From an uncultured virus (IMG/VR IMGVR_UViG_3300009034_000863) (taxonomy: Duplodnaviria > Heunggongvirae > Uroviricota > Caudoviricetes), in IMG/VR virus record IMGVR_UViG_3300009034_000863: a stretch of DNA of 64,000 nucleotides. One strand, 5' to 3'. A program made the position numbers and the translations under genes. Each line of letters begins with the position of its first letter. Positions within the stretch are counted from its first letter, which is position 1. Under the pieces are notes generated by a model, which saw only the letters and a program-made list of their open reading frames with translations, was not told where the DNA came from and ran no database searches. Of this stretch, positions 1 through 64,000 are shown piece after piece.

Positions 1-1
1 T

Positions 2-193
2 TTTTTAAAGAAAACAAGACGAGTATTAATTGAGAAAGCAGAAAAATTGTTGGATATAATCAAGAACTCACATTTTCAACATTCGACTAACATGGTTCCT
101 CTGATTGTTGTCATTGGCTCCTTACTTAATTGCATAAAGGACATTGACATCATTCTAAAAGAGTATTGCGAGCATCACACTTCTTATCGCTAG
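2..193 (+). CDS. 5'-truncated hypothetical protein (weak GS...DxD nucleotidyltransferase-like motif)
   Basis: Open frame from the window edge to TAG 191-193; contains VVIGSLLNCIKDIDII. Confidence 0.4.
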   Translation, partial: FLKKTRRVLIEKAEKLLDIIKNSHFQHSTNMVPLIVVIGSLLNCIKDIDIILKEYCEHHTSYR

Positions 194-203
194 GTGAAAA
201 GGA

Positions 204-509
204 ATGAATATTGTTAAAATCAAGCGAGAATTCATGGTCAAGAAAGACCCAGAGAAAGAACATAGTGCATATGTCTTTCCAGACAAGCCTACTGAGCTTG
301 AAGCAATAATTGTGGGACATACATATGGTTGGGGTCCAAAGGACAAGTTTCCTATTTATGTTTACATTCGCAATGGCTTGCTCCATATAGAAAAGACTGT
401 ACAAGAATGTGGTTCAGTTTCTTGTAGAAATGATAGAATAACTACTTGTTTTGATTTGAAGGAAGTAGATCAGATTACAGAATTCATAAAACAGAAAGGA
501 CGGGTTTAA
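204..509 (+). CDS. hypothetical protein
   Basis: ORF with GGTGA SD upstream. Confidence 0.7.
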   Translation: MNIVKIKREFMVKKDPEKEHSAYVFPDKPTELEAIIVGHTYGWGPKDKFPIYVYIRNGLLHIEKTVQECGSVSCRNDRITTCFDLKEVDQITEFIKQKGRV

Positions 510-1052
510 ATGCCTAAACTAGAAACACTTGGAATGATATTCTATGTCTGCCTGAAGTTATCAGGTCTTGTGATGCTAATATATGGACTTGCAGAGCTAG
601 TAAATCCTATCTGGGATTCCATAGTTGCGTCAATAACTCCTGAACAACAAACTTGGATAGTTCTTGTTATCTGTGGTTTCATTCTTGTGTTCGTTCCAGA
701 CATAGTTACTTTTAGAATGAAAAGTCCTGAGAAAAAGAAAAAGAAACAAGAACAGAAATTAGTTGAAGATAACAAAACAAACTTCTTTATTTTCACACAT
801 CATAAGTACTTGTATATTATTCGGACAAGACTTTCTTTTAAATCGTTCAGAGATCTCTACAGGCAATATCACCATATAGACCCTTACGATAAAATGCTAA
901 CATTTGAAGGATTCCTCTTGCGTTCAGATGTGAAAAACTTCAAGATATTCTCAGTTGGAGAATTTGCTAATGACCCTTCAAGCTTCGAGCTATTGATAGA
1001 ATATCTTGCTTTTCCAAGATGTTCTGAGCTTGGAGTAGTTAAAGGTTACTGA
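510..1052 (+). CDS. membrane protein (2 N-terminal TM segments)
   Basis: Two hydrophobic stretches followed by a Lys-rich linker. Confidence 0.7.
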   Translation: MPKLETLGMIFYVCLKLSGLVMLIYGLAELVNPIWDSIVASITPEQQTWIVLVICGFILVFVPDIVTFRMKSPEKKKKKQEQKLVEDNKTNFFIFTHHKYLYIIRTRLSFKSFRDLYRQYHHIDPYDKMLTFEGFLLRSDVKNFKIFSVGEFANDPSSFELLIEYLAFPRCSELGVVKGY

Positions 1053-1113
1053 AGAAAAGTAGCTAGGAGGTGAGTGTATAAAACTTGGACATTTCTTTGG
1101 GATACTTGCTATA

Positions 1114-1584
1114 TTGTGGTTAGTTGGTGGAATAGTCTTAGTGTTCCATTACTATACAGTGTATGTTCCAAATGAACTATACGACCTTTCCAAGGCTAAC
1201 TCTTGGCTAGACCAAGCTATGTCTGCTAATGACATAGAATCTGTTGTGGGCTACTTGAACAATTCATTGAGAGAGTTAGCAGGAAGATCTGGCAATCCTT
1301 GCTGGTGGTTCCCAACTGTCGAGACAGACTTTGATAGTATCAAGGAAGCTATCAGAGTTACTGCTAATCAAGGACTACTACTTGAAGATGACTTTGCAAG
1401 ACAGCAATATATACATAATATTGGAGAGTACGAATTGCCTGAGCTTGAAGCTAGAATTAGCGAGACTTCAGAATGGATAGTGAATCATCAAGGAGTTGCC
1501 AACTGGTCTACTCAAGAACTTTGCTCTGTTGCTTGGTTTATCCTTTGGGTTCTTTGGATAATCTTCGCATTTGCAACTTCATAA
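1114..1584 (+). CDS. membrane protein, hypothetical
   Basis: Hydrophobic N- and C-termini; true start probably further upstream near the GGAGGTGA at ~1066. Confidence 0.65.
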   Translation: MWLVGGIVLVFHYYTVYVPNELYDLSKANSWLDQAMSANDIESVVGYLNNSLRELAGRSGNPCWWFPTVETDFDSIKEAIRVTANQGLLLEDDFARQQYIHNIGEYELPELEARISETSEWIVNHQGVANWSTQELCSVAWFILWVLWIIFAFATS

Positions 1585-1641
1585 GTTCCATACAAGCTAA
1601 CCCTTCCCTCCATTTTTCTAGTAAAAGATTACAGTTAATAG

Positions 1642-1890
1642 GTGATTACTCTGAACGAATTAGAGAAAACTAGAGTTCAGAAAGCATGTGGTTATGTACT
1701 GGCTTGCTTTGGAATTGTTGAGTACAATTTCAATCCTGAAATCAAGTGTGGAATGACCAACTGTACAAATATTGCTTATGTTGGTCTTGCTTGGAAGCCA
1801 GAGATAGAAGAGAACAGACAGTACGTAAGTTATGTCTGTCAAGACTGTCTTGAAGAGATGAAAGAAATAGCAAGTCCTCCAGTTCCCTAG
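1642..1890 (+). CDS. small Cys-containing hypothetical protein
   Basis: CxxxxC and CxxC pairs. Confidence 0.6.
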   Translation: MITLNELEKTRVQKACGYVLACFGIVEYNFNPEIKCGMTNCTNIAYVGLAWKPEIEENRQYVSYVCQDCLEEMKEIASPPVP

Positions 1891-2035
1891 TTTATAGTCA
1901 CTTCATCTTGTGTTTAAACGCAAGGTGTGGACATTGTGCCTCTGTTGGAAGTGCCTCGGGTACCTTCAGAGATGGCTGAAGCGGACATGACAAATGCCAG
2001 TATGTGTTATTAAAGAAAAGCGATAGTAAATTTAA

Positions 2036-2470
2036 ATGAAAAAGTACAACCGAGACGTACATCCTGTTTATGGAGTTGAAGACTTGAAGAAAGTTAGAGC
2101 TAGATGGTTAGGAAGTCCTGAGCCAGTATTTGCTTCATTTGAAGACACTGCTACAGTAAAAGATGTTCTGGAAGAATTTGGGTTCACCATTGGAGACACA
2201 GCAAAATGTATCATTATAATTGGAACTTCTGAAAAGAAGCTAGATGATATTCCAGATGATAAAGACGATATTTTTCTTGTTCCAAGAGTAGAAATGATAG
2301 ATTTTTGTATTGAAGACTTGACCCTAAATATAGATAATATGGATATAGAAAAAGAAAAGAAAGAGTTAGAGGAAGCTTGGAATAAGATTAAGGAATATAT
2401 CCAAGCTACTAAACCTGACCTTTGGGACGAGAAATTAGACACAGTTTTCAGGACTCTTGTGTTAGATTAG
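2036..2470 (+). CDS. protein with N-terminal ubiquitin-like (beta-grasp) domain, no diglycine
   Basis: ATVKDVLEEFG...LDD...DDKDDIFLVPRVE resembles the ThiS/MoaD/SAMP pattern. Confidence 0.5.
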   Translation: MKKYNRDVHPVYGVEDLKKVRARWLGSPEPVFASFEDTATVKDVLEEFGFTIGDTAKCIIIIGTSEKKLDDIPDDKDDIFLVPRVEMIDFCIEDLTLNIDNMDIEKEKKELEEAWNKIKEYIQATKPDLWDEKLDTVFRTLVLD

Positions 2471-3094
2471 GTGATAGACTTGCCTTACAAACCAAAGGAA
2501 GAGTTTATGAAGTCAGATTATGGCTTCATAACAAGATTTATTGCTAGATACCAATCTTTCGTAGAAAAGTATTTCCTTGGAAAGACTGTTGCCTGGAATA
2601 TCTCTATGGAACAGTGGAGACAGTCAATAATAAAAAAGATAGAGACAGAATGTACTTTCTGTCTGGTGTGGGGATGCAAGAAATATCCTAACTGTGATCT
2701 TCCATATAGAGAAATGAAAAGAGGAACTTCTAGACCAATAGCACAGTTTTACTTTCCACACATGAAGTTCTGTGAACAGTGGGAAAGTCGTAGACCAGCT
2801 CAGATGGATGAAAAAGAAATTAAAATGCTGAAAGCGAGGAGAGAGGCAAGAAGAGTTGGGATAATTGCGATTATCAGTATTCCAATCGGAGTGATCGGAG
2901 CAGCTTATGACAACTTACCAGTAGTCATGTTTGCTGTATCTCTTCAGATGATATTTCTTTTTCATCCATATTCAGTAAAGCTGGGTGTCAAGATCAAGAA
3001 TTTAATATGGAAAGCTGCAGGAGGAATCAAGAATATCTATAACAATAAAATTAGACCCAAAATGGCTAGAACGTCAACCAAAAAAATTCAGTAG
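2471..3094 (+). CDS. membrane protein with Cys cluster
   Basis: CxxCxxxxCxxxxxC and two TM segments. Confidence 0.65.
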   Translation: MIDLPYKPKEEFMKSDYGFITRFIARYQSFVEKYFLGKTVAWNISMEQWRQSIIKKIETECTFCLVWGCKKYPNCDLPYREMKRGTSRPIAQFYFPHMKFCEQWESRRPAQMDEKEIKMLKARREARRVGIIAIISIPIGVIGAAYDNLPVVMFAVSLQMIFLFHPYSVKLGVKIKNLIWKAAGGIKNIYNNKIRPKMARTSTKKIQ

Positions 3095-3188
3095 AGGAGG
3101 ATCAGGGAATAAGTCTCTTGACCTTGGAGATGTATCTGGTTTAACTATAAACGAGATACTTGAGAAGGTTAAGGAAGCAGGAGGAGAT

Positions 3189-3668
3189 ATGGATACTCTT
3201 CCTACTGTGAAGGGATTAAGAAGGAAGCTTGATCCTCATTCACTTTCGTACTCTTATGTGAGGAAAGAATCGGGACCAAAGTTAACTGTTAAACATCTTC
3301 ATAATCTTGGTAGGTTATTTCAGAAGAAAAGGCTGAAGATGTTTGCAGTATATTGTTTCTACACAAAGAACTGTCCTCTGAAATGGAAATGTTGGGACCT
3401 TAAGAATGCCAACTGGAATTTTGATTTCATACCAAGCTTAAAACAAAGAAAGAAGCTGGAATGTATAGCTTGGATTAATCCTATCACTTATTACCACAGT
3501 ACTCAGAGAATTAAGATGGATAAATTGAAACATATAGCTCCTTGGAATAGTGTAGAAATATTGAAGGAGTTCTATTCTCTAGGTCTTGGCAAATTCTCTC
3601 TTAAAGAATTAATCTTTGAATGTCAGGTTCCTCTTGAACAGTTAAGACTTGCTCTTATCAGGAAATGA
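3189..3668 (+). CDS. hypothetical protein (frame open upstream to ~3006)
   Basis: ORF; see frameshift finding. Confidence 0.6.
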   Translation: MDTLPTVKGLRRKLDPHSLSYSYVRKESGPKLTVKHLHNLGRLFQKKRLKMFAVYCFYTKNCPLKWKCWDLKNANWNFDFIPSLKQRKKLECIAWINPITYYHSTQRIKMDKLKHIAPWNSVEILKEFYSLGLGKFSLKELIFECQVPLEQLRLALIRK

Positions 3669-3922
3669 TCGAGTTGGAAGAAGAAAAGGTAACTTGTGAA
3701 GTATGTGGGAAGACTGGGAAACATCCTCAGATCGAGAGAGGTATGTCAGATGAAGATATTGCTGAACTAGTGAAGAAATGTGAACTTGGAAACTTCAGAG
3801 TTACTACAATAGGAGTTGTATGTGAATCTTGTTCTCCAGTCTACTTGATTATTTGGGAGAAGCTCCTAAAGAAATTGAATTCTTCTCTGCAAGAAAAACT
3901 TGGAAAAATTCGCTTGTATTGA
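3665..3922 (+). CDS. Zn-finger hypothetical protein
   Basis: CEVC...CESC; ATGA overlap. Confidence 0.65.
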   Translation: MIELEEEKVTCEVCGKTGKHPQIERGMSDEDIAELVKKCELGNFRVTTIGVVCESCSPVYLIIWEKLLKKLNSSLQEKLGKIRLY

Positions 3923-3931
3923 GGTTAGTTC

Positions 3932-4078
3932 ATGATTTACTATCGTCCTAGACGCTTCACCAGTAGATTTGATATGAAGCTAACAAAAGAAGAAAAGGAG
4001 TTATTGAAATTACAAGCTAAAAATAATCATATGACTCCTAGTGAACTTGTTCGTTCATGGATTAACAGTTATTATTGA
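3932..4078 (+). CDS. ribbon-helix-helix (CopG-like) DNA-binding protein, 48 aa
   Basis: Translated by hand: RFDMKLTKEEKELLKLQAKNNHMTPSELVR. Confidence 0.6.
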   Translation: MIYYRPRRFTSRFDMKLTKEEKELLKLQAKNNHMTPSELVRSWINSYY

Positions 4079-4090
4079 GGAGAGATTCAG

Positions 4091-4483
4091 TTGGAAAGAG
4101 AAGATATAATCTTAGCCATGCTGTTATCAGACGGAAAAGACTACTCTCGTTTCAGAGACAATCCAGAAGATAACAAGATAAGAGCAAACAAAATGCTTGA
4201 TATAATCAAGAAGCATATAGGCGAGAAAGATTTAAGACTTAGAACAATGACTAATCTAGGGTTTAGAATTGCTGAACTTTTGATTGAGAGAGACAAACCA
4301 ACAAGAGGTGCAGTGAGAGATGAATTGTTAGTTGTTCCTTGTCCTTGTGGGTACACAATTCATCTGGTTACTTCAACCAGTTCTCAAACATTGAATTGGA
4401 TAACTGGAAAAGAAGTTAAGTGCCACTGGACTGGTTCTATACCATACATAGTCTTTGAACCTAAGAGGATACCTCAAGTATGA
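4091..4483 (+). CDS. hypothetical protein
   Basis: ORF, GAGGAG SD. Confidence 0.65.
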   Translation: MEREDIILAMLLSDGKDYSRFRDNPEDNKIRANKMLDIIKKHIGEKDLRLRTMTNLGFRIAELLIERDKPTRGAVRDELLVVPCPCGYTIHLVTSTSSQTLNWITGKEVKCHWTGSIPYIVFEPKRIPQV

Positions 4484-4869
4484 AATCTAAATATTACAAG
4501 GTAGGACTTCCTAAAGATGTTATTAAAAGAATGAGGAAGTTCCTTGAAGAGAGACAGAAAATTCCTAAAGATATGCTAGATGTTGAGGTTGTAGATAGGT
4601 TCATAGAAGTAGCAATTCACAGCTATCTTGGATGGGATTATGAAGGGATACCCAGTACAGAAGAATATGGTGACTTGGAGAAAGGAATTGTAGTTACTGG
4701 GGAAGTGAATTCAGATTATACTAGGGGATTATTCTATGGTCTTATGGATGCTTCATTGCCTAAAGATCCAGATCAATGGATTTTCTACTTCAGTGAATTA
4801 TTGAAGAACTTTGCAGGAAAAAAAGTCAAGATAACATTTGTAGTTAATGCAGAGAAGTGGAGACAATAA
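4480..4869 (+). CDS. hypothetical protein (RHH-like N-terminus) with C-terminal EKWRQ tag
   Basis: Ends AEKWRQ-stop. Confidence 0.7.
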   Translation: MKSKYYKVGLPKDVIKRMRKFLEERQKIPKDMLDVEVVDRFIEVAIHSYLGWDYEGIPSTEEYGDLEKGIVVTGEVNSDYTRGLFYGLMDASLPKDPDQWIFYFSELLKNFAGKKVKITFVVNAEKWRQ

Positions 4870-5028
4870 GATGGATGACAAATACAAGAAATTGATGGAA
4901 GAATGCTGGAAAGATGTTGATTTTGATTATCCTCCTAGTATGGAAGACTTGGCAAGATCTATTATGGCTGTAGAACTTTTCAAGAAGAGACTAGCAGCTG
5001 GTGTTTATCCAGAGGAGGTGAAACAAAC

Positions 5029-5274
5029 ATGACGACAAGTTTAAAATTAAACGGTAGAGTTCGAGTAGCCAAGACGGAATGGCTGGAAGCCCTTCAAGAT
5101 AAGGGAGAGAAAGAAGTCGTTATATATATTTCTGGATTGCCAAAGTCAGGAACTATGGGTCCTACTAACATGAACGGTACTTTGACAATAGATGTTTCAA
5201 CAATATCTCATACTCACCCAGAAATGTATGATGCAATACTAGAACTAGAAAAAATACTGGAAATTGGTTCATAG
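5029..5274 (+). CDS. hypothetical protein
   Basis: ORF, GGAGGTG SD. Confidence 0.6.
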   Translation: MTTSLKLNGRVRVAKTEWLEALQDKGEKEVVIYISGLPKSGTMGPTNMNGTLTIDVSTISHTHPEMYDAILELEKILEIGS

Positions 5275-5625
5275 GTGTCTCGAATGAAAGTTGAAAGAAA
5301 GAACTTCTGGTATAGGATACTTGCTCCTATACTGAATTGGTATGGGAGATCAAAAGGTATCAGTGGATGCCTCATATGTGGAGACAATTGGAACTGGAAA
5401 CAGGCTCATTATATTGAGATGAGGAAAGGAGAAAGTGCTTTTCCAACTTGTCAAGAGTGTTGGGATACATGTTCTGACAGAGAGATATTAAGGGCTGCTG
5501 AAGAACTTGGAATGACTTGGAAGAGTCATTCTAGATTGTTATTTCTTGGTCAATCAATAGACCAAGCTAATCTTCTGATGGCAACAACTAAAGTAGCTTT
5601 GCTCAGAAGAAAGAAGCGTTCATGA
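5275..5625 (+). CDS. Zn-finger hypothetical protein
   Basis: CLIC...CQEC. Confidence 0.6.
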   Translation: MSRMKVERKNFWYRILAPILNWYGRSKGISGCLICGDNWNWKQAHYIEMRKGESAFPTCQECWDTCSDREILRAAEELGMTWKSHSRLLFLGQSIDQANLLMATTKVALLRRKKRS

Positions 5626-5641
5626 GTACGAGGAGAGAATC

Positions 5642-6325
5642 ATGGAAACAGGTCATCAAGAAATAAATAGTATCATTGGTTTGATAACAAAGAATCAGAC
5701 TGATGAAGCCAATCAGAGAATCAAGTCGTTAAAGAAAAGGAAAATTGAGAATGGACAGAAGATACAGGGAATTGCTTCGGTAACTATGGTGCTTGAAGGT
5801 AAGAGAGATCCTGGGGCAGCGGCATTAGATCTTCTATTACTTAGAAGTTTCAAGGGTTACAAGATAAACAAAAAACAGAGGCAATCACTGATAAATCTCA
5901 AGAAAGCATTGGAATCAATAAAGTCTTCCACTGAAGATTGTCCACATCCACCTGAAAAACTGGAAATATACAGGCTGATGCATGGTGGTGGATTCACTCC
6001 AACTGTTGTAATTCCAGAATTAGTTTGCAGAGAATGTGGATTGAACGTTACTCTACCAGCATTTCAGAAGAGATGGAATGGAGAAGCAAAACCATTTGAC
6101 GAGCCAACTCATTCTCAGATCGAGGAACGATATGGAATACAAGTAATGGGGAAGTTCATAAAGAATCTGAAGGAATACATGGAAGATACTAATGCTGGTA
6201 CAATGGGTGTTGAAAATATACTGAAAAATCCAGAGGGAGTATTTGCTGAAGTCAAGAAGATGCCTTCTATGGAAGGATTCATTATCAATGACAAGAAGAA
6301 ACTAGACAGTTTCTCTGGGAAGTGA
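5642..6325 (+). CDS. hypothetical protein
   Basis: 227 aa ORF, CPH...CREC. Confidence 0.7.
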   Translation: METGHQEINSIIGLITKNQTDEANQRIKSLKKRKIENGQKIQGIASVTMVLEGKRDPGAAALDLLLLRSFKGYKINKKQRQSLINLKKALESIKSSTEDCPHPPEKLEIYRLMHGGGFTPTVVIPELVCRECGLNVTLPAFQKRWNGEAKPFDEPTHSQIEERYGIQVMGKFIKNLKEYMEDTNAGTMGVENILKNPEGVFAEVKKMPSMEGFIINDKKKLDSFSGK

Positions 6326-6561
6326 TAAATATGAACCCGAAAAAATTAGGAACAGCATTCGTTGGAATATACAAACATTTCTGTCATAACAGAGGAATCT
6401 GGCTGCCGCTCCTAGTAATATTTGCTGTACTTAATATTATCTATGGTTCATTTGTAATCTTCACTTCTTGGGAAGGAATTATGGCTTGGCTATATCTGAT
6501 ATATTATCCTGCTATCAAGAGAAGAGTTAGAAGGAAACAAATTCTGGAAAATAAGGGATAG
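6322..6561 (+). CDS. small membrane protein
   Basis: Hydrophobic core. Confidence 0.55.
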   Translation: MINMNPKKLGTAFVGIYKHFCHNRGIWLPLLVIFAVLNIIYGSFVIFTSWEGIMAWLYLIYYPAIKRRVRRKQILENKG

Positions 6562-6563
6562 AA

Positions 6564-6722
6564 ATGACAATAGGATTTTGTCCTGAGTGTGGTGCAGAGT
6601 TAGGAGAATATGACATCAGAGTTAGAAAGATCAGAGACTCTTCTACAAGCAATGATCACTCTTATGTGTACGTTTGTACCAAGTGTGGATACATAATAGG
6701 ATTTTCAAAAGGAACTTATTGA
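6564..6722 (+). CDS. Zn-ribbon microprotein, 52 aa
   Basis: Translated by hand: FCPECG...YVCTKCG. Confidence 0.6.
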   Translation: MTIGFCPECGAELGEYDIRVRKIRDSSTSNDHSYVYVCTKCGYIIGFSKGTY

Positions 6723-6907
6723 GGGATTGAAATGGATAGTGAAGAATACTCAAGACAGACTCTTGAAACATTAAGGAAGAAGATTGATAAAGTAACTCAG
6801 ACTTCTGTTCCTATTACTCTGACAGTATTGAAGCTAGAACTTTCTTATCATCTCATTGAAGCTATTCTAAGATTAGAAGGACGACTTAAGAAAATACAGG
6901 ACAAGTT

Positions 6908-7183
6908 GTGATACAAATGGGGTTGTTTACAGAATTAACAGGAACATACAAGTGCGACAATTGTGGACACAAGTTCGATGGTAAAGAAGTTAAGCTCCAT
7001 CCTTTTGGAGATGGTGTAGTTTTCAAAGGCAACTGTTTCTTGAAATTTGTCTTTGTAAATAAAGCTGGAAAATTGACTAGTTCGTATGAACAGCCAAAAT
7101 CGGATGAGATGGTCTTAAGCTGTCCCAAATGTAATTACACACATTTGTTTGGTTTCAAGTTGGCAGATTTGTCAAATTTATAG
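6908..7183 (+). CDS. Zn-ribbon protein
   Basis: CDNC...CPKC. Confidence 0.65.
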   Translation: MIQMGLFTELTGTYKCDNCGHKFDGKEVKLHPFGDGVVFKGNCFLKFVFVNKAGKLTSSYEQPKSDEMVLSCPKCNYTHLFGFKLADLSNL

Positions 7184-7215
7184 AGGGACAATCACAGTTA
7201 CTGAAATAAGGAGAA

Positions 7216-7440
7216 ATGGAAATGTCCGAAGAACAAGAAAAGACAGAGCAAGAATTGACGACAGAAATCAGCGAACTACTGAAGAAAGTTGTCGGTAAGA
7301 TTAACTCTTTCGACAGCAAAACCAAGAGAGCTAATGTTACCGAGTCAGCAATGAACACTGTAATTGCTGGTTCTGACCTGTCCAGAAGAGAGAAGGCAGG
7401 AATTCTTGCTTATCTTTTGAACGCAAGAATAAAAGGGTAA
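7216..7440 (+). CDS. small helical hypothetical protein
   Basis: ORF with GGAG SD. Confidence 0.6.
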   Translation: MEMSEEQEKTEQELTTEISELLKKVVGKINSFDSKTKRANVTESAMNTVIAGSDLSRREKAGILAYLLNARIKG

Positions 7441-7617
7441 GCGTCTGCTATAAGTTGGGTATCCGACTGGAACGCTGTATTGAAGTATTATGAAAATACT
7501 ACAAAGTAGATATAGCTTGCCTAAAGTAGAACAGCCAATCTGCAGTAAGGACTGTCCGAAAAGGTTGTACAAAGTACAGTTGGAAACTTCCTGATGTAGA
7601 AACAGATGCCTTATCCT
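7434..7617 (+). ncRNA. structured intergenic RNA closed by a relaxed BHB/BHL motif
   Basis: AGGGTAAG/CTTATCCT, CGTCTG/CAGATG, 3-nt AAA bulge, CTAT/GTAG 4-bp helix, TCCGACTG/CAGTTGGA. Confidence 0.5.
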
Positions 7618-7618
7618 A

Positions 7619-7632
7619 TCTCCCTATTTTTT
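7619..7632 (+). terminator. pyrimidine/T-tract terminator (CCTATTTTTT)
   Basis: The same motif follows genes at ~26833 and ~38344. Confidence 0.45.
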
Positions 7633-7658
7633 AGTAACAATCGCTAGGAGGAATAATC

Positions 7659-8246
7659 TTGGAAGAAGAAAAAGATGATGGTTTAGTTAAATTAGTAAAA
7701 CATGGTGCCCAATCTAGAGCAGACGGAATTGAAAGAGAAAAGAAAGGAGAGAGACCAGAACTAAAGGAAGAGTTCAAAGAGCAAGTAGATTCACTTGATA
7801 GAATTGGTCAACAAGTATTACTTGCTATGACTTTAGAAAGTCTCAGAGGAAGCTGGTCTTATTGGGAAGATAGATTAGCACTTGTTCATTATCTCTGTGA
7901 TGTACTGGAAAAAACTGGAGTCAGTACGAAGAAATATAGAGTTTCACTGCCTAAAGATATGATAAAAGCTATCAGGCATAATGCATACTTGTTCGATGGA
8001 GAATGGATTGATGGAAGAATCTTCAGAGACGGAAGCAGAAGTTCTGGATTAACTGGTGATATATCCTATTATCTGACTGGGGATGATAGGGAAGCACCTC
8101 ATGGATTTGAAGGTACTTACTTTGAGGTGTGGATGTTTGCTGCTTACAACTGTGGAGGAGATAATCTTCTCTACAGAATGAAAGTGGTGTACAAGATTTT
8201 GGGAGAATTAGATGATTTAACCTTTGAGGATCTAGCGGAGGAATAA
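7659..8246 (+). CDS. hypothetical protein
   Basis: 195 aa ORF, GGAGG SD. Confidence 0.7.
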   Translation: MEEEKDDGLVKLVKHGAQSRADGIEREKKGERPELKEEFKEQVDSLDRIGQQVLLAMTLESLRGSWSYWEDRLALVHYLCDVLEKTGVSTKKYRVSLPKDMIKAIRHNAYLFDGEWIDGRIFRDGSRSSGLTGDISYYLTGDDREAPHGFEGTYFEVWMFAAYNCGGDNLLYRMKVVYKILGELDDLTFEDLAEE

Positions 8247-8428
8247 ACTTGGGAGATGAATTTGGAAGACCAGATGATGATCCAGACACTCTAGAAGACC
8301 ATCTTATTCTAGATGGTGACTGGATAGATGGTATGCACACCTTTGAGATATATGCTAGCGGTCACACAATTAAGTTCAAGAGAAAAGGCAAGCATTGTAT
8401 AATTGAAATAGAAGACAAGGTGTGAAAC

Positions 8429-8671
8429 ATGAAGCTTCTAGATCCTAAAAAGGGAGATCTTATTCCATTTGTCAGAATTTCAATTGCTGAAGGAAAAATC
8501 AGTTCTGGAGATTATGATGACATCATGTTCATAGCTTATCCTTCTGATATGAAGCATTTATATGTAAAATTTACTCATCCAAGATGGCAACAAGATGAAG
8601 TTGTTCAGATGAGTCTTGAGGACATAGTTCGAGAAGCTCTTTCTTTTATAGAAAAGAGTAGGAGTGAATAA
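8429..8671 (+). CDS. hypothetical protein
   Basis: ORF, GGTG SD. Confidence 0.6.
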   Translation: MKLLDPKKGDLIPFVRISIAEGKISSGDYDDIMFIAYPSDMKHLYVKFTHPRWQQDEVVQMSLEDIVREALSFIEKSRSE

Positions 8672-8856
8672 CAAATGTTTAGTAGAAACATAGGTTCTTT
8701 CTGGCTAGGTCTTCTTGCATTCTACTTTGTGGGAAAAATCCTAGAATATCTGGAACTAGGCAATATCTTTGTTACTATTTTACTGACAATATTGTTGGTA
8801 GGATTTGTTATCAGTCACTGTTTCAAATGGTGTCTTGAACCTATAGGGTGATATAA

Positions 8857-9189
8857 ATGGCAAGTAAAAAAGTTGCAATCGTTAGAGGAGTCCTAATCCT
8901 AGTATGCTTGATTGCAATAGGACTTTTTATAAACTACTTTGAAAATACAGAAAAAATCGAAATAACGAGCAAAGTAGCTTATCGCTATGTCAATCGAAAG
9001 AATCATGGGACCATCATCATTCCGCTAGGTGATGAACCAGGAGATCCTTCTTGGGGAGTTCCTATAGAGTCAGATGTTTTTCATCTAGTATTAGAAGATG
9101 GTTCAAATCATGAAGTATCCACTGAAGTGTTCGTTAAATACACTGAAGGAGATTACTACACATATACTACTAGAGTATGGAAAGGTTGA
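8857..9189 (+). CDS. membrane-anchored protein
   Basis: N-terminal TM helix. Confidence 0.65.
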   Translation: MASKKVAIVRGVLILVCLIAIGLFINYFENTEKIEITSKVAYRYVNRKNHGTIIIPLGDEPGDPSWGVPIESDVFHLVLEDGSNHEVSTEVFVKYTEGDYYTYTTRVWKG

Positions 9190-9494
9190 ACCAAACAGTT
9201 ACTCAAGAAGACAAGTGGAGACAGTCAGAGAACAATCCTCCCAGATGTCCTCACTGTGATCATTTACTATACAATATTCATATTGAGCAAGACTATTCTT
9301 TCTCTGGCTGGGAAACATATACTAAGAAGAGAGGATGGGTTCCTGAAGATCAAGCCTATGATGACTTGGATGATGGTGAGAAGTCAGATTATGATACTAA
9401 CGATTATGAAGAACTCGGTACAAGATGGGTTTGTCCATACTGTAATGAAACGATTGAGGATCCAGAAATAACTGGCAAGGTTGGATATTACTGA
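9177..9494 (+). CDS. Zn-ribbon protein with N-terminal DKWRQ tag
   Basis: EDKWRQ, CPHC...CPYC; similar to 52699..52974. Confidence 0.7.
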   Translation: MERLNQTVTQEDKWRQSENNPPRCPHCDHLLYNIHIEQDYSFSGWETYTKKRGWVPEDQAYDDLDDGEKSDYDTNDYEELGTRWVCPYCNETIEDPEITGKVGYY

Positions 9495-9685
9495 TGTCAG
9501 AAGAGATGAATGATATTAGTTCAAGCCTAGGATTCAAAATATTTATATCCATATGGATAATCACTTGGTTTCTGTGTATATGGATAAAAGATTACCGTTG
9601 TGAACTCTTCTGGAGTGGGGTATGGAGTCTAGCTATAGCTCTAATGGTTCTCATTGGTTATTCAAAAGGAAGAGAGGAAAGTTAA
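9494..9685 (+). CDS. small membrane protein
   Basis: Two hydrophobic segments. Confidence 0.55.
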   Translation: MSEEMNDISSSLGFKIFISIWIITWFLCIWIKDYRCELFWSGVWSLAIALMVLIGYSKGREES

Positions 9686-9687
9686 TA

Positions 9688-9990
9688 ATGTCAGAAGAAA
9701 AGAAATGGAGTCAAGATGAAGAGGCGAGAAAACAGAGACTGACCTTTGATCATGTTAATGGCATGGGTGATCCCCAGTGTGTTATTATAGATGGGGGATT
9801 TTCTGTCTCTCTTGAGACAGGCATGAGATCGGAAGAGACAGATGAAGATAAAGACGAAGAGACAGCTATAGAGATATTCCTTCATTTCTGGCATAGAATT
9901 CCAGCTGGAGCATTTATTAATTTAGCTATTCTATTCAGTAGTTATCTTGAACACTTAATCGAAAAGAAAAAGAAAAAGGAAGTACCATAA
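9688..9990 (+). CDS. hypothetical protein
   Basis: Start MSEEKKWSQ after the upstream stop; possible N-terminal KWSQ tag. Confidence 0.6.
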   Translation: MSEEKKWSQDEEARKQRLTFDHVNGMGDPQCVIIDGGFSVSLETGMRSEETDEDKDEETAIEIFLHFWHRIPAGAFINLAILFSSYLEHLIEKKKKKEVP

Positions 9991-10467
9991 TTGGTATTTG
10001 GTAAGAAAAAAACAAGGGAAGAAAAGCAAGCGGAGAAGAAAAGGAAGAAAAGAATCAAGAAGTTCAAGGGACTTGTCAAACATATAAGAAGTGAACTAAA
10101 GAAGTACAATCATTTGAAAAGTACTATTCCAGCTAGACCAAGAGATGTTTCTCATTGTGTCGTTATGGCTATGGGATTACTGTCAGACAATGGCTTTGAA
10201 CCTTCTTTACAAATGCTTCCTGAGTCTGGTATTATTTCAGTCATTGGATTCAAGAAGAGAGGACCATCTAAGATACAAATGGTCTACAGGATGTTCACAA
10301 ATGATTTTCTTGTCAGAGCAGGATATGGCAAATCTGAGATGCCTTCTAGAGAAGAGAAATTTCCTTATACTCAGATGTGGCAAGCAATTCAGACTTTAGT
10401 TGCTGACATGAGATTTCTACAGTCAGATCCAGGCAAGATTAATCATCCATCTTACTTAGACAGGTGA
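9991..10467 (+). CDS. basic hypothetical protein
   Basis: Lys-rich N-terminus. Confidence 0.65.
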   Translation: MVFGKKKTREEKQAEKKRKKRIKKFKGLVKHIRSELKKYNHLKSTIPARPRDVSHCVVMAMGLLSDNGFEPSLQMLPESGIISVIGFKKRGPSKIQMVYRMFTNDFLVRAGYGKSEMPSREEKFPYTQMWQAIQTLVADMRFLQSDPGKINHPSYLDR

Positions 10468-10652
10468 AATACTTGGCAGATGATAAGGTAGATGAGAAGG
10501 AGTTCATTGTACAAGCAACTAATGTCATGGACGCTGCTATCTTTAGGGAAGCACTTCAGACTCTCAATTCTGTGAAGAAAATATTTAGAGGGAAGATCAG
10601 AATTAGAGGTACTAAAGTAATTGCCAAACTTAGAAAGAATGAGGAGGAGTGA
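10464..10652 (+). CDS. hypothetical protein
   Basis: GTGA overlaps on both sides. Confidence 0.55.
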   Translation: MKYLADDKVDEKEFIVQATNVMDAAIFREALQTLNSVKKIFRGKIRIRGTKVIAKLRKNEEE

Positions 10653-10903
10653 CTGATTTGGGAGATATATACTGCCTCTTTTGGACTTGCAAGAAAGCAA
10701 TGAGGGACGACTGTCCTAATCCTACTGCTAAAGTTGCTGTCGAAGACTTTACATTACCAGAGATGGAAAATAGGTACCCAACCTACAATTTCTGTCAGGC
10801 TTGGGAACAGAACGATGAGGAAGAAGATGAGTGCATAGAAGAGAAGCCAACAGGCATTAAAGAAACAAGTTCTAAAGTAAGCGTCAGGGTGAAAATGTCT
10901 TGA
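10649..10903 (+). CDS. Cys-containing hypothetical protein
   Basis: GTGA overlap, GAGGAGG SD. Confidence 0.55.
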   Translation: MTDLGDIYCLFWTCKKAMRDDCPNPTAKVAVEDFTLPEMENRYPTYNFCQAWEQNDEEEDECIEEKPTGIKETSSKVSVRVKMS

Positions 10904-11349
10904 GAGTTAAACCTCCTCCAGTAAGAATAGATATGGAAGACTTGGTGATATTTCCTGAAGAAAATAAAAAATGGAAAGATTCAGGTGAGGGTGGACTAGC
11001 AGTCTTCTTTGTTCTTCTGAATAGAGAAGATAATGTTAAGAGACAGAAATGTTGTGCTGGAGATATATATTGGACTGAACATAATGTTGTTGCTGGTCCA
11101 AAAAAATATAGAAAATTAAATAATGAACTGTCTACTGCTGGAAAAGGTCATCGTCTTCATACTGGAATGACTCCAGTGGACTTAGCTATGTTGATTGCTT
11201 CAACAAATAAATCCTTGTATGATGTTGATGAAGGTTATTATTTTGTGACAGAGAAGAAAGATCTTACTCCAAGAGGTCTTCAACTCTTTCACTTGATAAC
11301 AACTATCTATAAACATCCTCCAGATATAGTTACTCTGCTAGACACTTAG
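10900..11349 (+). CDS. hypothetical protein
   Basis: 149 aa ORF. Confidence 0.65.
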   Translation: MRVKPPPVRIDMEDLVIFPEENKKWKDSGEGGLAVFFVLLNREDNVKRQKCCAGDIYWTEHNVVAGPKKYRKLNNELSTAGKGHRLHTGMTPVDLAMLIASTNKSLYDVDEGYYFVTEKKDLTPRGLQLFHLITTIYKHPPDIVTLLDT

Positions 11350-11528
11350 GAGAGAAGTACTATGTGGGCTAGACCTTCCCTTATCAGTCTGAAGAAAAGA
11401 TACCTTTGTACTAAGCCTAGTGATTGTGATAGGAAGGAAAAGAGAATCACTGGTAGAGGTGGAAGAGTAATATTCTTGTGTAACTGGTGGGGCTATTGCA
11501 GATATCAGGATAGGGAGAAAAGGAAGAG

Positions 11529-11714
11529 ATGACAAAGAAGAAAACAAGTATTGCACTTGACGAGAACCTGATATCTTGGATAGATAAAAAGATCAGACAG
11601 AAATATTTTGCTAGCAGAACTCATGCGATAGAGTTCTCTCTTCAAAGAGTTAAAGATCAGATGGATAAAGAAGAAGTAGAAGCACTTGAAGGATTAGGAG
11701 CTTTATTTGGATGA
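11529..11714 (+). CDS. ribbon-helix-helix transcription regulator (CopG/Arc/MetJ)
   Basis: KTSIALDENLISWID...YFASRTHAIE. Confidence 0.75.
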   Translation: MTKKKTSIALDENLISWIDKKIRQKYFASRTHAIEFSLQRVKDQMDKEEVEALEGLGALFG

Positions 11715-12106
11715 GTTGTAGATGTCCAGCTGGAAGCAGAGATGTAAAGATAGAATATTGTCTGCTGGAATGTGATCCAGAAGTTATGCAACATTGTCCT
11801 TCAATAATGAAGCTAGCTTTAGAAGCTAAGTGTGCTGACTGTGGAATAGGATTTAACTATTACAGTCTTTGGTGTAATCTTGCTAGAAGAGGTGCAACCT
11901 CTAAATGTGCAAGTCACCCTGAACATCTTCTGTGTAATGAATGTAGAATCAAGAGAGGAATAAAATTGTCTGGCGATAATATTGGGGAAGAAATCTGTAA
12001 ATATTGTGGAGAGAATCCACATTACAAGATAGGAACTGAAGATCATATTGGTAGCTGCTCATATTGTACATATGGAGTATGTACTCACTGTGGGAATGAG
12101 ACATGA
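11711..12106 (+). CDS. Cys-rich multi-Zn-finger protein
   Basis: Several CxxC pairs. Confidence 0.65.
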   Translation: MSCRCPAGSRDVKIEYCLLECDPEVMQHCPSIMKLALEAKCADCGIGFNYYSLWCNLARRGATSKCASHPEHLLCNECRIKRGIKLSGDNIGEEICKYCGENPHYKIGTEDHIGSCSYCTYGVCTHCGNET

Positions 12107-12357
12107 CTGAATCTAAGATTAAAGTATTCAAAGCAGGAGACAGAATAAGAATAAAAGAGGATATAAAAACTTCAGATGGAAAGTTCATATATCTCAGAGG
12201 GGGAGAAACAGGAGAGATACTCTCTATCAGTCAACATTCAAGATATCCTATTAATGCTAGATTGGACAATGGAACGACAGCTACCTTACATTTTTCAGAA
12301 ATAGAAAAAGTCGAGTACAAGAAATGGTCTCAAACTGAAGGAAAAGTAAATGAGTAA
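12103..12357 (+). CDS. SH3/KOW-like small beta-barrel protein with WxQ tag
   Basis: FKAGDRIRI...GETGEI...YP...EIE; YKKWSQ. Confidence 0.75.
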   Translation: MTESKIKVFKAGDRIRIKEDIKTSDGKFIYLRGGETGEILSISQHSRYPINARLDNGTTATLHFSEIEKVEYKKWSQTEGKVNE

Positions 12358-12604
12358 TTCTAAAATAGGGAACTTCAAGAAAGGGGATAGAGTCAGAATC
12401 AGGAGTGATATTAAAGATCTTATGGGAGGGAAGACTGTTGCAAGGCGAGGTGCTTTTGCAACAATTGTTCATATAGAAAAAGCCTTGAGCTATCCTATAA
12501 TTCTTCAGATGAAGAAAGATGGCACAAGATTTCAAGTATTAGCTGAAGAGATAGAGATGTGGAAGAGAAATGGTGATAAATGGCAACAGTGGGAAGGATC
12601 ATGA
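12350..12604 (+). CDS. SH3/KOW-like protein with WxQ tag
   Basis: FKKGDRVRI; DKWQQ. Confidence 0.75.
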   Translation: MSNSKIGNFKKGDRVRIRSDIKDLMGGKTVARRGAFATIVHIEKALSYPIILQMKKDGTRFQVLAEEIEMWKRNGDKWQQWEGS

Positions 12605-12843
12605 CTGAGAAAATAATAATTGTTACTGAGATATGTCCAGCCTGTAAGGCTGCTAAAATGAGTCTTACTGTTATGGGACTCATTAACAAAGTCAAGTTGG
12701 TAGATGCTAATTCTTCTGAAGGACAGAAGTTTGTTAGGAAACTTGGGATAAAATATGTTCCTCAACATATTATTGTCAAGAATAACAAGCCTAAGAAAGT
12801 TACTGAGGCAGAATTCACTAGGGCTTTATTAGAGGAAAAATAG
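12601..12843 (+). CDS. thioredoxin/glutaredoxin-like protein
   Basis: CPAC active-site motif and YVP cis-Pro loop. Confidence 0.7.
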   Translation: MTEKIIIVTEICPACKAAKMSLTVMGLINKVKLVDANSSEGQKFVRKLGIKYVPQHIIVKNNKPKKVTEAEFTRALLEEK

Positions 12844-12844
12844 G

Positions 12845-13066
12845 ATGAGACTTAAATTCAAAGTTGGGGACAGAGTCAGAGTAAAAAAGGATATAACAGA
12901 TGGTCCATTGACACTTGCTTATAAGGGAGAACTGGGAACAGTAAAAGTTGCTCAATGGGGAAGAGTCTGGGTTCCTTATGATGTAAAACTGGATAGTGGT
13001 CAGCTACTTTCTTTTGAAGGAAAAGAATTAGATCATGCAACTGGTAATAAATGGATGCAGGGTTAG
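12845..13066 (+). CDS. SH3/KOW-like protein with WxQ tag
   Basis: FKVGDRVRV; NKWMQG. Confidence 0.75.
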   Translation: MRLKFKVGDRVRVKKDITDGPLTLAYKGELGTVKVAQWGRVWVPYDVKLDSGQLLSFEGKELDHATGNKWMQG

Positions 13067-13070
13067 AGAG

Positions 13071-13292
13071 ATGACACCTAAGAAGTTCAAGATAGGAGAC
13101 AGAGTTGAAGTACTTAAGAATGTGGAAAGTTACGCTTCAAAAGGAGACAGAGGAAAAGTAACATATGTTTCTTCAAGTACTGGAAAAGGGGAATATCCTT
13201 ATGCTGTAAAGCTAGAAAAAAATGGAGAGAATGTTTCTTTTATTGCTAGAGAACTAAAGCGTATAGAACCTGATAAATGGATGCAGGTTTAG
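13071..13292 (+). CDS. SH3/KOW-like protein with WxQ tag
   Basis: FKIGDRVEV; DKWMQV. Confidence 0.75.
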   Translation: MTPKKFKIGDRVEVLKNVESYASKGDRGKVTYVSSSTGKGEYPYAVKLEKNGENVSFIARELKRIEPDKWMQV

Positions 13293-13296
13293 AAGG

Positions 13297-13521
13297 ATGA
13301 AACCCAAGTTCAAGAAAGGAGATAAAGTGAGGTTGTTAAGAAGAATAGAGTTCTGGAATGGAAGAGATTTTATTAGAGCCAGAGTAGGGAATACTGGAAT
13401 TATAACTGATATTTTAAAAGAAACTCCTTATCCCTATGAAATTAAACTTGAATCTGGTGTTCTTAATGTGGAAGAAGAGGAAATTGAATTAGCTGATTAC
13501 AAACAATGGTCTCAAGTTTAG
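13297..13521 (+). CDS. SH3/KOW-like protein with WxQ tag
   Basis: FKKGDKVRL; YKQWSQV. Confidence 0.75.
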   Translation: MKPKFKKGDKVRLLRRIEFWNGRDFIRARVGNTGIITDILKETPYPYEIKLESGVLNVEEEEIELADYKQWSQV

Positions 13522-14042
13522 GAAGTGTTAATATGGCACCTAAAGAAAAAAAGGAACAGGAAGATCAAGAAGAAAGTCTAAAAGATAATGAATGGACAGT
13601 GAAGTTCCCAGAGGGAGAATTTCCAATAGAAGTAAAAGGCACCCCTCTACAAGTAAAGTACAGAAAGGACATGAGGACTGTTGTTGTCATTCCAGATGGG
13701 GATATTCAGAAATATCTGTACATGAAGGCTTTGAATAGAATTAACAACACTATAACACTGAAAGCGTTTGTGGAAGGAAGAGTTGCAATAACAATAAAAG
13801 TTCCTACTCGACGTACTGTTTTTGAGTCTAGAAACAAAGAAAGAATCGGTGTGGTACATAATTTACATGAAGACACAGAAGGTGTCAAGAACGGTTACTG
13901 GTTATTCCAAGGGGGACTCTTACGAAAAGAAAAGGATCAAGTAAAACTTATATTCGACATGTTCAAACAGAACAGAAATGGAGAGAAGCTAGCTTTATCT
14001 GGAGTAGATATTTCAAACAAGAGAAAGATGTTCATATACTAG
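13506..14042 (+). CDS. hypothetical protein
   Basis: 178 aa ORF. Confidence 0.7.
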   Translation: MVSSLGSVNMAPKEKKEQEDQEESLKDNEWTVKFPEGEFPIEVKGTPLQVKYRKDMRTVVVIPDGDIQKYLYMKALNRINNTITLKAFVEGRVAITIKVPTRRTVFESRNKERIGVVHNLHEDTEGVKNGYWLFQGGLLRKEKDQVKLIFDMFKQNRNGEKLALSGVDISNKRKMFIY

Positions 14043-14052
14043 AGGCTTATAG

Positions 14053-14274
14053 ATGGTGAAGACCAAGTTCAATATAGGTGATGAAATAGTTATTATTCCT
14101 ATGGAAAGATCAGACCCGAAACATTCTAGAGGAGTAATAGAAAAGATCGTTATAAATGAACATGTGTATTATAAGGTTATTTGCAGATGTGGAGCACCAT
14201 TTGAAAGTCTAGAAGAAGGAGATCTCAGACTACTTGGTTCAAAGAGGGAACATAAATGGAGACAGAGTCCTTAA
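14053..14274 (+). CDS. SH3/KOW-like protein with WxQ tag
   Basis: FNIGDEIVI; HKWRQSP. Confidence 0.75.
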   Translation: MVKTKFNIGDEIVIIPMERSDPKHSRGVIEKIVINEHVYYKVICRCGAPFESLEEGDLRLLGSKREHKWRQSP

Positions 14275-14379
14275 AGGAAACTAGAGAAATATTGTCTGAT
14301 AGAATTTTAATGGAAGCTATCAGAAGAGCAAGGTCAAAGGGTAGTACTTCTAGTCCATACAAACCATTAGTGGAGACAG

Positions 14380-14604
14380 ATGAGAATGCCACTAATTCTG
14401 GAAACTAGACTTCACTTGACAGAAGTTAGGGAACAGATAGAAGATGTAATCTTAGCTGAATGCAGGAACTGGGTTTTTAGAAAATATATCCAGCCTAAAC
14501 TTAAAAAAATAATCAAGCATATTGACGAGGTTCTAGAAGAAGAGGAAGAAGACAAGGAGGTAGAAGCAGTTGCTGTGGTTAAAACTAAAGAATCTAAGAC
14601 ATAG
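14380..14604 (+). CDS. hypothetical protein
   Basis: ORF. Confidence 0.55.
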   Translation: MRMPLILETRLHLTEVREQIEDVILAECRNWVFRKYIQPKLKKIIKHIDEVLEEEEEDKEVEAVAVVKTKESKT

Positions 14605-14914
14605 AAAATGTCCATATCTTTCAGAATGTACCCATACTACTATGGGTATTACTGAATTTAAGGAGAAATGTCTCTCCTTCTTTGGACATAATAGTTGCTA
14701 CTCCTTTGAAAATAAACTCAAAAGAGATGAAGATCATAAGAAGGACATGAAAAGAACTAAAAAAAGAGAAAAGAAACAGCTTAAGAGGCTAGAAAAAGAA
14801 AAGAAGACAGCTTCTAAATTTAAGGTCACAGTTTCAGAACGTCATTATCCTAATGATTGGAGTTCTTTAATAGGAAAGAAAGATGGGTGGGTTCAAGACG
14901 ATGGGGATAATTGA
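14570..14914 (+). CDS. 4-Cys domain protein with WVQ tag
   Basis: CPYLSEC...FKEKC...C...YPNDW; DGWVQ; resembles the C-terminal domain of 40099..40605. Confidence 0.6.
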   Translation: MLWLKLKNLRHRKCPYLSECTHTTMGITEFKEKCLSFFGHNSCYSFENKLKRDEDHKKDMKRTKKREKKQLKRLEKEKKTASKFKVTVSERHYPNDWSSLIGKKDGWVQDDGDN

Positions 14915-15269
14915 CAAGTGCAAGAAGATCACTCAGACAAAGATGGATAAGATACTTGCCATCCCAGATCATGTAAACAGGATAGAAGAAATGCTTCTTG
15001 AACTAGAGAAAAGTTATGATGAAATTCAAGGAGAACTAATTTTTGAAGTAGGTGCTTATGAAGGAAGGAAAGCTACAACTGTTGTCTGGATTGAAGTGGT
15101 AGTATCTTTAACTCATCATCATCCTACTGTTCTGAGATTTCAGAAGATAGGAAGAACTATTTATGTCATGCCTCTTCTTGAATGGGAAGAGAATTTAAGT
15201 ATGTCTTGTGATGATTGTAGACCAAAGATCAAGGAATTATTCAAGAAGAGAATAGAGGAACTGATATGA
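14883..15269 (+). CDS. hypothetical protein
   Basis: 128 aa ORF. Confidence 0.6.
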   Translation: MGGFKTMGIIDKCKKITQTKMDKILAIPDHVNRIEEMLLELEKSYDEIQGELIFEVGAYEGRKATTVVWIEVVVSLTHHHPTVLRFQKIGRTIYVMPLLEWEENLSMSCDDCRPKIKELFKKRIEELI

Positions 15270-15444
15270 GAGAGAAGTCTAAGGAAGAGAAGATCAAAGA
15301 ACTTCTTTCTCAAATTCCTGACTTGAGAAAAAAGCATGGGAACTTGGAGTTAGTTCCTTTAATAGAGTTCTGGTCCCTTTCTAATAAAGTAATGAGAATT
15401 AAATCTCAGATAGAAAGGTTACTTCAGTAACAGAGGAGAGAAAC

Positions 15445-15897
15445 TTGGTAGAAATCGAGAAGTGTAGACTATGTGCTAAATGTTGCAAAGGATGCATCTT
15501 TCTATATTTCGAGGGACTATTTGGATGCCTAATATACAAAAATAAACAAAGGAGACCTATATACTGGCGAGATATACTTGAATGTCAATCTTGGAGAATG
15601 AGGTTTTTCTCGTTACTAGAAGACATATTGAAACATACTGTGAACACAACTTATTACAGAGAGAGAAAAAGGGAAGGGGTTTGTGCTGTACATACATGCT
15701 TTAATTTTGAAGAACTTAAATTGGAATCACTCTTATCCAACTTTGACAAGAGAGTACGAAAGTTCAGAGAAGACCGAGTGAAGATATACAGAGCTAGAAA
15801 ACTTCTTTCAAGAATGGGTCCTATGTTTGAATTCAAGAGAATTGTTGAGACTATCAACTTGTTAGCAGAGTTGGAGGTGCCATCAAGAAGATGGTAG
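15445..15897 (+). CDS. CxxCxxCC (YkgJ-like) metal-cluster protein, paralog 1
   Basis: CRLCAKCC...GCLIY...C...C. Confidence 0.65.
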   Translation: MVEIEKCRLCAKCCKGCIFLYFEGLFGCLIYKNKQRRPIYWRDILECQSWRMRFFSLLEDILKHTVNTTYYRERKREGVCAVHTCFNFEELKLESLLSNFDKRVRKFREDRVKIYRARKLLSRMGPMFEFKRIVETINLLAELEVPSRRW

Positions 15898-16316
15898 AAA
15901 TACCTATCTGTAGACTCTGTGCAGTTTGCTGTTATAGATGTCTCTTTCTAGAATTGAAAGATGGACTTTTCGGGTGCCTGATTTATAATAATAAAGGAAG
16001 AAGTCCTTTCCCTGCTGATATTTTCAAACTCTTCAATGATGAAGAACTTGAAGTTCAATTACTTTGGAGGATACAAGTTTTAATTGAGGGACACAAGTCA
16101 GGAGTTTGTGATAGTCATTACTGTACTTGGTTAAATCATTTTGTTGAGAAAGGAAAGTTCAGAAAGAAAGATTATAGGCTCTTTTCAGGTGATTACACTA
16201 AGCTAGTTAGAAGTTTCAGAGAAACTACTCAAAAGATTATTCAAGAAGGAAGAAACCATATCTCTGACTTCAAGAGTTTTGTAGAAACGATGAACAATAT
16301 CGGTGAAGCTTCTTGA
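15891..16316 (+). CDS. CxxCxxCC (YkgJ-like) metal-cluster protein, paralog 2
   Basis: CRLCAVCC...GCLIY; tandem duplicate of the previous gene. Confidence 0.65.
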   Translation: MVEIPICRLCAVCCYRCLFLELKDGLFGCLIYNNKGRSPFPADIFKLFNDEELEVQLLWRIQVLIEGHKSGVCDSHYCTWLNHFVEKGKFRKKDYRLFSGDYTKLVRSFRETTQKIIQEGRNHISDFKSFVETMNNIGEAS

Positions 16317-16552
16317 CAAGATTGAAATGTCCATTTCGAGTTGAAGACAGAGTAGAAATTATCAAGCAAGTTGGTTCAATCAAGCCAGGAATCACAGGGA
16401 CTGTTAGGAGAATAGACGATAATATAATGGAACAGAGCTTCTGGATTGTAGTCCAATTTGATAGAAAACATGCAGGTTATCGTACAGAACTTTCCTTTAA
16501 AATAAATGAGCTAAAATTGCTTTCTGATTCTAAATGGAGACAAAAACCCTAA
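16313..16552 (+). CDS. SH3/KOW-like protein with WxQ tag
   Basis: FRVEDRVEI; SKWRQKP. Confidence 0.75.
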   Translation: MTRLKCPFRVEDRVEIIKQVGSIKPGITGTVRRIDDNIMEQSFWIVVQFDRKHAGYRTELSFKINELKLLSDSKWRQKP

Positions 16553-16782
16553 AAGATGGGTTCTATTTGAGTGATCACAAGTTCAGAGTTGGAGATATAG
16601 TTTATGTTAAAGACAATTTCGGTCCACCAGAGATGAGAGGAGTACAAGGTTTAGTTGTTAAAGTAGATGGTATGTGGATTCGAGTCAGTCTTGAGACAAA
16701 AGAGAAAGTTGTAACCACATATCCATTTCTGAAGAATGAAATATCATTTCAGCGGTCAGATCGGTGGAGACAGTCACCCTAA
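16534..16782 (+). CDS. SH3/KOW-like protein with WxQ tag
   Basis: FRVGDIVYV; DRWRQSP. Confidence 0.75.
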   Translation: METKTLKDGFYLSDHKFRVGDIVYVKDNFGPPEMRGVQGLVVKVDGMWIRVSLETKEKVVTTYPFLKNEISFQRSDRWRQSP

Positions 16783-16801
16783 ATTACTGGAGAAGAATTG
16801 A

Positions 16802-17023
16802 GTGTCAGAATGTCCTTTTAAGCTTGGAGACAGAGTTCGAGTAGTTAGAACAGTTGAAAGAGCCAAGCCAGGAGACAAGGGTATAGTTACAAAAATAGAG
16901 ACTGTTGATGACACTCTTCTGGTAAGAGTTAATTTAAAAGTACCAAAGAAACAAAAACCAGTAAGAGCTTATTTCAGAACTAATCAACTCAAGTTAATTG
17001 ATAGATGGAAGCAGAAAATATGA
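16802..17023 (+). CDS. SH3/KOW-like protein with WxQ tag
   Basis: FKLGDRVRV; DRWKQKI. Confidence 0.75.
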   Translation: MSECPFKLGDRVRVVRTVERAKPGDKGIVTKIETVDDTLLVRVNLKVPKKQKPVRAYFRTNQLKLIDRWKQKI

Positions 17024-18036
17024 AAATATTGAAAAATATAAAGGTGCCAACTGGGAATATACTGATAGTCAAAGGAGACAATGGACTGATTGAGATGTTG
17101 TCTCTTGGAGACTATGGGAAACAAGTAAACCTGAAATGTGATGCTCTTGGATTAACAAGAGATATTGAGAGAGTACTACATACTCAGATGTTACCTCTTG
17201 AAACCAAGTGGGTAATAACTGTTTCTACTCAATATGGATGCTCTATGGGATGTTTGTTCTGTGATTGCTGGATGGTTGGTCCAGGAGTCAATTGTACTTT
17301 TAATGATTTGATTAAACAGATTCTAACTGGTATCAAGCTCCATCCAGAAGTTACATTCACAAAGAGATTGAATATTCATTTTGCTAGGATGGGAGAAGGT
17401 ACATGGAATCCTCATATTCTAGATGCTGCTAAATGGTTAAAGGAACACATTGACTCAGAGTATAAGATTCACCCAGTAGTATCAACAATGATGCCAAGGA
17501 AGAATGAATGGCTGAAGACTTTTATTCATACTTGGATGAGAATCAAGAATAGATTGCTTAGAGGAGAGGCAGGTCTTCAGCTAAGTATTAATTCTACTAA
17601 TGAAAAAGAAAGAGCCAAGATGTTCAATGGAAATGCTCTGACACTCTTTGAGATACATAAATTGATGCAAGGGATAGTACCTAATGGCAGAAAGATAACT
17701 CTTAACTTTGCAGTGGCTGACTGGGAAATAGACCCTCATGTACTTCGTCAATACTTTGATCCTGATGATTATATAGTGAAGCTAACACCTATGCATAAGA
17801 CAAGAGTTGCAGAAGAAAATAATATTAGAACTAAAGGTGATTACACTACAATTGCTCCATACAAAAAGATAGAAGAATCTCTTAAAGCAGTAGGATTTGA
17901 TGTTCTAGTCTTCATAGCTTCTAAAGAAGAAGACTTAGGTAGAATCACTTGTGGAAATGTAATCCTTTCGGGGACTGTACCAGAAGTACCATATGAGGTA
18001 ATACATGATGAGCTACATGTTTCAAAGACTCACTAG
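17020..18036 (+). CDS. radical SAM enzyme, RlmN/Cfr-like
   Basis: VSTQYGCSMGCLFC (CxxxCxxC), RMGE, LQLSINS, C-terminal TCG. Confidence 0.8.
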   Translation: MKILKNIKVPTGNILIVKGDNGLIEMLSLGDYGKQVNLKCDALGLTRDIERVLHTQMLPLETKWVITVSTQYGCSMGCLFCDCWMVGPGVNCTFNDLIKQILTGIKLHPEVTFTKRLNIHFARMGEGTWNPHILDAAKWLKEHIDSEYKIHPVVSTMMPRKNEWLKTFIHTWMRIKNRLLRGEAGLQLSINSTNEKERAKMFNGNALTLFEIHKLMQGIVPNGRKITLNFAVADWEIDPHVLRQYFDPDDYIVKLTPMHKTRVAEENNIRTKGDYTTIAPYKKIEESLKAVGFDVLVFIASKEEDLGRITCGNVILSGTVPEVPYEVIHDELHVSKTH

Positions 18037-18247
18037 AGTTTCTTACCGAGGAGCAAGGGTAGGAGACAAAGTCTTAATTCTCTATGGTGAAAACAAGAGA
18101 AAAGTAGGACAAATTAGAAGAATAGCTAAAGGAGATATGTTCCCATTTAAAGTGAAAGTTGAAGGCTTGCCAACTATTATCTCTTACTCGAAAATGGATT
18201 TCAGAGTATTGAAAGATGAATGGATTCAAGAAGGAGAGACCCGATGA
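18005..18247 (+). CDS. KOW/SH3-like protein with WxQ tag
   Basis: RVGDKVLILYGENKRKVG; DEWIQ. Confidence 0.7.
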   Translation: MMSYMFQRLTRVSYRGARVGDKVLILYGENKRKVGQIRRIAKGDMFPFKVKVEGLPTIISYSKMDFRVLKDEWIQEGETR

Positions 18248-18486
18248 AGTTTGAACTTGGAGATAGAGTATTTATTATTCAGAATTCGGGTAACTTGAGA
18301 AAGGGTGATGAGGGAACAGTAATAAAAATTGATACTGGACTACAACAAAGTCATCCATACCTTGTTGAATTCAACTTGGCAAGAAGGTATCCACCTAAAT
18401 ATCGTTCTTGGATGAGTGAAGGAATTCTAGAAGGAAAGGAGTACAAACCATGGTCCCAAACAGATTCAAAAGAGGAGACAAGATAA
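18244..18486 (+). CDS. SH3/KOW-like protein with WxQ tag
   Basis: FELGDRVFI; YKPWSQ. Confidence 0.75.
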   Translation: MKFELGDRVFIIQNSGNLRKGDEGTVIKIDTGLQQSHPYLVEFNLARRYPPKYRSWMSEGILEGKEYKPWSQTDSKEETR

Positions 18487-18665
18487 TTAGTAACAAACTT
18501 GCCGAAGCTGTTCCTATAGGAACTAAAGGAACGGTTCAAGCAACTGTAAAATCACCAGCTGGAATTGAGTATCTTATTTCATTTGAGGATGTTAGACCCA
18601 CAATATGGGTTAAAGAGGATGCAATAGAATTTCAGGAGTACAAGGCATGGTCTCAAACAAGTTGA
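18450..18665 (+). CDS. SH3/KOW-like protein with WxQ tag
   Basis: FKRGDKII...GTKGTV; YKAWSQ. Confidence 0.75.
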   Translation: MVPNRFKRGDKIISNKLAEAVPIGTKGTVQATVKSPAGIEYLISFEDVRPTIWVKEDAIEFQEYKAWSQTS

Positions 18666-18865
18666 GAGTAGGAGACACAGTAGCTCTTACAATTAACTTA
18701 ATTGGTATTCCTCTGGGAACTGAGGGAGAAATAGCTAGGACTTCAAGAGGACTAGACCGTCCATATTGTGTACACTTTAAAACTTCATCTGGAACAAAAA
18801 TAAAATGGGTTCGGAGAGGCTGGATAAAATTAACGAGGTACAAACCTTGGGGACAGATAAGTTAG
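18647..18865 (+). CDS. SH3/KOW-like protein with WxQ tag
   Basis: LRVGDTVAL...GTEGEI; YKPWGQ. Confidence 0.75.
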   Translation: MVSNKLRVGDTVALTINLIGIPLGTEGEIARTSRGLDRPYCVHFKTSSGTKIKWVRRGWIKLTRYKPWGQIS

Positions 18866-19025
18866 TTGCAGTCGGAGTTACTTTCTGGAACATTGACTGG
18901 GAATATGAATGGACCAGAGATTTCATCATAGAACATGAACCTAGCAAGGAATGGCTTCGATCTTTATATGATGGAGTTAATGAAGCAATAGATTTTGAGA
19001 TACTCGGTGAAGTTGTGAAGAGAAA

Positions 19026-19235
19026 ATGACATCTTTTACTGTTGGTGATACTGTCATTCTCAAAAAAGAAATTTCTTCTGATCTGATTAAAGGGACTAAA
19101 GGAAGAGTTAAACAACTGGGTGGAGGAGCAATCTTAGTAAGATTCTTTCTGAAAAACAAGAAGTTTTTTGAAACTTGGGTATGGCATGAAGACATTAGAA
19201 AGGCTAAATATGAGATCTGGAGTCAGATAAAATGA
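19026..19235 (+). CDS. SH3/KOW-like protein with WxQ tag
   Basis: FTVGDTVIL...GTKGRV; YEIWSQ. Confidence 0.75.
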   Translation: MTSFTVGDTVILKKEISSDLIKGTKGRVKQLGGGAILVRFFLKNKKFFETWVWHEDIRKAKYEIWSQIK

Positions 19236-19492
19236 CTGAAAAAGACAAAGTTGATGAATTAATAGAAGCAGGTATTGATCCTTCTCTTATGAACATTCTT
19301 CTTAGAAATGGAGTGGGATGCTACCACTGTATATTTAAGAAGAAATGTTTGACTTACACAATGACTGATGAGGAATATTTCAGTAAGCTAGCCGATTATT
19401 GTATGATAAAAAGGTGTCCAATAGTATTTGCAGCTTATCCAGAAGACTTGAGCATTTGGACAGATGGAGTTGAAATCTATGAAGTTCAGTAA
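19232..19492 (+). CDS. Cys-containing hypothetical protein
   Basis: CYHC...C...C...CP. Confidence 0.6.
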   Translation: MTEKDKVDELIEAGIDPSLMNILLRNGVGCYHCIFKKKCLTYTMTDEEYFSKLADYCMIKRCPIVFAAYPEDLSIWTDGVEIYEVQ

Positions 19493-19685
19493 AGGAGACA
19501 AGATTGTTACAAATCGGTATCTTGGCAGACATCTTCCAAGAGGAACAAAAGGGTTCGTTAGTGCTCCTGGTACTGAATCAAGTTATGTCTTTTTGTACGG
19601 CAAGAACTGGTACAGACCCACAATGTGGGTTAGTAATGAACATTTAGATTTAAGGGAATATGAACAATGGAGTCAAGTAAGATGA
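19479..19685 (+). CDS. SH3/KOW-like protein with WxQ tag
   Basis: FSKGDKIV...GTKGFV; YEQWSQ. Confidence 0.75.
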   Translation: MKFSKGDKIVTNRYLGRHLPRGTKGFVSAPGTESSYVFLYGKNWYRPTMWVSNEHLDLREYEQWSQVR

Positions 19686-20452
19686 ACTTTAAATTTCGAG
19701 ACTATGAGTTCTATCTTGACACTAAGAACATAAAGTTAGGAACACTTTTCATAGCAGTTTCTGGATCTCATCCTTACGGATGGGGTACTCCTAGAGCTGA
19801 CTTGGATATTAGGAAAGTATGGATTCCAGATATCAATCAAGCTCTTAGTATTGAGTACAGAGGAAATGTAAAGGAAACCAAGATGCCATTGGATGATGGT
19901 AGAGTGATTGATCTAGTAGATATTCCTCTGTATAGATTTCTAGGCACACTCTCAAGAAAAGGAAATGGAAACTATCTAGAGAATCTCTTTCAGGAAAAAC
20001 TCTGGTGTATGGATAAAGAAGTTAAAGAGGTTCAGGAGATAGTAATGAAGAATCTTCATACTGGATTTCTAGATCATTACTTAGGATACTATTACAAGTC
20101 TCTGAAACCTGATATGTTGAATCCTTCTAGATTAGTCAAATATGGACTGCAGAAATTGATACTTATGTCTTATAGAGTCCTAAGATCTGGTCTAATTCTT
20201 GGGGAGAAACGAGTAGTTGTCTATAATCTCTTAGAACAAGACAAATATATTGAAAGTAATATCTGTCTTCAAGTTCGTCAGGAATATCTAAATGGAAAAC
20301 CAACTCGCCCTAAACTCTTGTTAAAGGCTAAGAAAGAGCTTGATGAGCTTCATTTACTCTTGAAAGAAACAAAAAAGAATTGTGGATGGTATGAAGTCTT
20401 TCCAGATCATCTGTTTGATAGATGGCTCAAGAAATATTATATAGGTGAATAA
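19682..20452 (+). CDS. Pol-beta superfamily nucleotidyltransferase (YcgL/RlaP-like)
   Basis: VSGSHPYGWGTPRADLDIR, GNGNYLE. Confidence 0.8.
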   Translation: MNFKFRDYEFYLDTKNIKLGTLFIAVSGSHPYGWGTPRADLDIRKVWIPDINQALSIEYRGNVKETKMPLDDGRVIDLVDIPLYRFLGTLSRKGNGNYLENLFQEKLWCMDKEVKEVQEIVMKNLHTGFLDHYLGYYYKSLKPDMLNPSRLVKYGLQKLILMSYRVLRSGLILGEKRVVVYNLLEQDKYIESNICLQVRQEYLNGKPTRPKLLLKAKKELDELHLLLKETKKNCGWYEVFPDHLFDRWLKKYYIGE

Positions 20453-20629
20453 GATGCCTGAGGAAGAGAAAAGAGTTCAGACTACATTAAAGATTGCTGT
20501 CAGAGCCTCTATTACAGAGACAGAACAGTTAAAGGTTGACATTATTAGACTAGCAAAGAAAAGAAATATATTCATAACAGACACTGAAACTAAGAGAGGA
20601 TACAGGCGTCTTACTTAACTGGTGATAAG

Positions 20630-21016
20630 ATGTCATTGAGATTAGAACTTAAAACAGTTAATCCAGATACTATCTGGAATGCTAACCAGAACCACCCAGA
20701 ATATGTAGTTCAAGACATGAAAGAACTCTTTGATCTTTCTGAAGAACAAATTAAGTTAGTTAGAAGAGTACTCCTTTATCGAGGAGTAAACAAGTGGCTG
20801 TATTGTAGATACAAGTTCATTCAACTGAAACATGAAGTCAAGAATGAATTAGGAAAAGCAGAAGCAGGTTCACAGTTACAGAAAATCCTCAACTATTTAA
20901 ATATGAGAATGCAGAATATAGCTAAGACTCCTAGATGGGTTGAATGGGGTCCTCATATACATCACAAGATGGGGAAGAATATAGCTGAGGTCAAGATCAG
21001 AGGGAGACACTGCTAG
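20630..21016 (+). CDS. hypothetical protein
   Basis: 128 aa ORF, GGTGA SD. Confidence 0.65.
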   Translation: MSLRLELKTVNPDTIWNANQNHPEYVVQDMKELFDLSEEQIKLVRRVLLYRGVNKWLYCRYKFIQLKHEVKNELGKAEAGSQLQKILNYLNMRMQNIAKTPRWVEWGPHIHHKMGKNIAEVKIRGRHC

Positions 21017-21359
21017 AATGAAAGTTGATCATCATACACTTGGTCTTCTTTATAGTGTTGAAGACTACAGTATTATCTTTGAATCATTATCGACTGATGA
21101 GAAGTCATTAGTAATAACTACAAATTTCTACAATGTCCTAAAGAGTAAACTGAAGACTGTACATCAAGTGAAAATCTGAGGGAATTCAGATGAGTCAAGA
21201 AAAAGCGAGATTTCTTGTTGCCTTTGTCTTGGAAAAAGAAGGTTCTAATCTAGACGAAGAAACAGTTGAAACTGCTGTAGAGGCTTGTGTTGACTGGGAA
21301 CTTTCAGACGATGAACATAAAGCTGAAGTCAAACATTTAACGGTTAAAGAGATGGAATA

Positions 21360-21617
21360 ATGAAATGTACTCATTGTGGCTGTACGGAATTTGAGTACAC
21401 TAATTGGTATGACAAGAAGACTGGAAAGATAATTTACAGATGTGTAGATTGTAACCATCTGTATATTACTGAAGAGACGCTTGTAGATGTTACTCTGAGG
21501 AATGATATAGGGAAAATTCTTCAGGGAATAGATATGGAAGCAAGCATTGCTCGAATAGAGAAAGAATATGGTCCTTTAGATCAAGCTAAGAAAAGACTGG
21601 AGAAAGAAGGGATTTGA
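21360..21617 (+). CDS. Zn-ribbon protein
   Basis: CTHC...CVDC. Confidence 0.65.
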   Translation: MKCTHCGCTEFEYTNWYDKKTGKIIYRCVDCNHLYITEETLVDVTLRNDIGKILQGIDMEASIARIEKEYGPLDQAKKRLEKEGI

Positions 21618-21804
21618 GTAAAGAACTGACCGAGAATGAAAGGTTGACTCGGTTAAGATGGATAGAAGCTAAATTTCTGACTAAATGTAAGGGATGTCAT
21701 TATAGCGTCTATCTTGGAGACGAGTTTGATTACGAGATGTGTCTTGAACTTAATGATTCTGAAATACCTTCATGGTGTCCTCTGAATCGGAAGTGGTGAT
21801 ATAG

Positions 21805-22107
21805 ATGAGTCTGAAACTAGTGGCTAAAACAATTCTAATAACAATGTGTGGAGCAGTATCAGTAGCTCTATTGTGGGCATTTTATGTCCTACTTGTTATA
21901 CAAGCTGCTATAAGCATAGAACTTATTGACAAAATTGCTAGTGAAGGTACGCTTCATCCTTATTCAAGTGTTTTTACTTTTGTTGTAATGGTAATTGGCT
22001 TGGTATATATCCTGTTCGCTTTTGTAGTCTGGACAGCCAATATCCTTATTTTAGTGAGAACAATTATTCATGGTCAGGAGAAATCAAGATGTCATCAGAG
22101 AAGATAA
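21805..22107 (+). CDS. membrane protein
   Basis: Two long hydrophobic segments. Confidence 0.6.
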   Translation: MSLKLVAKTILITMCGAVSVALLWAFYVLLVIQAAISIELIDKIASEGTLHPYSSVFTFVVMVIGLVYILFAFVVWTANILILVRTIIHGQEKSRCHQRR

Positions 22108-22775
22108 AAGAAAAAGACTTTGTACTGATCAATTACACTGGGAAAGTGAAAGAGACAGATGAAATCATAGACAGCAACATCCCAGAAGTAATTGAAGAGA
22201 ACAAGCTAGGATCTATTCCTGGTCCAAGGCTTCTTATCGTTGGTGAAAACTGGATGATAGAAGCTATAGATCAATTTCTGGTCGGTAAAGAACCAGGAGA
22301 ATTCTCTGCTGAAATTCCTCCAGAAAGAGGATTTGGTATGAGAGATCCAAATAAAGTGTCTGTAGTACCTCAAAGGAGAATGACTAAACAAGGTATGACT
22401 CCAATGATAGGAGCTAGTCTCTCTTTAGATGGAAGAATGGGTAAGATCAGGTCAATAGAATCTGGAAGAGTTACTATTGATTTCAACCATCCTCTAGCAG
22501 GAAAGACAATAATTTATGACATTGATATATTGAAAATAATCACAGAATTGGAAGAAAGAATTCTAGCTTTAATGACAAGAAGGATTACTGATGTAGAAGA
22601 AGATCTCTATAAACTAGAATTTGATGAAGAGAACAATCTGACTATTCACTTTCCTGAGGAAGCATTTTATCTTCAAGGTGTACAGTTGAATAAGAGAGGA
22701 ATAGCTTCTGATATTAGAAGATTTATTCCTGAAATCAAGAAGATAATTTATACTGAAGATTTCTCAGAGATGTAA
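22089..22775 (+). CDS. FKBP-type peptidyl-prolyl isomerase (archaeal long-type, SlyD-like)
   Basis: FVLINYTGK, IPPERGFG, VTIDFNHPLAGKTI, plus C-terminal extension. Confidence 0.9.
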   Translation: MSSEKIKEKDFVLINYTGKVKETDEIIDSNIPEVIEENKLGSIPGPRLLIVGENWMIEAIDQFLVGKEPGEFSAEIPPERGFGMRDPNKVSVVPQRRMTKQGMTPMIGASLSLDGRMGKIRSIESGRVTIDFNHPLAGKTIIYDIDILKIITELEERILALMTRRITDVEEDLYKLEFDEENNLTIHFPEEAFYLQGVQLNKRGIASDIRRFIPEIKKIIYTEDFSEM

Positions 22776-22778
22776 TCA

Positions 22779-23045
22779 TTGAATATTCCTAAAGGATTTG
22801 TTTTAATAGCTTGTGTAGAGTGCAAAAAGGAATTCATCTGTAGAGGACTTTGTAGTGGTTATGTAGAGGACCCTAGTAAAAGCTGTTGTGAATGTCTTAA
22901 GTGTGCATATGAAACACTAGACATTAAGATTGGAAGTAAAGAAGAGAAACAGTATCTGAAAGAAAATCTTACTTGTTTCGGTAATCTTACTTATCTAGAA
23001 ATAATGTTGGTAAATCCAGATGAGAAGTGGAGACAGATATTTTGA
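22779..23045 (+). CDS. multi-Cys family protein with WxQ tag
   Basis: CxxC-F-x-C-x-G-x-C...CxCxxC...CF; EKWRQIF. Confidence 0.7.
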   Translation: MNIPKGFVLIACVECKKEFICRGLCSGYVEDPSKSCCECLKCAYETLDIKIGSKEEKQYLKENLTCFGNLTYLEIMLVNPDEKWRQIF

Positions 23046-23305
23046 CACTTAAAAATGTCTGTAGAAAATGTGGTGTGAAATATATCTGTAATGGAGATCA
23101 ACATGCGTTTTGCCATAGGGGTAAATGTGTTTGTTTAAAGTGTTAGGCACAAAGATCAGCTCGACTAACTATGAGGAAATATGAGTACGAGTTAGAAAAA
23201 CGCTTTAGAGAACTTTCAAGTAAAGACAACTGTTTTGAGGGAATGTCTCCTAGCGATATTTTTTCAGATGAGCCTCTTATAGAGAAATGGAGGCAGTTGC
23301 TTTGA
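23042..23305 (+). pseudogene. multi-Cys family member with in-frame TAG (23144-23146)
   Basis: Frame continues after TAG to CF...EKWRQLL. Confidence 0.65.
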
Positions 23306-23556
23306 CAGTAACTATTAAGACTTGTCATGACTGTAGAAGACAATTTGTCTGTCGAGGAGGTCTTAAGAAGTGTGTTGCTCTCAATCTTTCATGTCGCTGT
23401 CATGAATGTAAGTTCAAAGATCTAAAGAAAACAGAAAATATTGGAAATCTTACATTAGAAAGTTGGACAGTTACTTTTGCTTGTTATCAAGGTATGAGGG
23501 ACCCCTTCAATATAAAAGAAGATGGAGTTAGAGACAAGTGGAGACAAATGATATAA
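23302..23556 (+). CDS. multi-Cys family protein with WxQ tag
   Basis: CHDCRRQFVCRG...CRCHEC...CY; DKWRQMI. Confidence 0.7.
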   Translation: MTVTIKTCHDCRRQFVCRGGLKKCVALNLSCRCHECKFKDLKKTENIGNLTLESWTVTFACYQGMRDPFNIKEDGVRDKWRQMI

Positions 23557-23786
23557 TTGGTATGGTACTACCATGCTTTCACTGTGGTAAGAATTTCAAG
23601 TGTACAGGTTGTCAGGTAGAGGACAAGTCTCTATGTATTTGTCCCACATGCTTACAAGAATTTGATATCTGCGTCATGGGTAATCCTCCAGAAAAGATAG
23701 AGAAGATACTTGCAGAGACTCCTTGTTTCAGTGGTGTTGACGATCCGTTTCTAGGTGAAAGAGACAAGTGGAGTCAGAGAATTTGA
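23538..23786 (+). CDS. multi-Cys family protein with WxQ tag
   Basis: CFHCGKNFKCTGC...CICPTC...CF; DKWSQRI. Confidence 0.7.
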   Translation: METNDIIGMVLPCFHCGKNFKCTGCQVEDKSLCICPTCLQEFDICVMGNPPEKIEKILAETPCFSGVDDPFLGERDKWSQRI

Positions 23787-24025
23787 AGAATAAATGTCAA
23801 TCATGCAATAGGACATTCTTTTGTAGAGGAGAATTGTACGACTGTCCAAAAAAGGAATGCTACTGTCAAATTTGTATGGCAAGTACACTTGAACAGACAT
23901 TAGTTCATCTTCATAAAGGAGAGGTAGATTATGAGAATGGATGCTATTATCATATGACTCTTCAAGAAATATTTCCAGACATTCATATCATAGAGGATGA
24001 GAAATGGAGTCAAGTGATAATATGA
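23768..24025 (+). CDS. multi-Cys family protein with WxQ tag
   Basis: CQSCNRTFFCRG...CYCQIC...CY; EKWSQ. Confidence 0.7.
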   Translation: MESENLKNKCQSCNRTFFCRGELYDCPKKECYCQICMASTLEQTLVHLHKGEVDYENGCYYHMTLQEIFPDIHIIEDEKWSQVII

Positions 24026-24249
24026 TAAAGACTTGTTTTAAATGTGACGAGAAGTTCAGGTGTAATGGGTGTCTAGATAGCAAGGCGATTAAGTGCATGT
24101 GTCCTGACTGTCTTTACCGTTCGTATTCAAGAAATTGTAAGAAAATAGAAATATCTCCTGAAGGATTCAGTCAATATATTCCTAAACATAAATGCTGGAG
24201 AGGGATAATTGGGAGAAAAGACAAATGGCACCATCTAGTTTCCTTATAA
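24022..24249 (+). CDS. multi-Cys family protein with WxH tag
   Basis: CFKCDEKFRCNGC...CMCPDC...CW; DKWHH. Confidence 0.7.
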   Translation: MIKTCFKCDEKFRCNGCLDSKAIKCMCPDCLYRSYSRNCKKIEISPEGFSQYIPKHKCWRGIIGRKDKWHHLVSL

Positions 24250-24473
24250 AAAAATGCCATCGTTGTAAAAGACCATTCTTCTGTAATGCCAATAATAAAA
24301 TCTGTACTATGGTAAAAAGTAAACACTGTGCATGTGCTGAATGTTGTTATCCATTATCTGACAAGGAACAACGATTGGAAATGATTGGGAACTCAAGCTG
24401 TTGGAAAGGAGTTGAAAAGTTATATCCTGAGCTTGGTAAGTGGCGACAGGAGTATGAAATAGAAGGAAGCTAG
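24192..24473 (+). CDS. multi-Cys family protein with WxQ tag
   Basis: CHRCKRPFFCN...CACAEC...CW; GKWRQ. Confidence 0.7.
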   Translation: MLERDNWEKRQMAPSSFLIKKCHRCKRPFFCNANNKICTMVKSKHCACAECCYPLSDKEQRLEMIGNSSCWKGVEKLYPELGKWRQEYEIEGS

Positions 24474-24477
24474 TAAA

Positions 24478-24963
24478 TTGGTAATGCTCAAGGTGTGCTT
24501 CAGTTGTCAGTTAGAATTTGTATGTACTGGGGACGATGGAGAACCTCCATGCAGTCCAAATAGACATTGTGCATGTCCAGCATGTACCATAACAGAAACT
24601 AATGAATTTCCATTTGGTGCCCCAGATGCTGACTTTGAAGAATGTTGGGCAGGCATCAATAAGCCGTACGATACAGATTTATGGTTATATCAGGAGAAAA
24701 CAGAAATGGCAAGAATGTATTGTAAGAACCACAATGATAAAGTAGTAAAACAGAAAAAGACCAAAAAGAGATTTAAATTGTGTGCAAATAGATTCCCTGA
24801 AGGAGCTTCCTGTGAAGAATGTAAGAACTGGGTACCACAATTTCCATGTGCCAAGAATGAGGAAATAGCAAGACACAAGGTTAAGAAACGTCTGATTACT
24901 GTAGCAATGATTGAAAAGTTTAGAGAAAGTGGTCAGATGTTTGATACACCACAAGGGGAATAA
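24478..24963 (+). CDS. multi-Cys family domain fused to a second Cys domain
   Basis: CFSCQLEFVCTG...CACPAC...CW then YCK...CEEC. Confidence 0.65.
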   Translation: MVMLKVCFSCQLEFVCTGDDGEPPCSPNRHCACPACTITETNEFPFGAPDADFEECWAGINKPYDTDLWLYQEKTEMARMYCKNHNDKVVKQKKTKKRFKLCANRFPEGASCEECKNWVPQFPCAKNEEIARHKVKKRLITVAMIEKFRESGQMFDTPQGE

Positions 24964-24966
24964 GAA

Positions 24967-25203
24967 TTGACCAAGAAAAAAACAATAGAAGAAGAGAATG
25001 AATTAGATCTAGTCTATGTTAGATCAGTCCCATGTCAACAGATGGAAACTTGGAGAGATGAAACCCATCAACTTGTTCATATCACTTGTAAAAGAGACAA
25101 TTCTAGTGTAGAGAATCCAAGACAGGATATTTATTTTTCGATGGTTCAATATATTCCAGAAAAATGTCTTGTTTGTGAACATTATAAACCAAAAGAGGAA
25201 TAA
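24967..25203 (+). CDS. Cys-containing hypothetical protein
   Basis: ORF. Confidence 0.55.
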   Translation: MTKKKTIEEENELDLVYVRSVPCQQMETWRDETHQLVHITCKRDNSSVENPRQDIYFSMVQYIPEKCLVCEHYKPKEE

Positions 25204-25205
25204 TC

Positions 25206-25937
25206 TTGCCAAAAAAGAAACCAGATAAAGAAAAGAAGAAAAGAAAAGAAAAAGAGAAATCAAAAGGAGTAGAAGTAGTGGTAGTCTCAAGTACCCCAGA
25301 AAAAAAGGAAGAAGAAAAGGTAGAGGAGGAACAGAAAGACGAACAAGGAGAATATGAACCGAATGTCACTGGACGGGTCAAGGTCGTAGCTAAATCCCAA
25401 GAAGTAATAGATAAGAACCCAGGTCTAACTCTGTTTGCTTCGATGCTAGACGATTTTGTTATTGAAAGTATTACAGACATCCATATCATATTGGCTGATC
25501 ATCGACCACTGAAGCATCAGGATGTCAAAGCTATAATTGAAGAGTATGATGATCCGAATACTGTTCTCGTTATAGTAATTGACAGCTGCCCAAAGGCGAT
25601 AAGATCATGCTTCCAAGAAGGGGAACTTAAGTCAGTGTCAACTATGACTGGAAAGATAACTTTGACTGATGAACAGAAAAAGGGTTGGGAAATTAGATCA
25701 GAGAACGGAGTAAATCAAATGAAGTACAATGTTGTAGTTGATACAGCTGGTAGTGAACTAGCTCTGATAGAAGATGATGCAAGTGTAATATGGATACTAT
25801 TTCCTATTACTGCAAGTGTAAAGGACATGGACAATCTAATTTCATTCATCTTCATTGACAACTTCTATGTTATAGTCAGTTCTGAGTACTCTGGTATAGA
25901 TATGCAGGATGTTGAAGTAACAGGAGAGAGTGCATAG
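25206..25937 (+). CDS. stand-alone paralog of the N-terminal domain of the E2-like protein
   Basis: KITLTDEQ...ELALIEDDASVIWILFPI vs KIGLTPWQ...GLALYKDNNIWILFDI. Confidence 0.6.
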   Translation: MPKKKPDKEKKKRKEKEKSKGVEVVVVSSTPEKKEEEKVEEEQKDEQGEYEPNVTGRVKVVAKSQEVIDKNPGLTLFASMLDDFVIESITDIHIILADHRPLKHQDVKAIIEEYDDPNTVLVIVIDSCPKAIRSCFQEGELKSVSTMTGKITLTDEQKKGWEIRSENGVNQMKYNVVVDTAGSELALIEDDASVIWILFPITASVKDMDNLISFIFIDNFYVIVSSEYSGIDMQDVEVTGESA

Positions 25938-25985
25938 TTCCTATATAACATAGGACACCAAAATCAGTAATTAGTAGCAAGGGAG

Positions 25986-26417
25986 GTGATAGAGCATATG
26001 GCAACAACTATTGCTAATCAAGTAGCAACATTGGTTAGAGGGATCGATGGTGATATAGCCAAAGCCAGAAAAATCGTTTCTGATCGTTGTAACAAAGTAG
26101 CTACACTTGTAAAGTGTACATCTACCGACTGCAATAAATGTCCATTGCTGGAAATCATGAGAGCTTTTGACAAAAGGCAAGCTGCAACTGTAGTCATGAA
26201 TAGATACAGAAATAATTTGGAAAAAGAACAGGCAGCTGCAAAAGCGAAAGCGAAAACACATGCAGGAAAAGAGAAGAGTTGTTTCAGAGACTACGCTAAA
26301 TGCCAAGTGACCGATAGAGGATGCAACCGATGTACAGACCAAGATCGATGTATATTCTGGACAGCCAGGCGGAAACATAAGTGGGGAGAAGAAGTTCCAG
26401 CAAAGAGACGATACTGA
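25986..26417 (+). CDS. Cys-rich hypothetical protein
   Basis: CxxxxCxxC clusters, GGAGG SD. Confidence 0.6.
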   Translation: MIEHMATTIANQVATLVRGIDGDIAKARKIVSDRCNKVATLVKCTSTDCNKCPLLEIMRAFDKRQAATVVMNRYRNNLEKEQAAAKAKAKTHAGKEKSCFRDYAKCQVTDRGCNRCTDQDRCIFWTARRKHKWGEEVPAKRRY

Positions 26418-26451
26418 GAAGGGGACATCTCTCCTCCCCTTTCTCCCTTTT
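26416..26451 (+). terminator. hairpin plus pyrimidine tract
   Basis: GAGAAGGGGA / TCCCCTTTCTC, then CCCTTTT. Confidence 0.45.
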
Positions 26452-26576
26452 ATCTAGGAAACCTAGTCATCCTAGATTGGCAGCTAAAGTCCTTCTGGTT
26501 CAGGACTTCTAACTGTCCTAGTGATGGAAAAGAAAGGAACGAAAAAGGACCAAAAACAAATTGGGAGTAAAATAAC

Positions 26577-26798
26577 TTGCCTAGCGGTATATCCGTTAAG
26601 ATCGCAAGGATGGGGCAGCAGTTCAAGGAATATGCCCTTCCCCGAGGTGCCACTGTTGCAGATGCTCTAGAGGCAGCCAATATCAAATTGGCATCTGGAG
26701 ACACTGTGGCGGTGAACGGCGGAGAAGTTAACACATCCAAACGACTTGCAGGCGGAGACAGGGTCTTTGTGGTCCCTGCAGCTGAAGGAGGCATATAG
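26577..26798 (+). CDS. ubiquitin-like (ThiS/MoaD/SAMP-type) modifier precursor ending GG-I
   Basis: ATVADAL...VAVNG...LAGGDRVFVVPAAEGGI. Confidence 0.85.
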   Translation: MPSGISVKIARMGQQFKEYALPRGATVADALEAANIKLASGDTVAVNGGEVNTSKRLAGGDRVFVVPAAEGGI

Positions 26799-26886
26799 CC
26801 TTCCAGCTGATCGACTGATAACGCCCCCCATTTCCCTATTTTTTTAACCTAGAAAGAAAGGAAAAAAAAACTATGGAGGTACAAGT

Positions 26887-28050
26887 TTGGGAAGAAAATG
26901 TCAAGTGAAACGAGGGAAGATTGAGAGCAGTGGTATCAATGATGCTTTGTTGAGAGAGGTAACAGAGGTATTCTCTAGAATACAGGGAGTAAAAGAAGTT
27001 ACTTTTACTCAGACACACTCGAAACCAACACCACTAGTGAAAGACTTGAAGGAAGGCTTAGTCGTCAACCTTTGGTCCGTTCCAAGTACTGTCAAAGACC
27101 CAGGATCTCTACATGAGTCCTTATACGAGAAAGGAATCTCTATTGTCAAGGGGAGAAAGATCGGTCTTACTCCTTGGCAAGGCGATGTCTATGACTTCAA
27201 GAAGAAAGTGCCAAAAGGATTTACAGTGATTAAGGACTTGAATAAGAGAGGACTGGCTCTATACAAGGACAACAACATTTGGATACTATTTGACATAGCT
27301 GATTCTAGAGACCACAAGTTAGCAGAGATTGAGGACGTACTGACATACATTATCAACCAAGCTGGATTTGAAATTAGACCTTGGGACCTTGAAGACGAAA
27401 AAGAACATCTCCAGAAGTTGTACGGTCAATTCCTGAAGCGTCAGGTAGACCAGTTAAAACAGAAGGCAGACAAAACCAAGAGGGACTTTGAAGCGGCAGA
27501 AAGGACATATCTTCAGAGATTGAGTAATATGATTTCTGAAGATAGGATGGTGGGAGCAACGCTGGACAAATTGGCAGACATGAAAGGTTCCACTGAGGAC
27601 ATGTGGAACAAGATAGTTGAAGTTAAGGAGATCAAGAAGATAAACTTGGTTAATCTTGACCAACTAGAATGTCTAACACATGATATAATGATGGGTCCTT
27701 TCAACATAGGCTCTTTCAAGATAACATTGGCAAACACTGGTCTAAGGATTCGATCGAACATTGTAAAATCTGGACACCAACACCCACATGTTTCTGGGGA
27801 AGGAGTTCCCTGTCTAGGAAACGCTGGAGATCTAATGAAACATTTCTATTCTGGAGAATGGGATGTAACATTGCTGACTTTGATAAAGTTCCTAAAGTCG
27901 TACAATGGTGCAAGTCCACACACAAGGATAGACGAGTTCCTCAAGAAAATCTCTAAAGAAGAAGCTCAGAAATACAAAGATCTTCTTGTAGAAAAGAAGA
28001 AAACTGGCATAAGGAGAATCCTCAGTACAGGACAGGTGAAGTTCAGTTGA
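26887..28050 (+). CDS. prokaryotic E2-like conjugating enzyme with N-terminal domain and coiled coil
   Basis: HPHVSGEGVPCLGN matches the E2 HPN/HPH...C signature; lies between Ubl and JAB. Confidence 0.7.
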   Translation: MGRKCQVKRGKIESSGINDALLREVTEVFSRIQGVKEVTFTQTHSKPTPLVKDLKEGLVVNLWSVPSTVKDPGSLHESLYEKGISIVKGRKIGLTPWQGDVYDFKKKVPKGFTVIKDLNKRGLALYKDNNIWILFDIADSRDHKLAEIEDVLTYIINQAGFEIRPWDLEDEKEHLQKLYGQFLKRQVDQLKQKADKTKRDFEAAERTYLQRLSNMISEDRMVGATLDKLADMKGSTEDMWNKIVEVKEIKKINLVNLDQLECLTHDIMMGPFNIGSFKITLANTGLRIRSNIVKSGHQHPHVSGEGVPCLGNAGDLMKHFYSGEWDVTLLTLIKFLKSYNGASPHTRIDEFLKKISKEEAQKYKDLLVEKKKTGIRRILSTGQVKFS

Positions 28051-29012
28051 CAAATGAATTTGCAGTGAAAGTACCTAAGATTATAATAGAGCTACAGACA
28101 TATCTGAAGATGAAGTGGTTTAAGAATCACTTTAACCAAGAGATCTTTGCTGTCTTAGTAGTCGAAGAACAAGATGATACGCTATTTGTCTCTAACATGC
28201 TGTTTCCTGAACAAAGTGTTTCAGGAGGACATTGTAAACCTACAGCAGCTGGACTGGCTAAGATTCTAGAAGAGATGGAAGAGCCTGAATTAGCTAGAGG
28301 CTGGTTCCACACTCATGGATCTATGGGTCTATTCTTTTCAGGAACCGATACTACAACGATAGCCAAGTGGGGAGAAGGTGCTCCATACCTTCTCTCTATT
28401 GTTGGTGCTCAAAGTGGAATCAAAGCTAGACTGGATATATTCTCTCCATTTCCAATGACGTTCGATGATGTGGAGCTAGAAGTGGAGATTACTGGCAACT
28501 CAGTGGACGATGAATGCAAGACTATAATAGAGAAGAAAGTACAAAAGACTCTTGCTACCAGAGTAAAAGGTGTTGGGCGAAGAAGAAGGACTGGACCTAT
28601 TGTTGAATCTATTGACACCACTACTGGAAAAAGGAGTGGCTTTAAGGATTGTCCTCATGATAATCCACAAGAAGACTGCAACCTCAAGAACTATACCCAA
28701 TGTTGCTTTGTAAACAAGAAATGTCCTTTCATGTCGGACAAGGCTCAGCAATTGAGTGGGACAGACAATCTCAACCAGAAAGAATTTCTTGAACTCAAGG
28801 AAACCTTTGCAGAGTGTCCCTATCCAGATCCTGATGTTTGCATGGCTAAGGACTATGCACAATGTGAGTTCTATAATCCTCAATGTCCACACTACAACCA
28901 AGTGCAAATTCCAAATGCTAGTATTAGAGCAAGACTACATGTTTTTGGTTCAGTCTTTATGTTTGCTCATGGAGAATGGACCAAGAAACTAGAAGGAGTA
29001 TATAACACATGA
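28047..29012 (+). CDS. JAB/MPN+ (JAMM) metallopeptidase with C-terminal Cys-rich repeats
   Basis: E...GWFHTHGSMGLFFSGTD (HxH...S..D). Confidence 0.85.
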   Translation: MTNEFAVKVPKIIIELQTYLKMKWFKNHFNQEIFAVLVVEEQDDTLFVSNMLFPEQSVSGGHCKPTAAGLAKILEEMEEPELARGWFHTHGSMGLFFSGTDTTTIAKWGEGAPYLLSIVGAQSGIKARLDIFSPFPMTFDDVELEVEITGNSVDDECKTIIEKKVQKTLATRVKGVGRRRRTGPIVESIDTTTGKRSGFKDCPHDNPQEDCNLKNYTQCCFVNKKCPFMSDKAQQLSGTDNLNQKEFLELKETFAECPYPDPDVCMAKDYAQCEFYNPQCPHYNQVQIPNASIRARLHVFGSVFMFAHGEWTKKLEGVYNT

Positions 29013-29431
29013 TAGACAACCAATTCAAGCGACTACCAGAGTTCATCATTGAACCCACCACTGACCCCTCCTTTTATTCCCTTATTTGTCCAAGATGTAG
29101 AAATAAACGAGTTAGAAAGATCCATGTTCTACTTCCTGACATTTTGACTTGTGGGAAGTGTGAAGGTCAAGGTTATTATCCTGGAGCTTTCAATCCTACT
29201 TTTCCACTGAATAGCAAGGTGAAATTGAAGATAGATTTTAATCTTGGTCGTAGAATGGTTAAGAAAGGTACTAAGGTTAAGGTAGTTGAAAGTGGGTATT
29301 TCAAACCCAAGAAACCTAATAAGAAAGAAGAAGTTTGTTTCGTTCAAGACAATAAAGGTGAAGGATGGACAATGTATGCTAGAGATCTAGTACTTGTCAA
29401 TCCTAATGAAAGATGGAAGCAGATATTATGA
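29009..29431 (+). CDS. Zn-ribbon plus SH3-like protein with WxQ tag
   Basis: CPRC...CGKC, FPLNSKV; ERWKQIL. Confidence 0.7.
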   Translation: MIDNQFKRLPEFIIEPTTDPSFYSLICPRCRNKRVRKIHVLLPDILTCGKCEGQGYYPGAFNPTFPLNSKVKLKIDFNLGRRMVKKGTKVKVVESGYFKPKKPNKKEEVCFVQDNKGEGWTMYARDLVLVNPNERWKQIL

Positions 29432-29862
29432 CAAGAACACTTTCTGAGATATTAGAGGGATATCAAGTAGCAAGAATACTTTTTACAGTTTGTGAAAACT
29501 GTGAGACAGTAAGTACTATTTCTAAAACAGATCGTCCTATATGTACCAAGTGTAATAAGGAGTTACAGAAAAAGAATGTTTTTACTCCTGCTCAATATGA
29601 GAGATTGATGAAAAGATTGGAAGAGGAATTTCCAATTGGTACTCAAGTTATTCCCACTGAAAAGTTATTGAAGATAAGTAAGAACTTGAGTAATCTTCAA
29701 GGAGAAGTATTCAAGCATGAATGGGAGGATATTTGTTTTCCTCTCCATACTGGATGGAAAAAGGATGGTCTAGTTATAGAGGTATATAATGTTAATCTCT
29801 TTGAAGTGGTCAAGATCAGTTCTACTGATAAATGGCGACATGGAAAGAAGTTTGAGATATGA
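29428..29862 (+). CDS. Zn-ribbon plus SH3-like protein with WxH tag
   Basis: CENC...CTKC, FPIGTQV; DKWRH. Confidence 0.7.
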   Translation: MTRTLSEILEGYQVARILFTVCENCETVSTISKTDRPICTKCNKELQKKNVFTPAQYERLMKRLEEEFPIGTQVIPTEKLLKISKNLSNLQGEVFKHEWEDICFPLHTGWKKDGLVIEVYNVNLFEVVKISSTDKWRHGKKFEI

Positions 29863-29877
29863 ACAAAACAGGGTGCA

Positions 29878-30273
29878 GTGGATAAGATGAAGTTTAATTT
29901 TAGCAGACTTACAAACCCTATTTCAGTATGTAGAGAATGTGGAATACTCTGGTCAATGGATAGAAAGGGTGAAAGATGTGATAATTGTAACAGAGAACTA
30001 GAGATAATTCCTCCTAAGAAATGGGAAAGGATCGTTAGTGAATGTGCCAAGACTTTTCCAGTAGGGAGCAGAGCAAAGGTTATTGGGAAAAATTCTCCTC
30101 TTGGTAGACATTATAAAGATAGTATTGCAGTAATAACTGGGTACAACCAGCATGAGATATACTTCCCTATTCAAGTACAGATGAGTGATAATAAAGGGAA
30201 TATTTTTGAGGATATGGCAACACCATTTGATCTGGTCCCAATAGATTCAAAGGAGAAGTGGATGCAAATATGA
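29878..30273 (+). CDS. Zn-ribbon plus SH3-like protein with WxQ tag
   Basis: CREC...CDNC, FPVGSRA; EKWMQI. Confidence 0.7.
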   Translation: MDKMKFNFSRLTNPISVCRECGILWSMDRKGERCDNCNRELEIIPPKKWERIVSECAKTFPVGSRAKVIGKNSPLGRHYKDSIAVITGYNQHEIYFPIQVQMSDNKGNIFEDMATPFDLVPIDSKEKWMQI

Positions 30274-30659
30274 AATTTGATTTCAGAGAAATGAGAGACA
30301 GAAATATTACTTTTTGCCGAAAATGTGGTCTCTTATGGCTTGATGGAGAAGAGAATGATAAATGTTATTATTGTAACAAGAGAAAACGAGGAAAGTACTC
30401 TAAGGAAGAATGGGAAGAGTACATGCAAGAATTTATTAAAGTTCATAAGTTAGGAAAAAGAGTCAAGGGTATTAAAACAAGGTCATCTACTTCATTTGCT
30501 CATGCTGAAGAAACTGGAGTTATCACTAGTTACAGAAACGATCATTTTTTTCCTATATCAATAACTTGGACTACTAAAGATAATAGAGAGGTAACTGATT
30601 ATGTTACTATTTTTGACTTCAAGCTTCTTGACGAGAATGAGAAGTGGATGCAGGCTTGA
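30270..30659 (+). CDS. Zn-ribbon plus SH3-like protein with WxQ tag
   Basis: CRKC...CYYC, LGKRV; EKWMQA. Confidence 0.7.
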   Translation: MKFDFREMRDRNITFCRKCGLLWLDGEENDKCYYCNKRKRGKYSKEEWEEYMQEFIKVHKLGKRVKGIKTRSSTSFAHAEETGVITSYRNDHFFPISITWTTKDNREVTDYVTIFDFKLLDENEKWMQA

Positions 30660-30871
30660 TATTATTTGGTAAACCTAAAGATCGGTTTAATAGGAAACCC
30701 TATTGCAGATTTCAAGAAAGATGTCATTATCAAACATTTGGTTGTAGAAATGATAGATCACTTGATAAGATACCTCGATGTATGTTTAGAAGTACCTGCA
30801 ACCAACAATATTATACTTTCTCTTATCAGTTTGATAAAAGATTGACTGTACAAACTTAAGGTGTTTCAGAA

Positions 30872-31243
30872 TTGGTGATTCTAGAAAGATATGAACTCTT
30901 GAGATACCCAGAAGGAACTATCTTTTCTCCAGAAGATTTAGAGAAGATCATTGGAAGATGGAAGTGGAGAAGAGGTACTCTGAAAGTGAGGATAATGGAT
31001 TATTTTGACATTGTTAGGAAACAGAACAAGGTAGTTTATCTAGGAACAGCTTCACATTCAGGGAAAAATACATATAACAATGCATTTCTTCTTGTTCTTC
31101 TGGAAAAAGGTATTCGTAAAGAAGATTCACCAGTGAAATTAATTTCAAGAACTGCTGTGGAATCAGGAATGGAAGATCAAGTTAAAAGAGAATATTTTCT
31201 TTTCTTGGTTCCTACAACATTAAGTTTTAAAGGAGGAAAATAG
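30872..31243 (+). CDS. hypothetical protein
   Basis: 123 aa ORF abutting the ThiF gene. Confidence 0.6.
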   Translation: MVILERYELLRYPEGTIFSPEDLEKIIGRWKWRRGTLKVRIMDYFDIVRKQNKVVYLGTASHSGKNTYNNAFLLVLLEKGIRKEDSPVKLISRTAVESGMEDQVKREYFLFLVPTTLSFKGGK

Positions 31244-31921
31244 ATGTCAGAATATTATTTCAGACAGTTAGACCTGTTTGATCCAAGAAAGAAGAATCCA
31301 TCTATAACTATAATCGGGGCAGGTTCGATAGGAAGCACCGTTGCTTTGGCTCTAGCTAAGATGGGTATGAAACATATTGAGCTAGTAGACTTCGATGTAG
31401 TCACTAGACACAATATTGCCAACCAAATAGTTAAGAGAACTCATCTTGAGAAGTTCAAGGTTGACTGTGTAAAAGAAGTGTGTGAAGAGTTTAGTCCAGA
31501 GGAAGTAGACATAACTGTTCAAAAGAATAGATTTGAAGATCCTGAAACAAGTTCAGAAATAGTAATCACTGCTACAGACAACATAGAGGCTAGAATTCAA
31601 GTGGTGAAGATAGCACAGGAAAGTCCTTTAACTAGATTCTTTATTGATGCTAGAATGGCTGGAGAGTTACTGCATATCTTTGGTTTCAATCCTCATTCTG
31701 ATAAGACTAAAGAGTATCTAGAATTCTTCTCTGCTAAACCAGCAGAGAATCTACCATGTACAGCAAGAACTATTGTCTATAATGTTTTCATGTGTGCTTC
31801 TTATGTGGCAAACTTAGTTAAGAAATACTGTTCTAACGAGCCAGTTCCATTTCATATTATCTATGATATGAACCAAATGGTGCAGATAGTTTCTTGGGAT
31901 GGAATTGATAAAGATGACTGA
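31244..31921 (+). CDS. ThiF/MoeB/E1-like adenylyltransferase
   Basis: RQLDLF, IIGAGSIGS, VDFDVVTRHNIANQ, ATDNIEAR, IDARM, LPC. Confidence 0.9.
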   Translation: MSEYYFRQLDLFDPRKKNPSITIIGAGSIGSTVALALAKMGMKHIELVDFDVVTRHNIANQIVKRTHLEKFKVDCVKEVCEEFSPEEVDITVQKNRFEDPETSSEIVITATDNIEARIQVVKIAQESPLTRFFIDARMAGELLHIFGFNPHSDKTKEYLEFFSAKPAENLPCTARTIVYNVFMCASYVANLVKKYCSNEPVPFHIIYDMNQMVQIVSWDGIDKDD

Positions 31922-32123
31922 AGTAATAGCTTATTATCAACATGGGGACCCAGTGACTTGTGATGTAAGGAAAATGGACTGTGAGGAATGTATGAAGACC
32001 CATCCAGAAGGGGAGAACAAATGGAAATGGGTACTATTTGCTGAATCTCGGTGTCCTCTTGTTCAAAGTATTCTGAAGAAAGGGAATAAGAAAGATAAAT
32101 GGGTTCAGAGTGGTGGGAAGTAA
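31899..32123 (+). CDS. Cys microprotein with WxQ tag
   Basis: DKWVQ. Confidence 0.6.
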   Translation: MELIKMTEVIAYYQHGDPVTCDVRKMDCEECMKTHPEGENKWKWVLFAESRCPLVQSILKKGNKKDKWVQSGGK

Positions 32124-32128
32124 AACTG

Positions 32129-32263
32129 TTGATAGATGAAATCAGTATTATTATGGGAATGTCGAGTGTAGACTTACTCTATCTTGGTTTATATTTCATA
32201 TACGATTATTTCAAGGAGAAACTAGGGAAGAAAGACAAGTGGATACAGTCGATAAACTCTTAG
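32129..32263 (+). CDS. 44-aa microprotein with WxQ tag
   Basis: Translated by hand; ends KKDKWIQSINS. Confidence 0.55.
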   Translation: MIDEISIIMGMSSVDLLYLGLYFIYDYFKEKLGKKDKWIQSINS

Positions 32264-32376
32264 ACGCTATAATGAAGGCTCCTCACAGTAAATATGAGAT
32301 TTACTGGAAAGGAGACATGATGCATGTTCGAGTAAAAAAGAGGAAGGAGAAAGATAAATGGAGACAGAAAATCTAG
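32239..32376 (+). CDS. 45-aa microprotein with WxQ tag
   Basis: GTG start inside the previous tag; ends KDKWRQKI. Confidence 0.55.
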   Translation: MDTVDKLLDAIMKAPHSKYEIYWKGDMMHVRVKKRKEKDKWRQKI

Positions 32377-32621
32377 ACCTTCCCTATCAGAGACACTGTA
32401 CCAGATGTGGTAGAGATTTTACTTGTAATGGAAGGTGTGAAGACCATAAGAAGCTAACTAATCCTAATTACAATGAATATTGCTACTGTTACAAATGTGC
32501 TAAAAGAACTCATATTAATACAAGAAGAAATGTAGTTAGTCAAAAGTTGTATCTTTTAGAACTTTGTTTCAAACCTAGAGAGGACAAATGGAGGCAGATG
32601 ATACAGGATGGGAGCACTTAG
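32358..32621 (+). CDS. multi-Cys family protein with WxQ tag
   Basis: CTRCGRDFTCNGRC...CYCYKC...CF; DKWRQ. Confidence 0.7.
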   Translation: METENLDLPYQRHCTRCGRDFTCNGRCEDHKKLTNPNYNEYCYCYKCAKRTHINTRRNVVSQKLYLLELCFKPREDKWRQMIQDGST

Positions 32622-32952
32622 TCGAGTCGAAAAGAGACTGAATAAGATCGAAACTTCAATCAGTGAAGTAAAGGCTATGATCAATGATCTACGACAGATG
32701 CATGAAGGAACTCCAGTGGATTTAAGTTCAAGTATTCTTCAATTAAGTAAACCTCAACAGGAAGTGTTGGTAAGTGTTAATACTTATATTGAGACTACTG
32801 GAGTGAACCCATCAGCTTCTGATATTAGTAGAGTTATTGGAAAACATAGATGTTCTGTATCTGTTTCTTTAAATCAACTAGTAGCTCTAGGATACCTTTC
32901 TAAACTCCGAACAGGAAAGAGAGTTAATTTTGGTTTGAAAGTAGTGAAATGA
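32608..32952 (+). CDS. coiled-coil plus winged-HTH transcription regulator
   Basis: PSASDISRVIGKHRCSVSVSLNQLVALGYL. Confidence 0.75.
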   Translation: MGALSRVEKRLNKIETSISEVKAMINDLRQMHEGTPVDLSSSILQLSKPQQEVLVSVNTYIETTGVNPSASDISRVIGKHRCSVSVSLNQLVALGYLSKLRTGKRVNFGLKVVK

Positions 32953-32953
32953 A

Positions 32954-33202
32954 ATGACAGTTGAAATATGTTGTTGTGAGTGTGGACTAGAATTTTCTTG
33001 TAATGGATGTGAACAAGAAGAAAATGATGAATGTTCATGTCCTAGATGTTGTTACACTCATCCTTCTGGAATAGCAAGGGCAAGAGCAGCATTAACAACT
33101 ACTTGCTGGGAGGGAATGGAAGATTATTTAAAGCGTTACTTTGATGTTCAGACTGATAGTAAATGGAAGCATTTTATTATGGGAGAAGTTGCAGTACAAT
33201 GA
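32954..33202 (+). CDS. multi-Cys family protein with WxH tag
   Basis: CCECGLEFSCNGC...CSCPRC...CW; SKWKH. Confidence 0.7.
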   Translation: MTVEICCCECGLEFSCNGCEQEENDECSCPRCCYTHPSGIARARAALTTTCWEGMEDYLKRYFDVQTDSKWKHFIMGEVAVQ

Positions 33203-33468
33203 GTTCTCTTACAGTTAAAACTTGTAGTAACGAAGGATGCAATTGTCAGTTCATTTGTAATGATATGGAACACAAATGTTCAGAGATATATAAAGAAATG
33301 GATTGCTGGTGCCCAAAATGCTCTCATCCTAATCTTCCAAGAAAGGTTTTTAATGAAATTGTAGCTCTTACTTCATGTTGGGGAAACTTGGGAAATCCTA
33401 TTATTAAACGTCCTAAAAAAGAGAAATGGCATCAGATAATAAGGGGGGACAAACATTATGTTGTATAA
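33199..33468 (+). CDS. multi-Cys family protein with WxQ tag
   Basis: FICN...CWCPKC...CW; EKWHQ. Confidence 0.7.
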   Translation: MSSLTVKTCSNEGCNCQFICNDMEHKCSEIYKEMDCWCPKCSHPNLPRKVFNEIVALTSCWGNLGNPIIKRPKKEKWHQIIRGDKHYVV

Positions 33469-33910
33469 GTTCATAGGGATAAGAAACAATGAGGAAACTC
33501 ATTATGCTCGATATACTTCTGAGGAACTCAAAAAAGCAGTAGAGCTATGGAAATTAAGTAGAGAAGAGATTCCAGTAACTCTAAATTTTGATATGAGAAA
33601 AAGAATTGGAAAAGTTTTAGATGTTGATTGGTCTGAAGACAAGGGATTAATACTTACAGTTTCAGTTGATTCTGGTGCTTTCCTGAAATATGAAGGAACT
33701 GGTTGTGCGATGAAGTATCATCAAACTCCAGATGGAAGAGCAACTAGAATAGAACTAGATATGTTTACATTCACTAATGTACCATATCCTGGCTACAGAA
33801 TAGATGAAACATTACTAGCAGAAAAGAAAGAAGATAAATGGATACAAGCATGGGAGATACAGTTCAGAGAGAAAGTCAAGAAGTGTAATGTACATGTCAA
33901 TGATGGATAA
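33458..33910 (+). CDS. hypothetical protein, weak resemblance to phage prohead protease; WxQ tag
   Basis: RYTSEELKKAV...IPVTLNFD...RIGKV...GL; DKWIQ. Confidence 0.45.
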   Translation: MLYKFIGIRNNEETHYARYTSEELKKAVELWKLSREEIPVTLNFDMRKRIGKVLDVDWSEDKGLILTVSVDSGAFLKYEGTGCAMKYHQTPDGRATRIELDMFTFTNVPYPGYRIDETLLAEKKEDKWIQAWEIQFREKVKKCNVHVNDG

Positions 33911-35108
33911 ACCAACTGTAGAGAGGCTGAGAGTTCTAAGGGAAACTATGAAAGGAGACAACTTCAAAAACCTCAGAGGAAACATCTTCAAGTACTTGTT
34001 TGGAGAAGTCAGTGACTTCAGTCACCAGTTTGGACCACACAAGTGGAGAGGATATGTCTATCATTCTAGGAACAGTTTGTATGGGTCAATATTCTCTTAT
34101 TGGGATAACATTCCTCTAGTTATTAGAGGTTATCCTAAAGTAAAATACTCTGAAGCTGCTAAATTGATTGGAAAGAAATGTGCTTGTGAAGAGAAACCTG
34201 ATGGTACAAATCTAGGACTCTTTTTGTTACCAAATGGAACATTTATGGGGAAGACTAGAGAAGTAGAACGATTTGACAGACAGGGTTATCAAGGAAGACA
34301 TTGGCTGAATTTATTAAAAGCTACTGGAACTATTCCTAAGATCACTAAGTTAGCTAAAGACAGTTATCTTACTTTTGGAGAATTGTACGGACATGAGAAC
34401 CCAGGAGAATTTATCAGGTACACTGTTCCAATAGAATTCAGAGGATTTGATATTGTAGACTTGAATGACTTGACTTTCTTATCTCCAAAGAAGAAAATGA
34501 ATCTGTTTCATGCAGTAGACCTTCCTACTGTTGAAACATACTGGGAAGGTATCTTAACTCCTAAAGAAGTAGATAGACTTGAATATGAACTCAGAGAACT
34601 TGTTAAGGAAGATGGGATAGAAGGTCTAGTAGCCAAATGGTTCGATCCAGAAGTACAGGATACAGTTCCAGGAAAGATCAAGACTCAATCAATTAGAGAA
34701 TTATGCTGGGCTATGTCTCCTAGAAAAACTATTCCTAGAGGATTTATAGCTAAAGGAATAAGAAAGGCTTGGGAAAAGTATGGTTCTTTTGACAATCAGG
34801 AACAGATAGTCGAATTCGTAGTTGCTGAAATAGGAGAAGAATTCGGAGAAGATAAAATAAAAGCATCTATGTCTAAAATTAAGAGAATAGTTCAAGAAAG
34901 GTTCATGGGAGAAAAGGAGAATATTCTAGGGGAAGTCTTTGCTTACTTAATGAAATTAGAGAAGCAAGGAATTCCAGTGACAATAGACAACAAACATAAA
35001 ATAATGAATATGATAGCTTCTGAATTCAAAGGGTATGATTCCAAGAAGCTATACCATTCTTTTATGGCATACACTAGAAAAGGAGGTGAAATAATTGGTT
35101 CAAGATAG
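33888..35108 (+). CDS. ATP-dependent RNA ligase (Rnl2/Rnl3-like)
   Basis: Motif I EKPDGTN, FGELYG, FRGFDI, EGLVAK, RGYPK. Confidence 0.8.
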   Translation: MYMSMMDKPTVERLRVLRETMKGDNFKNLRGNIFKYLFGEVSDFSHQFGPHKWRGYVYHSRNSLYGSIFSYWDNIPLVIRGYPKVKYSEAAKLIGKKCACEEKPDGTNLGLFLLPNGTFMGKTREVERFDRQGYQGRHWLNLLKATGTIPKITKLAKDSYLTFGELYGHENPGEFIRYTVPIEFRGFDIVDLNDLTFLSPKKKMNLFHAVDLPTVETYWEGILTPKEVDRLEYELRELVKEDGIEGLVAKWFDPEVQDTVPGKIKTQSIRELCWAMSPRKTIPRGFIAKGIRKAWEKYGSFDNQEQIVEFVVAEIGEEFGEDKIKASMSKIKRIVQERFMGEKENILGEVFAYLMKLEKQGIPVTIDNKHKIMNMIASEFKGYDSKKLYHSFMAYTRKGGEIIGSR

Positions 35109-35322
35109 AATTCCAGTATATTGTAAACTGGAATTTATAGGAATGGACCCTGTTGAGGATAGATGTTTTCTTAATCTAGAAATAACTAAGCACCACAAGA
35201 ATAGAGATGAAATATACAATCTTGCTAAACTTCTTAAAGACCTCTTTGAAGGAAAAGATATTCGACTAGAAATCGGACCTCTCCATTATAAACGAGAGGA
35301 GAATACAGAAAATGCCAGATGA
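35095..35322 (+). CDS. hypothetical protein
   Basis: GGAGGTGA SD. Confidence 0.55.
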   Translation: MVQDRIPVYCKLEFIGMDPVEDRCFLNLEITKHHKNRDEIYNLAKLLKDLFEGKDIRLEIGPLHYKREENTENAR

Positions 35323-35596
35323 TTATGGAGTTTATGCAGATACTGATACATGGGTAGTGAACTCAACTTACCCTAAATACATTATTACTCCTTTCAAACC
35401 AAAAAAGGATAAACGCTGTCCTAACTGCAAGAAGAGATTGGAAGAAACAGAAGTATGGAGTCAATGTCCTTATTGTGGCTTCAATATTGGTAAACAGATG
35501 TATGAACCTATTACATTTCCGAATTCAGTAGAGATGATAAGACAAGTTAGGAGGATGCAGTCAAGATGGTTTTCCCCTTCATCAAGTTCAGAATAA
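35312..35596 (+). CDS. Zn-ribbon protein
   Basis: CPNC...CPYCG. Confidence 0.6.
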   Translation: MPDDYGVYADTDTWVVNSTYPKYIITPFKPKKDKRCPNCKKRLEETEVWSQCPYCGFNIGKQMYEPITFPNSVEMIRQVRRMQSRWFSPSSSSE

Positions 35597-35826
35597 AACC
35601 TACTAGACATTATGCTAGATGTCTAGGTTGTCGTCAACAAGTATTCAAAGGAGATCCAGAAGTTAGAATATTAAAAGACAACTTTCGGGGAAGATCGTTA
35701 AAATATGCTAGTTTTCATTTGAAATGTTTTCTGGATGAGTTCATAGTACATTTGTATGAGTTTTCTAATCAATATGGAATTCAAAGTGATCCTTGGACAC
35801 AAAAGATGAGGCAGGTGATAGCTTGA
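35566..35826 (+). CDS. PARP-type Zn-finger-like protein with WxQ tag
   Basis: ARCLGCRQQVFKG...FHLKC; DPWTQ. Confidence 0.55.
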   Translation: MVFPFIKFRIKPTRHYARCLGCRQQVFKGDPEVRILKDNFRGRSLKYASFHLKCFLDEFIVHLYEFSNQYGIQSDPWTQKMRQVIA

Positions 35827-36014
35827 CTTTACAACAACACTGTGGAAACTGTACTCGTTATAGGCATAAAGACGAATATAGAAGAAGACATGAGATTCGT
35901 TCAGACCTTATTCCTTGTGAGCTTAGAGCAAATAACTGTAGACTTGGGAAATGTGCATTCTGGAAAGAAGATAGACCTAAGAATGAGAAGTGGCATCAAT
36001 GGGACCTAAAATGA
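35793..36014 (+). CDS. Cys microprotein with WxQ tag
   Basis: CGNC...C...CAFW; EKWHQ. Confidence 0.6.
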   Translation: MDTKDEAGDSLTLQQHCGNCTRYRHKDEYRRRHEIRSDLIPCELRANNCRLGKCAFWKEDRPKNEKWHQWDLK

Positions 36015-36253
36015 GGAAAGCTAAAATGTATGAGAGGGTTTGTACCACTTGTAGAAGTCCTTTCAAATGTAATGGTGTTTGTGGAGATCCAGAAAGGTTA
36101 GCAACTGAGCATAGAAAATATTGTTTCTGTAAGAAATGTGCATCTCAGCGAAACCCTGTAAGAAGGTATTACTTTAAAAATGGAAAACCATTTCCACCAA
36201 GTTATTGTTATGTTGAAAGAACCCTTTCAGATCCTTGGATGCAGATATTATGA
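36011..36253 (+). CDS. multi-Cys family protein with WxQ tag
   Basis: CTTCRSPFKCNGVC...CFCKKC...CY; DPWMQIL. Confidence 0.7.
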   Translation: MRKAKMYERVCTTCRSPFKCNGVCGDPERLATEHRKYCFCKKCASQRNPVRRYYFKNGKPFPPSYCYVERTLSDPWMQIL

Positions 36254-36468
36254 TAAAGAGAAAAAGACACTGTGAGAACTGTGGGACTTCTTTTATTTGT
36301 TATGGGATTTGTGAAGATGAAGGAAGACTTAGTAAAGTGTCTGATTGTTTCTGCTTGAAATGTATTTTAAGACATAAATTCGTAAGAAAAAATGGAAGAA
36401 CCAAGAAAATATTCCCTCCAGAATTTTGTTATAAAGACCCTTCAGAACCTTGGAGGCAGGTAATATGA
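36250..36468 (+). CDS. multi-Cys family protein with WxQ tag
   Basis: CENCGTSFICYGIC...CFCLKC...CY; EPWRQVI. Confidence 0.7.
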   Translation: MIKRKRHCENCGTSFICYGICEDEGRLSKVSDCFCLKCILRHKFVRKNGRTKKIFPPEFCYKDPSEPWRQVI

Positions 36469-36710
36469 CAAATAGAAGAAATAACAAAGAGTGTCCAATA
36501 TGTTCTATCAAGTTCTCATGTTCAGAAAGATGTATGAGTTCAAGGAGACTCTCCAATAAGCGTTCTTGTCAATGTTCTGGTTGTATGACTAGAGATCCTA
36601 AACTTATGAGAATTATTTTGAAGCAGAGAGAAAGATTGCATCCAGATCTAAGTCCACCAGAAGGATGTTATAAGATTAACTTGAATGAAAAATGGAGGCA
36701 GATAATGTAA
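36465..36710 (+). CDS. multi-Cys family protein with WxQ tag
   Basis: CPICSIKFSC...CQCSGC...CY; EKWRQIM. Confidence 0.7.
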   Translation: MTNRRNNKECPICSIKFSCSERCMSSRRLSNKRSCQCSGCMTRDPKLMRIILKQRERLHPDLSPPEGCYKINLNEKWRQIM

Positions 36711-36827
36711 TGCCAAAATGTAAAGACTGTGATAAATGCTACCAAGAAGAATTCTCACCATCAGAAGATTGGATATGTGAAGAGACGGGAGCAATAGTCT
36801 CTTATGTATTGGAGAAAGAGTTAGACT

Positions 36828-37121
36828 GTGAATGGTTTGAAAAGAGGGAAGATACAGCTTAGGGAAGCTATAAGAATAACCCTGAGAGAGATAAAGAACG
36901 GAACTTCAAGTGATATTTCGTTTTATATACTGATAAAAAGGTTAGTTTATAAAAATGTGTCCGCTTCTCCAAAAATAGTTGGTGGTTTATTAAGAGAAAT
37001 GGAATCTAGAGGAGAAGTAAAGTCCTATCATGCTAAGAGTGGAAAAGGGTGGAAACTTGTTTCCTTGCAATCTCCTGTGGCTGAAGCCATAGGAGGCAAA
37101 GGAGGTAAGAAAAAGACATGA
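36828..37121 (+). CDS. probable winged-helix DNA-binding protein
   Basis: SPKIVGGLLREMESRGEV...GWKL. Confidence 0.5.
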   Translation: MNGLKRGKIQLREAIRITLREIKNGTSSDISFYILIKRLVYKNVSASPKIVGGLLREMESRGEVKSYHAKSGKGWKLVSLQSPVAEAIGGKGGKKKT

Positions 37122-37564
37122 AAAGATCAATACAACTATTGATAGTTCTCATTGCTACAATATCGCTGGTGACTACTGGAGTAATAGCTCTACAACTTGG
37201 ACTATTCAAGGGAGGCAAAATGACTAGAACAGGTGTGAGTATCACTGTTGAATATTCCATTGACAATATCACATGGTCTAGCAATCCAGATCAAGGTTCT
37301 ACAATTGTTGATCCTTGGTATGCCAGATGTATAACGACTTCAAGTGGATATGCAGGATTAATCAACATTACTTGGACTATGGTAGATGATGCTAGTGGAG
37401 TGGAATTAGTAATTCTTTCTGACTACACTGACTTCACTTTAAGTGGTGCTGCTGGAGATGTGATCTATGTTACAGCTGATGGCTTAGGTGGTCCAGGGTA
37501 CGACTGGGGTCCAGATGCTTCTACGCCAGGAACTTTCTACATCCAAGCTAGAGTGGACAAGTGA
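37118..37564 (+). CDS. secreted or surface beta-rich protein
   Basis: N-terminal signal/TM; Thr/Gly/Ser-rich. Confidence 0.65.
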   Translation: MKRSIQLLIVLIATISLVTTGVIALQLGLFKGGKMTRTGVSITVEYSIDNITWSSNPDQGSTIVDPWYARCITTSSGYAGLINITWTMVDDASGVELVILSDYTDFTLSGAAGDVIYVTADGLGGPGYDWGPDASTPGTFYIQARVDK

Positions 37565-38316
37565 TAGCAATGAAAAAATGGAATATTGTTAAACTGGTCT
37601 TAGGGGTAGTTGCTATAGCTTGGATACTCTTCCATTCATTCTGGATTATTGGGTGGGAGGTATTTGGGCTACACAAGACAATTCAAGTTGCATTGCAGAC
37701 AAACATACAAAACAACATAGCTCTGTTTTTCTGGATCATTGTTGCAATAGTTTGCTTTACACCAAGCGATGTCTGGAAGCTCTTTAGTAAGACTGTTGAT
37801 GTTTCAAATATGAGTCATGTTACCAGAAAGAAACTTGCTGGAGCTGGAGTAGTACTATTGATATGTGCAATGTTCCTAGCATTGATAATGTTTCCAGTCA
37901 TTGAATATAGAGCTTATCAAGAAGAAGCAGGAGTCAACATTCCAAATACAGGGATCATTAGCAGTGGAACATATCAAATAGAAGTCTTTGAGAAAGACAA
38001 GAGTAACCATGTACTAATGTTGGACTGGGGAGTATTCACTGGAGCATCGACTAAACACCATGAAGCGTACATCTATTCTTTAGACGCTGAAGGTGGCATT
38101 CCAGTAAGAATTACTTGGAATCACAATGCTGACTGGTTCTTAACTATGAAAATATTCATTGAAATCAATAATGGATGGTACGACTGGAGAAATGGAACTA
38201 CCAAAGTAATTGATACAAGTACACTTGGATGGTTACATATTGACTTTCAACTATCAGTTTCTGCAACTGCTCCACAAGGTTACTTTGCATACAATATAAC
38301 AATGACTACATGGTAA
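37561..38316 (+). CDS. membrane protein with extracellular beta domain
   Basis: Three TM segments then a beta-rich domain. Confidence 0.65.
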   Translation: MIAMKKWNIVKLVLGVVAIAWILFHSFWIIGWEVFGLHKTIQVALQTNIQNNIALFFWIIVAIVCFTPSDVWKLFSKTVDVSNMSHVTRKKLAGAGVVLLICAMFLALIMFPVIEYRAYQEEAGVNIPNTGIISSGTYQIEVFEKDKSNHVLMLDWGVFTGASTKHHEAYIYSLDAEGGIPVRITWNHNADWFLTMKIFIEINNGWYDWRNGTTKVIDTSTLGWLHIDFQLSVSATAPQGYFAYNITMTTW

Positions 38317-38326
38317 TACTGCGTGA

Positions 38327-38349
38327 GAACTTAACCGTTAAGCTCCTAT
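38327..38349. promoter_or_regulatory. palindromic CTTAAC-S-GTTAAG site, copy 1
   Basis: Intergenic; 38332-38349 is the exact reverse complement of 53653-53670. Confidence 0.5.
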
Positions 38350-38590
38350 TTTTTTAAAATTGTAAAGGAGAGAAATTGAAAGGAGGAGATGCATGTGGAT
38401 AATCTACATGATACACTTGAAGAATTGATGATGTCTGATCTTCCTCCAGAAACAATTAATATGATTCTGGATGATACAAACACATCTCTTCAAGAGAGAA
38501 TAAAAATACAGACAGAAATACATAACGGAAATAAATAAGAGGATACTATATTCTCTAGGACGAGAGGATATAGTATGACCCCATTTTTTT

Positions 38591-38908
38591 ATGGAGGAAT
38601 CAAGAATGAAACATGAAGAACACAGAACGATTAGTCTTTTAGTATTTGGAAATGAATATCCAGAAATCCACAAGTGGATAGATGCTAAGTTTTGGGAATA
38701 TGCTAAAGTTGGACTTTCATTTTATCATTGGAAAGAAAGACATCACAAAGAAGCAATTAAAAAGAAATATGGTGAAGGAACAGAAGAGTACAAAGTAGCA
38801 TGTCTCCATATTGTTATGGACTGGTATGCTCATGGAATGAAAGTGTTTAAATTACCTGAAAATGGCAAAGAAGTAACAGAATTACTTGATGAGGCTCTGT
38901 CAACATGA
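38591..38908 (+). CDS. His-rich phage-type protein (DUF6915-like)
   Basis: HEEH...EIHKWID...RHH...LHI. Confidence 0.55.
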   Translation: MEESRMKHEEHRTISLLVFGNEYPEIHKWIDAKFWEYAKVGLSFYHWKERHHKEAIKKKYGEGTEEYKVACLHIVMDWYAHGMKVFKLPENGKEVTELLDEALST

Positions 38909-39264
38909 AAATTTATGTAGATGGTTCTGGAAAGAGACCTGGAGCCTTTTGCTTTGTAGTTCCTGAAAAACATATAGTCAGAATATTCAATCAAGCTATT
39001 AATGATCCTATAACAAACAATCAGGCTGAGTATAAAGCCTTTATTGAAGCTCTCAACTGGATAAAGACGAACACAATTGATGAGGAGATAGAAGTATATT
39101 CTGACTCTAAGGTTGTAGTTAATCAGCTTAATCATACTTTTGCTATCAAAGATGATACACTTAGAAACCTTGCATTGGAGGTCTGGAAGTTAAGTGAAAG
39201 ACTCAACATTAAATTCATCTGGGTCTCTAGAAAGGAAAACAAAGCTGGCAAAGTGCTTGGTTAA
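38905..39264 (+). CDS. rnhA: ribonuclease HI
   Basis: IYVDGS, TNNQAEY, YSDSKVVVNQ, WVSRKEN. Confidence 0.9.
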   Translation: MKIYVDGSGKRPGAFCFVVPEKHIVRIFNQAINDPITNNQAEYKAFIEALNWIKTNTIDEEIEVYSDSKVVVNQLNHTFAIKDDTLRNLALEVWKLSERLNIKFIWVSRKENKAGKVLG

Positions 39265-39362
39265 TGGTTGTGAAACCTGCATACACTTTGTCTATGAAAC
39301 TTGTGTAGTAGACTGGAGAAGGGAAAAGAGAACAGACTGTCCAGACTATATGAGGAGTACAA

Positions 39363-39935
39363 ATGCGAAATTGGTTTACATCTGATACACACTTTGGTCA
39401 TTCCAATATAATCAAATATTGTAATAGACCATTCAGAAATGTTGATAGGATGAATGAGGTATTAATCAATAACTGGAACCAAAGAGTGTCTAAGAATGAT
39501 GTAGTAATATTCTTGGGAGACTTTATCTTTAAAGAAAAACATAAAGCTCCATACTTTATTGAACAGTTAAATGGGAATATTACTTTCATCAAGGGAAACC
39601 ATGATAACAACAATTCTCTTAATTCAAGAATATTACATCTAGTTATGAATTTAGGAGATAAGATGTTATTTTGTACTCATTTTCCTAAGAACTTCAATAA
39701 CAAGTTTGAAATAAACTTGGTAGGACATGTCCATGAGAAATGGAAAATAAGAAAAATATACAACTCTTATCTAGTGAATGTTGGAGTTGATGTCTGGAAA
39801 TATAATCCAGTTGATATTCAAGAGATACTGAAGGCTATTCATGATTATGAAGAGAACAGAGAATTAAAAAAGGAAGCAGAAAAATTGGCTAGAAAAAAGT
39901 TGAAAAATATAAAAGGGGGTAAACTGATTGTTTAG
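39363..39935 (+). CDS. calcineurin-like metallophosphoesterase
   Basis: SDTHFGH, LGDF, GNHD, GHVH, NVGVD. Confidence 0.9.
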   Translation: MRNWFTSDTHFGHSNIIKYCNRPFRNVDRMNEVLINNWNQRVSKNDVVIFLGDFIFKEKHKAPYFIEQLNGNITFIKGNHDNNNSLNSRILHLVMNLGDKMLFCTHFPKNFNNKFEINLVGHVHEKWKIRKIYNSYLVNVGVDVWKYNPVDIQEILKAIHDYEENRELKKEAEKLARKKLKNIKGGKLIV

Positions 39936-40098
39936 ACCAGCGATGGGATGGGGAAGAGGAGAAAATTATTATGATAGGTCCTCTTCCTACTGTGCCACTA
40001 GATGTGGCAAAATGGGTACCTCAGCATGTCTTACCTGCACTCTGAGGTTAAAAGGTTTAAATACAACTAAGCCTATAAGTAAAGGAGATGATGAAGAA

Positions 40099-40605
40099 AT
40101 GAATGAAATGACCATAAGCAAATTAGATGTTGAAAGAACTATGACTTTGAAATCTCTTCTAGAAAAAGAAGGAATGTTAAAAGTTGTAGAGAATAGAATG
40201 TGTCAAGTTCTAGTTGATGGCAAAGAGACAAGTGACTTAGATCAGAAGATTACAAAGAAGAGTGTGATAGCAATAGTTCCTCAAGTTGAAGGAGGAGGAG
40301 CAGGAGATGGAGTGGAATTAAGTGTTATAAAAGAAACAAAAGAAGTTGCTGCAGAACATTTAGATCCTAAAAAATTGATTGCAGGATCTAATTTGATTAC
40401 TCTAGTCCAAGAGGGATTAGCAAAGAAGGACCAATGTTTATGCCCACTTATTCATGATTGTTATTCTGATATTAAGAAAGAAGATTTCTTTAAACTATGT
40501 GAATCTGGTAAATACAAAGAATGTAGACATTTTAAATATTCTTCAGAATTCAAAATGCCTTTTGAATGGCTAGAACTTGAATGGGACAAAGATTTAGCCG
40601 AGTGA
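40099..40605 (+). CDS. ubiquitin-like domain (internal GG) fused to a 4-Cys domain
   Basis: TLKSLLE...VLVDG...LDQKI...IAIVPQVEGG then CP...C...C...C; start after GGAGATGA SD (ORF track start 39928). Confidence 0.65.
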   Translation: MNEMTISKLDVERTMTLKSLLEKEGMLKVVENRMCQVLVDGKETSDLDQKITKKSVIAIVPQVEGGGAGDGVELSVIKETKEVAAEHLDPKKLIAGSNLITLVQEGLAKKDQCLCPLIHDCYSDIKKEDFFKLCESGKYKECRHFKYSSEFKMPFEWLELEWDKDLAE

Positions 40606-40611
40606 AATTCA

Positions 40612-41560
40612 GTGTTCTATAATATTAAAATCAAAGATTCTAGAAGTATGGAAGAGATCAAAGATGATTCAGTCCATCTGGTGATAACCAGTCCAATGAG
40701 AGACAATAAGGGATTGGAGCATAGATGACTTCTTTTTCTGGTGTTTGACACATCTATGCTTGTGTGACTCTTCCCTGAGTTGTTTCTTGGAATACTATGG
40801 GGCACCAGCATGGGCTGGATTTATTGATAAATATAATCTTAGAAGAGAGGATAAGAAAGAAGAGTTCAAGATCTTTCATGAATATCTACATCCTGTCTGG
40901 GAAGAATCCTTTAGAATTCTGATCCCAGGTGGAAAGCTAGTAATCAATATTATGGATGTAGATGGCAAGGCTAATCTCTATGGTAGATGGATGAATAGTA
41001 CAGAGGTCATTACAAGATGTCAGGATATAGGATTCTTAGTCCGAGAAGATGTTATCTGGATGAAGTATCTTCAACACAAGAGTCCTTGTGGTTCTTATCC
41101 TAAACCTTTTGGTGTAGTATGGACTAATCTCTATGAACACAATATTGTGTTTCAGAAGAAAGGAAGAAGAGATTATTCTGATATGCCTGAATCTGTTAAG
41201 AGAGAGAGTCTGCTTTCTAAGAGAGAATGGGAATGGTTGAGAGAGAACTTCTGGAAGTTTCAGTCTGCTTCTGCTAAGAGAGAGAAGCATGTAGCTCCAT
41301 TTCCTATTGAACTTCCTAAGAGATTTATCAAGTTACTTACTTACAAAGGAGATATTGTCTTAGATCCCTTCCTAGGTTCTGGCACAACGATGAGAGTTGC
41401 TAGAGAGTTGAGAAGGAATTGTATAGGGTACGAGATTGATGAGTCTTATATTGACATCATACTTGACAAAATAGGTAGCAGACAGAAGTTATTTGGGATT
41501 ACTGAAAAAGATCAGTTTATGTTACAAACAAAAGGAGGAACTAAGAAATGGAAGATGTAA
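40612..41560 (+). CDS. N4/N6 DNA methyltransferase (beta class), split by an intron: exons 40612-40698 and 40793-41560
   Basis: Exon 1 DSRSMEEIKDDSVHLVITSPM joins exon 2 YYG...HVAPFP...VLDPFLGSGTT. Confidence 0.85.
40699..40792 (+). other. 94-nt archaeal BHB intron in mRNA
   Basis: CCAA/TTGG 4-bp helix with 3-nt bulges TGA and AAT, flanking helices; canonical cuts restore the reading frame. Confidence 0.8.
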
Positions 41561-41772
41561 TACCTCAACTCCCTCAAGGGGTTAGATACTGTGAAAAATG
41601 TAAGATGCCAGGGATGAAAATTTCTATCAAGGAATTAGAGTCAGGAGAGTTTGTAGAAGTCTGGAGATGTTTAACAATTATCCAGAATGATAGTGAAGAA
41701 GGAGTTGTCAGATGTGGAAATGAGGACCCAGTAACAGTTGAAATTAGGGACGGAAGATTGTTCAGGAAGTAA
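41548..41772 (+). CDS. Zn-ribbon protein
   Basis: CEKC...C...CG. Confidence 0.6.
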   Translation: MEDVIPQLPQGVRYCEKCKMPGMKISIKELESGEFVEVWRCLTIIQNDSEEGVVRCGNEDPVTVEIRDGRLFRK

Positions 41773-41986
41773 AGACCATGATCATATTGAAATGTAAAAA
41801 GAAAGATTGTGAAGGGCATCTTGTTGGTTGGAAGTTTGATGATACACCAGTATTATTGCCAAATAAAACTCATAAGGCAGAAGGTAAAGTTGAAGTAACT
41901 CCAGAGATAAGGAAACAACTGAAACTTAATCACAGTTCAGAACCATTTAATACTTTTATGAAAGTAGTACAGGAGGAATCTGAAAA

Positions 41987-42238
41987 ATGATTATTGAATT
42001 CTTGGGAATTACAATAATACTTGACGTTAAGATAAAAGGAAAGATATTAACTAATTGGAAGTATAGACCTTGGCTCCACAAATGGTGGTGGTGGAATAAA
42101 GTTCAAGTATATTTCTATAAGACTATGGCATATTTGACTATGATTCCTTTCATAATTGTTTGTTGGCTTGGAAATAAAGACTGGAGAGAAGAGAAGAAAA
42201 AAATAATGGAGGAAATGTGGGAAAATGATAGTGTGTAA
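41987..42238 (+). CDS. small membrane protein
   Basis: Trp-rich hydrophobic segment. Confidence 0.55.
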   Translation: MIIEFLGITIILDVKIKGKILTNWKYRPWLHKWWWWNKVQVYFYKTMAYLTMIPFIIVCWLGNKDWREEKKKIMEEMWENDSV

Positions 42239-42491
42239 AGAACATGTGAAGTATCTGAATAGAGGGATGACATACGAACCATTAGAACAGTTTGAACCCT
42301 CAGAAGAACATAAATGTGAGATATGTGAAGTAATAGAGAAATTTGTTAATAAACATCAAAGGTTGACTGGTTTCTAATGCAAAAAGTACTTGAGGCTTGT
42401 CCGTATTTTTCTGAGTGTGAAAACTTCAAGTATAGACTGTGTGAGGGGTCTATAGATGAATATATAAAACATTGTCAGGAAGATATGGAAA

Positions 42492-42716
42492 GTGGACAAG
42501 AGAATAACTAAAGGGTATATTTCTCTGGTGAAATTTGATCGTAGAGGGTACCCTAGTTGTGAGTTACATGGTGCCATGCATTGTGTCAATAAAGAACGTT
42601 CTATATGGAGATGTCCTATATGTCATATAGGAGTCTCTTTTGATATAATCAGAGTATTTGAGAGATGGTTGATGCTTACTGAATTGATTGTGAATCAGGA
42701 GGACAAATTAAAATGA
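42492..42716 (+). CDS. Zn-binding hypothetical protein
   Basis: CELHGAM...WRCPIC. Confidence 0.55.
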   Translation: MDKRITKGYISLVKFDRRGYPSCELHGAMHCVNKERSIWRCPICHIGVSFDIIRVFERWLMLTELIVNQEDKLK

Positions 42717-42935
42717 TAAAAGGCAAGAAGATGGAAATAGGACAATATTTACCAGAGACAAGAGAAGTAAACGATTGGAAGGGTTTTCGTAGAGTAACAG
42801 TATGGGTTGTCAGATTAGAAGATGATACAGAAGGCAATGATGTTTACTTTGACTGTGAGACTCAATGGGAAGCAGAAGTATTGTCAAGAATGGTAAAGAA
42901 AAATATAGAGTAAAATTCTTGTGGAATGATTTGAA

Positions 42936-43289
42936 ATGGAACTTAAAATGGAAAAATTGACAAGGGAACAACGTCGTACTCTTTCTTATTTGGTTCTGAT
43001 ATTTGGAGTACTTAGTGCCTTAACATGTTTGTTTCTTGCTACACACAAACCAATAGAGTATTTTGTGAAGGCTGAAGGAATAGTTACTAACATTACTTAT
43101 TCCTCTGGGGGAGATTATAGCATGAACGATATTACTACAGTTTACTTTGAAGATGGAACGGTTCTGGTAATCGGAGGAATTAGAAAAGGAATATACTTGG
43201 ATAGATATTATCAAGTGATTTATCAAAGACATTACTTCTTTACTTTCGCATCTGACTATTTCCATGAATTTAAAGAAGTCAAGAGATGA
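42936..43289 (+). CDS. membrane-anchored protein
   Basis: N-terminal TM. Confidence 0.6.
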   Translation: MELKMEKLTREQRRTLSYLVLIFGVLSALTCLFLATHKPIEYFVKAEGIVTNITYSSGGDYSMNDITTVYFEDGTVLVIGGIRKGIYLDRYYQVIYQRHYFFTFASDYFHEFKEVKR

Positions 43290-43411
43290 TTAAATGAATC
43301 CTTGGTTTATATTTAATATGACCATAGCAATATGCGAGACAATGATTATAGTAACTGCTTCAGTAGAACTAATACGATATGCAAAAGAAAATCTGAAGAT
43401 TGTGGTAACAC

Positions 43412-43579
43412 ATGAGTAGTGAACTGAGAAGAATGATAGCTGACATTATATATTCTGCAAATTGGCGTACAGGAAACGATGATTTTTATATGGAAGATGA
43501 GGATGAGATAGCTGACTGGATAATAGAGACAGTTATTAAGGCTCTAAATCTAAGAGAAGGAAGGTGGATTCAAGAATGA
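43412..43579 (+). CDS. 55-aa helical microprotein with WxQ tag
   Basis: Translated by hand; IIYSANW...GRWIQE; paralog of the next gene. Confidence 0.6.
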   Translation: MSSELRRMIADIIYSANWRTGNDDFYMEDEDEIADWIIETVIKALNLREGRWIQE

Positions 43580-43746
43580 ATAAAGAATTGGTAGATGAAC
43601 TAATGGAAATTATCTACTATGGAGATTGGAATGTGGAACCTGATGAGTGGTACCTTAATAATGAAACACAGGTTGCAGAGAAAATAGTTGAGGCTGTATT
43701 ACAACATTTGAACATGAAAGATGAAAAGTGGGTTCAAGATGCCTGA
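43576..43746 (+). CDS. helical microprotein with WxQ tag
   Basis: IIYYGDW...EKWVQDA. Confidence 0.6.
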   Translation: MNKELVDELMEIIYYGDWNVEPDEWYLNNETQVAEKIVEAVLQHLNMKDEKWVQDA

Positions 43747-44041
43747 ATTGTTTTCTGCTAATCCAAGAGCAAGAGTCATAGGAGCACAAATACACAATAC
43801 TAATATTGGAACTGAATTGGATGGGGAGATATGGTTTATTGACTGTTATTTTCTTGATTGTGTATTTATTAAACCGTTTGAAAATGGTGGGAGAATACCT
43901 TCTGAACCTGTTCCATATCTTAAAGGTTGTTCATTTATAGACTGTGTCATTGACAGTAAATATTTTTCTAAATGTTCTAATAATCTTACAAGAATTAATG
44001 ATCCAAGTCTTCAAGACAACTGGCAACAGATAATTCCTTGA
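43721..44041 (+). CDS. pentapeptide/beta-helix-like protein with WxQ tag
   Basis: FIDCYFLDCVF, CSFIDCVI; DNWQQ. Confidence 0.55.
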   Translation: MKSGFKMPELFSANPRARVIGAQIHNTNIGTELDGEIWFIDCYFLDCVFIKPFENGGRIPSEPVPYLKGCSFIDCVIDSKYFSKCSNNLTRINDPSLQDNWQQIIP

Positions 44042-44292
44042 TGGGGGTGATACAATGGGTACTAAGAAAGAAGTCGCAAATTTCTTTGGAGGAGCATACT
44101 GTTTTGTTTCTTGGTGTGTAATAATAGCATCAGTTATGTTTTCTCTATCTCCTGACAGTGAAGGTCGAATGCTACTTAATTTGACTGCTTTTGAAAGTGT
44201 AGTGGTAACATTAACTATCATTATACTTTTCTTGACTGGAATAGTATTTATGTGGATAGGAAAGGATTTAAAATAAACTAGGAGGATGAAAG

Positions 44293-44739
44293 ATGGACCA
44301 GATACTGGATAGACTGTATATAGGAGACATAGGTGATGCACTTGATTGTGAACTCAAAAAAAGAATAGGGATAACTGCACACCTCAGTCTATGTCCTGAA
44401 TTTAATATTGAACCATGTGGCGAGATAAAATGTATGGTGTGTAGTATTAAAGATGGAAAACCTCTTGAACATGTTCCAATCAACCTATGTGTAGATTTCA
44501 TAAAGAAATTTATCAGGTGGGGAAAAGTACTTGTCACTTGTGGTGCTGGATGTTCTAGGTCTCCAAGTATAGTCTTATGTTATTTATATGAGACTGGATG
44601 GGACTTTGATGAAGCATTGGCTTATATTAAAAAGAAAAGACCGATGATTTTTCCTAGTCCAGTAATTCTAGATTCTCTTAAAGATTATTATAATCTAAAA
44701 GAGTATAAATTAAAAGTCTTAGAGGAGGTGCTGAAATGA
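44293..44739 (+). CDS. dual-specificity protein phosphatase
   Basis: QILDRLYIGD, VLVTCGAGCSRSPS (CX5R). Confidence 0.9.
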   Translation: MDQILDRLYIGDIGDALDCELKKRIGITAHLSLCPEFNIEPCGEIKCMVCSIKDGKPLEHVPINLCVDFIKKFIRWGKVLVTCGAGCSRSPSIVLCYLYETGWDFDEALAYIKKKRPMIFPSPVILDSLKDYYNLKEYKLKVLEEVLK

Positions 44740-45194
44740 CAATAAGAGAATTTATAGATCAAGCATTCTTTTATCTTCTTCTGATATCAATATTTGGAGC
44801 AATTTGTGTTATATGTTGTGATAGTGATGATGGATACCACATAGAGAGTGAATATTGGGATCTCTATTATGTGGAAGCACCATTTGGATATATGTGGGTT
44901 GAAACTAGAGGAGCTTTTGTCTTTGGATGTGGAAGAATAAGTAGTGAACTACATGAGAGTTACATAATCAAATATTTTGATGGAGATGAGCTTCTAAGTA
45001 AGACTATGTTTGCTGAAGAAACTGCTGTAGTAGTAGATGAGACATTCAGACTAGAAAAAGAATTAACTTACAATAAAGTAAAAAACTTGTGGAGACCAAT
45101 GTACATTGAGAAAAATCCAATAAGAGAAAGATATATAATTCATATTCCATATCTACCTGAGATTGATCAGAGATGGGGAGGAGAATATCCTTGA
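44736..45194 (+). CDS. membrane-anchored hypothetical protein
   Basis: N-terminal TM. Confidence 0.6.
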   Translation: MTIREFIDQAFFYLLLISIFGAICVICCDSDDGYHIESEYWDLYYVEAPFGYMWVETRGAFVFGCGRISSELHESYIIKYFDGDELLSKTMFAEETAVVVDETFRLEKELTYNKVKNLWRPMYIEKNPIRERYIIHIPYLPEIDQRWGGEYP

Positions 45195-46051
45195 GTGAAA
45201 GAGATAAGCTACTTAAAGAATATAACGATAAACTTGAAAAACTTCAGGATGAATGTCCACATCCTAAGAAAAGTAAATGGAAAGAGTTCTGGTGGGCAAT
45301 AGGACATAGCTCAGGCTATGAAGTAAAAGTGTGTTTAAGGTGTGGGAAGATACTTGACAGAAGAGGCGGAATACAAGAAAATATTTGATGATCTTCCTGG
45401 TTCTGAGTTTAGACCAGATACTAAGGATGATATTATCAGATATTACAAAACAGTCTTGAGACGATGTAAAAAGAAGAGTTCAGATAGGAACCATATTATA
45501 TTTAGACAAAAATCTCTAATAAGAAATCTGAAATATCAGAGAAAGAAACTTAGAAGACAAGTGCATGAACTGAGAAAGAAGTATAATGAAGATGGAAGTT
45601 ATTGATAATGTCTGGTCATTTTCCAATATTTGAATTCTCAGATTATGAGACTAAGATTCTGAAAAGAGCTGTAGAGATATTGAATGAAATGGAGGACTTA
45701 GGTTTTGGTCCTCCAGATGAAGACATGATGTATGCTCTTCAAGAAGAAATAAAAAGGAGGAATGAGAACTGACTTTAGCAGAATTCTTTAAAGAAACAAG
45801 AGAGAAGAATTTCTGGAACGATTATATAGAAAACTTAAAGAAAGTATATGATATTCTTACTAGAAGAGGATGGAAAGAAAAGAGTGAACATTATATCAAT
45901 GGAACTCAAGACGTATATTTTGAGAAGGATGGTTTTGGTCTATTGATAATGTTTGGAGAAGCATCTGATTTTGGTTTTCCAGAAGAAGATGATGAGTATG
46001 AACCAGTACCTGAAGCTCAAAGAGAAATAATAGAAAAAAGGAGGAAAAAGA

Positions 46052-46498
46052 ATGAAAGAAACATATAAAGGACATAAAATAGAATATATGGAATATAACA
46101 ATGACTGGAAAATAGAACTAGAAGGAAATACATATTGTTTCTACACTGTAGGTCAAGCAAGAAAAGCTATTGATGACTATGAAGAAGCACGGAAAATGGT
46201 TGGAATAGAAGTAATAGGCTGGAGTTCTCTAAACGGTAAAATGATAGTTACTAGAATTTCTAGGATAAATCTGAAGGAAGATAAGATGAGAAGTGGCAAT
46301 TTTGCTTTTGATTTCATGGATAAGAATAATGAAAGATTACATACGCTTGGTCCTTTTATAGAAGCAACTCAAGATAATATATTACTTGCTAATAAATATC
46401 AAACAATTAGAAGTAAAGAAGAAGAACTCAGAAATCAAAGGGAAGGCATCTGGGAAATACTTATGAAGAAAAGAATAGATACTCCTCCCAAATGGTGA
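46052..46498 (+). CDS. hypothetical protein
   Basis: 148 aa ORF, GGAGG SD. Confidence 0.6.
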   Translation: MKETYKGHKIEYMEYNNDWKIELEGNTYCFYTVGQARKAIDDYEEARKMVGIEVIGWSSLNGKMIVTRISRINLKEDKMRSGNFAFDFMDKNNERLHTLGPFIEATQDNILLANKYQTIRSKEEELRNQREGIWEILMKKRIDTPPKW

Positions 46499-46505
46499 TG
46501 TATAT

Positions 46506-47381
46506 ATGAAAATATTCATAACTGGATCTGAAGGCTTCATAGGAAGCAACCTTGTTGAACACTTCAGCAAGGAACATGAAATAAAAGGATATGATATGAG
46601 AAAAGGGAAAGACATAACTAATGTTGAACAGTTAGAGAGGGCAATTAGGAACTTCAAGCCTGATTGGATTCTACACTTGGCTGCACAAGCATTTGCAGAT
46701 GCATCATTCGATGCTCCTATTGACGATTGCAATATCAATACTGTTGGGACACTTAACCTTCTTTTAATTGCAGATGCAATGAAAATACCAGTAGTATTCT
46801 TTTCGTCATCAGCAGTCTATGGATACAACGATAGTAAATTGACTGAGGACTTACCTCCTGAACCAATATCGTTTTATGGAGTGTCAAAGGCTTGTGCTGA
46901 ACTATATTGTAGATTCTTTTCTACTGTCTTTAACGATCATATTATAGTTTTTAGAATTAGTTCTGCTTATGATGGTAACAGAAATGTATCTATTAACAAG
47001 ATATGTGAGAAGGCTGTTACTGAAGGTGAAGTAACGATTGTTAATAATGGGGAGCAGTCAAGAGATTTTATTAACATAAATGATATTATACAAGCTATTG
47101 AGATTGCTTTGAAACATGAACTGGACCCAGGAATTTATAATCTGGGTACTGGAAAAGACTATTCCATTAATGAAGTGGTTTCTTTCATTGAGGAAGACTT
47201 AGGCAAAAAAATAAAAAAATCTCAAATAATTTCACCTACCTTAGAATTGAATAAGAATAAAATCTCTATTGAGAAAATTAAGGCTTATGGATTCAAACCA
47301 ACTATTTCCTTTGAGGAAGGTTTAAGAAACCTCTTGAGTAAGTACAAGAGTGAACAGGAGATTGAAGCAGTTAAAGTGTGA
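46506..47381 (+). CDS. NAD-dependent nucleotide-sugar epimerase/dehydratase (extended SDR)
   Basis: ITGSEGFIGS, HLAA, SSSAVYG, YGVSK, RDF. Confidence 0.9.
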   Translation: MKIFITGSEGFIGSNLVEHFSKEHEIKGYDMRKGKDITNVEQLERAIRNFKPDWILHLAAQAFADASFDAPIDDCNINTVGTLNLLLIADAMKIPVVFFSSSAVYGYNDSKLTEDLPPEPISFYGVSKACAELYCRFFSTVFNDHIIVFRISSAYDGNRNVSINKICEKAVTEGEVTIVNNGEQSRDFININDIIQAIEIALKHELDPGIYNLGTGKDYSINEVVSFIEEDLGKKIKKSQIISPTLELNKNKISIEKIKAYGFKPTISFEEGLRNLLSKYKSEQEIEAVKV

Positions 47382-47554
47382 TTATTGTAGAAAGGGTAGA
47401 CCTAGATTATGGAACAAGGATGGAAAGTTCTGTAATCCAGAGTGCTATCGTAAATGGAGACTTAGAAGATCAAAGAAAATCTCTTTTGGAAAAGGAGCAT
47501 TAAAGGGGAGGATAAGAGTTGGCTGATGAAACTGGACATTAAAGGAGGGATAAG

Positions 47555-48184
47555 ATGAGAAATATTTTGATAGGACTAGTTTTAGTTTCTGTCATTATTG
47601 GTGCTATAATATATGGAGCATCAGAACATCTGAAGTATAATGTTTATCTGAGTAAGACTCAGGAAGTTACCTTCAGTACTGTTTGTGATAACATCAATTA
47701 TTATGCTACTAATAGGTATCATAGTATTTCTAAACAAGGAACTGGAGAAGAAGAGAATATAACTTTTCATACTGACTATTGGTACAAATATGTTGATGGG
47801 ATAGTAGTTTATTCAGAATGGAAGTCTGATAAACATGCTGGAATCATAGCAATTACTGGAGAGAAACAGATTAAGACTAAAGATACTGAAAGCGTTGTAG
47901 CTATCTATACTGAAAGAAAAAGTCAAATAGAAAACTATAAAGTTGGTACAATAGTTTCATTGAAGACACCTAGTTGGAAATCTAATACCCATGAAGGAAA
48001 ACTATACAGATTTGTTTACAAACCATATGGAGAAATAGAAAAGACTGGTTTTGTAAATGCGGAAGATCCTGATTATACTGAAATATTTAATGCCATGAGA
48101 GACTATGAAACTGATCTTGATAATGATGCAATGTTTCTTATGCTTTTCATAATAGTAATAATGCCAATGATGATGGGTGATTAA
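47555..48184 (+). CDS. membrane protein (N- and C-terminal TM)
   Basis: Hydrophobic termini. Confidence 0.6.
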   Translation: MRNILIGLVLVSVIIGAIIYGASEHLKYNVYLSKTQEVTFSTVCDNINYYATNRYHSISKQGTGEEENITFHTDYWYKYVDGIVVYSEWKSDKHAGIIAITGEKQIKTKDTESVVAIYTERKSQIENYKVGTIVSLKTPSWKSNTHEGKLYRFVYKPYGEIEKTGFVNAEDPDYTEIFNAMRDYETDLDNDAMFLMLFIIVIMPMMMGD

Positions 48185-48363
48185 AATGGAAGAAGTAAAT
48201 AAGAAATGGGATGAATTCTGGACGACTTTCTGGATATTCTTTATTTCATTTCTTGTCTTGATGATAGTATTGTCTGTTGTTCTAATATTCAAAGACTATC
48301 TGATAATAATACTAAGACCTTATATCTACCTTCCTCCAATTATATACCCTATTTGGTGATATT

Positions 48364-48990
48364 ATGAAATATCTGTTAGAAGTAGGGTTAGAGCTGGAGT
48401 TATTTTTAATGAAGGATAATCAGATTATAGAGCCTAGTCTATTTGGGTTTCCTTCTGATGAGATGGGATTCTTAATTGAGCTAAGAAGTGAACATTCAAA
48501 TGATCCAGAATTAGTAATGTATTCTCTTGATCATCTGTTGGATTTAGCTGAATTGAAAGCTGATAGTTTAGGATTTAAAATAAATTATGGTCCTAGGAAA
48601 GAAGTAAATCCAGCTTGGATAGAATACATTAGAGAAAAATATAGATTAGATCAATTACCAAACTTTACTAGAAATGTTTATGGGTTCAGACATTCTCATC
48701 ATACTGGATTGTTAGATGGATACGCTACTGCTGGACTTCATGTGCATTTTAGTAAAAGAAAGATAAAAGGGTCAAAAGCCTTTGTTGAATCATTGAAAGT
48801 TATTGATATAGTTAAAGCTATGGATTCTGAGTTCAATGATGCTATCAAGAGAGATAAAAGAATTCATGGAGAATATGAATTAAAGCCTCATGGGTTTGAA
48901 TATAGATCTTTATCTAGTGTAAATTCTCCTCAAGAGGTAGTAGAGGTAGCTCTGAATATTTTAAAAGAAGTAGAAGGAAATGAAAAATAA
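48364..48990 (+). CDS. putative carboxylate-amine (amido)ligase, glutamine synthetase-like fold
   Basis: GLELELF, LIELRS, AGLHVHFS, GFEYRS. Confidence 0.65.
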   Translation: MKYLLEVGLELELFLMKDNQIIEPSLFGFPSDEMGFLIELRSEHSNDPELVMYSLDHLLDLAELKADSLGFKINYGPRKEVNPAWIEYIREKYRLDQLPNFTRNVYGFRHSHHTGLLDGYATAGLHVHFSKRKIKGSKAFVESLKVIDIVKAMDSEFNDAIKRDKRIHGEYELKPHGFEYRSLSSVNSPQEVVEVALNILKEVEGNEK

Positions 48991-49786
48991 ATCTAGAATG
49001 TTTCCATTTATAACCCGTACTTGGAACCCTGAAGGTGGACGTTGTCCTCATAACTGTGTCTACTGTTGGAGTATGGGAGAGAAGGGTCTAGTTAAGAGAT
49101 ATGATATGGAGAAGTATAAGGGAGACCCTTATCTTGTAGAAAAAGAATTGAAAAAGAGATTCAAAGATACTGATTTTGTCTTTATTGAAGATATGTCAGA
49201 TCTTTTTGCTTGGAATGTTCCAAGAGAAGATATACTAAAGATTTTCAAAGTTGTAGAAAATCATCCAAGAACTATATTCCTAACTTTGACTAAGAATCCA
49301 GAAAGATACTTGGGATTTAAAACTGATATCCCTTCTAATGTAATACTAGGAGCAACTATTGAAACTGATAAACAGTTCTGGGGAATCTCTGATGCTCCAA
49401 ACATAGAAGATAGAATGTTCTTCATGTATTGTTTGTCTAAAGATATTCCTAATAAACTATTTATTTCGATAGAACCAATTCTTGAGTTCTCTTTAAAAGA
49501 TATGGTCATAAGATTAGAACTATTAAGAGGGAAACTATGGGGAGTAGCAGTAGGATATGACAACTATGACAATAATCTTCCAGAACCGACTTTAGCGAAA
49601 ACAATGAAACTAATCAAAGAATTAGAAAAAATTGCTAGAGTCTACAGGAAGACATTAAGGAAAAGAAGTAATGCAACAGTTATACGATGTGAGAAATGTC
49701 CTGAAGGGAAAAGGTACATGTGTAAAATAGGCATGTGTGTCTACTGTCCAGAAGAAGCGTTTGAATACATAAAGAAAGAAACTTAA
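48980..49786 (+). CDS. DUF5131 / phage gp37-gp68 radical-SAM-like protein
   Basis: TWNP..GRCPHNCVYCW, DMSDLF, LTKNP, ISIEP. Confidence 0.8.
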   Translation: MKNKSRMFPFITRTWNPEGGRCPHNCVYCWSMGEKGLVKRYDMEKYKGDPYLVEKELKKRFKDTDFVFIEDMSDLFAWNVPREDILKIFKVVENHPRTIFLTLTKNPERYLGFKTDIPSNVILGATIETDKQFWGISDAPNIEDRMFFMYCLSKDIPNKLFISIEPILEFSLKDMVIRLELLRGKLWGVAVGYDNYDNNLPEPTLAKTMKLIKELEKIARVYRKTLRKRSNATVIRCEKCPEGKRYMCKIGMCVYCPEEAFEYIKKET

Positions 49787-49809
49787 AGTACTTAACTGTT
49801 ATTTTATTT

Positions 49810-49883
49810 GGGGTCATAGTTCCAATGGTAGAACAGCTCCGTTGCAGGGAGAAGGATTGTGGGTTCAAGTCCCACTGACTCCA
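49810..49883 (+). tRNA. tRNA-Ala(TGC)
   Basis: Cloverleaf GGGGTCA/TGACTCC with G3:U70, anticodon TGC, T-arm GTGGG-TTCAAGT-CCCAC. Confidence 0.8.
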
Positions 49884-49886
49884 CTA

Positions 49887-49963
49887 GGGGAAGTAGTGTT
49901 AAATGGTTAAAACCTCTGGTTTGGATCCAGAAATTCTAGGTTCGAGTCCTGGCTTCCTCACCA
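49887..49963 (+). tRNA. tRNA-Pro(TGG), encoded CCA
   Basis: GGGGAAG/CTTCCTC, TCTGG-TTTGGAT-CCAGA, CTAGG-TTCGAGT-CCTGG, ACCA. Confidence 0.85.
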
Positions 49964-50100
49964 AGTAGGAGGGATCTTAAAATGAGTGATTGTGATAACT
50001 GTGATAAACCATGTGATGAATGTAGAATGGAAGAGAATTGTTACAGCGTTCATTCATGTGATAGATACCTTAAATGGAGATTTCCAGAGAGGTATAAAGA

Positions 50101-50358
50101 TTGAAATGTAAACATTGTAATGGAACTGGAGAACGACAGTATGGAGAAGGACAGACGATTAAAGTCTGTGATTACTGTAATGGGACAGGAAGAAGGACTC
50201 CAAACACTTATCCAGAAAACAGATTTGGAAAGAAGACTTGTTCATACTGTGAAGGATCAGGGAATGAATATCACAGAATGCAGAAAGGAAGAGGAAAAGT
50301 AATAGGCTTTGCAAGATGTTCTAAATGTGGAGGAACAGGAGAAGTTCAAGATGGATGA
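50101..50358 (+). CDS. DnaJ-type zinc-finger protein
   Basis: Four CxxCxGxG repeats. Confidence 0.75.
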   Translation: MKCKHCNGTGERQYGEGQTIKVCDYCNGTGRRTPNTYPENRFGKKTCSYCEGSGNEYHRMQKGRGKVIGFARCSKCGGTGEVQDG

Positions 50359-50653
50359 AAGAGAAAGAAAATATTGGGACATGAAGAGAGCAGAAGCAGA
50401 AGAATATTTCAGAAATCATCCAGAAGAAATCTATAAGGGAAATGTTCTTTTGGACGTACTTATTGAAAGGATATATAGAATTCCAGATGCCCAGAAGAAA
50501 TTCAGAGAATTCATAAAGAATCATGTTCATATGGGTGTAATTGGTGTTCCCTTCTCAATAGAATGTATCTTCTCAACTATTGGAGAAGATTATATTCTGA
50601 GATGTAGAAGTTGCAAACAACAACTTGATCTAGAGTTGTACAAGAATTGGTAA
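50309..50653 (+). CDS. hypothetical protein
   Basis: C-terminal IG...RC..C...DL...W shared with 54485..54694. Confidence 0.55.
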   Translation: MQDVLNVEEQEKFKMDERERKYWDMKRAEAEEYFRNHPEEIYKGNVLLDVLIERIYRIPDAQKKFREFIKNHVHMGVIGVPFSIECIFSTIGEDYILRCRSCKQQLDLELYKNW

Positions 50654-50895
50654 GAATAGAAAGTAGAAATGTAGAAACCCTAAAAGATTCAGTTAGAATA
50701 GTAGGGAAATTAAGAGGAAAAGAAATAACTTATACTGAAGTAACACTTGAAATGCTGAAAGATCCAGCATTTATTGGAATAGATAAGTTATTACCTTTTG
50801 AACCTTCAACTTCTGATTGGAAATGTAAATACTGTGATTCTTTAAATCCTAAGAATATCTATGAATGTCATACTTGTGGAGCATCTAGAAAATGA
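50647..50895 (+). CDS. RanBP2-type Zn-finger protein
   Basis: WKCKYCDSLN...ECHTCGA. Confidence 0.65.
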   Translation: MVRIESRNVETLKDSVRIVGKLRGKEITYTEVTLEMLKDPAFIGIDKLLPFEPSTSDWKCKYCDSLNPKNIYECHTCGASRK

Positions 50896-51262
50896 GTAAG
50901 TATAAGAAGGCACCAAATTTTCATTGTCATTGCAGAGTTCCAATAAAATTAATTGCTAGAGATGAGTATGGAGAATATTATATCTGTAAATTGTGTGGAG
51001 GTATGATATATGCTACTTCTTAACAATCCAGATTACGATAAACATTCCAAGATATTTGCCATTTGTCTTTTAATAGCTGGAATACTATTCATAGGAACAA
51101 TTATTGCTATAATAAGTAACAGTGATGTAATAATAGAACATCGAATAATTCTTTCTGTTTTCTTTGGAATATTTGTAGTTGGTTTCATAGTGTCTTCATA
51201 TAAGGAATGGATAGAATCAGACAAGGAGGAAAAGAAAACTGGGTCAACTTAAAATTCAAGCT

Positions 51263-51463
51263 ATGAACTGTGGAAATTTCAAGGATAGAGACGAATATAA
51301 TATGAGGACATGTATATTCTGTTACTTCTTTAGTTTCTCAGAATATCTTGATGCAAACTCAGATGGAGAATACAAGTGTTCTCATTACTTAGATATAACA
51401 CTTGAAAAGTGGAAAAAGAGAATGGGAAAGAAAGAGAATGTTGAAAAATGGATTCAATCATAG
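51263..51463 (+). CDS. Cys microprotein with WxQ tag
   Basis: CIFCYFF; EKWIQS. Confidence 0.6.
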   Translation: MNCGNFKDRDEYNMRTCIFCYFFSFSEYLDANSDGEYKCSHYLDITLEKWKKRMGKKENVEKWIQS

Positions 51464-51675
51464 GTGAGAGAATGTCAAATTTCAAGGTAGCAGAAAAATG
51501 TGATATGTTTATTTCTAATTATTCAATAAAATCTTGCACACTATGTCAGAACTTTGATTTCACTAAAGCTATTCTTGATGAGAACAGTTGTGGGTGTGAA
51601 CGAATGAAAGACCTAGATATAGAGATTTTAATAAAAGAAAGAAATAAGAGGAAAGACAAATGGTTTCAAAGTTAA
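51448..51675 (+). CDS. Cys microprotein with WxQ tag (paralog of previous)
   Basis: CTLCQNF; DKWFQS. Confidence 0.6.
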   Translation: MDSIIGERMSNFKVAEKCDMFISNYSIKSCTLCQNFDFTKAILDENSCGCERMKDLDIEILIKERNKRKDKWFQS

Positions 51676-52019
51676 AGAAAGATAAATGGGTACACAAATT
51701 TAATAAAGAAAAGAAATCTAAAAATGATGCAGAAGGAAGACTTACATTTATTGGAATGGATACTGATGGAGTAACAATGATAGTAGAAGATATTAGTGGA
51801 AGAAGACATGCATTGACAGAAATTACTCCTTATGGTGAATATTATAGGGATACTTCAAATCATACTATAGGTACTGGAGACACTATTGAAGTAATTGGTA
51901 ATGTTGGACCAATAAACTTTAGAGATCAATATACAGGAGCTGTAGTTGGTGATAATTTCTTTTATGGAAGTAGAAGACCAAGAGGAGTAGGTAATGAAGA
52001 AGAAGAAGAAGAAAGATAA
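51660..52019 (+). CDS. hypothetical protein with N-terminal DKWVH tag
   Basis: KKDKWVHKF. Confidence 0.6.
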   Translation: MVSKLKKDKWVHKFNKEKKSKNDAEGRLTFIGMDTDGVTMIVEDISGRRHALTEITPYGEYYRDTSNHTIGTGDTIEVIGNVGPINFRDQYTGAVVGDNFFYGSRRPRGVGNEEEEEER

Positions 52020-52254
52020 ATGGGTGCATGATTTCACTAAAAATAAAAGAGTTATTTCATTTCAAGAAGCGAGTCTAATTGATGCTGCAAATAGTTTAAT
52101 GGTACATATGGTTCGAGAAAATGAAGGAATTCCTATGCAAGTAATAGCTGATTACTCTCTTGCTATGGATTCTTTTATTATATATGACAGTCAAGGAAGA
52201 GAAATAGCAAGGAGTACTGCTGAGGAATTAGAAAATGGACAAATGGAAACATGA
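51994..52254 (+). CDS. hypothetical protein with N-terminal DKWVH tag
   Basis: KKDKWVHDF. Confidence 0.6.
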   Translation: MKKKKKKDKWVHDFTKNKRVISFQEASLIDAANSLMVHMVRENEGIPMQVIADYSLAMDSFIIYDSQGREIARSTAEELENGQMET

Positions 52255-52465
52255 TTTTGAAGAGAAGAAATGGAAAGTTATAGGAATCAAACAGATACTC
52301 CAAGGCATTGAAGTATCAGTAGAAAGTCCAGAAGGATATATATTCTCTAATATATTTAATGGAGAATATGATATGAATAATCTTCCAGATATTGCAATTT
52401 ATACTCAAGACAATATAGAACTTGTGAGGGTTAAAAGTGAAGACTTCAGACAAATGGAAACATAA
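52235..52465 (+). CDS. hypothetical protein with N-terminal DKWKH tag
   Basis: MDKWKHDF. Confidence 0.6.
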   Translation: MDKWKHDFEEKKWKVIGIKQILQGIEVSVESPEGYIFSNIFNGEYDMNNLPDIAIYTQDNIELVRVKSEDFRQMET

Positions 52466-52721
52466 ATTCGATAAAGATTGGAATGAGAAAATAGAGAAGA
52501 GATACTTCATACATTCACATCATCGACCAATCATTCAGGTGGATGATCAAGCTATCGGAACAGTAGAATCAGCAACAATTGAAATTGATGATTCTCCGTT
52601 TGTACAATCTTTAAGAGAATTAAGTACAGAAGAATTAGAAAGAGTGAGAAATCGCTTGAGAGATTTAGGAACAATAAGAAGAATAGAGAGACCAAGAGGT
52701 GAAACAAATGAAAGAGAATAA
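52437..52721 (+). CDS. hypothetical protein with N-terminal DKWKH tag
   Basis: DKWKHKF. Confidence 0.6.
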   Translation: MKTSDKWKHKFDKDWNEKIEKRYFIHSHHRPIIQVDDQAIGTVESATIEIDDSPFVQSLRELSTEELERVRNRLRDLGTIRRIERPRGETNERE

Positions 52722-52974
52722 AGATAAATGGAAACATAATGAACCTAAGATTCCATTGTGTCCTGAATGTGATGAGCCACTAGAAGAAATAAATGGGACA
52801 GGCAGATTAACTACTTATTCTGAATATGTTTCTTTCAGAATGAGAAATGATAAATATGAGGAAATAGATAGTGAAGGAGCAGATATCTATGATATCAACG
52901 ATGATGATATGGAATATGAATGTAGAGAATGTGGAGCATCTATTCCTTGGGACATAATATCGAAGTGGATGTAA
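52699..52974 (+). CDS. Zn-ribbon protein with N-terminal DKWKH tag
   Basis: KDKWKH, CPEC...CREC. Confidence 0.65.
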   Translation: MKQMKENKDKWKHNEPKIPLCPECDEPLEEINGTGRLTTYSEYVSFRMRNDKYEEIDSEGADIYDINDDDMEYECRECGASIPWDIISKWM

Positions 52975-52975
52975 T

Positions 52976-53278
52976 ATGAGTACCTATATTGATATTCTAA
53001 AGAGAAGAATTATTCTAAGAGCTACACCAAGACTAAGAAAAGTAAGATGTCCAGAATGTAAGATGTACTCTCTTAAATGGGATACCTTTGAAGGACAGAT
53101 AAAGTTTTTAGATCCTGCTACTCCATGTGTTAGATGCCTAAACTGCGGATTCATCAGATGGACATGCCTAGATAAAGATTACAAGGAAGAATCAGTAATA
53201 TTGAAGAAGCAGATAGCTATCAAAAGAGAACAATTAGAGAAGTCTAGCAGATTTAAAATCTCAATCAGGAAGGCTTAG
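52976..53278 (+). CDS. Zn-ribbon protein
   Basis: CPEC...CLNC. Confidence 0.6.
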   Translation: MSTYIDILKRRIILRATPRLRKVRCPECKMYSLKWDTFEGQIKFLDPATPCVRCLNCGFIRWTCLDKDYKEESVILKKQIAIKREQLEKSSRFKISIRKA

Positions 53279-53656
53279 ATGGTTTTCTATTTTGGAATAG
53301 TTGGGTCCAGAAGATATTTCAATGAAGAAATAGTTAGAGAGACTGTACGAGAACTGTTCACTATTTTTGAGGATGAACTTGGTATAGTCTCTGGAGGATG
53401 TAAAGGAGTAGACAGTTGGGCTGTTGATGAAGCAATTAAGATAGGGGTACCCATAAATCAAATCATAGTATATCGACCTATTCTAATTAACACCAGAAGT
53501 TTCTATGAAATAGTGAAAAGATACTATGATAGAAATAAAAAGATAGCTAAGAGATGTGATTTTTTGATAGCATTTCCAGCTGAAGATAGGAAAGGTGGTA
53601 CTGAAAGTACTATTAAATATGCTAAACAGTTCAATAAACCGATTATGATAAGATAG
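53279..53656 (+). CDS. SLOG-superfamily (DprA/YspA-like) protein
   Basis: GIVGSR, VSGGCKGVD, RN..IA, GGTESTI. Confidence 0.8.
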   Translation: MVFYFGIVGSRRYFNEEIVRETVRELFTIFEDELGIVSGGCKGVDSWAVDEAIKIGVPINQIIVYRPILINTRSFYEIVKRYYDRNKKIAKRCDFLIAFPAEDRKGGTESTIKYAKQFNKPIMIR

Positions 53657-53700
53657 GAGCTTAACGGTTATTTGAACACGGGAACTTAACGGTTAAGTTT
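53653..53700. promoter_or_regulatory. two CTTAAC-G-GTTA(AG) palindromic sites
   Basis: GCTTAACGGTTA and the perfect palindrome AACTTAACGGTTAAGTT upstream of a GGAGGTGA-led gene. Confidence 0.5.
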
Positions 53701-53721
53701 ATGATAAAGGAGGTGAAATGA

Positions 53722-53985
53722 ATGGGTGAAAAATGTGAGGAAACTAGGTCATTAGTGTTAGCAAAATTTGATAATTTAAAAAGAGAACTTGAAATAGCAC
53801 TTGAAGGATTTGCTACTTTAAGGCAGAAGATAGAACCGATACTTGCTCCTAGAGAAGAGAAAGAAGGAGTGGCAGAAGATAGACCTAAGCCATTCAGAAT
53901 ATCAGATCATATTCAAGACGCAATTGATATGGTAATGTCTTTAAATCGTCAGATTGAAGATGTTAAGAAAAGGTTAGAGATCTGA
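53722..53985 (+). CDS. coiled-coil protein
   Basis: Heptad pattern, GGAGGTGA SD. Confidence 0.6.
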   Translation: MGEKCEETRSLVLAKFDNLKRELEIALEGFATLRQKIEPILAPREEKEGVAEDRPKPFRISDHIQDAIDMVMSLNRQIEDVKKRLEI

Positions 53986-53990
53986 AGGAG

Positions 53991-54362
53991 GTGAGTTTGA
54001 TGAATGATAAAGAAATGCAAGAACTTGCTAACAAAATTTTCCAACTTCTGAAAGAACGTATGAAGAAAGCTAAGAAATATTCTAAAGGAGAAACCTTCAC
54101 TTTCAAAGTCACTAAGAACAAGAGAAGCAAAACTTTTCACTTAGGCAATAGGAACTACAATAATATGTTAAGAGGTGGTGGATGTTCCTTTTTTGTAGCT
54201 CCTGATAGGATGGGTGAAGTTCATATAGTACCTTTGTCAGGCATGAGTTATGCATGGGAACTTAAAGAATTTGAGAATTTTGTTGAGCAAGCGGAACTGG
54301 CATTAGAACATGCTAAAAAAATGGAAGAGAATGCTGAGATGAAAGACATTCTAGATCCATAG
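53991..54362 (+). CDS. hypothetical protein
   Basis: 123 aa ORF. Confidence 0.6.
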   Translation: MSLMNDKEMQELANKIFQLLKERMKKAKKYSKGETFTFKVTKNKRSKTFHLGNRNYNNMLRGGGCSFFVAPDRMGEVHIVPLSGMSYAWELKEFENFVEQAELALEHAKKMEENAEMKDILDP

Positions 54363-54371
54363 AAAGAAAAA

Positions 54372-54420
54372 ATCTCAGGACTAAAATATAAGTTAGTTCC
54401 TGAGATCCAAACCTTTTTTT
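54372..54420 (+). terminator. hairpin plus T-tract terminator
   Basis: ATCTCAGGA/TCCTGAGAT followed by CCTTTTTTT. Confidence 0.55.
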
Positions 54421-54974
54421 CTAAACAGAATCTTTAATAGACAAATTAGACTTAGTTTGAACTTGAAGTCAGGAGGAACAAAGAATGAAATCCAAACTTC
54501 TAAACTTGGAAGCCTTGAATGAGATAGAAAAAGATCGATTAGATTGTTTTGTTAGAAAACATAAGAAACACAATGTTACTTCCAACGGTACTAATTTTAC
54601 ATTTGAAATTAGTCCTAATACTATTGGAACAGTTATAATGATTAGATGTTCTTGTGGAGAAGAAAAGAATCTTACTGATTATAGTTGTTGGTAAATCAAG
54701 TTTTAAATTAAAAAGAAATATAAGTCGAGGAGTGGATAAAATGTTAGGAACGATTAAAATGTTATGTCCGCTATGTAGTCATGAAGCATATAGAAGTAAA
54801 TTGAGAAGAGGGGTAGAAAGAATATCTTCTCTGAAGTATTTGTACAAAGTTGGAAATACTAGATTATATTTCTGTGACAGCTGTAAAAGTTTTTACAAGA
54901 AAAGATCATGAGGTCCTTTCACTTGACAGTAAATCTATTTATAGAAGTATTCATATTAAATAAAAGGAATAGAA

Positions 54975-55373
54975 ATGTTAGATAAAAAATCACTAGGAGA
55001 GAACTTTGACAAATTCAATGAAAAGATGAAAGTTATCTCTAAGATGACTCCTAAGAAGTTTGAAAGATGGATAAAAAGTAAAATTGTGGATTATTATGTT
55101 TCAGTTGGAATACCATCTAAGATAGCTAAGAAGTTGTCTGAGAATTTGATTGATAACATTGACTCAATTCTTTCTTATATTCACATGAAATATGACAAAG
55201 AAACTTCAGAAGGATTTTTCAGATCATTGATAGGAATATTAGTACTGACTGAAATTAAAAAGGAGGTTTTAAGTCCTTTTGAACTAGGTACCCTCTCTTT
55301 TATAAACTATTATGATGTAACAGAAACAGAAAAAGAGAAAAGTAAAAAAGAGGATCTAGCCTATATAGATTAG
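54975..55373 (+). CDS. hypothetical protein
   Basis: 132 aa ORF. Confidence 0.55.
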   Translation: MLDKKSLGENFDKFNEKMKVISKMTPKKFERWIKSKIVDYYVSVGIPSKIAKKLSENLIDNIDSILSYIHMKYDKETSEGFFRSLIGILVLTEIKKEVLSPFELGTLSFINYYDVTETEKEKSKKEDLAYID

Positions 55374-55471
55374 GAAGAAAGGATATGTCTGAGATTGTTT
55401 CCGATTTCTGTTCCCACCTCCCTCCAGACATATCCTCTTTAGACTATAAACTAGTAGGAGGAATGTAGATT

Positions 55472-55759
55472 ATGGCAGGAGAATTTGAAAAGAGTATTCT
55501 AGTTACCATTGGTGTTGGTCTATTTGGTTGGGCAACACAACTGCTACAAGCTCAAGAGACATTGCTTTATGGTGTACTTTGTGCATTAGCTGGATTTCTA
55601 TTGATTATGGGTTACACTTTCCTAGTTGAAAGACAAGCAGCTGACAAAGGTTACAGAAAGGCTCTGCAAGATATACATCAGTTGAAAGTAGAGACTCTAA
55701 GGGCAATAGAATGTTGTGAACCAAAGAAAGCAACTAAGACTAAACGAACAAAGAGGTAG
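55472..55759 (+). CDS. two-TM small membrane protein (holin-like topology)
   Basis: Two TM helices and a basic C-terminal tail. Confidence 0.55.
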   Translation: MAGEFEKSILVTIGVGLFGWATQLLQAQETLLYGVLCALAGFLLIMGYTFLVERQAADKGYRKALQDIHQLKVETLRAIECCEPKKATKTKRTKR

Positions 55760-55890
55760 GTACGGGATGCATCCTGACTGCTTGCGTTTCCATTGCTTTG
55801 ATACCCTTTGGTTGGTTATTACTGTTTCAGCAGTGGAATTATCCTCGGCGGAGAAGCGAATATGTCAGGTGTCCGAGATACTTACCTCTT
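55751..55890 (+). ncRNA. intergenic structured RNA closed by a canonical BHB motif
   Basis: AAGAGGTAGGTA/TACTTACCTCTT, CGGG/TCCG helix, bulges ATG and AGA, inner CCTGAC/GTCAGG. Confidence 0.65.
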
Positions 55891-55895
55891 TTTAA

Positions 55896-56273
55896 ATGGA
55901 AGGATCTGGAATGATAAGGACAGGATATATAGCTCAATGGAATAAACTAAAGGAAAAATATCCTGCAGCAACGTTCTTAAGAGTATGTAGACCCTCCATT
56001 CTAGGTCCTTCCAAACAACTTCTCTTTTTTGTAAAGAAGCTAGAGAAAGAAACAGACTCAAGAATGGATGCTTGGGTACAGTCTAATTATGAAGAAAGAT
56101 ATAGACAAGAAATAATGAGTAATGAGAAGGCATTAGAATTGATGAAATTTATAAAGAGAAACTATTCAGGAGAAGATGATATCTTTCTTATGTGTTATGA
56201 GAAGGACTTTCCTTGTCATAGGTTTATACTAAAAGATATGATAGAAAAGATAGGAGATGATAATATTGGTTGA
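55896..56273 (+). CDS. DUF488-like protein
   Basis: LGPSKQLL, YEERY, LMCYE...CHR. Confidence 0.7.
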   Translation: MEGSGMIRTGYIAQWNKLKEKYPAATFLRVCRPSILGPSKQLLFFVKKLEKETDSRMDAWVQSNYEERYRQEIMSNEKALELMKFIKRNYSGEDDIFLMCYEKDFPCHRFILKDMIEKIGDDNIG

Positions 56274-56574
56274 AGTATTAGATGATGGGAGAGTAGAAAC
56301 AGACGCTATAGAGTGGTTATTACTTCCTGAACATTATTTCATGTCTCCAAGATTTGATGATAATGAGGAAGTAATTGAATTAATAGAAGAGTTGAAGAAA
56401 TCGGGTGTTTCTAAAGTAACCATTAGAGAATGGATGGATGTTAATAAAACAAATGGGCTAAGGATTTATGTTCATCCTCAAGAAATGGTAGAAGTCTTAA
56501 AGGCTCTTCTGCATATTCAACCGACTGATTTTATTCAAGTTGAATATAACATATTTGATATCTGGTTTGAATAG
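56257..56574 (+). CDS. hypothetical protein
   Basis: 105 aa ORF. Confidence 0.6.
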   Translation: MIILVEVLDDGRVETDAIEWLLLPEHYFMSPRFDDNEEVIELIEELKKSGVSKVTIREWMDVNKTNGLRIYVHPQEMVEVLKALLHIQPTDFIQVEYNIFDIWFE

Positions 56575-56704
56575 AGGAAACATAGATGATCAAATGTCCT
56601 GTACCTCCAAAGGTGCAATACCACTCACCTCTGTTTTGTTTGGATATTTGTTTCAGGGGCATTCTATTAGTGAATGTCTATTCTAAATCTAGGAGCCAGA
56701 TATA

Positions 56705-57202
56705 ATGGTCATTAAACACCACAAAGATGATGAAGAACAATTAAAGTTAACTGATATGTTAATTGATGTCTTAAATCCAATTGAAGTACTAGATGTTGGT
56801 TGTGGAATGGGATGGAAGTACCCTTGTTTTACAACTACTAAATATATTGGTGTTGATAAGAACAGAAATCATTTAAGACATTTTGATGGAACAAGAATAA
56901 TATGTAGAGGAGAACACTTACCTTTTCCAGACAGATCATTTGACTTAGTTTATTCATGCACCGTTCTTATGTTGAATAAAGATGGTGAGAAGATTATTAA
57001 TGAGATGGCTAGAGTGTCAGCTAACTATTTAGCCTTTATTGAAAGTAGAAGAAAATTAATGTATGGACATAAGCATCCATATAAAGAGATAAGTGAACGA
57101 AATGGATTTGAATTAGTATTTGAAAGAAAGTTTGAAACAGAAAGAAGTCCACTAAGTATGTGGTTATTCAGGAGGAATGAAATTGGGAATAACAAGAATT
57201 GA
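56705..57202 (+). CDS. class I SAM-dependent methyltransferase
   Basis: VLDVGCGMG, GVD, LPFPDRSFDLV, EMARV. Confidence 0.85.
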   Translation: MVIKHHKDDEEQLKLTDMLIDVLNPIEVLDVGCGMGWKYPCFTTTKYIGVDKNRNHLRHFDGTRIICRGEHLPFPDRSFDLVYSCTVLMLNKDGEKIINEMARVSANYLAFIESRRKLMYGHKHPYKEISERNGFELVFERKFETERSPLSMWLFRRNEIGNNKN

Positions 57203-57375
57203 TGGAATATTAGTTGTATGTGATAACTGTGATGAAGAAAAAATGTATTGGGAAAATGCTGAATTCTATGATGCTATAGATATTGATCAGTCATTGGATG
57301 ACCAGTTAAAAGATGAATGGGTTTATAATCAAGAAGAAGATACTGTTTATTGTTTGGAATGTGCCAAAAAGATAG

Positions 57376-58215
57376 ATGAAGAGGAAAATGAATCTTAAAA
57401 GTAATAATGAGAAATTCTATTCCAGAATATTTCCAGATGTAAGTTATATAAATCAAGTTGGAGTAATTCATAAAAATATTATATTGTTTGGACCCCAAGG
57501 TTCAAGTAAAACTCAGACAGGTAATACGATTATTAGTCAAGCCTTTAAGAAGTATGGTTCTGAAAATGTTAATTCTTCTAGAACTAGAAAAGACTTGAAA
57601 TTACTTCTTGATTATGGCATAGATAGTAGATATGTTCAGATATTGTTTGCTGACGATTTAACTCTTTCAAGAGTCAATACTAAAGAGCTAGAAGATTTCT
57701 ATAATGTAAGACATATTCTGGAAGAACAGGGAAGAGAGACTGGATTAGTAATAACTCTTATTTCAGTACATGATTTCTTTGCTATACCCAAGAACTTAAG
57801 GTCATTCTTTGACGCACTTGTAATATGTGCTCCTCCAACAAATATGTATGACAGGAATTTTATTAAGGGGTACATAGGAAAGAACAATCTCTTTCTTTTA
57901 GACCAAATCTTCTCTACTAGAACAGATGACTTCATGTACCTCTCTTACAAGATATTTTGGATGATAGGAGCCACTGGTATCTTAGATACTCCTAAATTGA
58001 ATGAATATTATTTTGTAGACCTTGTACCGAGCCAACAACAATCAATTAAATATAAAACTATCTGGGATCTTATGAAAGAGCCAAGTGAGGGGAAAGTCAA
58101 TAAGGTATATGACTTAAACAAAAGAAAACCAAAAAATCGCAAAGTCTTCCCTTTCCTTATTTTCCTATTGGTTGTATCGGTTATCATGGTAATATTAATA
58201 TATGGAAGGGGTTGA
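57376..58215 (+). CDS. divergent P-loop ATPase-like protein with C-terminal TM
   Basis: LFGPQGSSKT, ILFADD. Confidence 0.55.
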   Translation: MKRKMNLKSNNEKFYSRIFPDVSYINQVGVIHKNIILFGPQGSSKTQTGNTIISQAFKKYGSENVNSSRTRKDLKLLLDYGIDSRYVQILFADDLTLSRVNTKELEDFYNVRHILEEQGRETGLVITLISVHDFFAIPKNLRSFFDALVICAPPTNMYDRNFIKGYIGKNNLFLLDQIFSTRTDDFMYLSYKIFWMIGATGILDTPKLNEYYFVDLVPSQQQSIKYKTIWDLMKEPSEGKVNKVYDLNKRKPKNRKVFPFLIFLLVVSVIMVILIYGRG

Positions 58216-58542
58216 TATTTTGGAAATCTTATGTGATAATTGTGGAAGTTATAAGTTTGATAAGATAAGGTGTCAAACTTGTGGGGCACCAGTATGTCTT
58301 GTGTGTGGATATTGTGACTGTGATCCTTATAAGTATTTTAAGGATGGATAAAAATGGGAGTCATTGAAGGAAGAAAACGAAAAGATTTTGAAGTTAGCTA
58401 TAATTATCTAAATGATACATTACAAGTAACTGATAAAAAAGAACGTAGAAAATATTCTGTAAGTTTTGAAGCATTAATGAAATTATTATTTGATATTGAG
58501 ATGGAAGAAATCATTTATGTGGACTAAGAAAGAGGTGATAAT

Positions 58543-59133
58543 TTGGAAGTAGTGCTTATTGCTTATACTCCTAACCCAGAAGAAGTATGTGCTAAAGCTA
58601 TGAGAAGTTGTAGAAAGAAACTGGGTATGCATAAGATTAAGTTAGAGAAGCCAGTAGAATATTATATTAAATTAGCTAAGAAATCTGGTCATGACTCAGT
58701 ATTAGAACATGCTGTGTTTACATTTTCAGTAGAGGAAATATCTAGAGTTACTACACACCAATTGGTTAGACATAGGATAGCTTCTTATAGCCAATTAACC
58801 AGCAGAACAGTTAAGGCAGATTCGATGGCTATACCAGATTCTATTTTGAAGAATCCAGTTGCATGTAAACTGGTTGAAGAATGGTTCATAGATACTTTTA
58901 CCTTATACAATGAATTGATTGATAAATACAAGATTAGGATTGAAGATGCAAGATATATCTTACCATTTGGAATGTTCTCTAATATTGTAGTTACAATGAA
59001 TGCTAGAGAATTAATACATTTCTTTAAGATGAGGTTATATCCACCTGCTCAGTGGGAGATAAGAGAGCTAGCTCATAGGATGTTGAAAGAAGTCAAAGAA
59101 GTTGCACCTACAATATTTGAAGATATTACTTAG
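58543..59133 (+). CDS. thyX: flavin-dependent thymidylate synthase
   Basis: GHDSVLEH, SRVTTHQLVRHRIASYSQ, ARYILP, AQWEIR. Confidence 0.92.
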   Translation: MEVVLIAYTPNPEEVCAKAMRSCRKKLGMHKIKLEKPVEYYIKLAKKSGHDSVLEHAVFTFSVEEISRVTTHQLVRHRIASYSQLTSRTVKADSMAIPDSILKNPVACKLVEEWFIDTFTLYNELIDKYKIRIEDARYILPFGMFSNIVVTMNARELIHFFKMRLYPPAQWEIRELAHRMLKEVKEVAPTIFEDIT

Positions 59134-59227
59134 TTAATCTTAATATTCTTCTACATCTTCCACATATACCGTTGTAAGCATAATATTCTGTCTCAAACAT
59201 TCTTTTACCACATTCTTTACAATTCAT
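59126..59227 (-). CDS. 33-aa Zn-finger microprotein (only credible minus-strand gene)
   Basis: MNCKECGKRMFETEYYAYNGICGRCRRILRLTK; local strand composition flips. Confidence 0.55.
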   Translation of the reverse strand: MNCKECGKRMFETEYYAYNGICGRCRRILRLTK

Positions 59228-59382
59228 TTGAAACCCAAAATATATTTTATATCGTTTCTATGATTTAATCATTATGACATGACATAGAGTTCTTCACTAT
59301 AATCAGATATATTTATATAAGATGTATAGCATTAGATTTCAGTACACCTTTTTTAGTTTGACTAGAAAAGGAGGTGAAATGT

Positions 59383-59553
59383 ATGTCTAAAGATAATATA
59401 TATGTAAAAAATGTGAAGAAACTATGGGATGGAGTTCTTGAGCTAGGAGATATTGGTCTCAAGTTATTCGGTGCTATTTTTATTATAACGACTATTCTCT
59501 ATCCAGTGTTTAAAATAGGCTTCACAGCAGTAACTGGTATTGAATTACCTTAG
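59383..59553 (+). CDS. 56-aa membrane microprotein
   Basis: AGGAGGTGA SD; hydrophobic C-terminal half. Confidence 0.6.
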   Translation: MSKDNIYVKNVKKLWDGVLELGDIGLKLFGAIFIITTILYPVFKIGFTAVTGIELP

Positions 59554-59650
59554 TATTTTGTTTCTAGGATGATTATAAATGACTAGTGAACATTTTACTC
59601 TCTTTTTTTCTAAACTTTTATTAGGTGTCAATAGTATATCATAATTACCG

Positions 59651-59680
59651 TTGGATTGGAATGGATTGGATTGGAATGGA
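59651..59680. repeat. (T/A)TGGA pentamer x6
   Basis: TTGGATTGGAATGGATTGGATTGGAATGGA running into the SD. Confidence 0.7.
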
Positions 59681-59691
59681 GGTGAAAAGGT

Positions 59692-60009
59692 GTGAGTGAA
59701 GTAGAGAAAGAAGACGATTGGATTTTCATTAAAGGAGAACCTTTTTATTCTTTACAGAGATTGCACAAGGTAACTATAGTCAGTCTTTCTGATTCATATA
59801 TAGATTACAAACTAAAAGAAGACGACCAACATTTCTATTATGCTCAAATAGATCCAAAAGAACATGGAAAGAATATAAAGACTTTATTAACGAAACTAAG
59901 AAATGCTATCTTACGGAATAGGAAGGTAAATCTGGTGCTAGAAAGAAGACCAGGAAAAGGAAATCCAAGACAATTAGTAGATTATCTAGTTGAAGCAGAA
60001 TTTTACTAG
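59692..60009 (+). CDS. hypothetical protein
   Basis: GGAGGTGA SD. Confidence 0.6.
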   Translation: MSEVEKEDDWIFIKGEPFYSLQRLHKVTIVSLSDSYIDYKLKEDDQHFYYAQIDPKEHGKNIKTLLTKLRNAILRNRKVNLVLERRPGKGNPRQLVDYLVEAEFY

Positions 60010-60019
60010 GAGGGATTAA

Positions 60020-60844
60020 TTGCAATATATATTGATTGAAGGAGACTGTAAGAAAGTACTCCCTACTTTAGAAACTAAGAGCATAGATCAAATCATTACA
60101 TCTCCCCCTTATTTTAAACAAAGAGAATATGGGAAGTTAGAAGGAGAAGTCGGTACTAAAGGAAGTCAAGAACAGTACCGTGAGGACTTAACGGTTATTT
60201 TAAAGGACTTATATTCAATATTGAAAGATACTGGAATAATGTGTTTTAATATAGATAATCCAATTAGGAGAAATGGTTTTCTAGATTTATCATGTTGGGA
60301 CTTTGTACCATTAATAAGGAATATTGGATTCCGCTTAATTGGTACAATAATCTGGTATGATAGAACTAAGATTCCTATTACCAGCAAGAAACTATTAAAA
60401 CACAATTATGAACCAGTATTCCTTTTTGCTAAAACAAGAGAATATACATTCAATAAAGATGAAATAAGAGTACCATATTCTAGAGAAAAATACTGGGGAA
60501 GAAGAGATTGGACCCCTCATCCCAAGGGAGCAGACAAAGGAGATGTATGGGATATAGTACACTTCAGAGGAAATATGTCTGTTAAGGGAGACAAATATGA
60601 TAGAATAGGAGTAGCTACATTTCCAGTGGAATTAATTGATAATTTAATGAAACTGGGAAGTAATGAAGGTGATATGATTTTAGATCCCTTTATGGGAAGT
60701 GGAACTACAATGGATGTAGCTAGAAGACTTAAGCGGTCTTGTACAGGAATTGAAATAAATGAGAAATATTGTAAGAATATTATTAAAAGATGTTTCAGAA
60801 AGGACTTGTCAGAGGAACATGATTTTAAATATACCAAGTTTTAG
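60020..60844 (+). CDS. N4/N6 DNA methyltransferase (beta class), intact
   Basis: IITSPPY, ATFP, ILDPFMGSGTT, GIEI. Confidence 0.9.
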   Translation: MQYILIEGDCKKVLPTLETKSIDQIITSPPYFKQREYGKLEGEVGTKGSQEQYREDLTVILKDLYSILKDTGIMCFNIDNPIRRNGFLDLSCWDFVPLIRNIGFRLIGTIIWYDRTKIPITSKKLLKHNYEPVFLFAKTREYTFNKDEIRVPYSREKYWGRRDWTPHPKGADKGDVWDIVHFRGNMSVKGDKYDRIGVATFPVELIDNLMKLGSNEGDMILDPFMGSGTTMDVARRLKRSCTGIEINEKYCKNIIKRCFRKDLSEEHDFKYTKF

Positions 60845-60895
60845 AAAGGAACTCTTATTTATATCGTTGAGTATAAAGGAATAGGAGATATTAGT

Positions 60896-61039
60896 ATGCC
60901 TAGAATAAAAGTTGTGATATGTCCTGATTGTAAAGGAACAGGAAAAAAGACAGTTAGAAAAGCAAATGTGTTATCGGGTTTGATACTTGATTGCTTTAGA
61001 TGTAAGGGAACTGGTAACATACAAGAATTTGTCAAGTGA
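60896..61039 (+). CDS. DnaJ-type Zn-finger microprotein
   Basis: CPDCKGTG...CFRCKGTG. Confidence 0.6.
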   Translation: MPRIKVVICPDCKGTGKKTVRKANVLSGLILDCFRCKGTGNIQEFVK

Positions 61040-61322
61040 TGAAATTGAACGAAGAAGTTCCAGTGTATATAGTACGACAGCAAGAAGTAGAACGTATAGC
61101 AAAGAAGATGTACAATTTCTTATTGAGGAAGCATCTTACACTTGGTGAAATTATGTACATTATTGAATTCATGAGATATTTGAATTATATCAACCTTGAT
61201 GATACGAGGCGAAATATAATGATGAGACATGTTAGACAGAAAAGATTGAACGACAATGTTTCTGGGGCATATGTAGTATAATTTTAAATACGAGTTTAAC
61301 TAAATAATAAAGAGGTGTAAAT

Positions 61323-62213
61323 TTGAAGAATATATCAACAGGTGTAAAATCTATAGATGAATTTATTGGAGGAGGAGTCCCAGTGGGTGTACCTTCTCTG
61401 TGGTTTGGAAGAACAAATATAGGAAAATCTGTATTCTGTCTTCAAATGTCTATTAGATGTTGTGTAGATCTTAAGTTACCAGTATTATACATTGACACTG
61501 AATCTATGTGGACTGATCCAGCTCTGGAGAAATGGTATGGTTACTTGAAAAATAGATGGAAGCTTCCTGATAAACTTCCTATCGAATTTGAGAGTATTAC
61601 TAGTATATTTAAATTAGCAAGGTATTTTGGTATGGAGCTTCAGATAATGGCTACTGAGAAAAGACAGGAAGCACTTGCTAAATTTCCAAGACGAAGACCA
61701 GCTAAGGGAGAATATACTAAGACTAGCATTCAAACTGAAGATTGGCTAGAAAGATCTCCAGCATGGAAACGGTTAACTGAAAAGAAATATGGAATGTTGA
61801 TAATAGATTCTATAACTAGACCGTTGAAAGATGTTATTAGCAAAGGTACTCAACACTTACCTGCTAGAGGCTCAGCTCTTGATCCATTGTTATCAGCTTT
61901 CTTGAATATAGCAGTGGAAAAGAAAATGGCTGTTCTAATAACGGATCATATTGTTAAGTCCCCTATGGATAGACATCCCTATGGTATTCCTTGGGGTGGA
62001 GACGATATCTCATATTATATCAAACATTTGTTTGGTATCTTTGATCCATTGAAGAATATGAAAGAACAGTATGGAGTGTTTGCTAAAGGCTCTAAGACAG
62101 AAGCTAGAATTATAGAGAGACACAGATTCCCAGGTCTTCTGATGGACCGTATGGTAGCAGTCATTAAGAAAGACTGGGGATATGATGACGTTCCAGATTA
62201 TAGGAAGGGTTAA
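61323..62213 (+). CDS. RecA-superfamily ATPase (RadA/RadB-like)
   Basis: ISTGVKSIDEFIGGG, GRTNIGKS, YIDTE, LIIDSI, PWGG. Confidence 0.85.
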   Translation: MKNISTGVKSIDEFIGGGVPVGVPSLWFGRTNIGKSVFCLQMSIRCCVDLKLPVLYIDTESMWTDPALEKWYGYLKNRWKLPDKLPIEFESITSIFKLARYFGMELQIMATEKRQEALAKFPRRRPAKGEYTKTSIQTEDWLERSPAWKRLTEKKYGMLIIDSITRPLKDVISKGTQHLPARGSALDPLLSAFLNIAVEKKMAVLITDHIVKSPMDRHPYGIPWGGDDISYYIKHLFGIFDPLKNMKEQYGVFAKGSKTEARIIERHRFPGLLMDRMVAVIKKDWGYDDVPDYRKG

Positions 62214-62393
62214 TTATGCTAAAAAGGATGAGTAAAGAAAAAGAAGAAGCTATTATGAAGTATATGACTTTGAGGATACAGGGAATAGGAGCAGAACTAA
62301 CTGATAAAGATCAGAAGATACTGAATGAAATTCCAGAAGAAGAATGGAAAGCTATTAGAGGAGCTATTAAAGATCTAGGGGGGAAAGTAGAAA

Positions 62394-62855
62394 GTGGATC
62401 AGAACGAAATATTTGACATTTGTTATGAACAAGCTAGGAAGTCAAACTGTAAACTTATCCAATTTGGAGTGGTCCTAGTAAAAACAGAAAGAATTCTAGG
62501 AATAGGTCACAATGAATCATTGAAAGGAATATGTCTTCCTTGCTTGAAAGATGAATCTTACATTTTAGGAAGCAATCCTGGTACATGTTATGCTGTTCAT
62601 GCTGAATGGATGGCACTTTTCAGAGCTATAGATCAATGTGGATTAGAAGATGTTAAAGGATGTACAATGTATATTGCAGGTTACAAGGATGGGGAAATAG
62701 CAAAGTGGAAAGGCTTTGCATGTACAGTTTGTATCAGACTTCTGAAGCATGCTGGTGTCAAGAAAATCATAGAAAAGAAGGGAGAAGAAATCCTTGAAGT
62801 TGATGTTGAAGAAGCTTGGAAATCAGCCTATGATCAGATAAAGGGTAAAGCATGA
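62394..62855 (+). CDS. dCMP/cytidine deaminase family
   Basis: SNC, GHN, HAE, CTVC. Confidence 0.85.
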   Translation: MDQNEIFDICYEQARKSNCKLIQFGVVLVKTERILGIGHNESLKGICLPCLKDESYILGSNPGTCYAVHAEWMALFRAIDQCGLEDVKGCTMYIAGYKDGEIAKWKGFACTVCIRLLKHAGVKKIIEKKGEEILEVDVEEAWKSAYDQIKGKA

Positions 62856-63460
62856 TAGCTCTTAATTTGATTATTAAGAACGATGCAATTCAATTAGAGA
62901 AGTGTCTTGAATATCACAAAGATTACTTTGATGAAATTGTAATTGCAATTGATTCTGAAAATACTGATAATTCTTTAGAGATAGCTAGGAACTATGGAGC
63001 TAAAGTAATCATAGCCGACTGGGACTACTCTTTTTCTAAGATGAAGAATTTATGTATTACATATACTGACAGTGAATGGATATTTTCATTGGGAGCAGAT
63101 GAGATATCATCTAAAGATTTTCTTAATAATTTACAATTTTTAATCTTAAGTCCTGACTATGATTTTTATTCTATGAAAGTTATTCATGAGAAAGAGAAAA
63201 AAACAGAATGGCAAGTTAGATTGTTTAGAACTTCTAAAGGTAAATTCATTATGAGATTACATGAGTTTCTGGATGGTTTAATAGAAGATCAATCCAGATT
63301 GAATGTTCTTCCTGAACAATATTACTTAAGACATCTACAACTTCAACGAAGTCCTGAATATGAAAGAGAAAAATTGAAACGGTATAAAGAATTGGAAAAT
63401 ATAATAAGGAAGAAAGAAGGATTGATATTGAAAAAGAAAGGATTTAAATCTGGAGATTAA
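62852..63460 (+). CDS. GT2 glycosyltransferase
   Basis: LIIKND, DEIVI, TDNSLEIA, FSKMKN, WIFSLGADE, RLF, HE. Confidence 0.8.
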   Translation: MIALNLIIKNDAIQLEKCLEYHKDYFDEIVIAIDSENTDNSLEIARNYGAKVIIADWDYSFSKMKNLCITYTDSEWIFSLGADEISSKDFLNNLQFLILSPDYDFYSMKVIHEKEKKTEWQVRLFRTSKGKFIMRLHEFLDGLIEDQSRLNVLPEQYYLRHLQLQRSPEYEREKLKRYKELENIIRKKEGLILKKKGFKSGD

Positions 63461-63462
63461 GT

Positions 63463-64000
63463 ATGACAATTTATGTTGATAGTTTTGAACCTAAGAAATT
63501 TGAGAGACAGATTAAGGGTATGAGAGTACCTACCGCTATCAAGAAGCTTCCTGCTGGAGATTATGCTTTTGGTAATATAGGGATAGAACGTAAAACTATA
63601 GACGATTTTATCAATAGTGTGTTCCAAGCTAGAATGTGGGATCAGCTATTCAAACTTAAAGAGGTGTATGAAGTCCCTATCCTTGTAATAACTGGTAAAG
63701 AACCGTTTCCAACTGGTAGAAGTATGCTTAATAAATTGAAAGGTGCATGGGGAGCTAAATGGGCTATTGCTACTAAACTTAAGATCCCTATTTTAGAGTA
63801 TAATAATGATAATCAATTCATTGTAGCACTGGTACAGGGGTATCTTAAATCTACTTCTAAGACATTATCATACAAGCCTTTGCCGCCTAAGAAACATACA
63901 ATTCCAGAGATTCAAATTGATATGTTATCTAGGATCCCAGGAATAGGTATTAAAACTGCTAAGTTACTTCTAGAAGAATACGGAAATATAGAGGCAATTG
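63463..64000 (+). CDS. ERCC4/XPF (Hef-like) nuclease with HhH, 3'-truncated
   Basis: Translated by hand: IYVDSFE, LPAGDY, GIERKT..DF, IPGIGIKTA. Confidence 0.85.
   Translation, partial: MTIYVDSFEPKKFERQIKGMRVPTAIKKLPAGDYAFGNIGIERKTIDDFINSVFQARMWDQLFKLKEVYEVPILVITGKEPFPTGRSMLNKLKGAWGAKWAIATKLKIPILEYNNDNQFIVALVQGYLKSTSKTLSYKPLPPKKHTIPEIQIDMLSRIPGIGIKTAKLLLEEYGNIEAI

Follow-up and report, generated by a model that had tools for sequence, protein, structure and literature searches.

A short acidic-Lys-Trp-x-Gln peptide at the ends of about 50 small proteins of an uncultured caudovirus, a probable docking motif

Tagged genes in the viral window

The window, i.e., the whole 64-kb stretch of DNA that was analysed, is part of a 136-kb contig of an uncultured virus of the Caudoviricetes (IMG/VR record IMGVR_UViG_3300009034_000863), and all counts given here cover these 64 kb. 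Roughly one in four small proteins encoded in the window ends in an acidic-Lys-Trp-x-Gln peptide, [DE]-K-W-x-[QH]. The genes that carry it are listed in Table 1, together with the Ubl kit (26577..31921) with which they are interleaved. The 387-aa protein of this kit's neighbourhood matched no family by Pfam, PHROGs, PDB sequence search or Atlas, and no E2, cullin or Skp1 equivalent was recognised in the window.

Table 1. Motif carriers and neighbouring features of the window
Feature	Position	Strand	Trp codon(s)	Basis or remark
Single carrier, 129 aa, no known family	4480..4869	+	4858	Motif is the extreme C-terminus
N-terminal copy	9177..9494	+	9216	W is residue 14; BLAST-related to 52699-52974
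First SH3-like carrier array, six genes (12103-12357, 12350-12604, 12845-13066, 13071-13292, 13297-13521, 14053-14274)	12103..14274	+	12325, 12581, 13052, 13278, 13507, 14257	Clustering, alignment
114-aa carrier, four Cys and Lys-rich linker	14570..14914	+	14888	
Three SH3-like carriers	16313..17023	+	16535, 16765, 17006	Directly upstream of radical-SAM-like gene
Second SH3-like array, six carriers	18005..19685	+	18221, 18451, 18648, 18848, 19218, 19668	Alignment
Seven carriers, six multi-Cys and one 44-aa microprotein	22779..24473	+	23028, 23288, 23539, 23769, 24005, 24226, 24441	
Ubl (ThiS / Ub-Mut7C), 73 aa	26577-26798	+		Pfam
387-aa protein without known family	26887-28050	+		
JAB-like	28047-29012	+		Below Pfam cut-off
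Four Zn-ribbon-containing carriers, 131-149 aa	29009..30659	+	29414, 29833, 30259, 30645	Between JAB gene and E1-like gene
E1-like ThiF	31244-31921	+		Pfam
Six carriers	31899..33468	+	32100, 32240, 32359, 32589, 33164, 33427	Right after E1-like gene
Weak HTH match, untagged	32608-32952	+		Amid the 31899..33468 carriers
150-aa protein, full motif 23 residues before end	33458..33910	+	33839	Outside the 44
Five carriers, three of them multi-Cys paralogues	35566..36710	+	35794, 35991, 36236, 36451, 36693	
Three carriers, acidic Cys-free pair of 55-60 aa and 106-aa protein	43412..44041	+	43565, 43729, 44021	
Weak COOH-NH2 ligase match	48364-48990			Pfam 6.1e-05, below cut-off; PHROG 1.1e-04
Two Cys-containing carriers	51263..51675	+	51449, 51661	
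Five tandem ORFs, N-terminal motif D-K-W-[KV]-H	51660..52974	+	51687, 52021, 52244, 52455, 52729	

W-x-[QH] lies within the last 12 residues of 41 of the 185 tiled plus-strand ORFs, whereas 1000 shuffles of the residues within each protein gave 1.58 on average and never more than 7. Only 13 internal occurrences are found in the 15,476 internal residues of these ORFs. Likewise, Gln stands at +2 of 41 of the 70 Trp residues situated in the last 13 aa, compared with 10 of 302 internal Trp. An all-frame scan yields 45 terminal in-frame instances; the one at 28415, in an alternative frame within the JAB gene, was excluded. The resulting 44 C-terminal carriers are the above 41, two ORFs left out by the tiling, and a further one whose W lies 13 residues before the end. 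At the N-terminus, the motif is present in the first 15 residues of five ORFs (51660, 51994, 52235, 52437 and 52699), and ORF 9177 brings the N-terminal carriers to six. The first-pass annotation had put the numbers at about 45 and about six, in close agreement.

Among the 44 C-terminal carriers, D or E is found at position −2 of the motif Trp in 33 and K at −1 in 28, and a further 5 have K at −2; in 16 the Lys at −1 is replaced by Pro, Arg, Gln, Gly, Glu, Ala or Ile. Gln occupies +2 in 41, and His takes its place in 3 copies at the C-terminus and 5 at the N-terminus. The sole invariant residue over all carriers is Trp. The motif lies 0-10 residues from the C-terminus, and W is the fifth-last codon in 17-18 carriers, a preferred spacing to the stop.

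All carriers are small non-enzymatic proteins as judged by Pfam, and no protein with a Pfam enzyme family bears the motif, as had been claimed previously. They form 22 BLAST clusters. The earlier description of the folds as unrelated is true, but it was overstated in that about 31 of the 44 carriers, grouped by the analyst's reading of the sequences, belong to two expanded paralogous groups, one of 15 SH3-like proteins and 4 Zn-ribbon/SH3-like fusions, the other of 12 multi-Cys proteins. Thus the independent carrier families are nearer 14 than 50, and the number of independent motif acquisitions is modest. The lone carrier with any Pfam match is 18220 (SH3_12, below cut-off). Gene 43721, formerly described as pentapeptide-like, has no Pfam match at E≤0.001, and the only basis for the "membrane" label is one borderline case, 32099, with a maximum 19-residue Kyte-Doolittle mean of 1.59.

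Selection on the peptide and its position outside the fold

In the alignment of 13 SH3-like sequences, which are 18-41% identical, W and Q are invariant, and the sole other invariant residue is one Asp. Six aligned multi-Cys sequences have invariant W and Q plus five Cys, and K, W and Q are invariant in a 3-sequence alignment that includes the related contig L001. In every aligned family W and Q match the zinc-ligand cysteines in invariance. Of the 13 aligned SH3-like proteins, 7 have the Y-[KE]-x-W-[SG]-Q subtype, which is found in no other protein, and its reported confinement to SH3-like genes stands. L001, the one related contig compared, has approximately 70% DNA identity to the window, and at the same position it contains a C-terminal and an N-terminal carrier, orthologues that are 33-35% identical in protein. 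The tag is retained on these diverged orthologues; it is kept in the orthologue of 51448-51675 (768-1007 of L001, 35% identical), and in the orthologue at 1004-1267 the motif starts two codons past an ATGA-overlap start.

At the nucleotide level, all 29 occurrences of the string GA.AA[AG]TGG...CA. are in the coding frame, with none out of frame and none on the minus strand; for AA[AG]TGG...CA[AG] the numbers are 28 in frame and 1 out of frame. The first two bases of the acidic codon have relative entropies of 1.06 and 0.97 and the third base 0.05 (A11 C7 G11 T16). If read in the frame of the start codon embedded in the motif (see below), the conserved bases would occupy third positions and the free bases first positions. 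The motif Lys codons (AAA 18, AAG 10; genome 57:43) show genome-like usage, with a lean to G in the Gln codons (CAG 23, CAA 18; genome 40:60) and Glu codons (GAG 9, GAA 6; genome 29:71). Between instances, the identity of the 24-nt flanks is 31.6% and 31.0%, versus 28.7% and 33.8% in controls, and with flanks this unlike, the instances are not copies of a DNA cassette. Frame-locking, free wobble positions, approximately genome-like codons, unrelated flanks and retention on the L001 orthologues thus show that purifying selection on amino acids, and not a fixed DNA repeat, keeps [DE]-K-W-x-[QH]. This was also the view of the first-pass annotation; contrary signs, i.e., a lack of terminal enrichment or conservation irrespective of frame, were both looked for and neither was found.

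In the SH3-like carriers, the one family for which a structure model is usable, the tag is predicted to be an add-on outside the fold, on a flexible tail. In the AlphaFold model of 12103 the barrel has block-mean pLDDT values of 86-93, and the tail from residue 71 has values of 56-57 and no secondary structure; Foldseek with this model matched SH3-like barrels. The model of a multi-Cys carrier, with a pLDDT of 46, is uninformative. An exhaustive HMMER search with an SH3-like profile gave 2188 hits. Among the matches listed, multi-repeat proteins mostly align only up to about profile position 66, and the 12 tail-bearing short hits all come from the window itself. Four multi-repeat SH3-like relatives that were fetched have no W-x-Q after their repeats.

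Proposed docking role and alternatives

[DE]-K-W-x-[QH] is probably a short linear motif, kept by selection, through which many small proteins dock to one partner; we infer both binding as such and binding to a single partner. The motif would be a common plug at the flexible end of small proteins, at least 44 of them tagged C-terminally and 6 N-terminally, and its presence at either end of a protein suits a docking peptide. One face of the extended peptide, formed by the acidic residue, Trp and Gln at i, i+2 and i+4, may enter one site on the partner, whereby SH3-like barrels, multi-Cys zinc modules, Zn-ribbons and helical microproteins would be gathered at the same place. The leading candidate for the partner, put forward tentatively and with considerable doubt, is the element's own Ubl/JAB/E1 kit.

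The motif also overlaps gene-start signals. The ribosome-binding sites of the element are AGGAGGTGAT-like and lie at about −14 to −8. Since genes overlap, the Trp codon followed by AGN gives the next gene a GGAG or an in-frame start at some junctions: TGG+AGN sets GGAG 13 nt ahead of a start that overlaps the TGA stop, and at 10 junctions a canonical start lies 14 nt past the Trp codon. The base preceding TGG, together with TG, makes ATG, GTG or TTG in 43 of 45 instances, and the downstream gene is in the frame of this [AGT]TG at 32 of 44 motif junctions, compared with 56 of 142 others. At 18451 and 18648 the resulting ATG is the sole start candidate that keeps the N-terminus of the next paralogue in register. 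It could be argued from these observations that the motif is a nucleic-acid signal at junctions, either ribosome-binding site plus start or a recombination boundary, with the peptide a by-product. This is very unlikely, and is already largely refuted. The motif is frame-locked, AGN is found at x in only 15 of 44 carriers, the invariant T of TGG has no complement in the anti-Shine-Dalgarno, and A precedes most GGAG in 40 upstream sequences read by eye. CAR and GAN-AAR do not fit the ribosome-binding consensus, and the N-terminal copies sit past the start codon. Moreover, at 12 junctions the embedded start is out of frame and the motif is nevertheless whole, as it is in L001, where the embedded-start frame reaches a stop after five codons (DNA read by eye). 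The lack of extra flank similarity means that a recombination substrate is absent beyond 15 degenerate bases. Thus the reuse as ribosome-binding site or start does not explain the motif, although it accounts for part of the AGN bias at x and for the preferred stop distance; this reuse and the frame preference of the embedded start are nucleic-acid constraints superimposed on a peptide signal.

Three further explanations take the peptide itself as the starting point. It may be a covalent-modification site, in which the Lys or Gln by the Trp is acceptor or donor for the Ubl kit or for the carboxylate-amine ligase-like protein, comparable to the short consensus sites that a conjugating enzyme reads directly. 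The Ubl, JAB-like and E1-like genes lie amid carriers, four of them between JAB and E1 and four directly after E1, and Lys and Gln are frequent at their positions; the ligase match is weak. However Lys is often replaced and Gln can be His, and an invariant Trp alone fits recognition better than chemistry; with no E2 recognised and a 387-aa neighbour without family, modification is unlikely. A terminal degron or timing signal for a host protease or unfoldase, which would clear the whole class together, is another proposal. Known terminal degrons are likewise terminal and exposed, and the motif is limited to small non-enzymatic proteins, but they usually need a free end, and here the motif is found N- or C-terminally and at varying distances from the C-terminus. 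A degron is moreover a docking peptide too and would be a special case of the docking reading; as a separate explanation it is improbable. The motif as a relic of common descent, an ancestral tail spread by duplication and domain swapping without shared function today, would agree with the two expanded groups and the tandem arrays. Yet W and Q have stayed invariant while the families drifted, wobble positions are randomised, and the tag is retained in L001, all of which indicates purifying selection and not drift, so that a relic is highly improbable.

Comparison with known systems

A Shine-Dalgarno sequence embedded in the 3′ end of an upstream gene, as in translational coupling, resembles the GGAG formed here by Trp and Arg/Ser codons at the usual distance. 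It accounts for AGN at x and the stop spacing only, and leaves the Trp, Gln, Lys, acidic residue and frame-locking unexplained.

The peptides that load cargo into encapsulins and the sequence that targets internal proteins of phage T4 to the capsid, the latter N-terminal and cleaved off, are terminal peptides that send proteins to one container. They are similar to the present motif as short terminal peptides common to unrelated proteins, but are not related to it in sequence. No gene for an encapsulin, a capsid protein or a prohead protease could be recognised in the window by Pfam or PHROGs, and to our knowledge about 50 cargo species in one container would be without precedent.

The PIP-box of archaea and eukaryotes and the bacterial beta-clamp motif are short, usually terminal on flexible tails, and bring many unrelated proteins to one hub; viruses use clamp-binding motifs too. 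The likeness is in a short linear motif on a flexible terminus of unrelated proteins. However the acidic residue, Lys and Trp here precede Gln, whereas in the PIP-box consensus Gln is first and an aromatic pair last. Instead of replication enzymes, some 50 small non-enzymatic proteins carry the motif here, and Pfam showed no clamp gene in the window.

The LIR/AIM motif docks proteins on Atg8-family ubiquitin-like proteins, whose Trp pocket is formed by the Atg8 N-terminal helices. In common are a Trp anchor after acidic residues in a disordered stretch and, here, a Ubl encoded beside the carriers. In contrast to LIR, which has L/I/V as a second anchor at +3, only 15 of the 44 carriers have such a residue there (I 9, V 5, L 1). 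The conserved Gln at +2 has no counterpart in LIR, and the 73-aa ThiS-like Ubl is too small to have the Atg8 N-terminal helices.

In F-box, SOCS-box and poxvirus PRANC proteins, which are substrate receptors, a variable library is plugged into a ubiquitin-type conjugation machine by one element. These elements fold into domains of about 40 residues, whereas here the element is a five-residue peptide; alike are the variable modules with one small common element, and the carriers described here surround a viral Ubl/JAB/E1 kit.

Occurrence and residue pattern of the terminal tag

All long ORFs of the window lie on the plus strand, of which about 97% is tiled; for counting, this strand was tiled into 185 ORFs. 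W-x-[QH] falls within the last 12 residues of 41 of these, compared with a mean of 1.58 tagged ORFs (maximum 7) in 1000 residue shuffles within each protein. Away from the termini the motif occurs just 13 times in 15,476 internal residues. A scan of all frames gave 45 terminal instances. After removal of the one at 28415, which lies in an alternative frame within the JAB gene, 44 proteins carry the tag at the C-terminus. The distance from the Trp to the protein end peaks at 5 residues (17 cases), with 4 residues next (8 cases). The tag is also found within the first 15 residues of 5 ORFs, and ORF 9177 has the Trp at residue 14. The first-pass annotation had counted by eye about 45 C-terminal and about six N-terminal copies and had expected enrichment at the termini over shuffled and internal background; both the counts and the enrichment hold. 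The tag is genuine, strongly non-random, selected at the peptide level, terminal and present on about one quarter of the window genes.

The Trp (position 0) is present in all 44 C-terminal tails. Position +2 is Q in 41 and H in 3, position -2 is D or E in 33, and position -1 is K in 28, with P, R, Q, G, E, A or I in the other tails. The residue between Trp and Gln varies freely, as had been noticed from the sequence (R 13, S 8, M 5, I 4, and others). The link between Trp and Gln is a property of the termini: Q stands at +2 of 41 of 70 terminal Trp residues and of 10 of 302 internal ones. In the 44 tails, I, S, V and K predominate directly after the Gln, and I or the stop comes next. A 3C-type cleavage after Gln was considered and rejected, as the next residue is not consistently small.

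Coding frame of the motif and its overlap with downstream genes

All 29 copies of the pattern GA.AA[AG]TGG...CA. are in the coding frame, with none in another frame or on the minus strand; the shorter AA[AG]TGG...CA[AG] is found 28 times in frame and once out of frame. The acidic and Lys codons keep their first two bases, and the acidic codon varies freely at its third (A11 C7 G11 T16). The base that precedes TGG, together with the TG of the Trp codon, forms an ATG, GTG or TTG, termed here the embedded start. In a reading from an embedded ATG, third positions would hold the conserved bases and first positions the free ones. This is the wrong way round, and coding selection in that frame would not yield the observed pattern. 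Within the tag, Lys codons follow genome usage, and Gln and Glu lean somewhat to the G-ending codon. Flank identity between tag instances is 0.316 and 0.310, compared with 0.287 and 0.338 in controls from the same place in untagged genes; thus the flanks are no more alike than the controls, and the instances are not copies of a DNA cassette. Selection on the peptide and not on a fixed DNA repeat, as first proposed, is thereby upheld by the frame-locking, the codon periodicity and the unlike flanks. A repeated boundary or cassette site of the integron attC or phage module type is not supported by flank similarity, which is at control level beyond the motif. Frameshift fusion of neighboring genes was also rejected, as no slippery heptamer common to the junctions was seen when the junction DNA was read by eye.

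Nevertheless, a nucleic acid use superimposed on the tag does exist. The ribosome-binding sites of the element are AGGAGGTGAT-like and lie at -14 to -8. In 15 of the 44 tails, and only in these, the codon after the Trp is AGN, whereby TGG and AGN together make a GGAG; this lies 13 nt ahead of a start codon in overlap with the TGA stop, and the base preceding it is T, not A. Ten junctions have a canonical start 14 nt past the Trp codon. Of the 44 motif junctions, 32 have the downstream gene in the frame of the embedded start; among the 142 other junctions the number is 56. At 18451 and 18648, the embedded ATG is the sole start that keeps the N-terminus of the next SH3-like paralog in register with its relatives, and at 18451, 18648, 32359, 51661, 14257, 16535 and 23288 it is the only canonical downstream start, or the only one besides a TTG. 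With the embedded ATG as start at these seven junctions, the genes overlap by 14-37 nt and the Trp codon doubles as initiator. A selected peptide that overlaps the ribosome-binding site or start codon of the next gene constitutes a clean example of dual coding.

This reuse explains the preference for R and S after the Trp and the favored spacing to the stop. It does not explain the motif itself: the ribosome-binding consensus does not include the T of TGG and has nothing that corresponds to CAR or GAN-AAR, 12 junctions keep an intact motif with the embedded start out of frame, and in L001, a related metagenome contig, the embedded frame closes after five codons (DNA read by eye). A Shine-Dalgarno or translational-coupling element is rejected as well, because complementarity to the anti-SD sequence independent of the upstream frame fails, given the minority of tails that make GGAG and the 29:0 frame-locking.

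Carriers, neighboring genes and relatives

The 44 C-terminal carriers form 22 clusters by BLAST (E<=1e-3), and from a reading of the sequences by eye, as opposed to tool output, these may merge into about 14 groups. There are 15 SH3-like carriers, 12 multi-Cys carriers, 4 Zn-ribbon carriers (131-149 aa), one pair of acidic Cys-free proteins, one pair of related Cys proteins and about 9 singletons. The tag is absent from every window protein with a recognizable enzyme family, in agreement with the earlier statement that recognizable enzymes lack it. Very few columns are invariant in any aligned carrier family, and W and Q are always among them. The invariant residues are D13, W and Q in the SH3-like alignment (13 sequences, 18-41% identity), and five Cys, W and Q in that of the multi-Cys proteins with carrier 29009 (6 sequences); in the family of 51448 with its L001 ortholog, K, W and Q are among 11 invariant columns. 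The multi-Cys proteins share the spacing C-x2-C, F-x-C-x-G-x-C and C-x-C-x2-C, with a late C that precedes an aromatic residue. No Pfam or PHROG family matches them, and the AlphaFold model is not confident (mean pLDDT 46).

In Pfam, the SH3-like carriers show a sub-threshold match to SH3_12 only. In an exhaustive search of 1.84 billion representatives, the SH3-like profile matched 2188 proteins at E<=1e-3, many of which hold 3-17 domain repeats, and in most of the matches listed the best match ends at or before about profile position 66, short of the tail. Sixteen of the 150 listed matches were retrieved. Among these, all 12 short matches with the tail are the window's own proteins, and in the 4 multi-repeat relatives the repeats end in an acidic linker without W-x-Q. 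The domain of the 15 carriers is that of a very large repeat family, apparently without a name, which is present here as single-domain tandem genes (12103-19685). In the AlphaFold model of 12103-12357, the barrel has block-mean pLDDT values of 86-93, and the tail, from residue 71, has values of 56-57 and no secondary structure. By Foldseek the barrel groups with SH3-like folds, namely the variable chain of ferredoxin-thioredoxin reductase, PsaE, the SH3 domains of Pex13p and Fyn, YorP and the CPH domain. The tag has thus been added to the fold from outside, and the model suggests, for the one SH3-like family, that it sits on a flexible tail.

The window is part of a contig of 136,431 bp. Its GC content is 0.32-0.40, with a drop from about 0.37 to about 0.33 past 40 kb, and GC skew is strongly positive in each 4-kb bin (0.16-0.32), alongside the one-strand gene layout. 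The recognizable genes are virus-like and encode, in addition to those tabulated, ThyX, dCMP deaminase, two N6/N4 DNA methylases, RNase H, an RNA-ligase-like protein, a RadA/KaiC-like ATPase, DUF5131, a metallophosphoesterase and an FKBP26-type chaperone. The FKBP26 domains and distant RadA-like relatives in archaeal MAGs are weak hints of a possible archaeal host; the best two RadA-like relatives in GTDB genomes are from a Methanopyri MAG and an Altiarchaeales MAG (26-27% identity). The radical-SAM-like gene sits between the two SH3-like arrays. The COOH-NH2 ligase-like protein, which shares this element with the ubiquitin-like genes, may be an amidoligase of peptides or proteins. The untagged Cys-rich run lies directly upstream of the tagged pair 51263-51675.

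Coordinates and matches of features in the window
Feature	Coordinates	Size	Remarks
Radical-SAM-like protein	17005-18036	343 aa	Pfam weak (E=3.9e-4); phrog_24834 full length (2.7e-112)
Multi-Cys carriers, twelve	22779-24473, 32358-33468, 35990-36710	~80-100 aa	8-11 Cys
Ubl, ThiS / Ub-Mut7C-like	26577-26798	73 aa	Gly-Gly one residue before end
JAB-like protein	28047-29012	321 aa	Below Pfam cut-off
ThiF E1-like protein	31244-31921	225 aa	
COOH-NH2 ligase type 2-like (phage phiEco32-like), weak match	48364-48990		Pfam 6.1e-05 (below cut-off); PHROG 1.1e-04
Very small Cys-rich ORFs, untagged	49982-51023	40-85 aa	Some with repeated C-x2-C-x-G-x-G-like spacing

A search of related genomes, proposed with the first description of the tag, led to L001, which keeps the tag on one C-terminal and one N-terminal ortholog. 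This contig is syntenic with window positions 48954-63980 at 68-79% DNA identity, and its RadA-like protein is 84% identical to that of the window. L001 768-1007 encodes a 35%-identical ortholog of 51448-51675, with the motif and then six more residues at the end. L001 1004-1267 encodes a 33%-identical ortholog of 51660-52019 with an ATGA-overlap start, and its motif occupies residues 3-7. The N-terminal form is a genuine N-terminal peptide. At 33-35% identity, the tag has thus been retained while the remainder of each protein diverged. The DUF5131 gene and a conserved 100-aa gene (52976-53278) flank a hypervariable slot (window 49663-52973, L001 750-1296), filled in the window by small Cys-rich and tagged genes; the small genes take up 3.3 kb in the window (49.7-53.0 kb) and are two in L001.

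Other searches gave few relatives. In 5.8 billion proteins, the SH3-like profile matched none but those of the window, and the 51448 family only itself and the L001 protein. A tblastn search of the 'phages' set with the RNA-ligase-like protein gave no match, and no relative was found in IMG/VR with the RNA-ligase-like protein, carrier 29009, the RadA-like protein, ThyX or an alignment of the 387-aa protein encoded among the ubiquitin-like genes with its relative. A DNA pattern of two motif copies 215-245 nt apart hit 112 stretches in IMG/VR, by our rough estimate about the number expected by chance, and among the loci retrieved from these none has more than one strict terminal motif. A RadA-like alignment found only distant relatives (26-42% identity) in GTDB genomes. 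The whole clade of the element is almost unsampled.

Candidate roles of the tag and comparison with known peptides

The tag is terminal, occurs at either end, sits on a tail that appears flexible and is borne by small binding modules, not by enzymes. These properties argue for a docking peptide for one partner, the reading that we favor with moderate confidence. The conserved acidic residue, Trp and Gln are at i, i+2 and i+4, with the residues between them looser or free, a pattern that would be the signature of an extended strand showing one face to a partner. Other roles have been weighed. A site of covalent modification is improbable: an acceptor-lysine consensus for Ubl conjugation needs an invariant Lys, and K is missing from position -1 in all but the 28 tails that have it. 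That the peptide is a degron seems a shade less probable still. A signal in the nucleic acid is very improbable in view of the frame-locking, and we give equally little weight to a mere relic of descent, in view of the retention of the tag in the diverged L001 orthologs.

A candidate partner is the virus-borne ubiquitin-like kit that spans 26577-31921 and comprises the Ubl, a 387-aa protein, the JAB-like protein and the E1-like ThiF; no E2 is recognized in it. The 387-aa protein has no family in Pfam, PHROGs, a PDB sequence search or the Atlas, and one relative in 5.8 billion proteins, 66% identical and on a 2.7-kb contig. Carriers are interleaved with the kit: seven are upstream (22.8-24.5 kb), four are between the JAB and E1 genes, and six are just after E1. 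However, arrays distant from the kit (12-14 kb and 18-19.7 kb) hold carriers just as densely. Position by itself is therefore no proof of partnership, and we regard the kit as a possible but rather unlikely partner. It is more doubtful that the approximately 50 tagged microproteins are interchangeable substrate receptors or adaptors that plug via the Trp tag into the conjugation kit. If they were, the virus could aim one tagging machine at dozens of host targets, in a prokaryotic-virus counterpart of the F-box, SOCS-box and PRANC libraries with a linear motif in place of a domain. Whichever partner it may be, docking to a single one would give a common role to some 50 otherwise unannotated proteins and would show how a large virus organizes its small 'dark-matter' proteins; the tag is also a ready-made handle for pull-downs.

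Terminal docking peptides common to a handful of proteins, such as clamp binders and cargo tags, are well known. Here a single five-residue peptide is borne by the products of roughly one gene in four over 64 kb and by at least a dozen unrelated small-protein families. Such a tag was not found in the full-text literature searched, a result that does not establish its absence from print. The PIP-box consensus is Q-x-x-[LIVM]-x-x-[FYW]-[FYW]; the 44 tails have the acidic residue, K and W before the Q and no aromatic pair after it. The bacterial beta-clamp-binding consensus is Q-L-[SD]-L-F or Q-L-x-L-x-L, and no L-x-L pattern follows the Q in the 44 tails. The LIR/AIM motif has a [WFY]-x-x-[LIV] core with acidic residues before the aromatic anchor, and it is bound by a Ubl of the Atg8 type that has a helical extension at the N-terminus. 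The fit of the tag is partial: the acidic residue at -2 agrees, I, V or L is at W+3 in 15 of 44 tails with the position not conserved, and the conserved Gln is foreign to LIR, while the sole Ubl seen in the window is of the minimal ThiS / Ub-Mut7C-like type. As with encapsulin cargo peptides, a C-terminal tag is shared by unrelated proteins, but no encapsulin or HK97-fold shell gene was found within the 64-kb window by Pfam (150 proteins) or PHROG (33 proteins). Since its residues differ in order and identity, and genes for a clamp, a shell or a prohead protease are not recognized in the window, the tag is not a member of the clamp-binding or the cargo and capsid-targeting classes. It is nevertheless like PIP-box and beta-clamp tails, encapsulin cargo tags and the T4 capsid-targeting sequence in its general plan, that of a short terminal peptide on many unrelated carriers which would be read by one partner.

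Follow-up and report, generated by a model that had tools for sequence, protein, structure and literature searches.

A likely BHB intron within a DNA methyltransferase coding sequence on a virus-like element

The methyltransferase gene that begins at position 40612 of the 64-kb stretch of DNA analysed here (the window) lies in two pieces, and the locus raises the question of whether the sequence between them is an intron removed from the message or the mark of a broken gene. A 38-codon frame is opened on the plus strand by GTG 40612, preceded by an SD-like GAGTGA, and stops at TGA 40726-40728; its peptide, up to S-P-M of motif IV, resembles the N-terminus of a beta-class DNA methyltransferase. 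The remainder of the enzyme is encoded in a different frame, which is open from 40700 and overlaps the first one by 27 nt. The ORF caller begins this downstream frame at TTG 40745 and ends it at 41560, and neither an in-frame ATG nor an SD-like motif was found within its first 45 nt, before the TTG. An earlier note on this DNA had pointed out the frame stopped at TGA 40726, the continuation in another frame and an intact paralogue at 60020 with a matching motif; the coordinates were confirmed by direct reading and from the ORF list, and TSPPYF was read in the paralogue.

Without the 94 nt at 40699..40792 (plus strand), which contain TGA 40726-28 in frame with the upstream part, the gene consists of exon 1 (40612..40698, plus strand; 29 codons from GTG, ending with S-P-M of motif IV) and exon 2 (40793..41560, plus strand; 255 codons and a stop, the first residue being the Y of motif IV). 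Exon 2 alone matches PF01555 (N6_N4_Mtase) with E = 4.1e-38 over profile positions 10-219 of 221, and the start of the profile missing from it is supplied by exon 1, as seen in the alignment to the homologues P0002 and P0255. In beta-class methyltransferases the catalytic motif IV is N-terminal and the SAM-binding motif I (FxGxG) C-terminal. The same order is present here, with S-P-M-Y across the junction and motif I, DPFLGSGTT, near the C-terminus in exon 2, and the gene product is a beta-class DNA methyltransferase, probably of the N4-cytosine type. Both exons are free of stops and frameshifts, and in comparison with P0002 there is one gap in 255 residues. The uninterrupted PF01555 paralogue at 60020..60844 (plus strand, E = 1.3e-48) has a motif IV of the SPPY type and is 29 % identical to exon 2.

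The borders of the insert were set independently by homologues that lack it, drawn from 1595 relatives of exon 2. The closest relative, P0002 (271 aa, 76 % identical), runs through the site without a break and has the sequence ...LVITSPMYYGAPAW... In a tblastn comparison with the window its residues 1-17 corresponded to 40648-40698 and residues 18-271 to 40793-41557; the query was contiguous and the unaligned DNA was exactly 40699-40792. A shift of either border by one base would alter the junction residue. P0003 (50 % identical), P0255 (54 %) and P0262 (36 %) are likewise continuous at the site, with SPPY in motif IV. The insert is thus missing in all four nearest relatives examined, and the junction 40698/40793, at which the frame is restored, is identical to that in the four uninterrupted homologues. 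P0255 comprises 284 residues in total and has a 29-residue N-terminus before YYG, of the same length and pattern as exon 1, which speaks for a start at GTG 40612. Five distant representatives (P0266, P0285, P0323, P0361 and P0384, among 150 listed) begin approximately 30 residues after motif IV. Among the best 120 of the 1595 homologues the only intron-bearing copy is the window's own, and none of the other 119 is without motif IV.

The motif IV restored by the junction is SPMY, which departs from the canonical (D/S/N)-P-P-(Y/F/W). Of the best 120 of the 1595 homologues 118 have SPPY, and SPMY occurs elsewhere only in P0002. Since the intron-less P0002 also has SPMY, this variant predates the intron or is independent of it. 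The predicted SPMY enzyme may or may not be active.

The RNA of the region can be folded into a BHB whose 5' strand lies at 40690..40706 and whose 3' strand lies at 40780..40796 (both on the plus strand). The outer helix is formed by AGT 40690-92 and ACT 40794-96, three contiguous base pairs that can be extended by a further 2 bp (CC 40688-89 with GG 40799-800) across a 2-nt bulge. The central helix of 4 bp, CCAA 40693-96 with TTGG 40787-90, is entirely Watson-Crick and lies between two 3-nt bulges on opposite strands, TGA 40697-99 and AAT 40791-93. The inner helix pairs GAGACAA 40700-06 with TTGTTTC 40780-86, including one G-T pair, and an eighth pair, T-G, is possible (7-8 bp). Further inside the intron there is a perfect 10-bp hairpin (40718..40760, plus strand), in which 40718-27 pairs with 40751-60. 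The minimum length of a flanking helix in the hBHBh' form is about 2 bp; here helices flank the BHB on both sides, in the strict hBHBh' form. The strand order of helix, central helix, bulge and helix is that of archaeal pre-tRNA, in which the anticodon stem directly adjoins the 3' bulge, as reasoned from the standard 37/38 intron.

The canonical BHB is described in PMC6379350 as two 3-nt bulges with a 4-bp helix between them, and the account of BHB cleavage given in PMC2738675 places it between bulge residues 2 and 3. The cuts would accordingly fall after 40698 and after 40792, and excision by this second-bulge-base rule drops 40699-40792 and leaves an 855-nt frame of 284 codons. The earlier note had named these helices and bulges, had applied the EndA cleavage rule, a cut behind the second bulge base on each strand, to remove 94 nt and obtain a 284-aa protein, and had proposed alignment to intron-less homologues as a test. 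All of the elements were found where it had placed them, by direct reading with the pairing verified, its cutting rule is the one given in PMC2738675, the computed splice product was the same, and the boundaries agreed to the base with P0002, P0003, P0255 and P0262.

The fold by itself carries little weight. In the window 1264 loose BHB-like site pairs were counted in comparison to 1084-1144 in three shuffles, and a stricter class gave 171 in comparison to 138-146; BHB-like folds are common by chance in an AT-rich window of this kind and the motif alone is not beyond chance. The BHB fold has an energy of −31.9 kcal/mol, 1.8 kcal/mol worse than the minimum-energy fold (−33.7 kcal/mol), in which the first bulge is paired, and the folding of the region is only modestly better than that of shuffled sequences (z = −2.2, with 5 of 200 shuffles equal or better). 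The register is a different matter. Site pairs at least as good as the 40698/40793 BHB amount to 9 of 49.2 million in the window, and the chance of such a BHB at one fixed site pair is approximately 2e-7. The register is beyond chance because homology fixes the junction independently and this junction coincides to the base with the BHB cut sites; it would be very unlikely for a canonical BHB to arise by accident in exactly the register defined by the homologues. The sequence establishes the fold and its register, the precise junction and the intactness of both exons.

Other candidate sites were also inspected. An equally good BHB-like fold is present at 41945-42004 (outer helix of 5 bp, inner helix of 7 bp, two G-U pairs). 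It was rejected as an intron and attributed to chance, since the SD and start of the following gene lie within it and its excision would destroy that start. Eighty-eight BHB-like sites in the window would fuse open frames; they were dropped as being at chance level without homology. All-versus-all tblastn of the ORFs of the window and three related viral genomes gave two split alignments, both of which were rejected as introns, being in-frame protein insertions in open frames. No second homology-supported intron was found in the window or among the three related viral genomes. A search for an Rfam family matching the intron found none; the best match, snoR1 with E = 6.7, was regarded as chance and a C/D-box or other RNA within the intron was rejected.

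It is likely, on the combined weight of homology and register, that 40699-40792 is a real BHB intron in a viral methyltransferase coding sequence, removed by the EndA and RtcB of the host. Cutting and ligation of the RNA are what we infer from the DNA, together with enzyme activity and host identity. In the transcript the 3' end of the intron and the opening bases of exon 2 would pair with the end of exon 1, and this pairing would present to host EndA two 3-nt bulges 4 bp apart. EndA would cleave after the second base of each bulge, and host RtcB would then ligate the exons and circularise the intron, by analogy with established archaeal tRNA splicing. The joined message would give the 284-residue enzyme with motif IV, S-P-M/Y, restored, and unspliced RNA would give a 38-residue peptide only. 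Any type of EndA should accept the substrate because the fold has the strict canonical form as defined in PMC6379350.

The explanation that survives best beside a spliced intron, though an unlikely one, is that the split gene is a pseudogene. A recent insertion, for example of a hairpin-forming miniature mobile element, would have broken it, and either the likeness to a BHB would be incidental or the RNA would be cut without productive rejoining. Such an origin would agree with the presence of the insert in this copy only, with its absence from the four nearest relatives and with the ends of the intron, which form a long imperfect inverted repeat as in miniature elements; moreover, the intact methyltransferase at 60020 could make the split gene dispensable. 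However, no target-site duplication of 2-9 nt was found at the borders of the insert and no second copy of the 94 nt was found in the 64-kb window. The central and outer helices use exon bases, which a transposon would not bring, and the clean reading frames of the two exons also argue against decay.

The likely intron would require a host possessing EndA, and the gene content of the element bears on the nature of that host. The window has approximately 35 % G+C, about 178 short non-overlapping ORFs on the plus strand and two tRNA genes. It encodes an FKBP26-type isomerase, a ubiquitin-like/JAB/E1-like set, RNA ligase, RNase H, ThyX, a RadA/KaiC-like ATPase, dCMP deaminase and an ERCC4 nuclease. 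The ubiquitin-like module (26577-31921) is composed of a small ThiS/Ub-like protein (26577-26798), a 387-aa protein with no assignment (26887-28050), a JAB-type protease (28047-29012) and a ThiF/E1-like protein (31244-31921). The adjacent tRNA-Ala(UGC) and tRNA-Pro(UGG) genes occupy window positions 49810-49963; the former has G3:U70 and no encoded CCA, and the latter has an encoded CCA and G1:C72. In this viral tRNA-Pro G1:C72 is the archaeal/eukaryal form and speaks for an archaeal setting. An SD-like signal is strong before approximately 177 ORFs (15-26 ORFs per position at −15 to −11, in comparison to 0-4 elsewhere), and no positioned TATA-like signal was found upstream of them, a pattern consistent with long polycistronic transcripts. 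A relation to Borg-like elements was rejected, since pervasive tandem repeats are absent.

A possible RNA-repair toolkit was also observed in the window (19667-20452, 33888-35108, 39363-39935 and 44293-44739), with an RlaP-type nucleotidyltransferase, an RNA ligase (PF09414), a metallophosphoesterase and a dual-specificity phosphatase as its members. The RNA ligase is common to the related viruses G003 and G004 (33-35 %). It had no match in the phage collection, nor did the RadA-like protein, and none was found for the ligase in the search of viral contigs. This ligase might conceivably also seal exons cut by EndA.

The distant IMG/VR relatives of the element are 121 to 156 kb in size, one of them with terminal repeats, and are tailed viruses with an HK97-type capsid, portal, large terminase and PolB. 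They carry archaeal-type LonB, eukaryote-type topoisomerase IB and the same RadA-like/ERCC4 neighbourhood, and have only four genes in common with the window; the methyltransferase is absent from all five related viral records. One of them, G003, a complete 120.7-kb tailed virus, has a full topoisomerase IB (N, core and C domains) and a 657-aa protein with an intein splicing domain (L171 10338-11888, L172 2546-4516). The element is probably a large, tailed-virus-like, archaeal one.

A nearer relation is indicated by the RadA-like protein, whose 84 % relative P0242 lies on a 23,841-bp contig; the contig of P0002 is also 23,841 bp long. Because of this identity in length the intron-less allele is inferred to sit, most likely, on a sister element. 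The DNA of P0002 itself was not found in the viral contigs (best match 44 %), in the genome contigs (no match) or in the metagenome contigs (best match 39 % among the best 80 of 210 loci).

An indication of the host comes from the long FKBP26-type peptidyl-prolyl isomerase (22089-22775), which has IF and C-terminal domains. Of its 14 organism-named relatives 13 are archaeal, the best being from Bathyarchaeia (approximately 46 %), and a 71 % relative is encoded on another small contig; the search of genome contigs gave one Pacearchaeota locus at 39 %, uninformative on the host. The gene is probably a host-derived chaperone gene. In the phage collection the best matches of the methyltransferase are Sulfolobales virus enzymes. 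In one such virus, YNP2 (KP282680; L088 466-1408), the methyltransferase annotation consists of two neighbouring CDS with 10 nt between them; the break lies mid-gene, away from motif IV, and is not an intron at that motif.

These relationships bear on a second alternative, slightly less probable than the pseudogene, namely that the host is a bacterium or otherwise lacks EndA, in which case the 94 nt would be another structured insertion, the gene dead and the BHB shape functionless. The element does show an unusually close bacteriophage link: its radical-SAM-like protein (17005-18036) matches phrog_24834 with E = 2.7e-112 and shares 52 % identity with a Bacteroides phage Versailles protein. 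The strong Shine-Dalgarno signals before most genes would also suit a bacterium, though they are found in both domains, and the ERCC4 nuclease clusters with proteins labelled just 'viral', with their host domain unstated. Against this stand the archaeal relatives of the FKBP26-type protein, the nearness of the methyltransferase to Sulfolobales virus enzymes within the phage collection, and the eukaryote-type topoisomerase IB and LonB of the related viruses, and in a host without EndA the exact BHB register would be left as an unexplained coincidence of the order given above. An archaeal host, which the earlier note had also favoured, is very probable though short of proven, possibly one of the Bathyarchaeia/TACK kind. 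No EndA or RtcB domain was found in the ORFs of the window, and PF01974 (EndA) was found in none of the five related viral records by a search that was positive in exactly the four archaeal control genomes. Since neither the window nor these records encode an EndA domain, the EndA would be that of the host, and the virus probably needs the host tRNA-splicing enzymes for its methyltransferase.

A chimeric join in the metagenome assembly is a far less probable source of the 94 nt. The window does come from an uncultured 136-kb contig, but a random insert would not pair with the flanking exons in exact BHB geometry and would not leave a junction that matches the homologues to the base. Least probable of all is ribosomal recoding, by a +1 frameshift between 40700 and 40726 or by a bypass of the 94 nt like that of T4 gene 60, in which the take-off codon is matched by the landing codon and lies next to a stop: the overlap of the two frames and a stable hairpin just downstream would suit it, but a frameshift product would have approximately 31 foreign residues between S-P-M and Y, an insert present in no homologue, and for a bypass no codon matching the take-off ATG precedes TAC as a landing site, and the ATG is not directly followed by a stop.

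A BHB intron removed from a message has its closest precedent in the cbf5 pre-mRNA of Crenarchaeota (Watanabe 2002; Yoshinari 2006; Yokobori 2009, PMC2738675), for which cDNA and in vitro cleavage are reported. As PMC2738675 describes them, the cbf5 introns are, like the one predicted here, short coding-sequence introns bounded by a BHB, with cuts predicted between the second and third bulge residues. They too lie inside a catalytic motif, within the catalytic Asp codon in cbf5 and between M and Y of motif IV here, and are present in some lineages and missing in close relatives. Unlike cbf5, a pseudouridine synthase gene on the chromosome, the present gene encodes a DNA methyltransferase on a virus-like element. 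Its BHB is of the strict canonical form, whereas most cbf5 introns are characterised in PMC2738675 as unconventional or relaxed and as needing a heteromeric enzyme. Furthermore, splicing of cbf5 was shown on RNA, and the intron described here is a prediction from DNA sequence.

The second archaeal case is the HVO_1309 mRNA of Haloferax volcanii, in whose 5' UTR Schwarz et al. (2020, PMC7714728) verified a BHB intron both in vivo and in vitro; cbf5 is named there as the only other mRNA case. Both HVO_1309 and, by prediction, the methyltransferase message would be substrates of the archaeal splicing endonuclease that are mRNAs rather than tRNA or rRNA. The HVO_1309 intron, as presented in PMC7714728, is however a leader intron and the reading frame there is independent of splicing. 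With the BHB introns of archaeal pre-tRNA and pre-rRNA, in the form outlined in PMC6379350, the present intron shares identical geometry, and processing by EndA and RtcB with circular release would be expected; unlike in those RNAs, the exons are protein-coding and there is no tRNA or rRNA body around the motif.

Beyond archaeal splicing two further systems are instructive. The group I introns of phage genes (T4 td, nrdB and sunY) are ribozymes of several hundred nt that require no host enzyme. As in those genes, a viral gene of nucleic-acid metabolism is broken here by an intron that the RNA must lose, but the 94-nt insert has no such fold and would rely entirely on host proteins. The other system is HAC1/XBP1 (IRE1; PMC4090602), which is likewise marked by protein-only cutting of an mRNA at paired stem-loops, joining by a tRNA ligase and a change of frame. 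The nuclease there is IRE1 and the process, as portrayed in PMC4090602, belongs to a regulated stress response of eukaryotes.

Full-text searches of the literature turned up no BHB intron reported from a viral mRNA or protein gene. The coding-sequence BHB introns found in the searchable literature are those of cbf5 only, to which the one 5'-UTR case may be added, and for protein genes a structural paper of 2025 (PMC12397907) still cites only the cbf5 work. New here would be a coding-sequence BHB intron, of the kind known from cbf5, in a viral DNA methyltransferase, and it is likely to be real and spliced.

A more far-reaching proposal, which must be regarded as doubtful, is that the intron, placed in the catalytic motif, acts as a gate and is no passive passenger, so that the methyltransferase is made only in cells with active EndA and RtcB, and that such introns shuttle between host RNAs and viral messages. 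If the gate were true, it would set the timing of self-methylation or confine self-methylation to the right host. If the introns do move, for which reverse splicing followed by reverse transcription is a conceivable route, archaeal viruses would be both carriers and a source of the BHB introns of protein genes.

If the 94 nt are indeed spliced, the archaeal tRNA-splicing machinery would mature viral messages too, and a concrete cause would be at hand for the 'truncated' archaeal virus genes that arise in gene calling. The locus would also offer a natural substrate, with a 94-nt intron, minimal exon context and an intron-less sister allele, to probe how EndA finds its motif outside tRNA, and, because of the sister element without the intron, the case bears on how such introns are gained.
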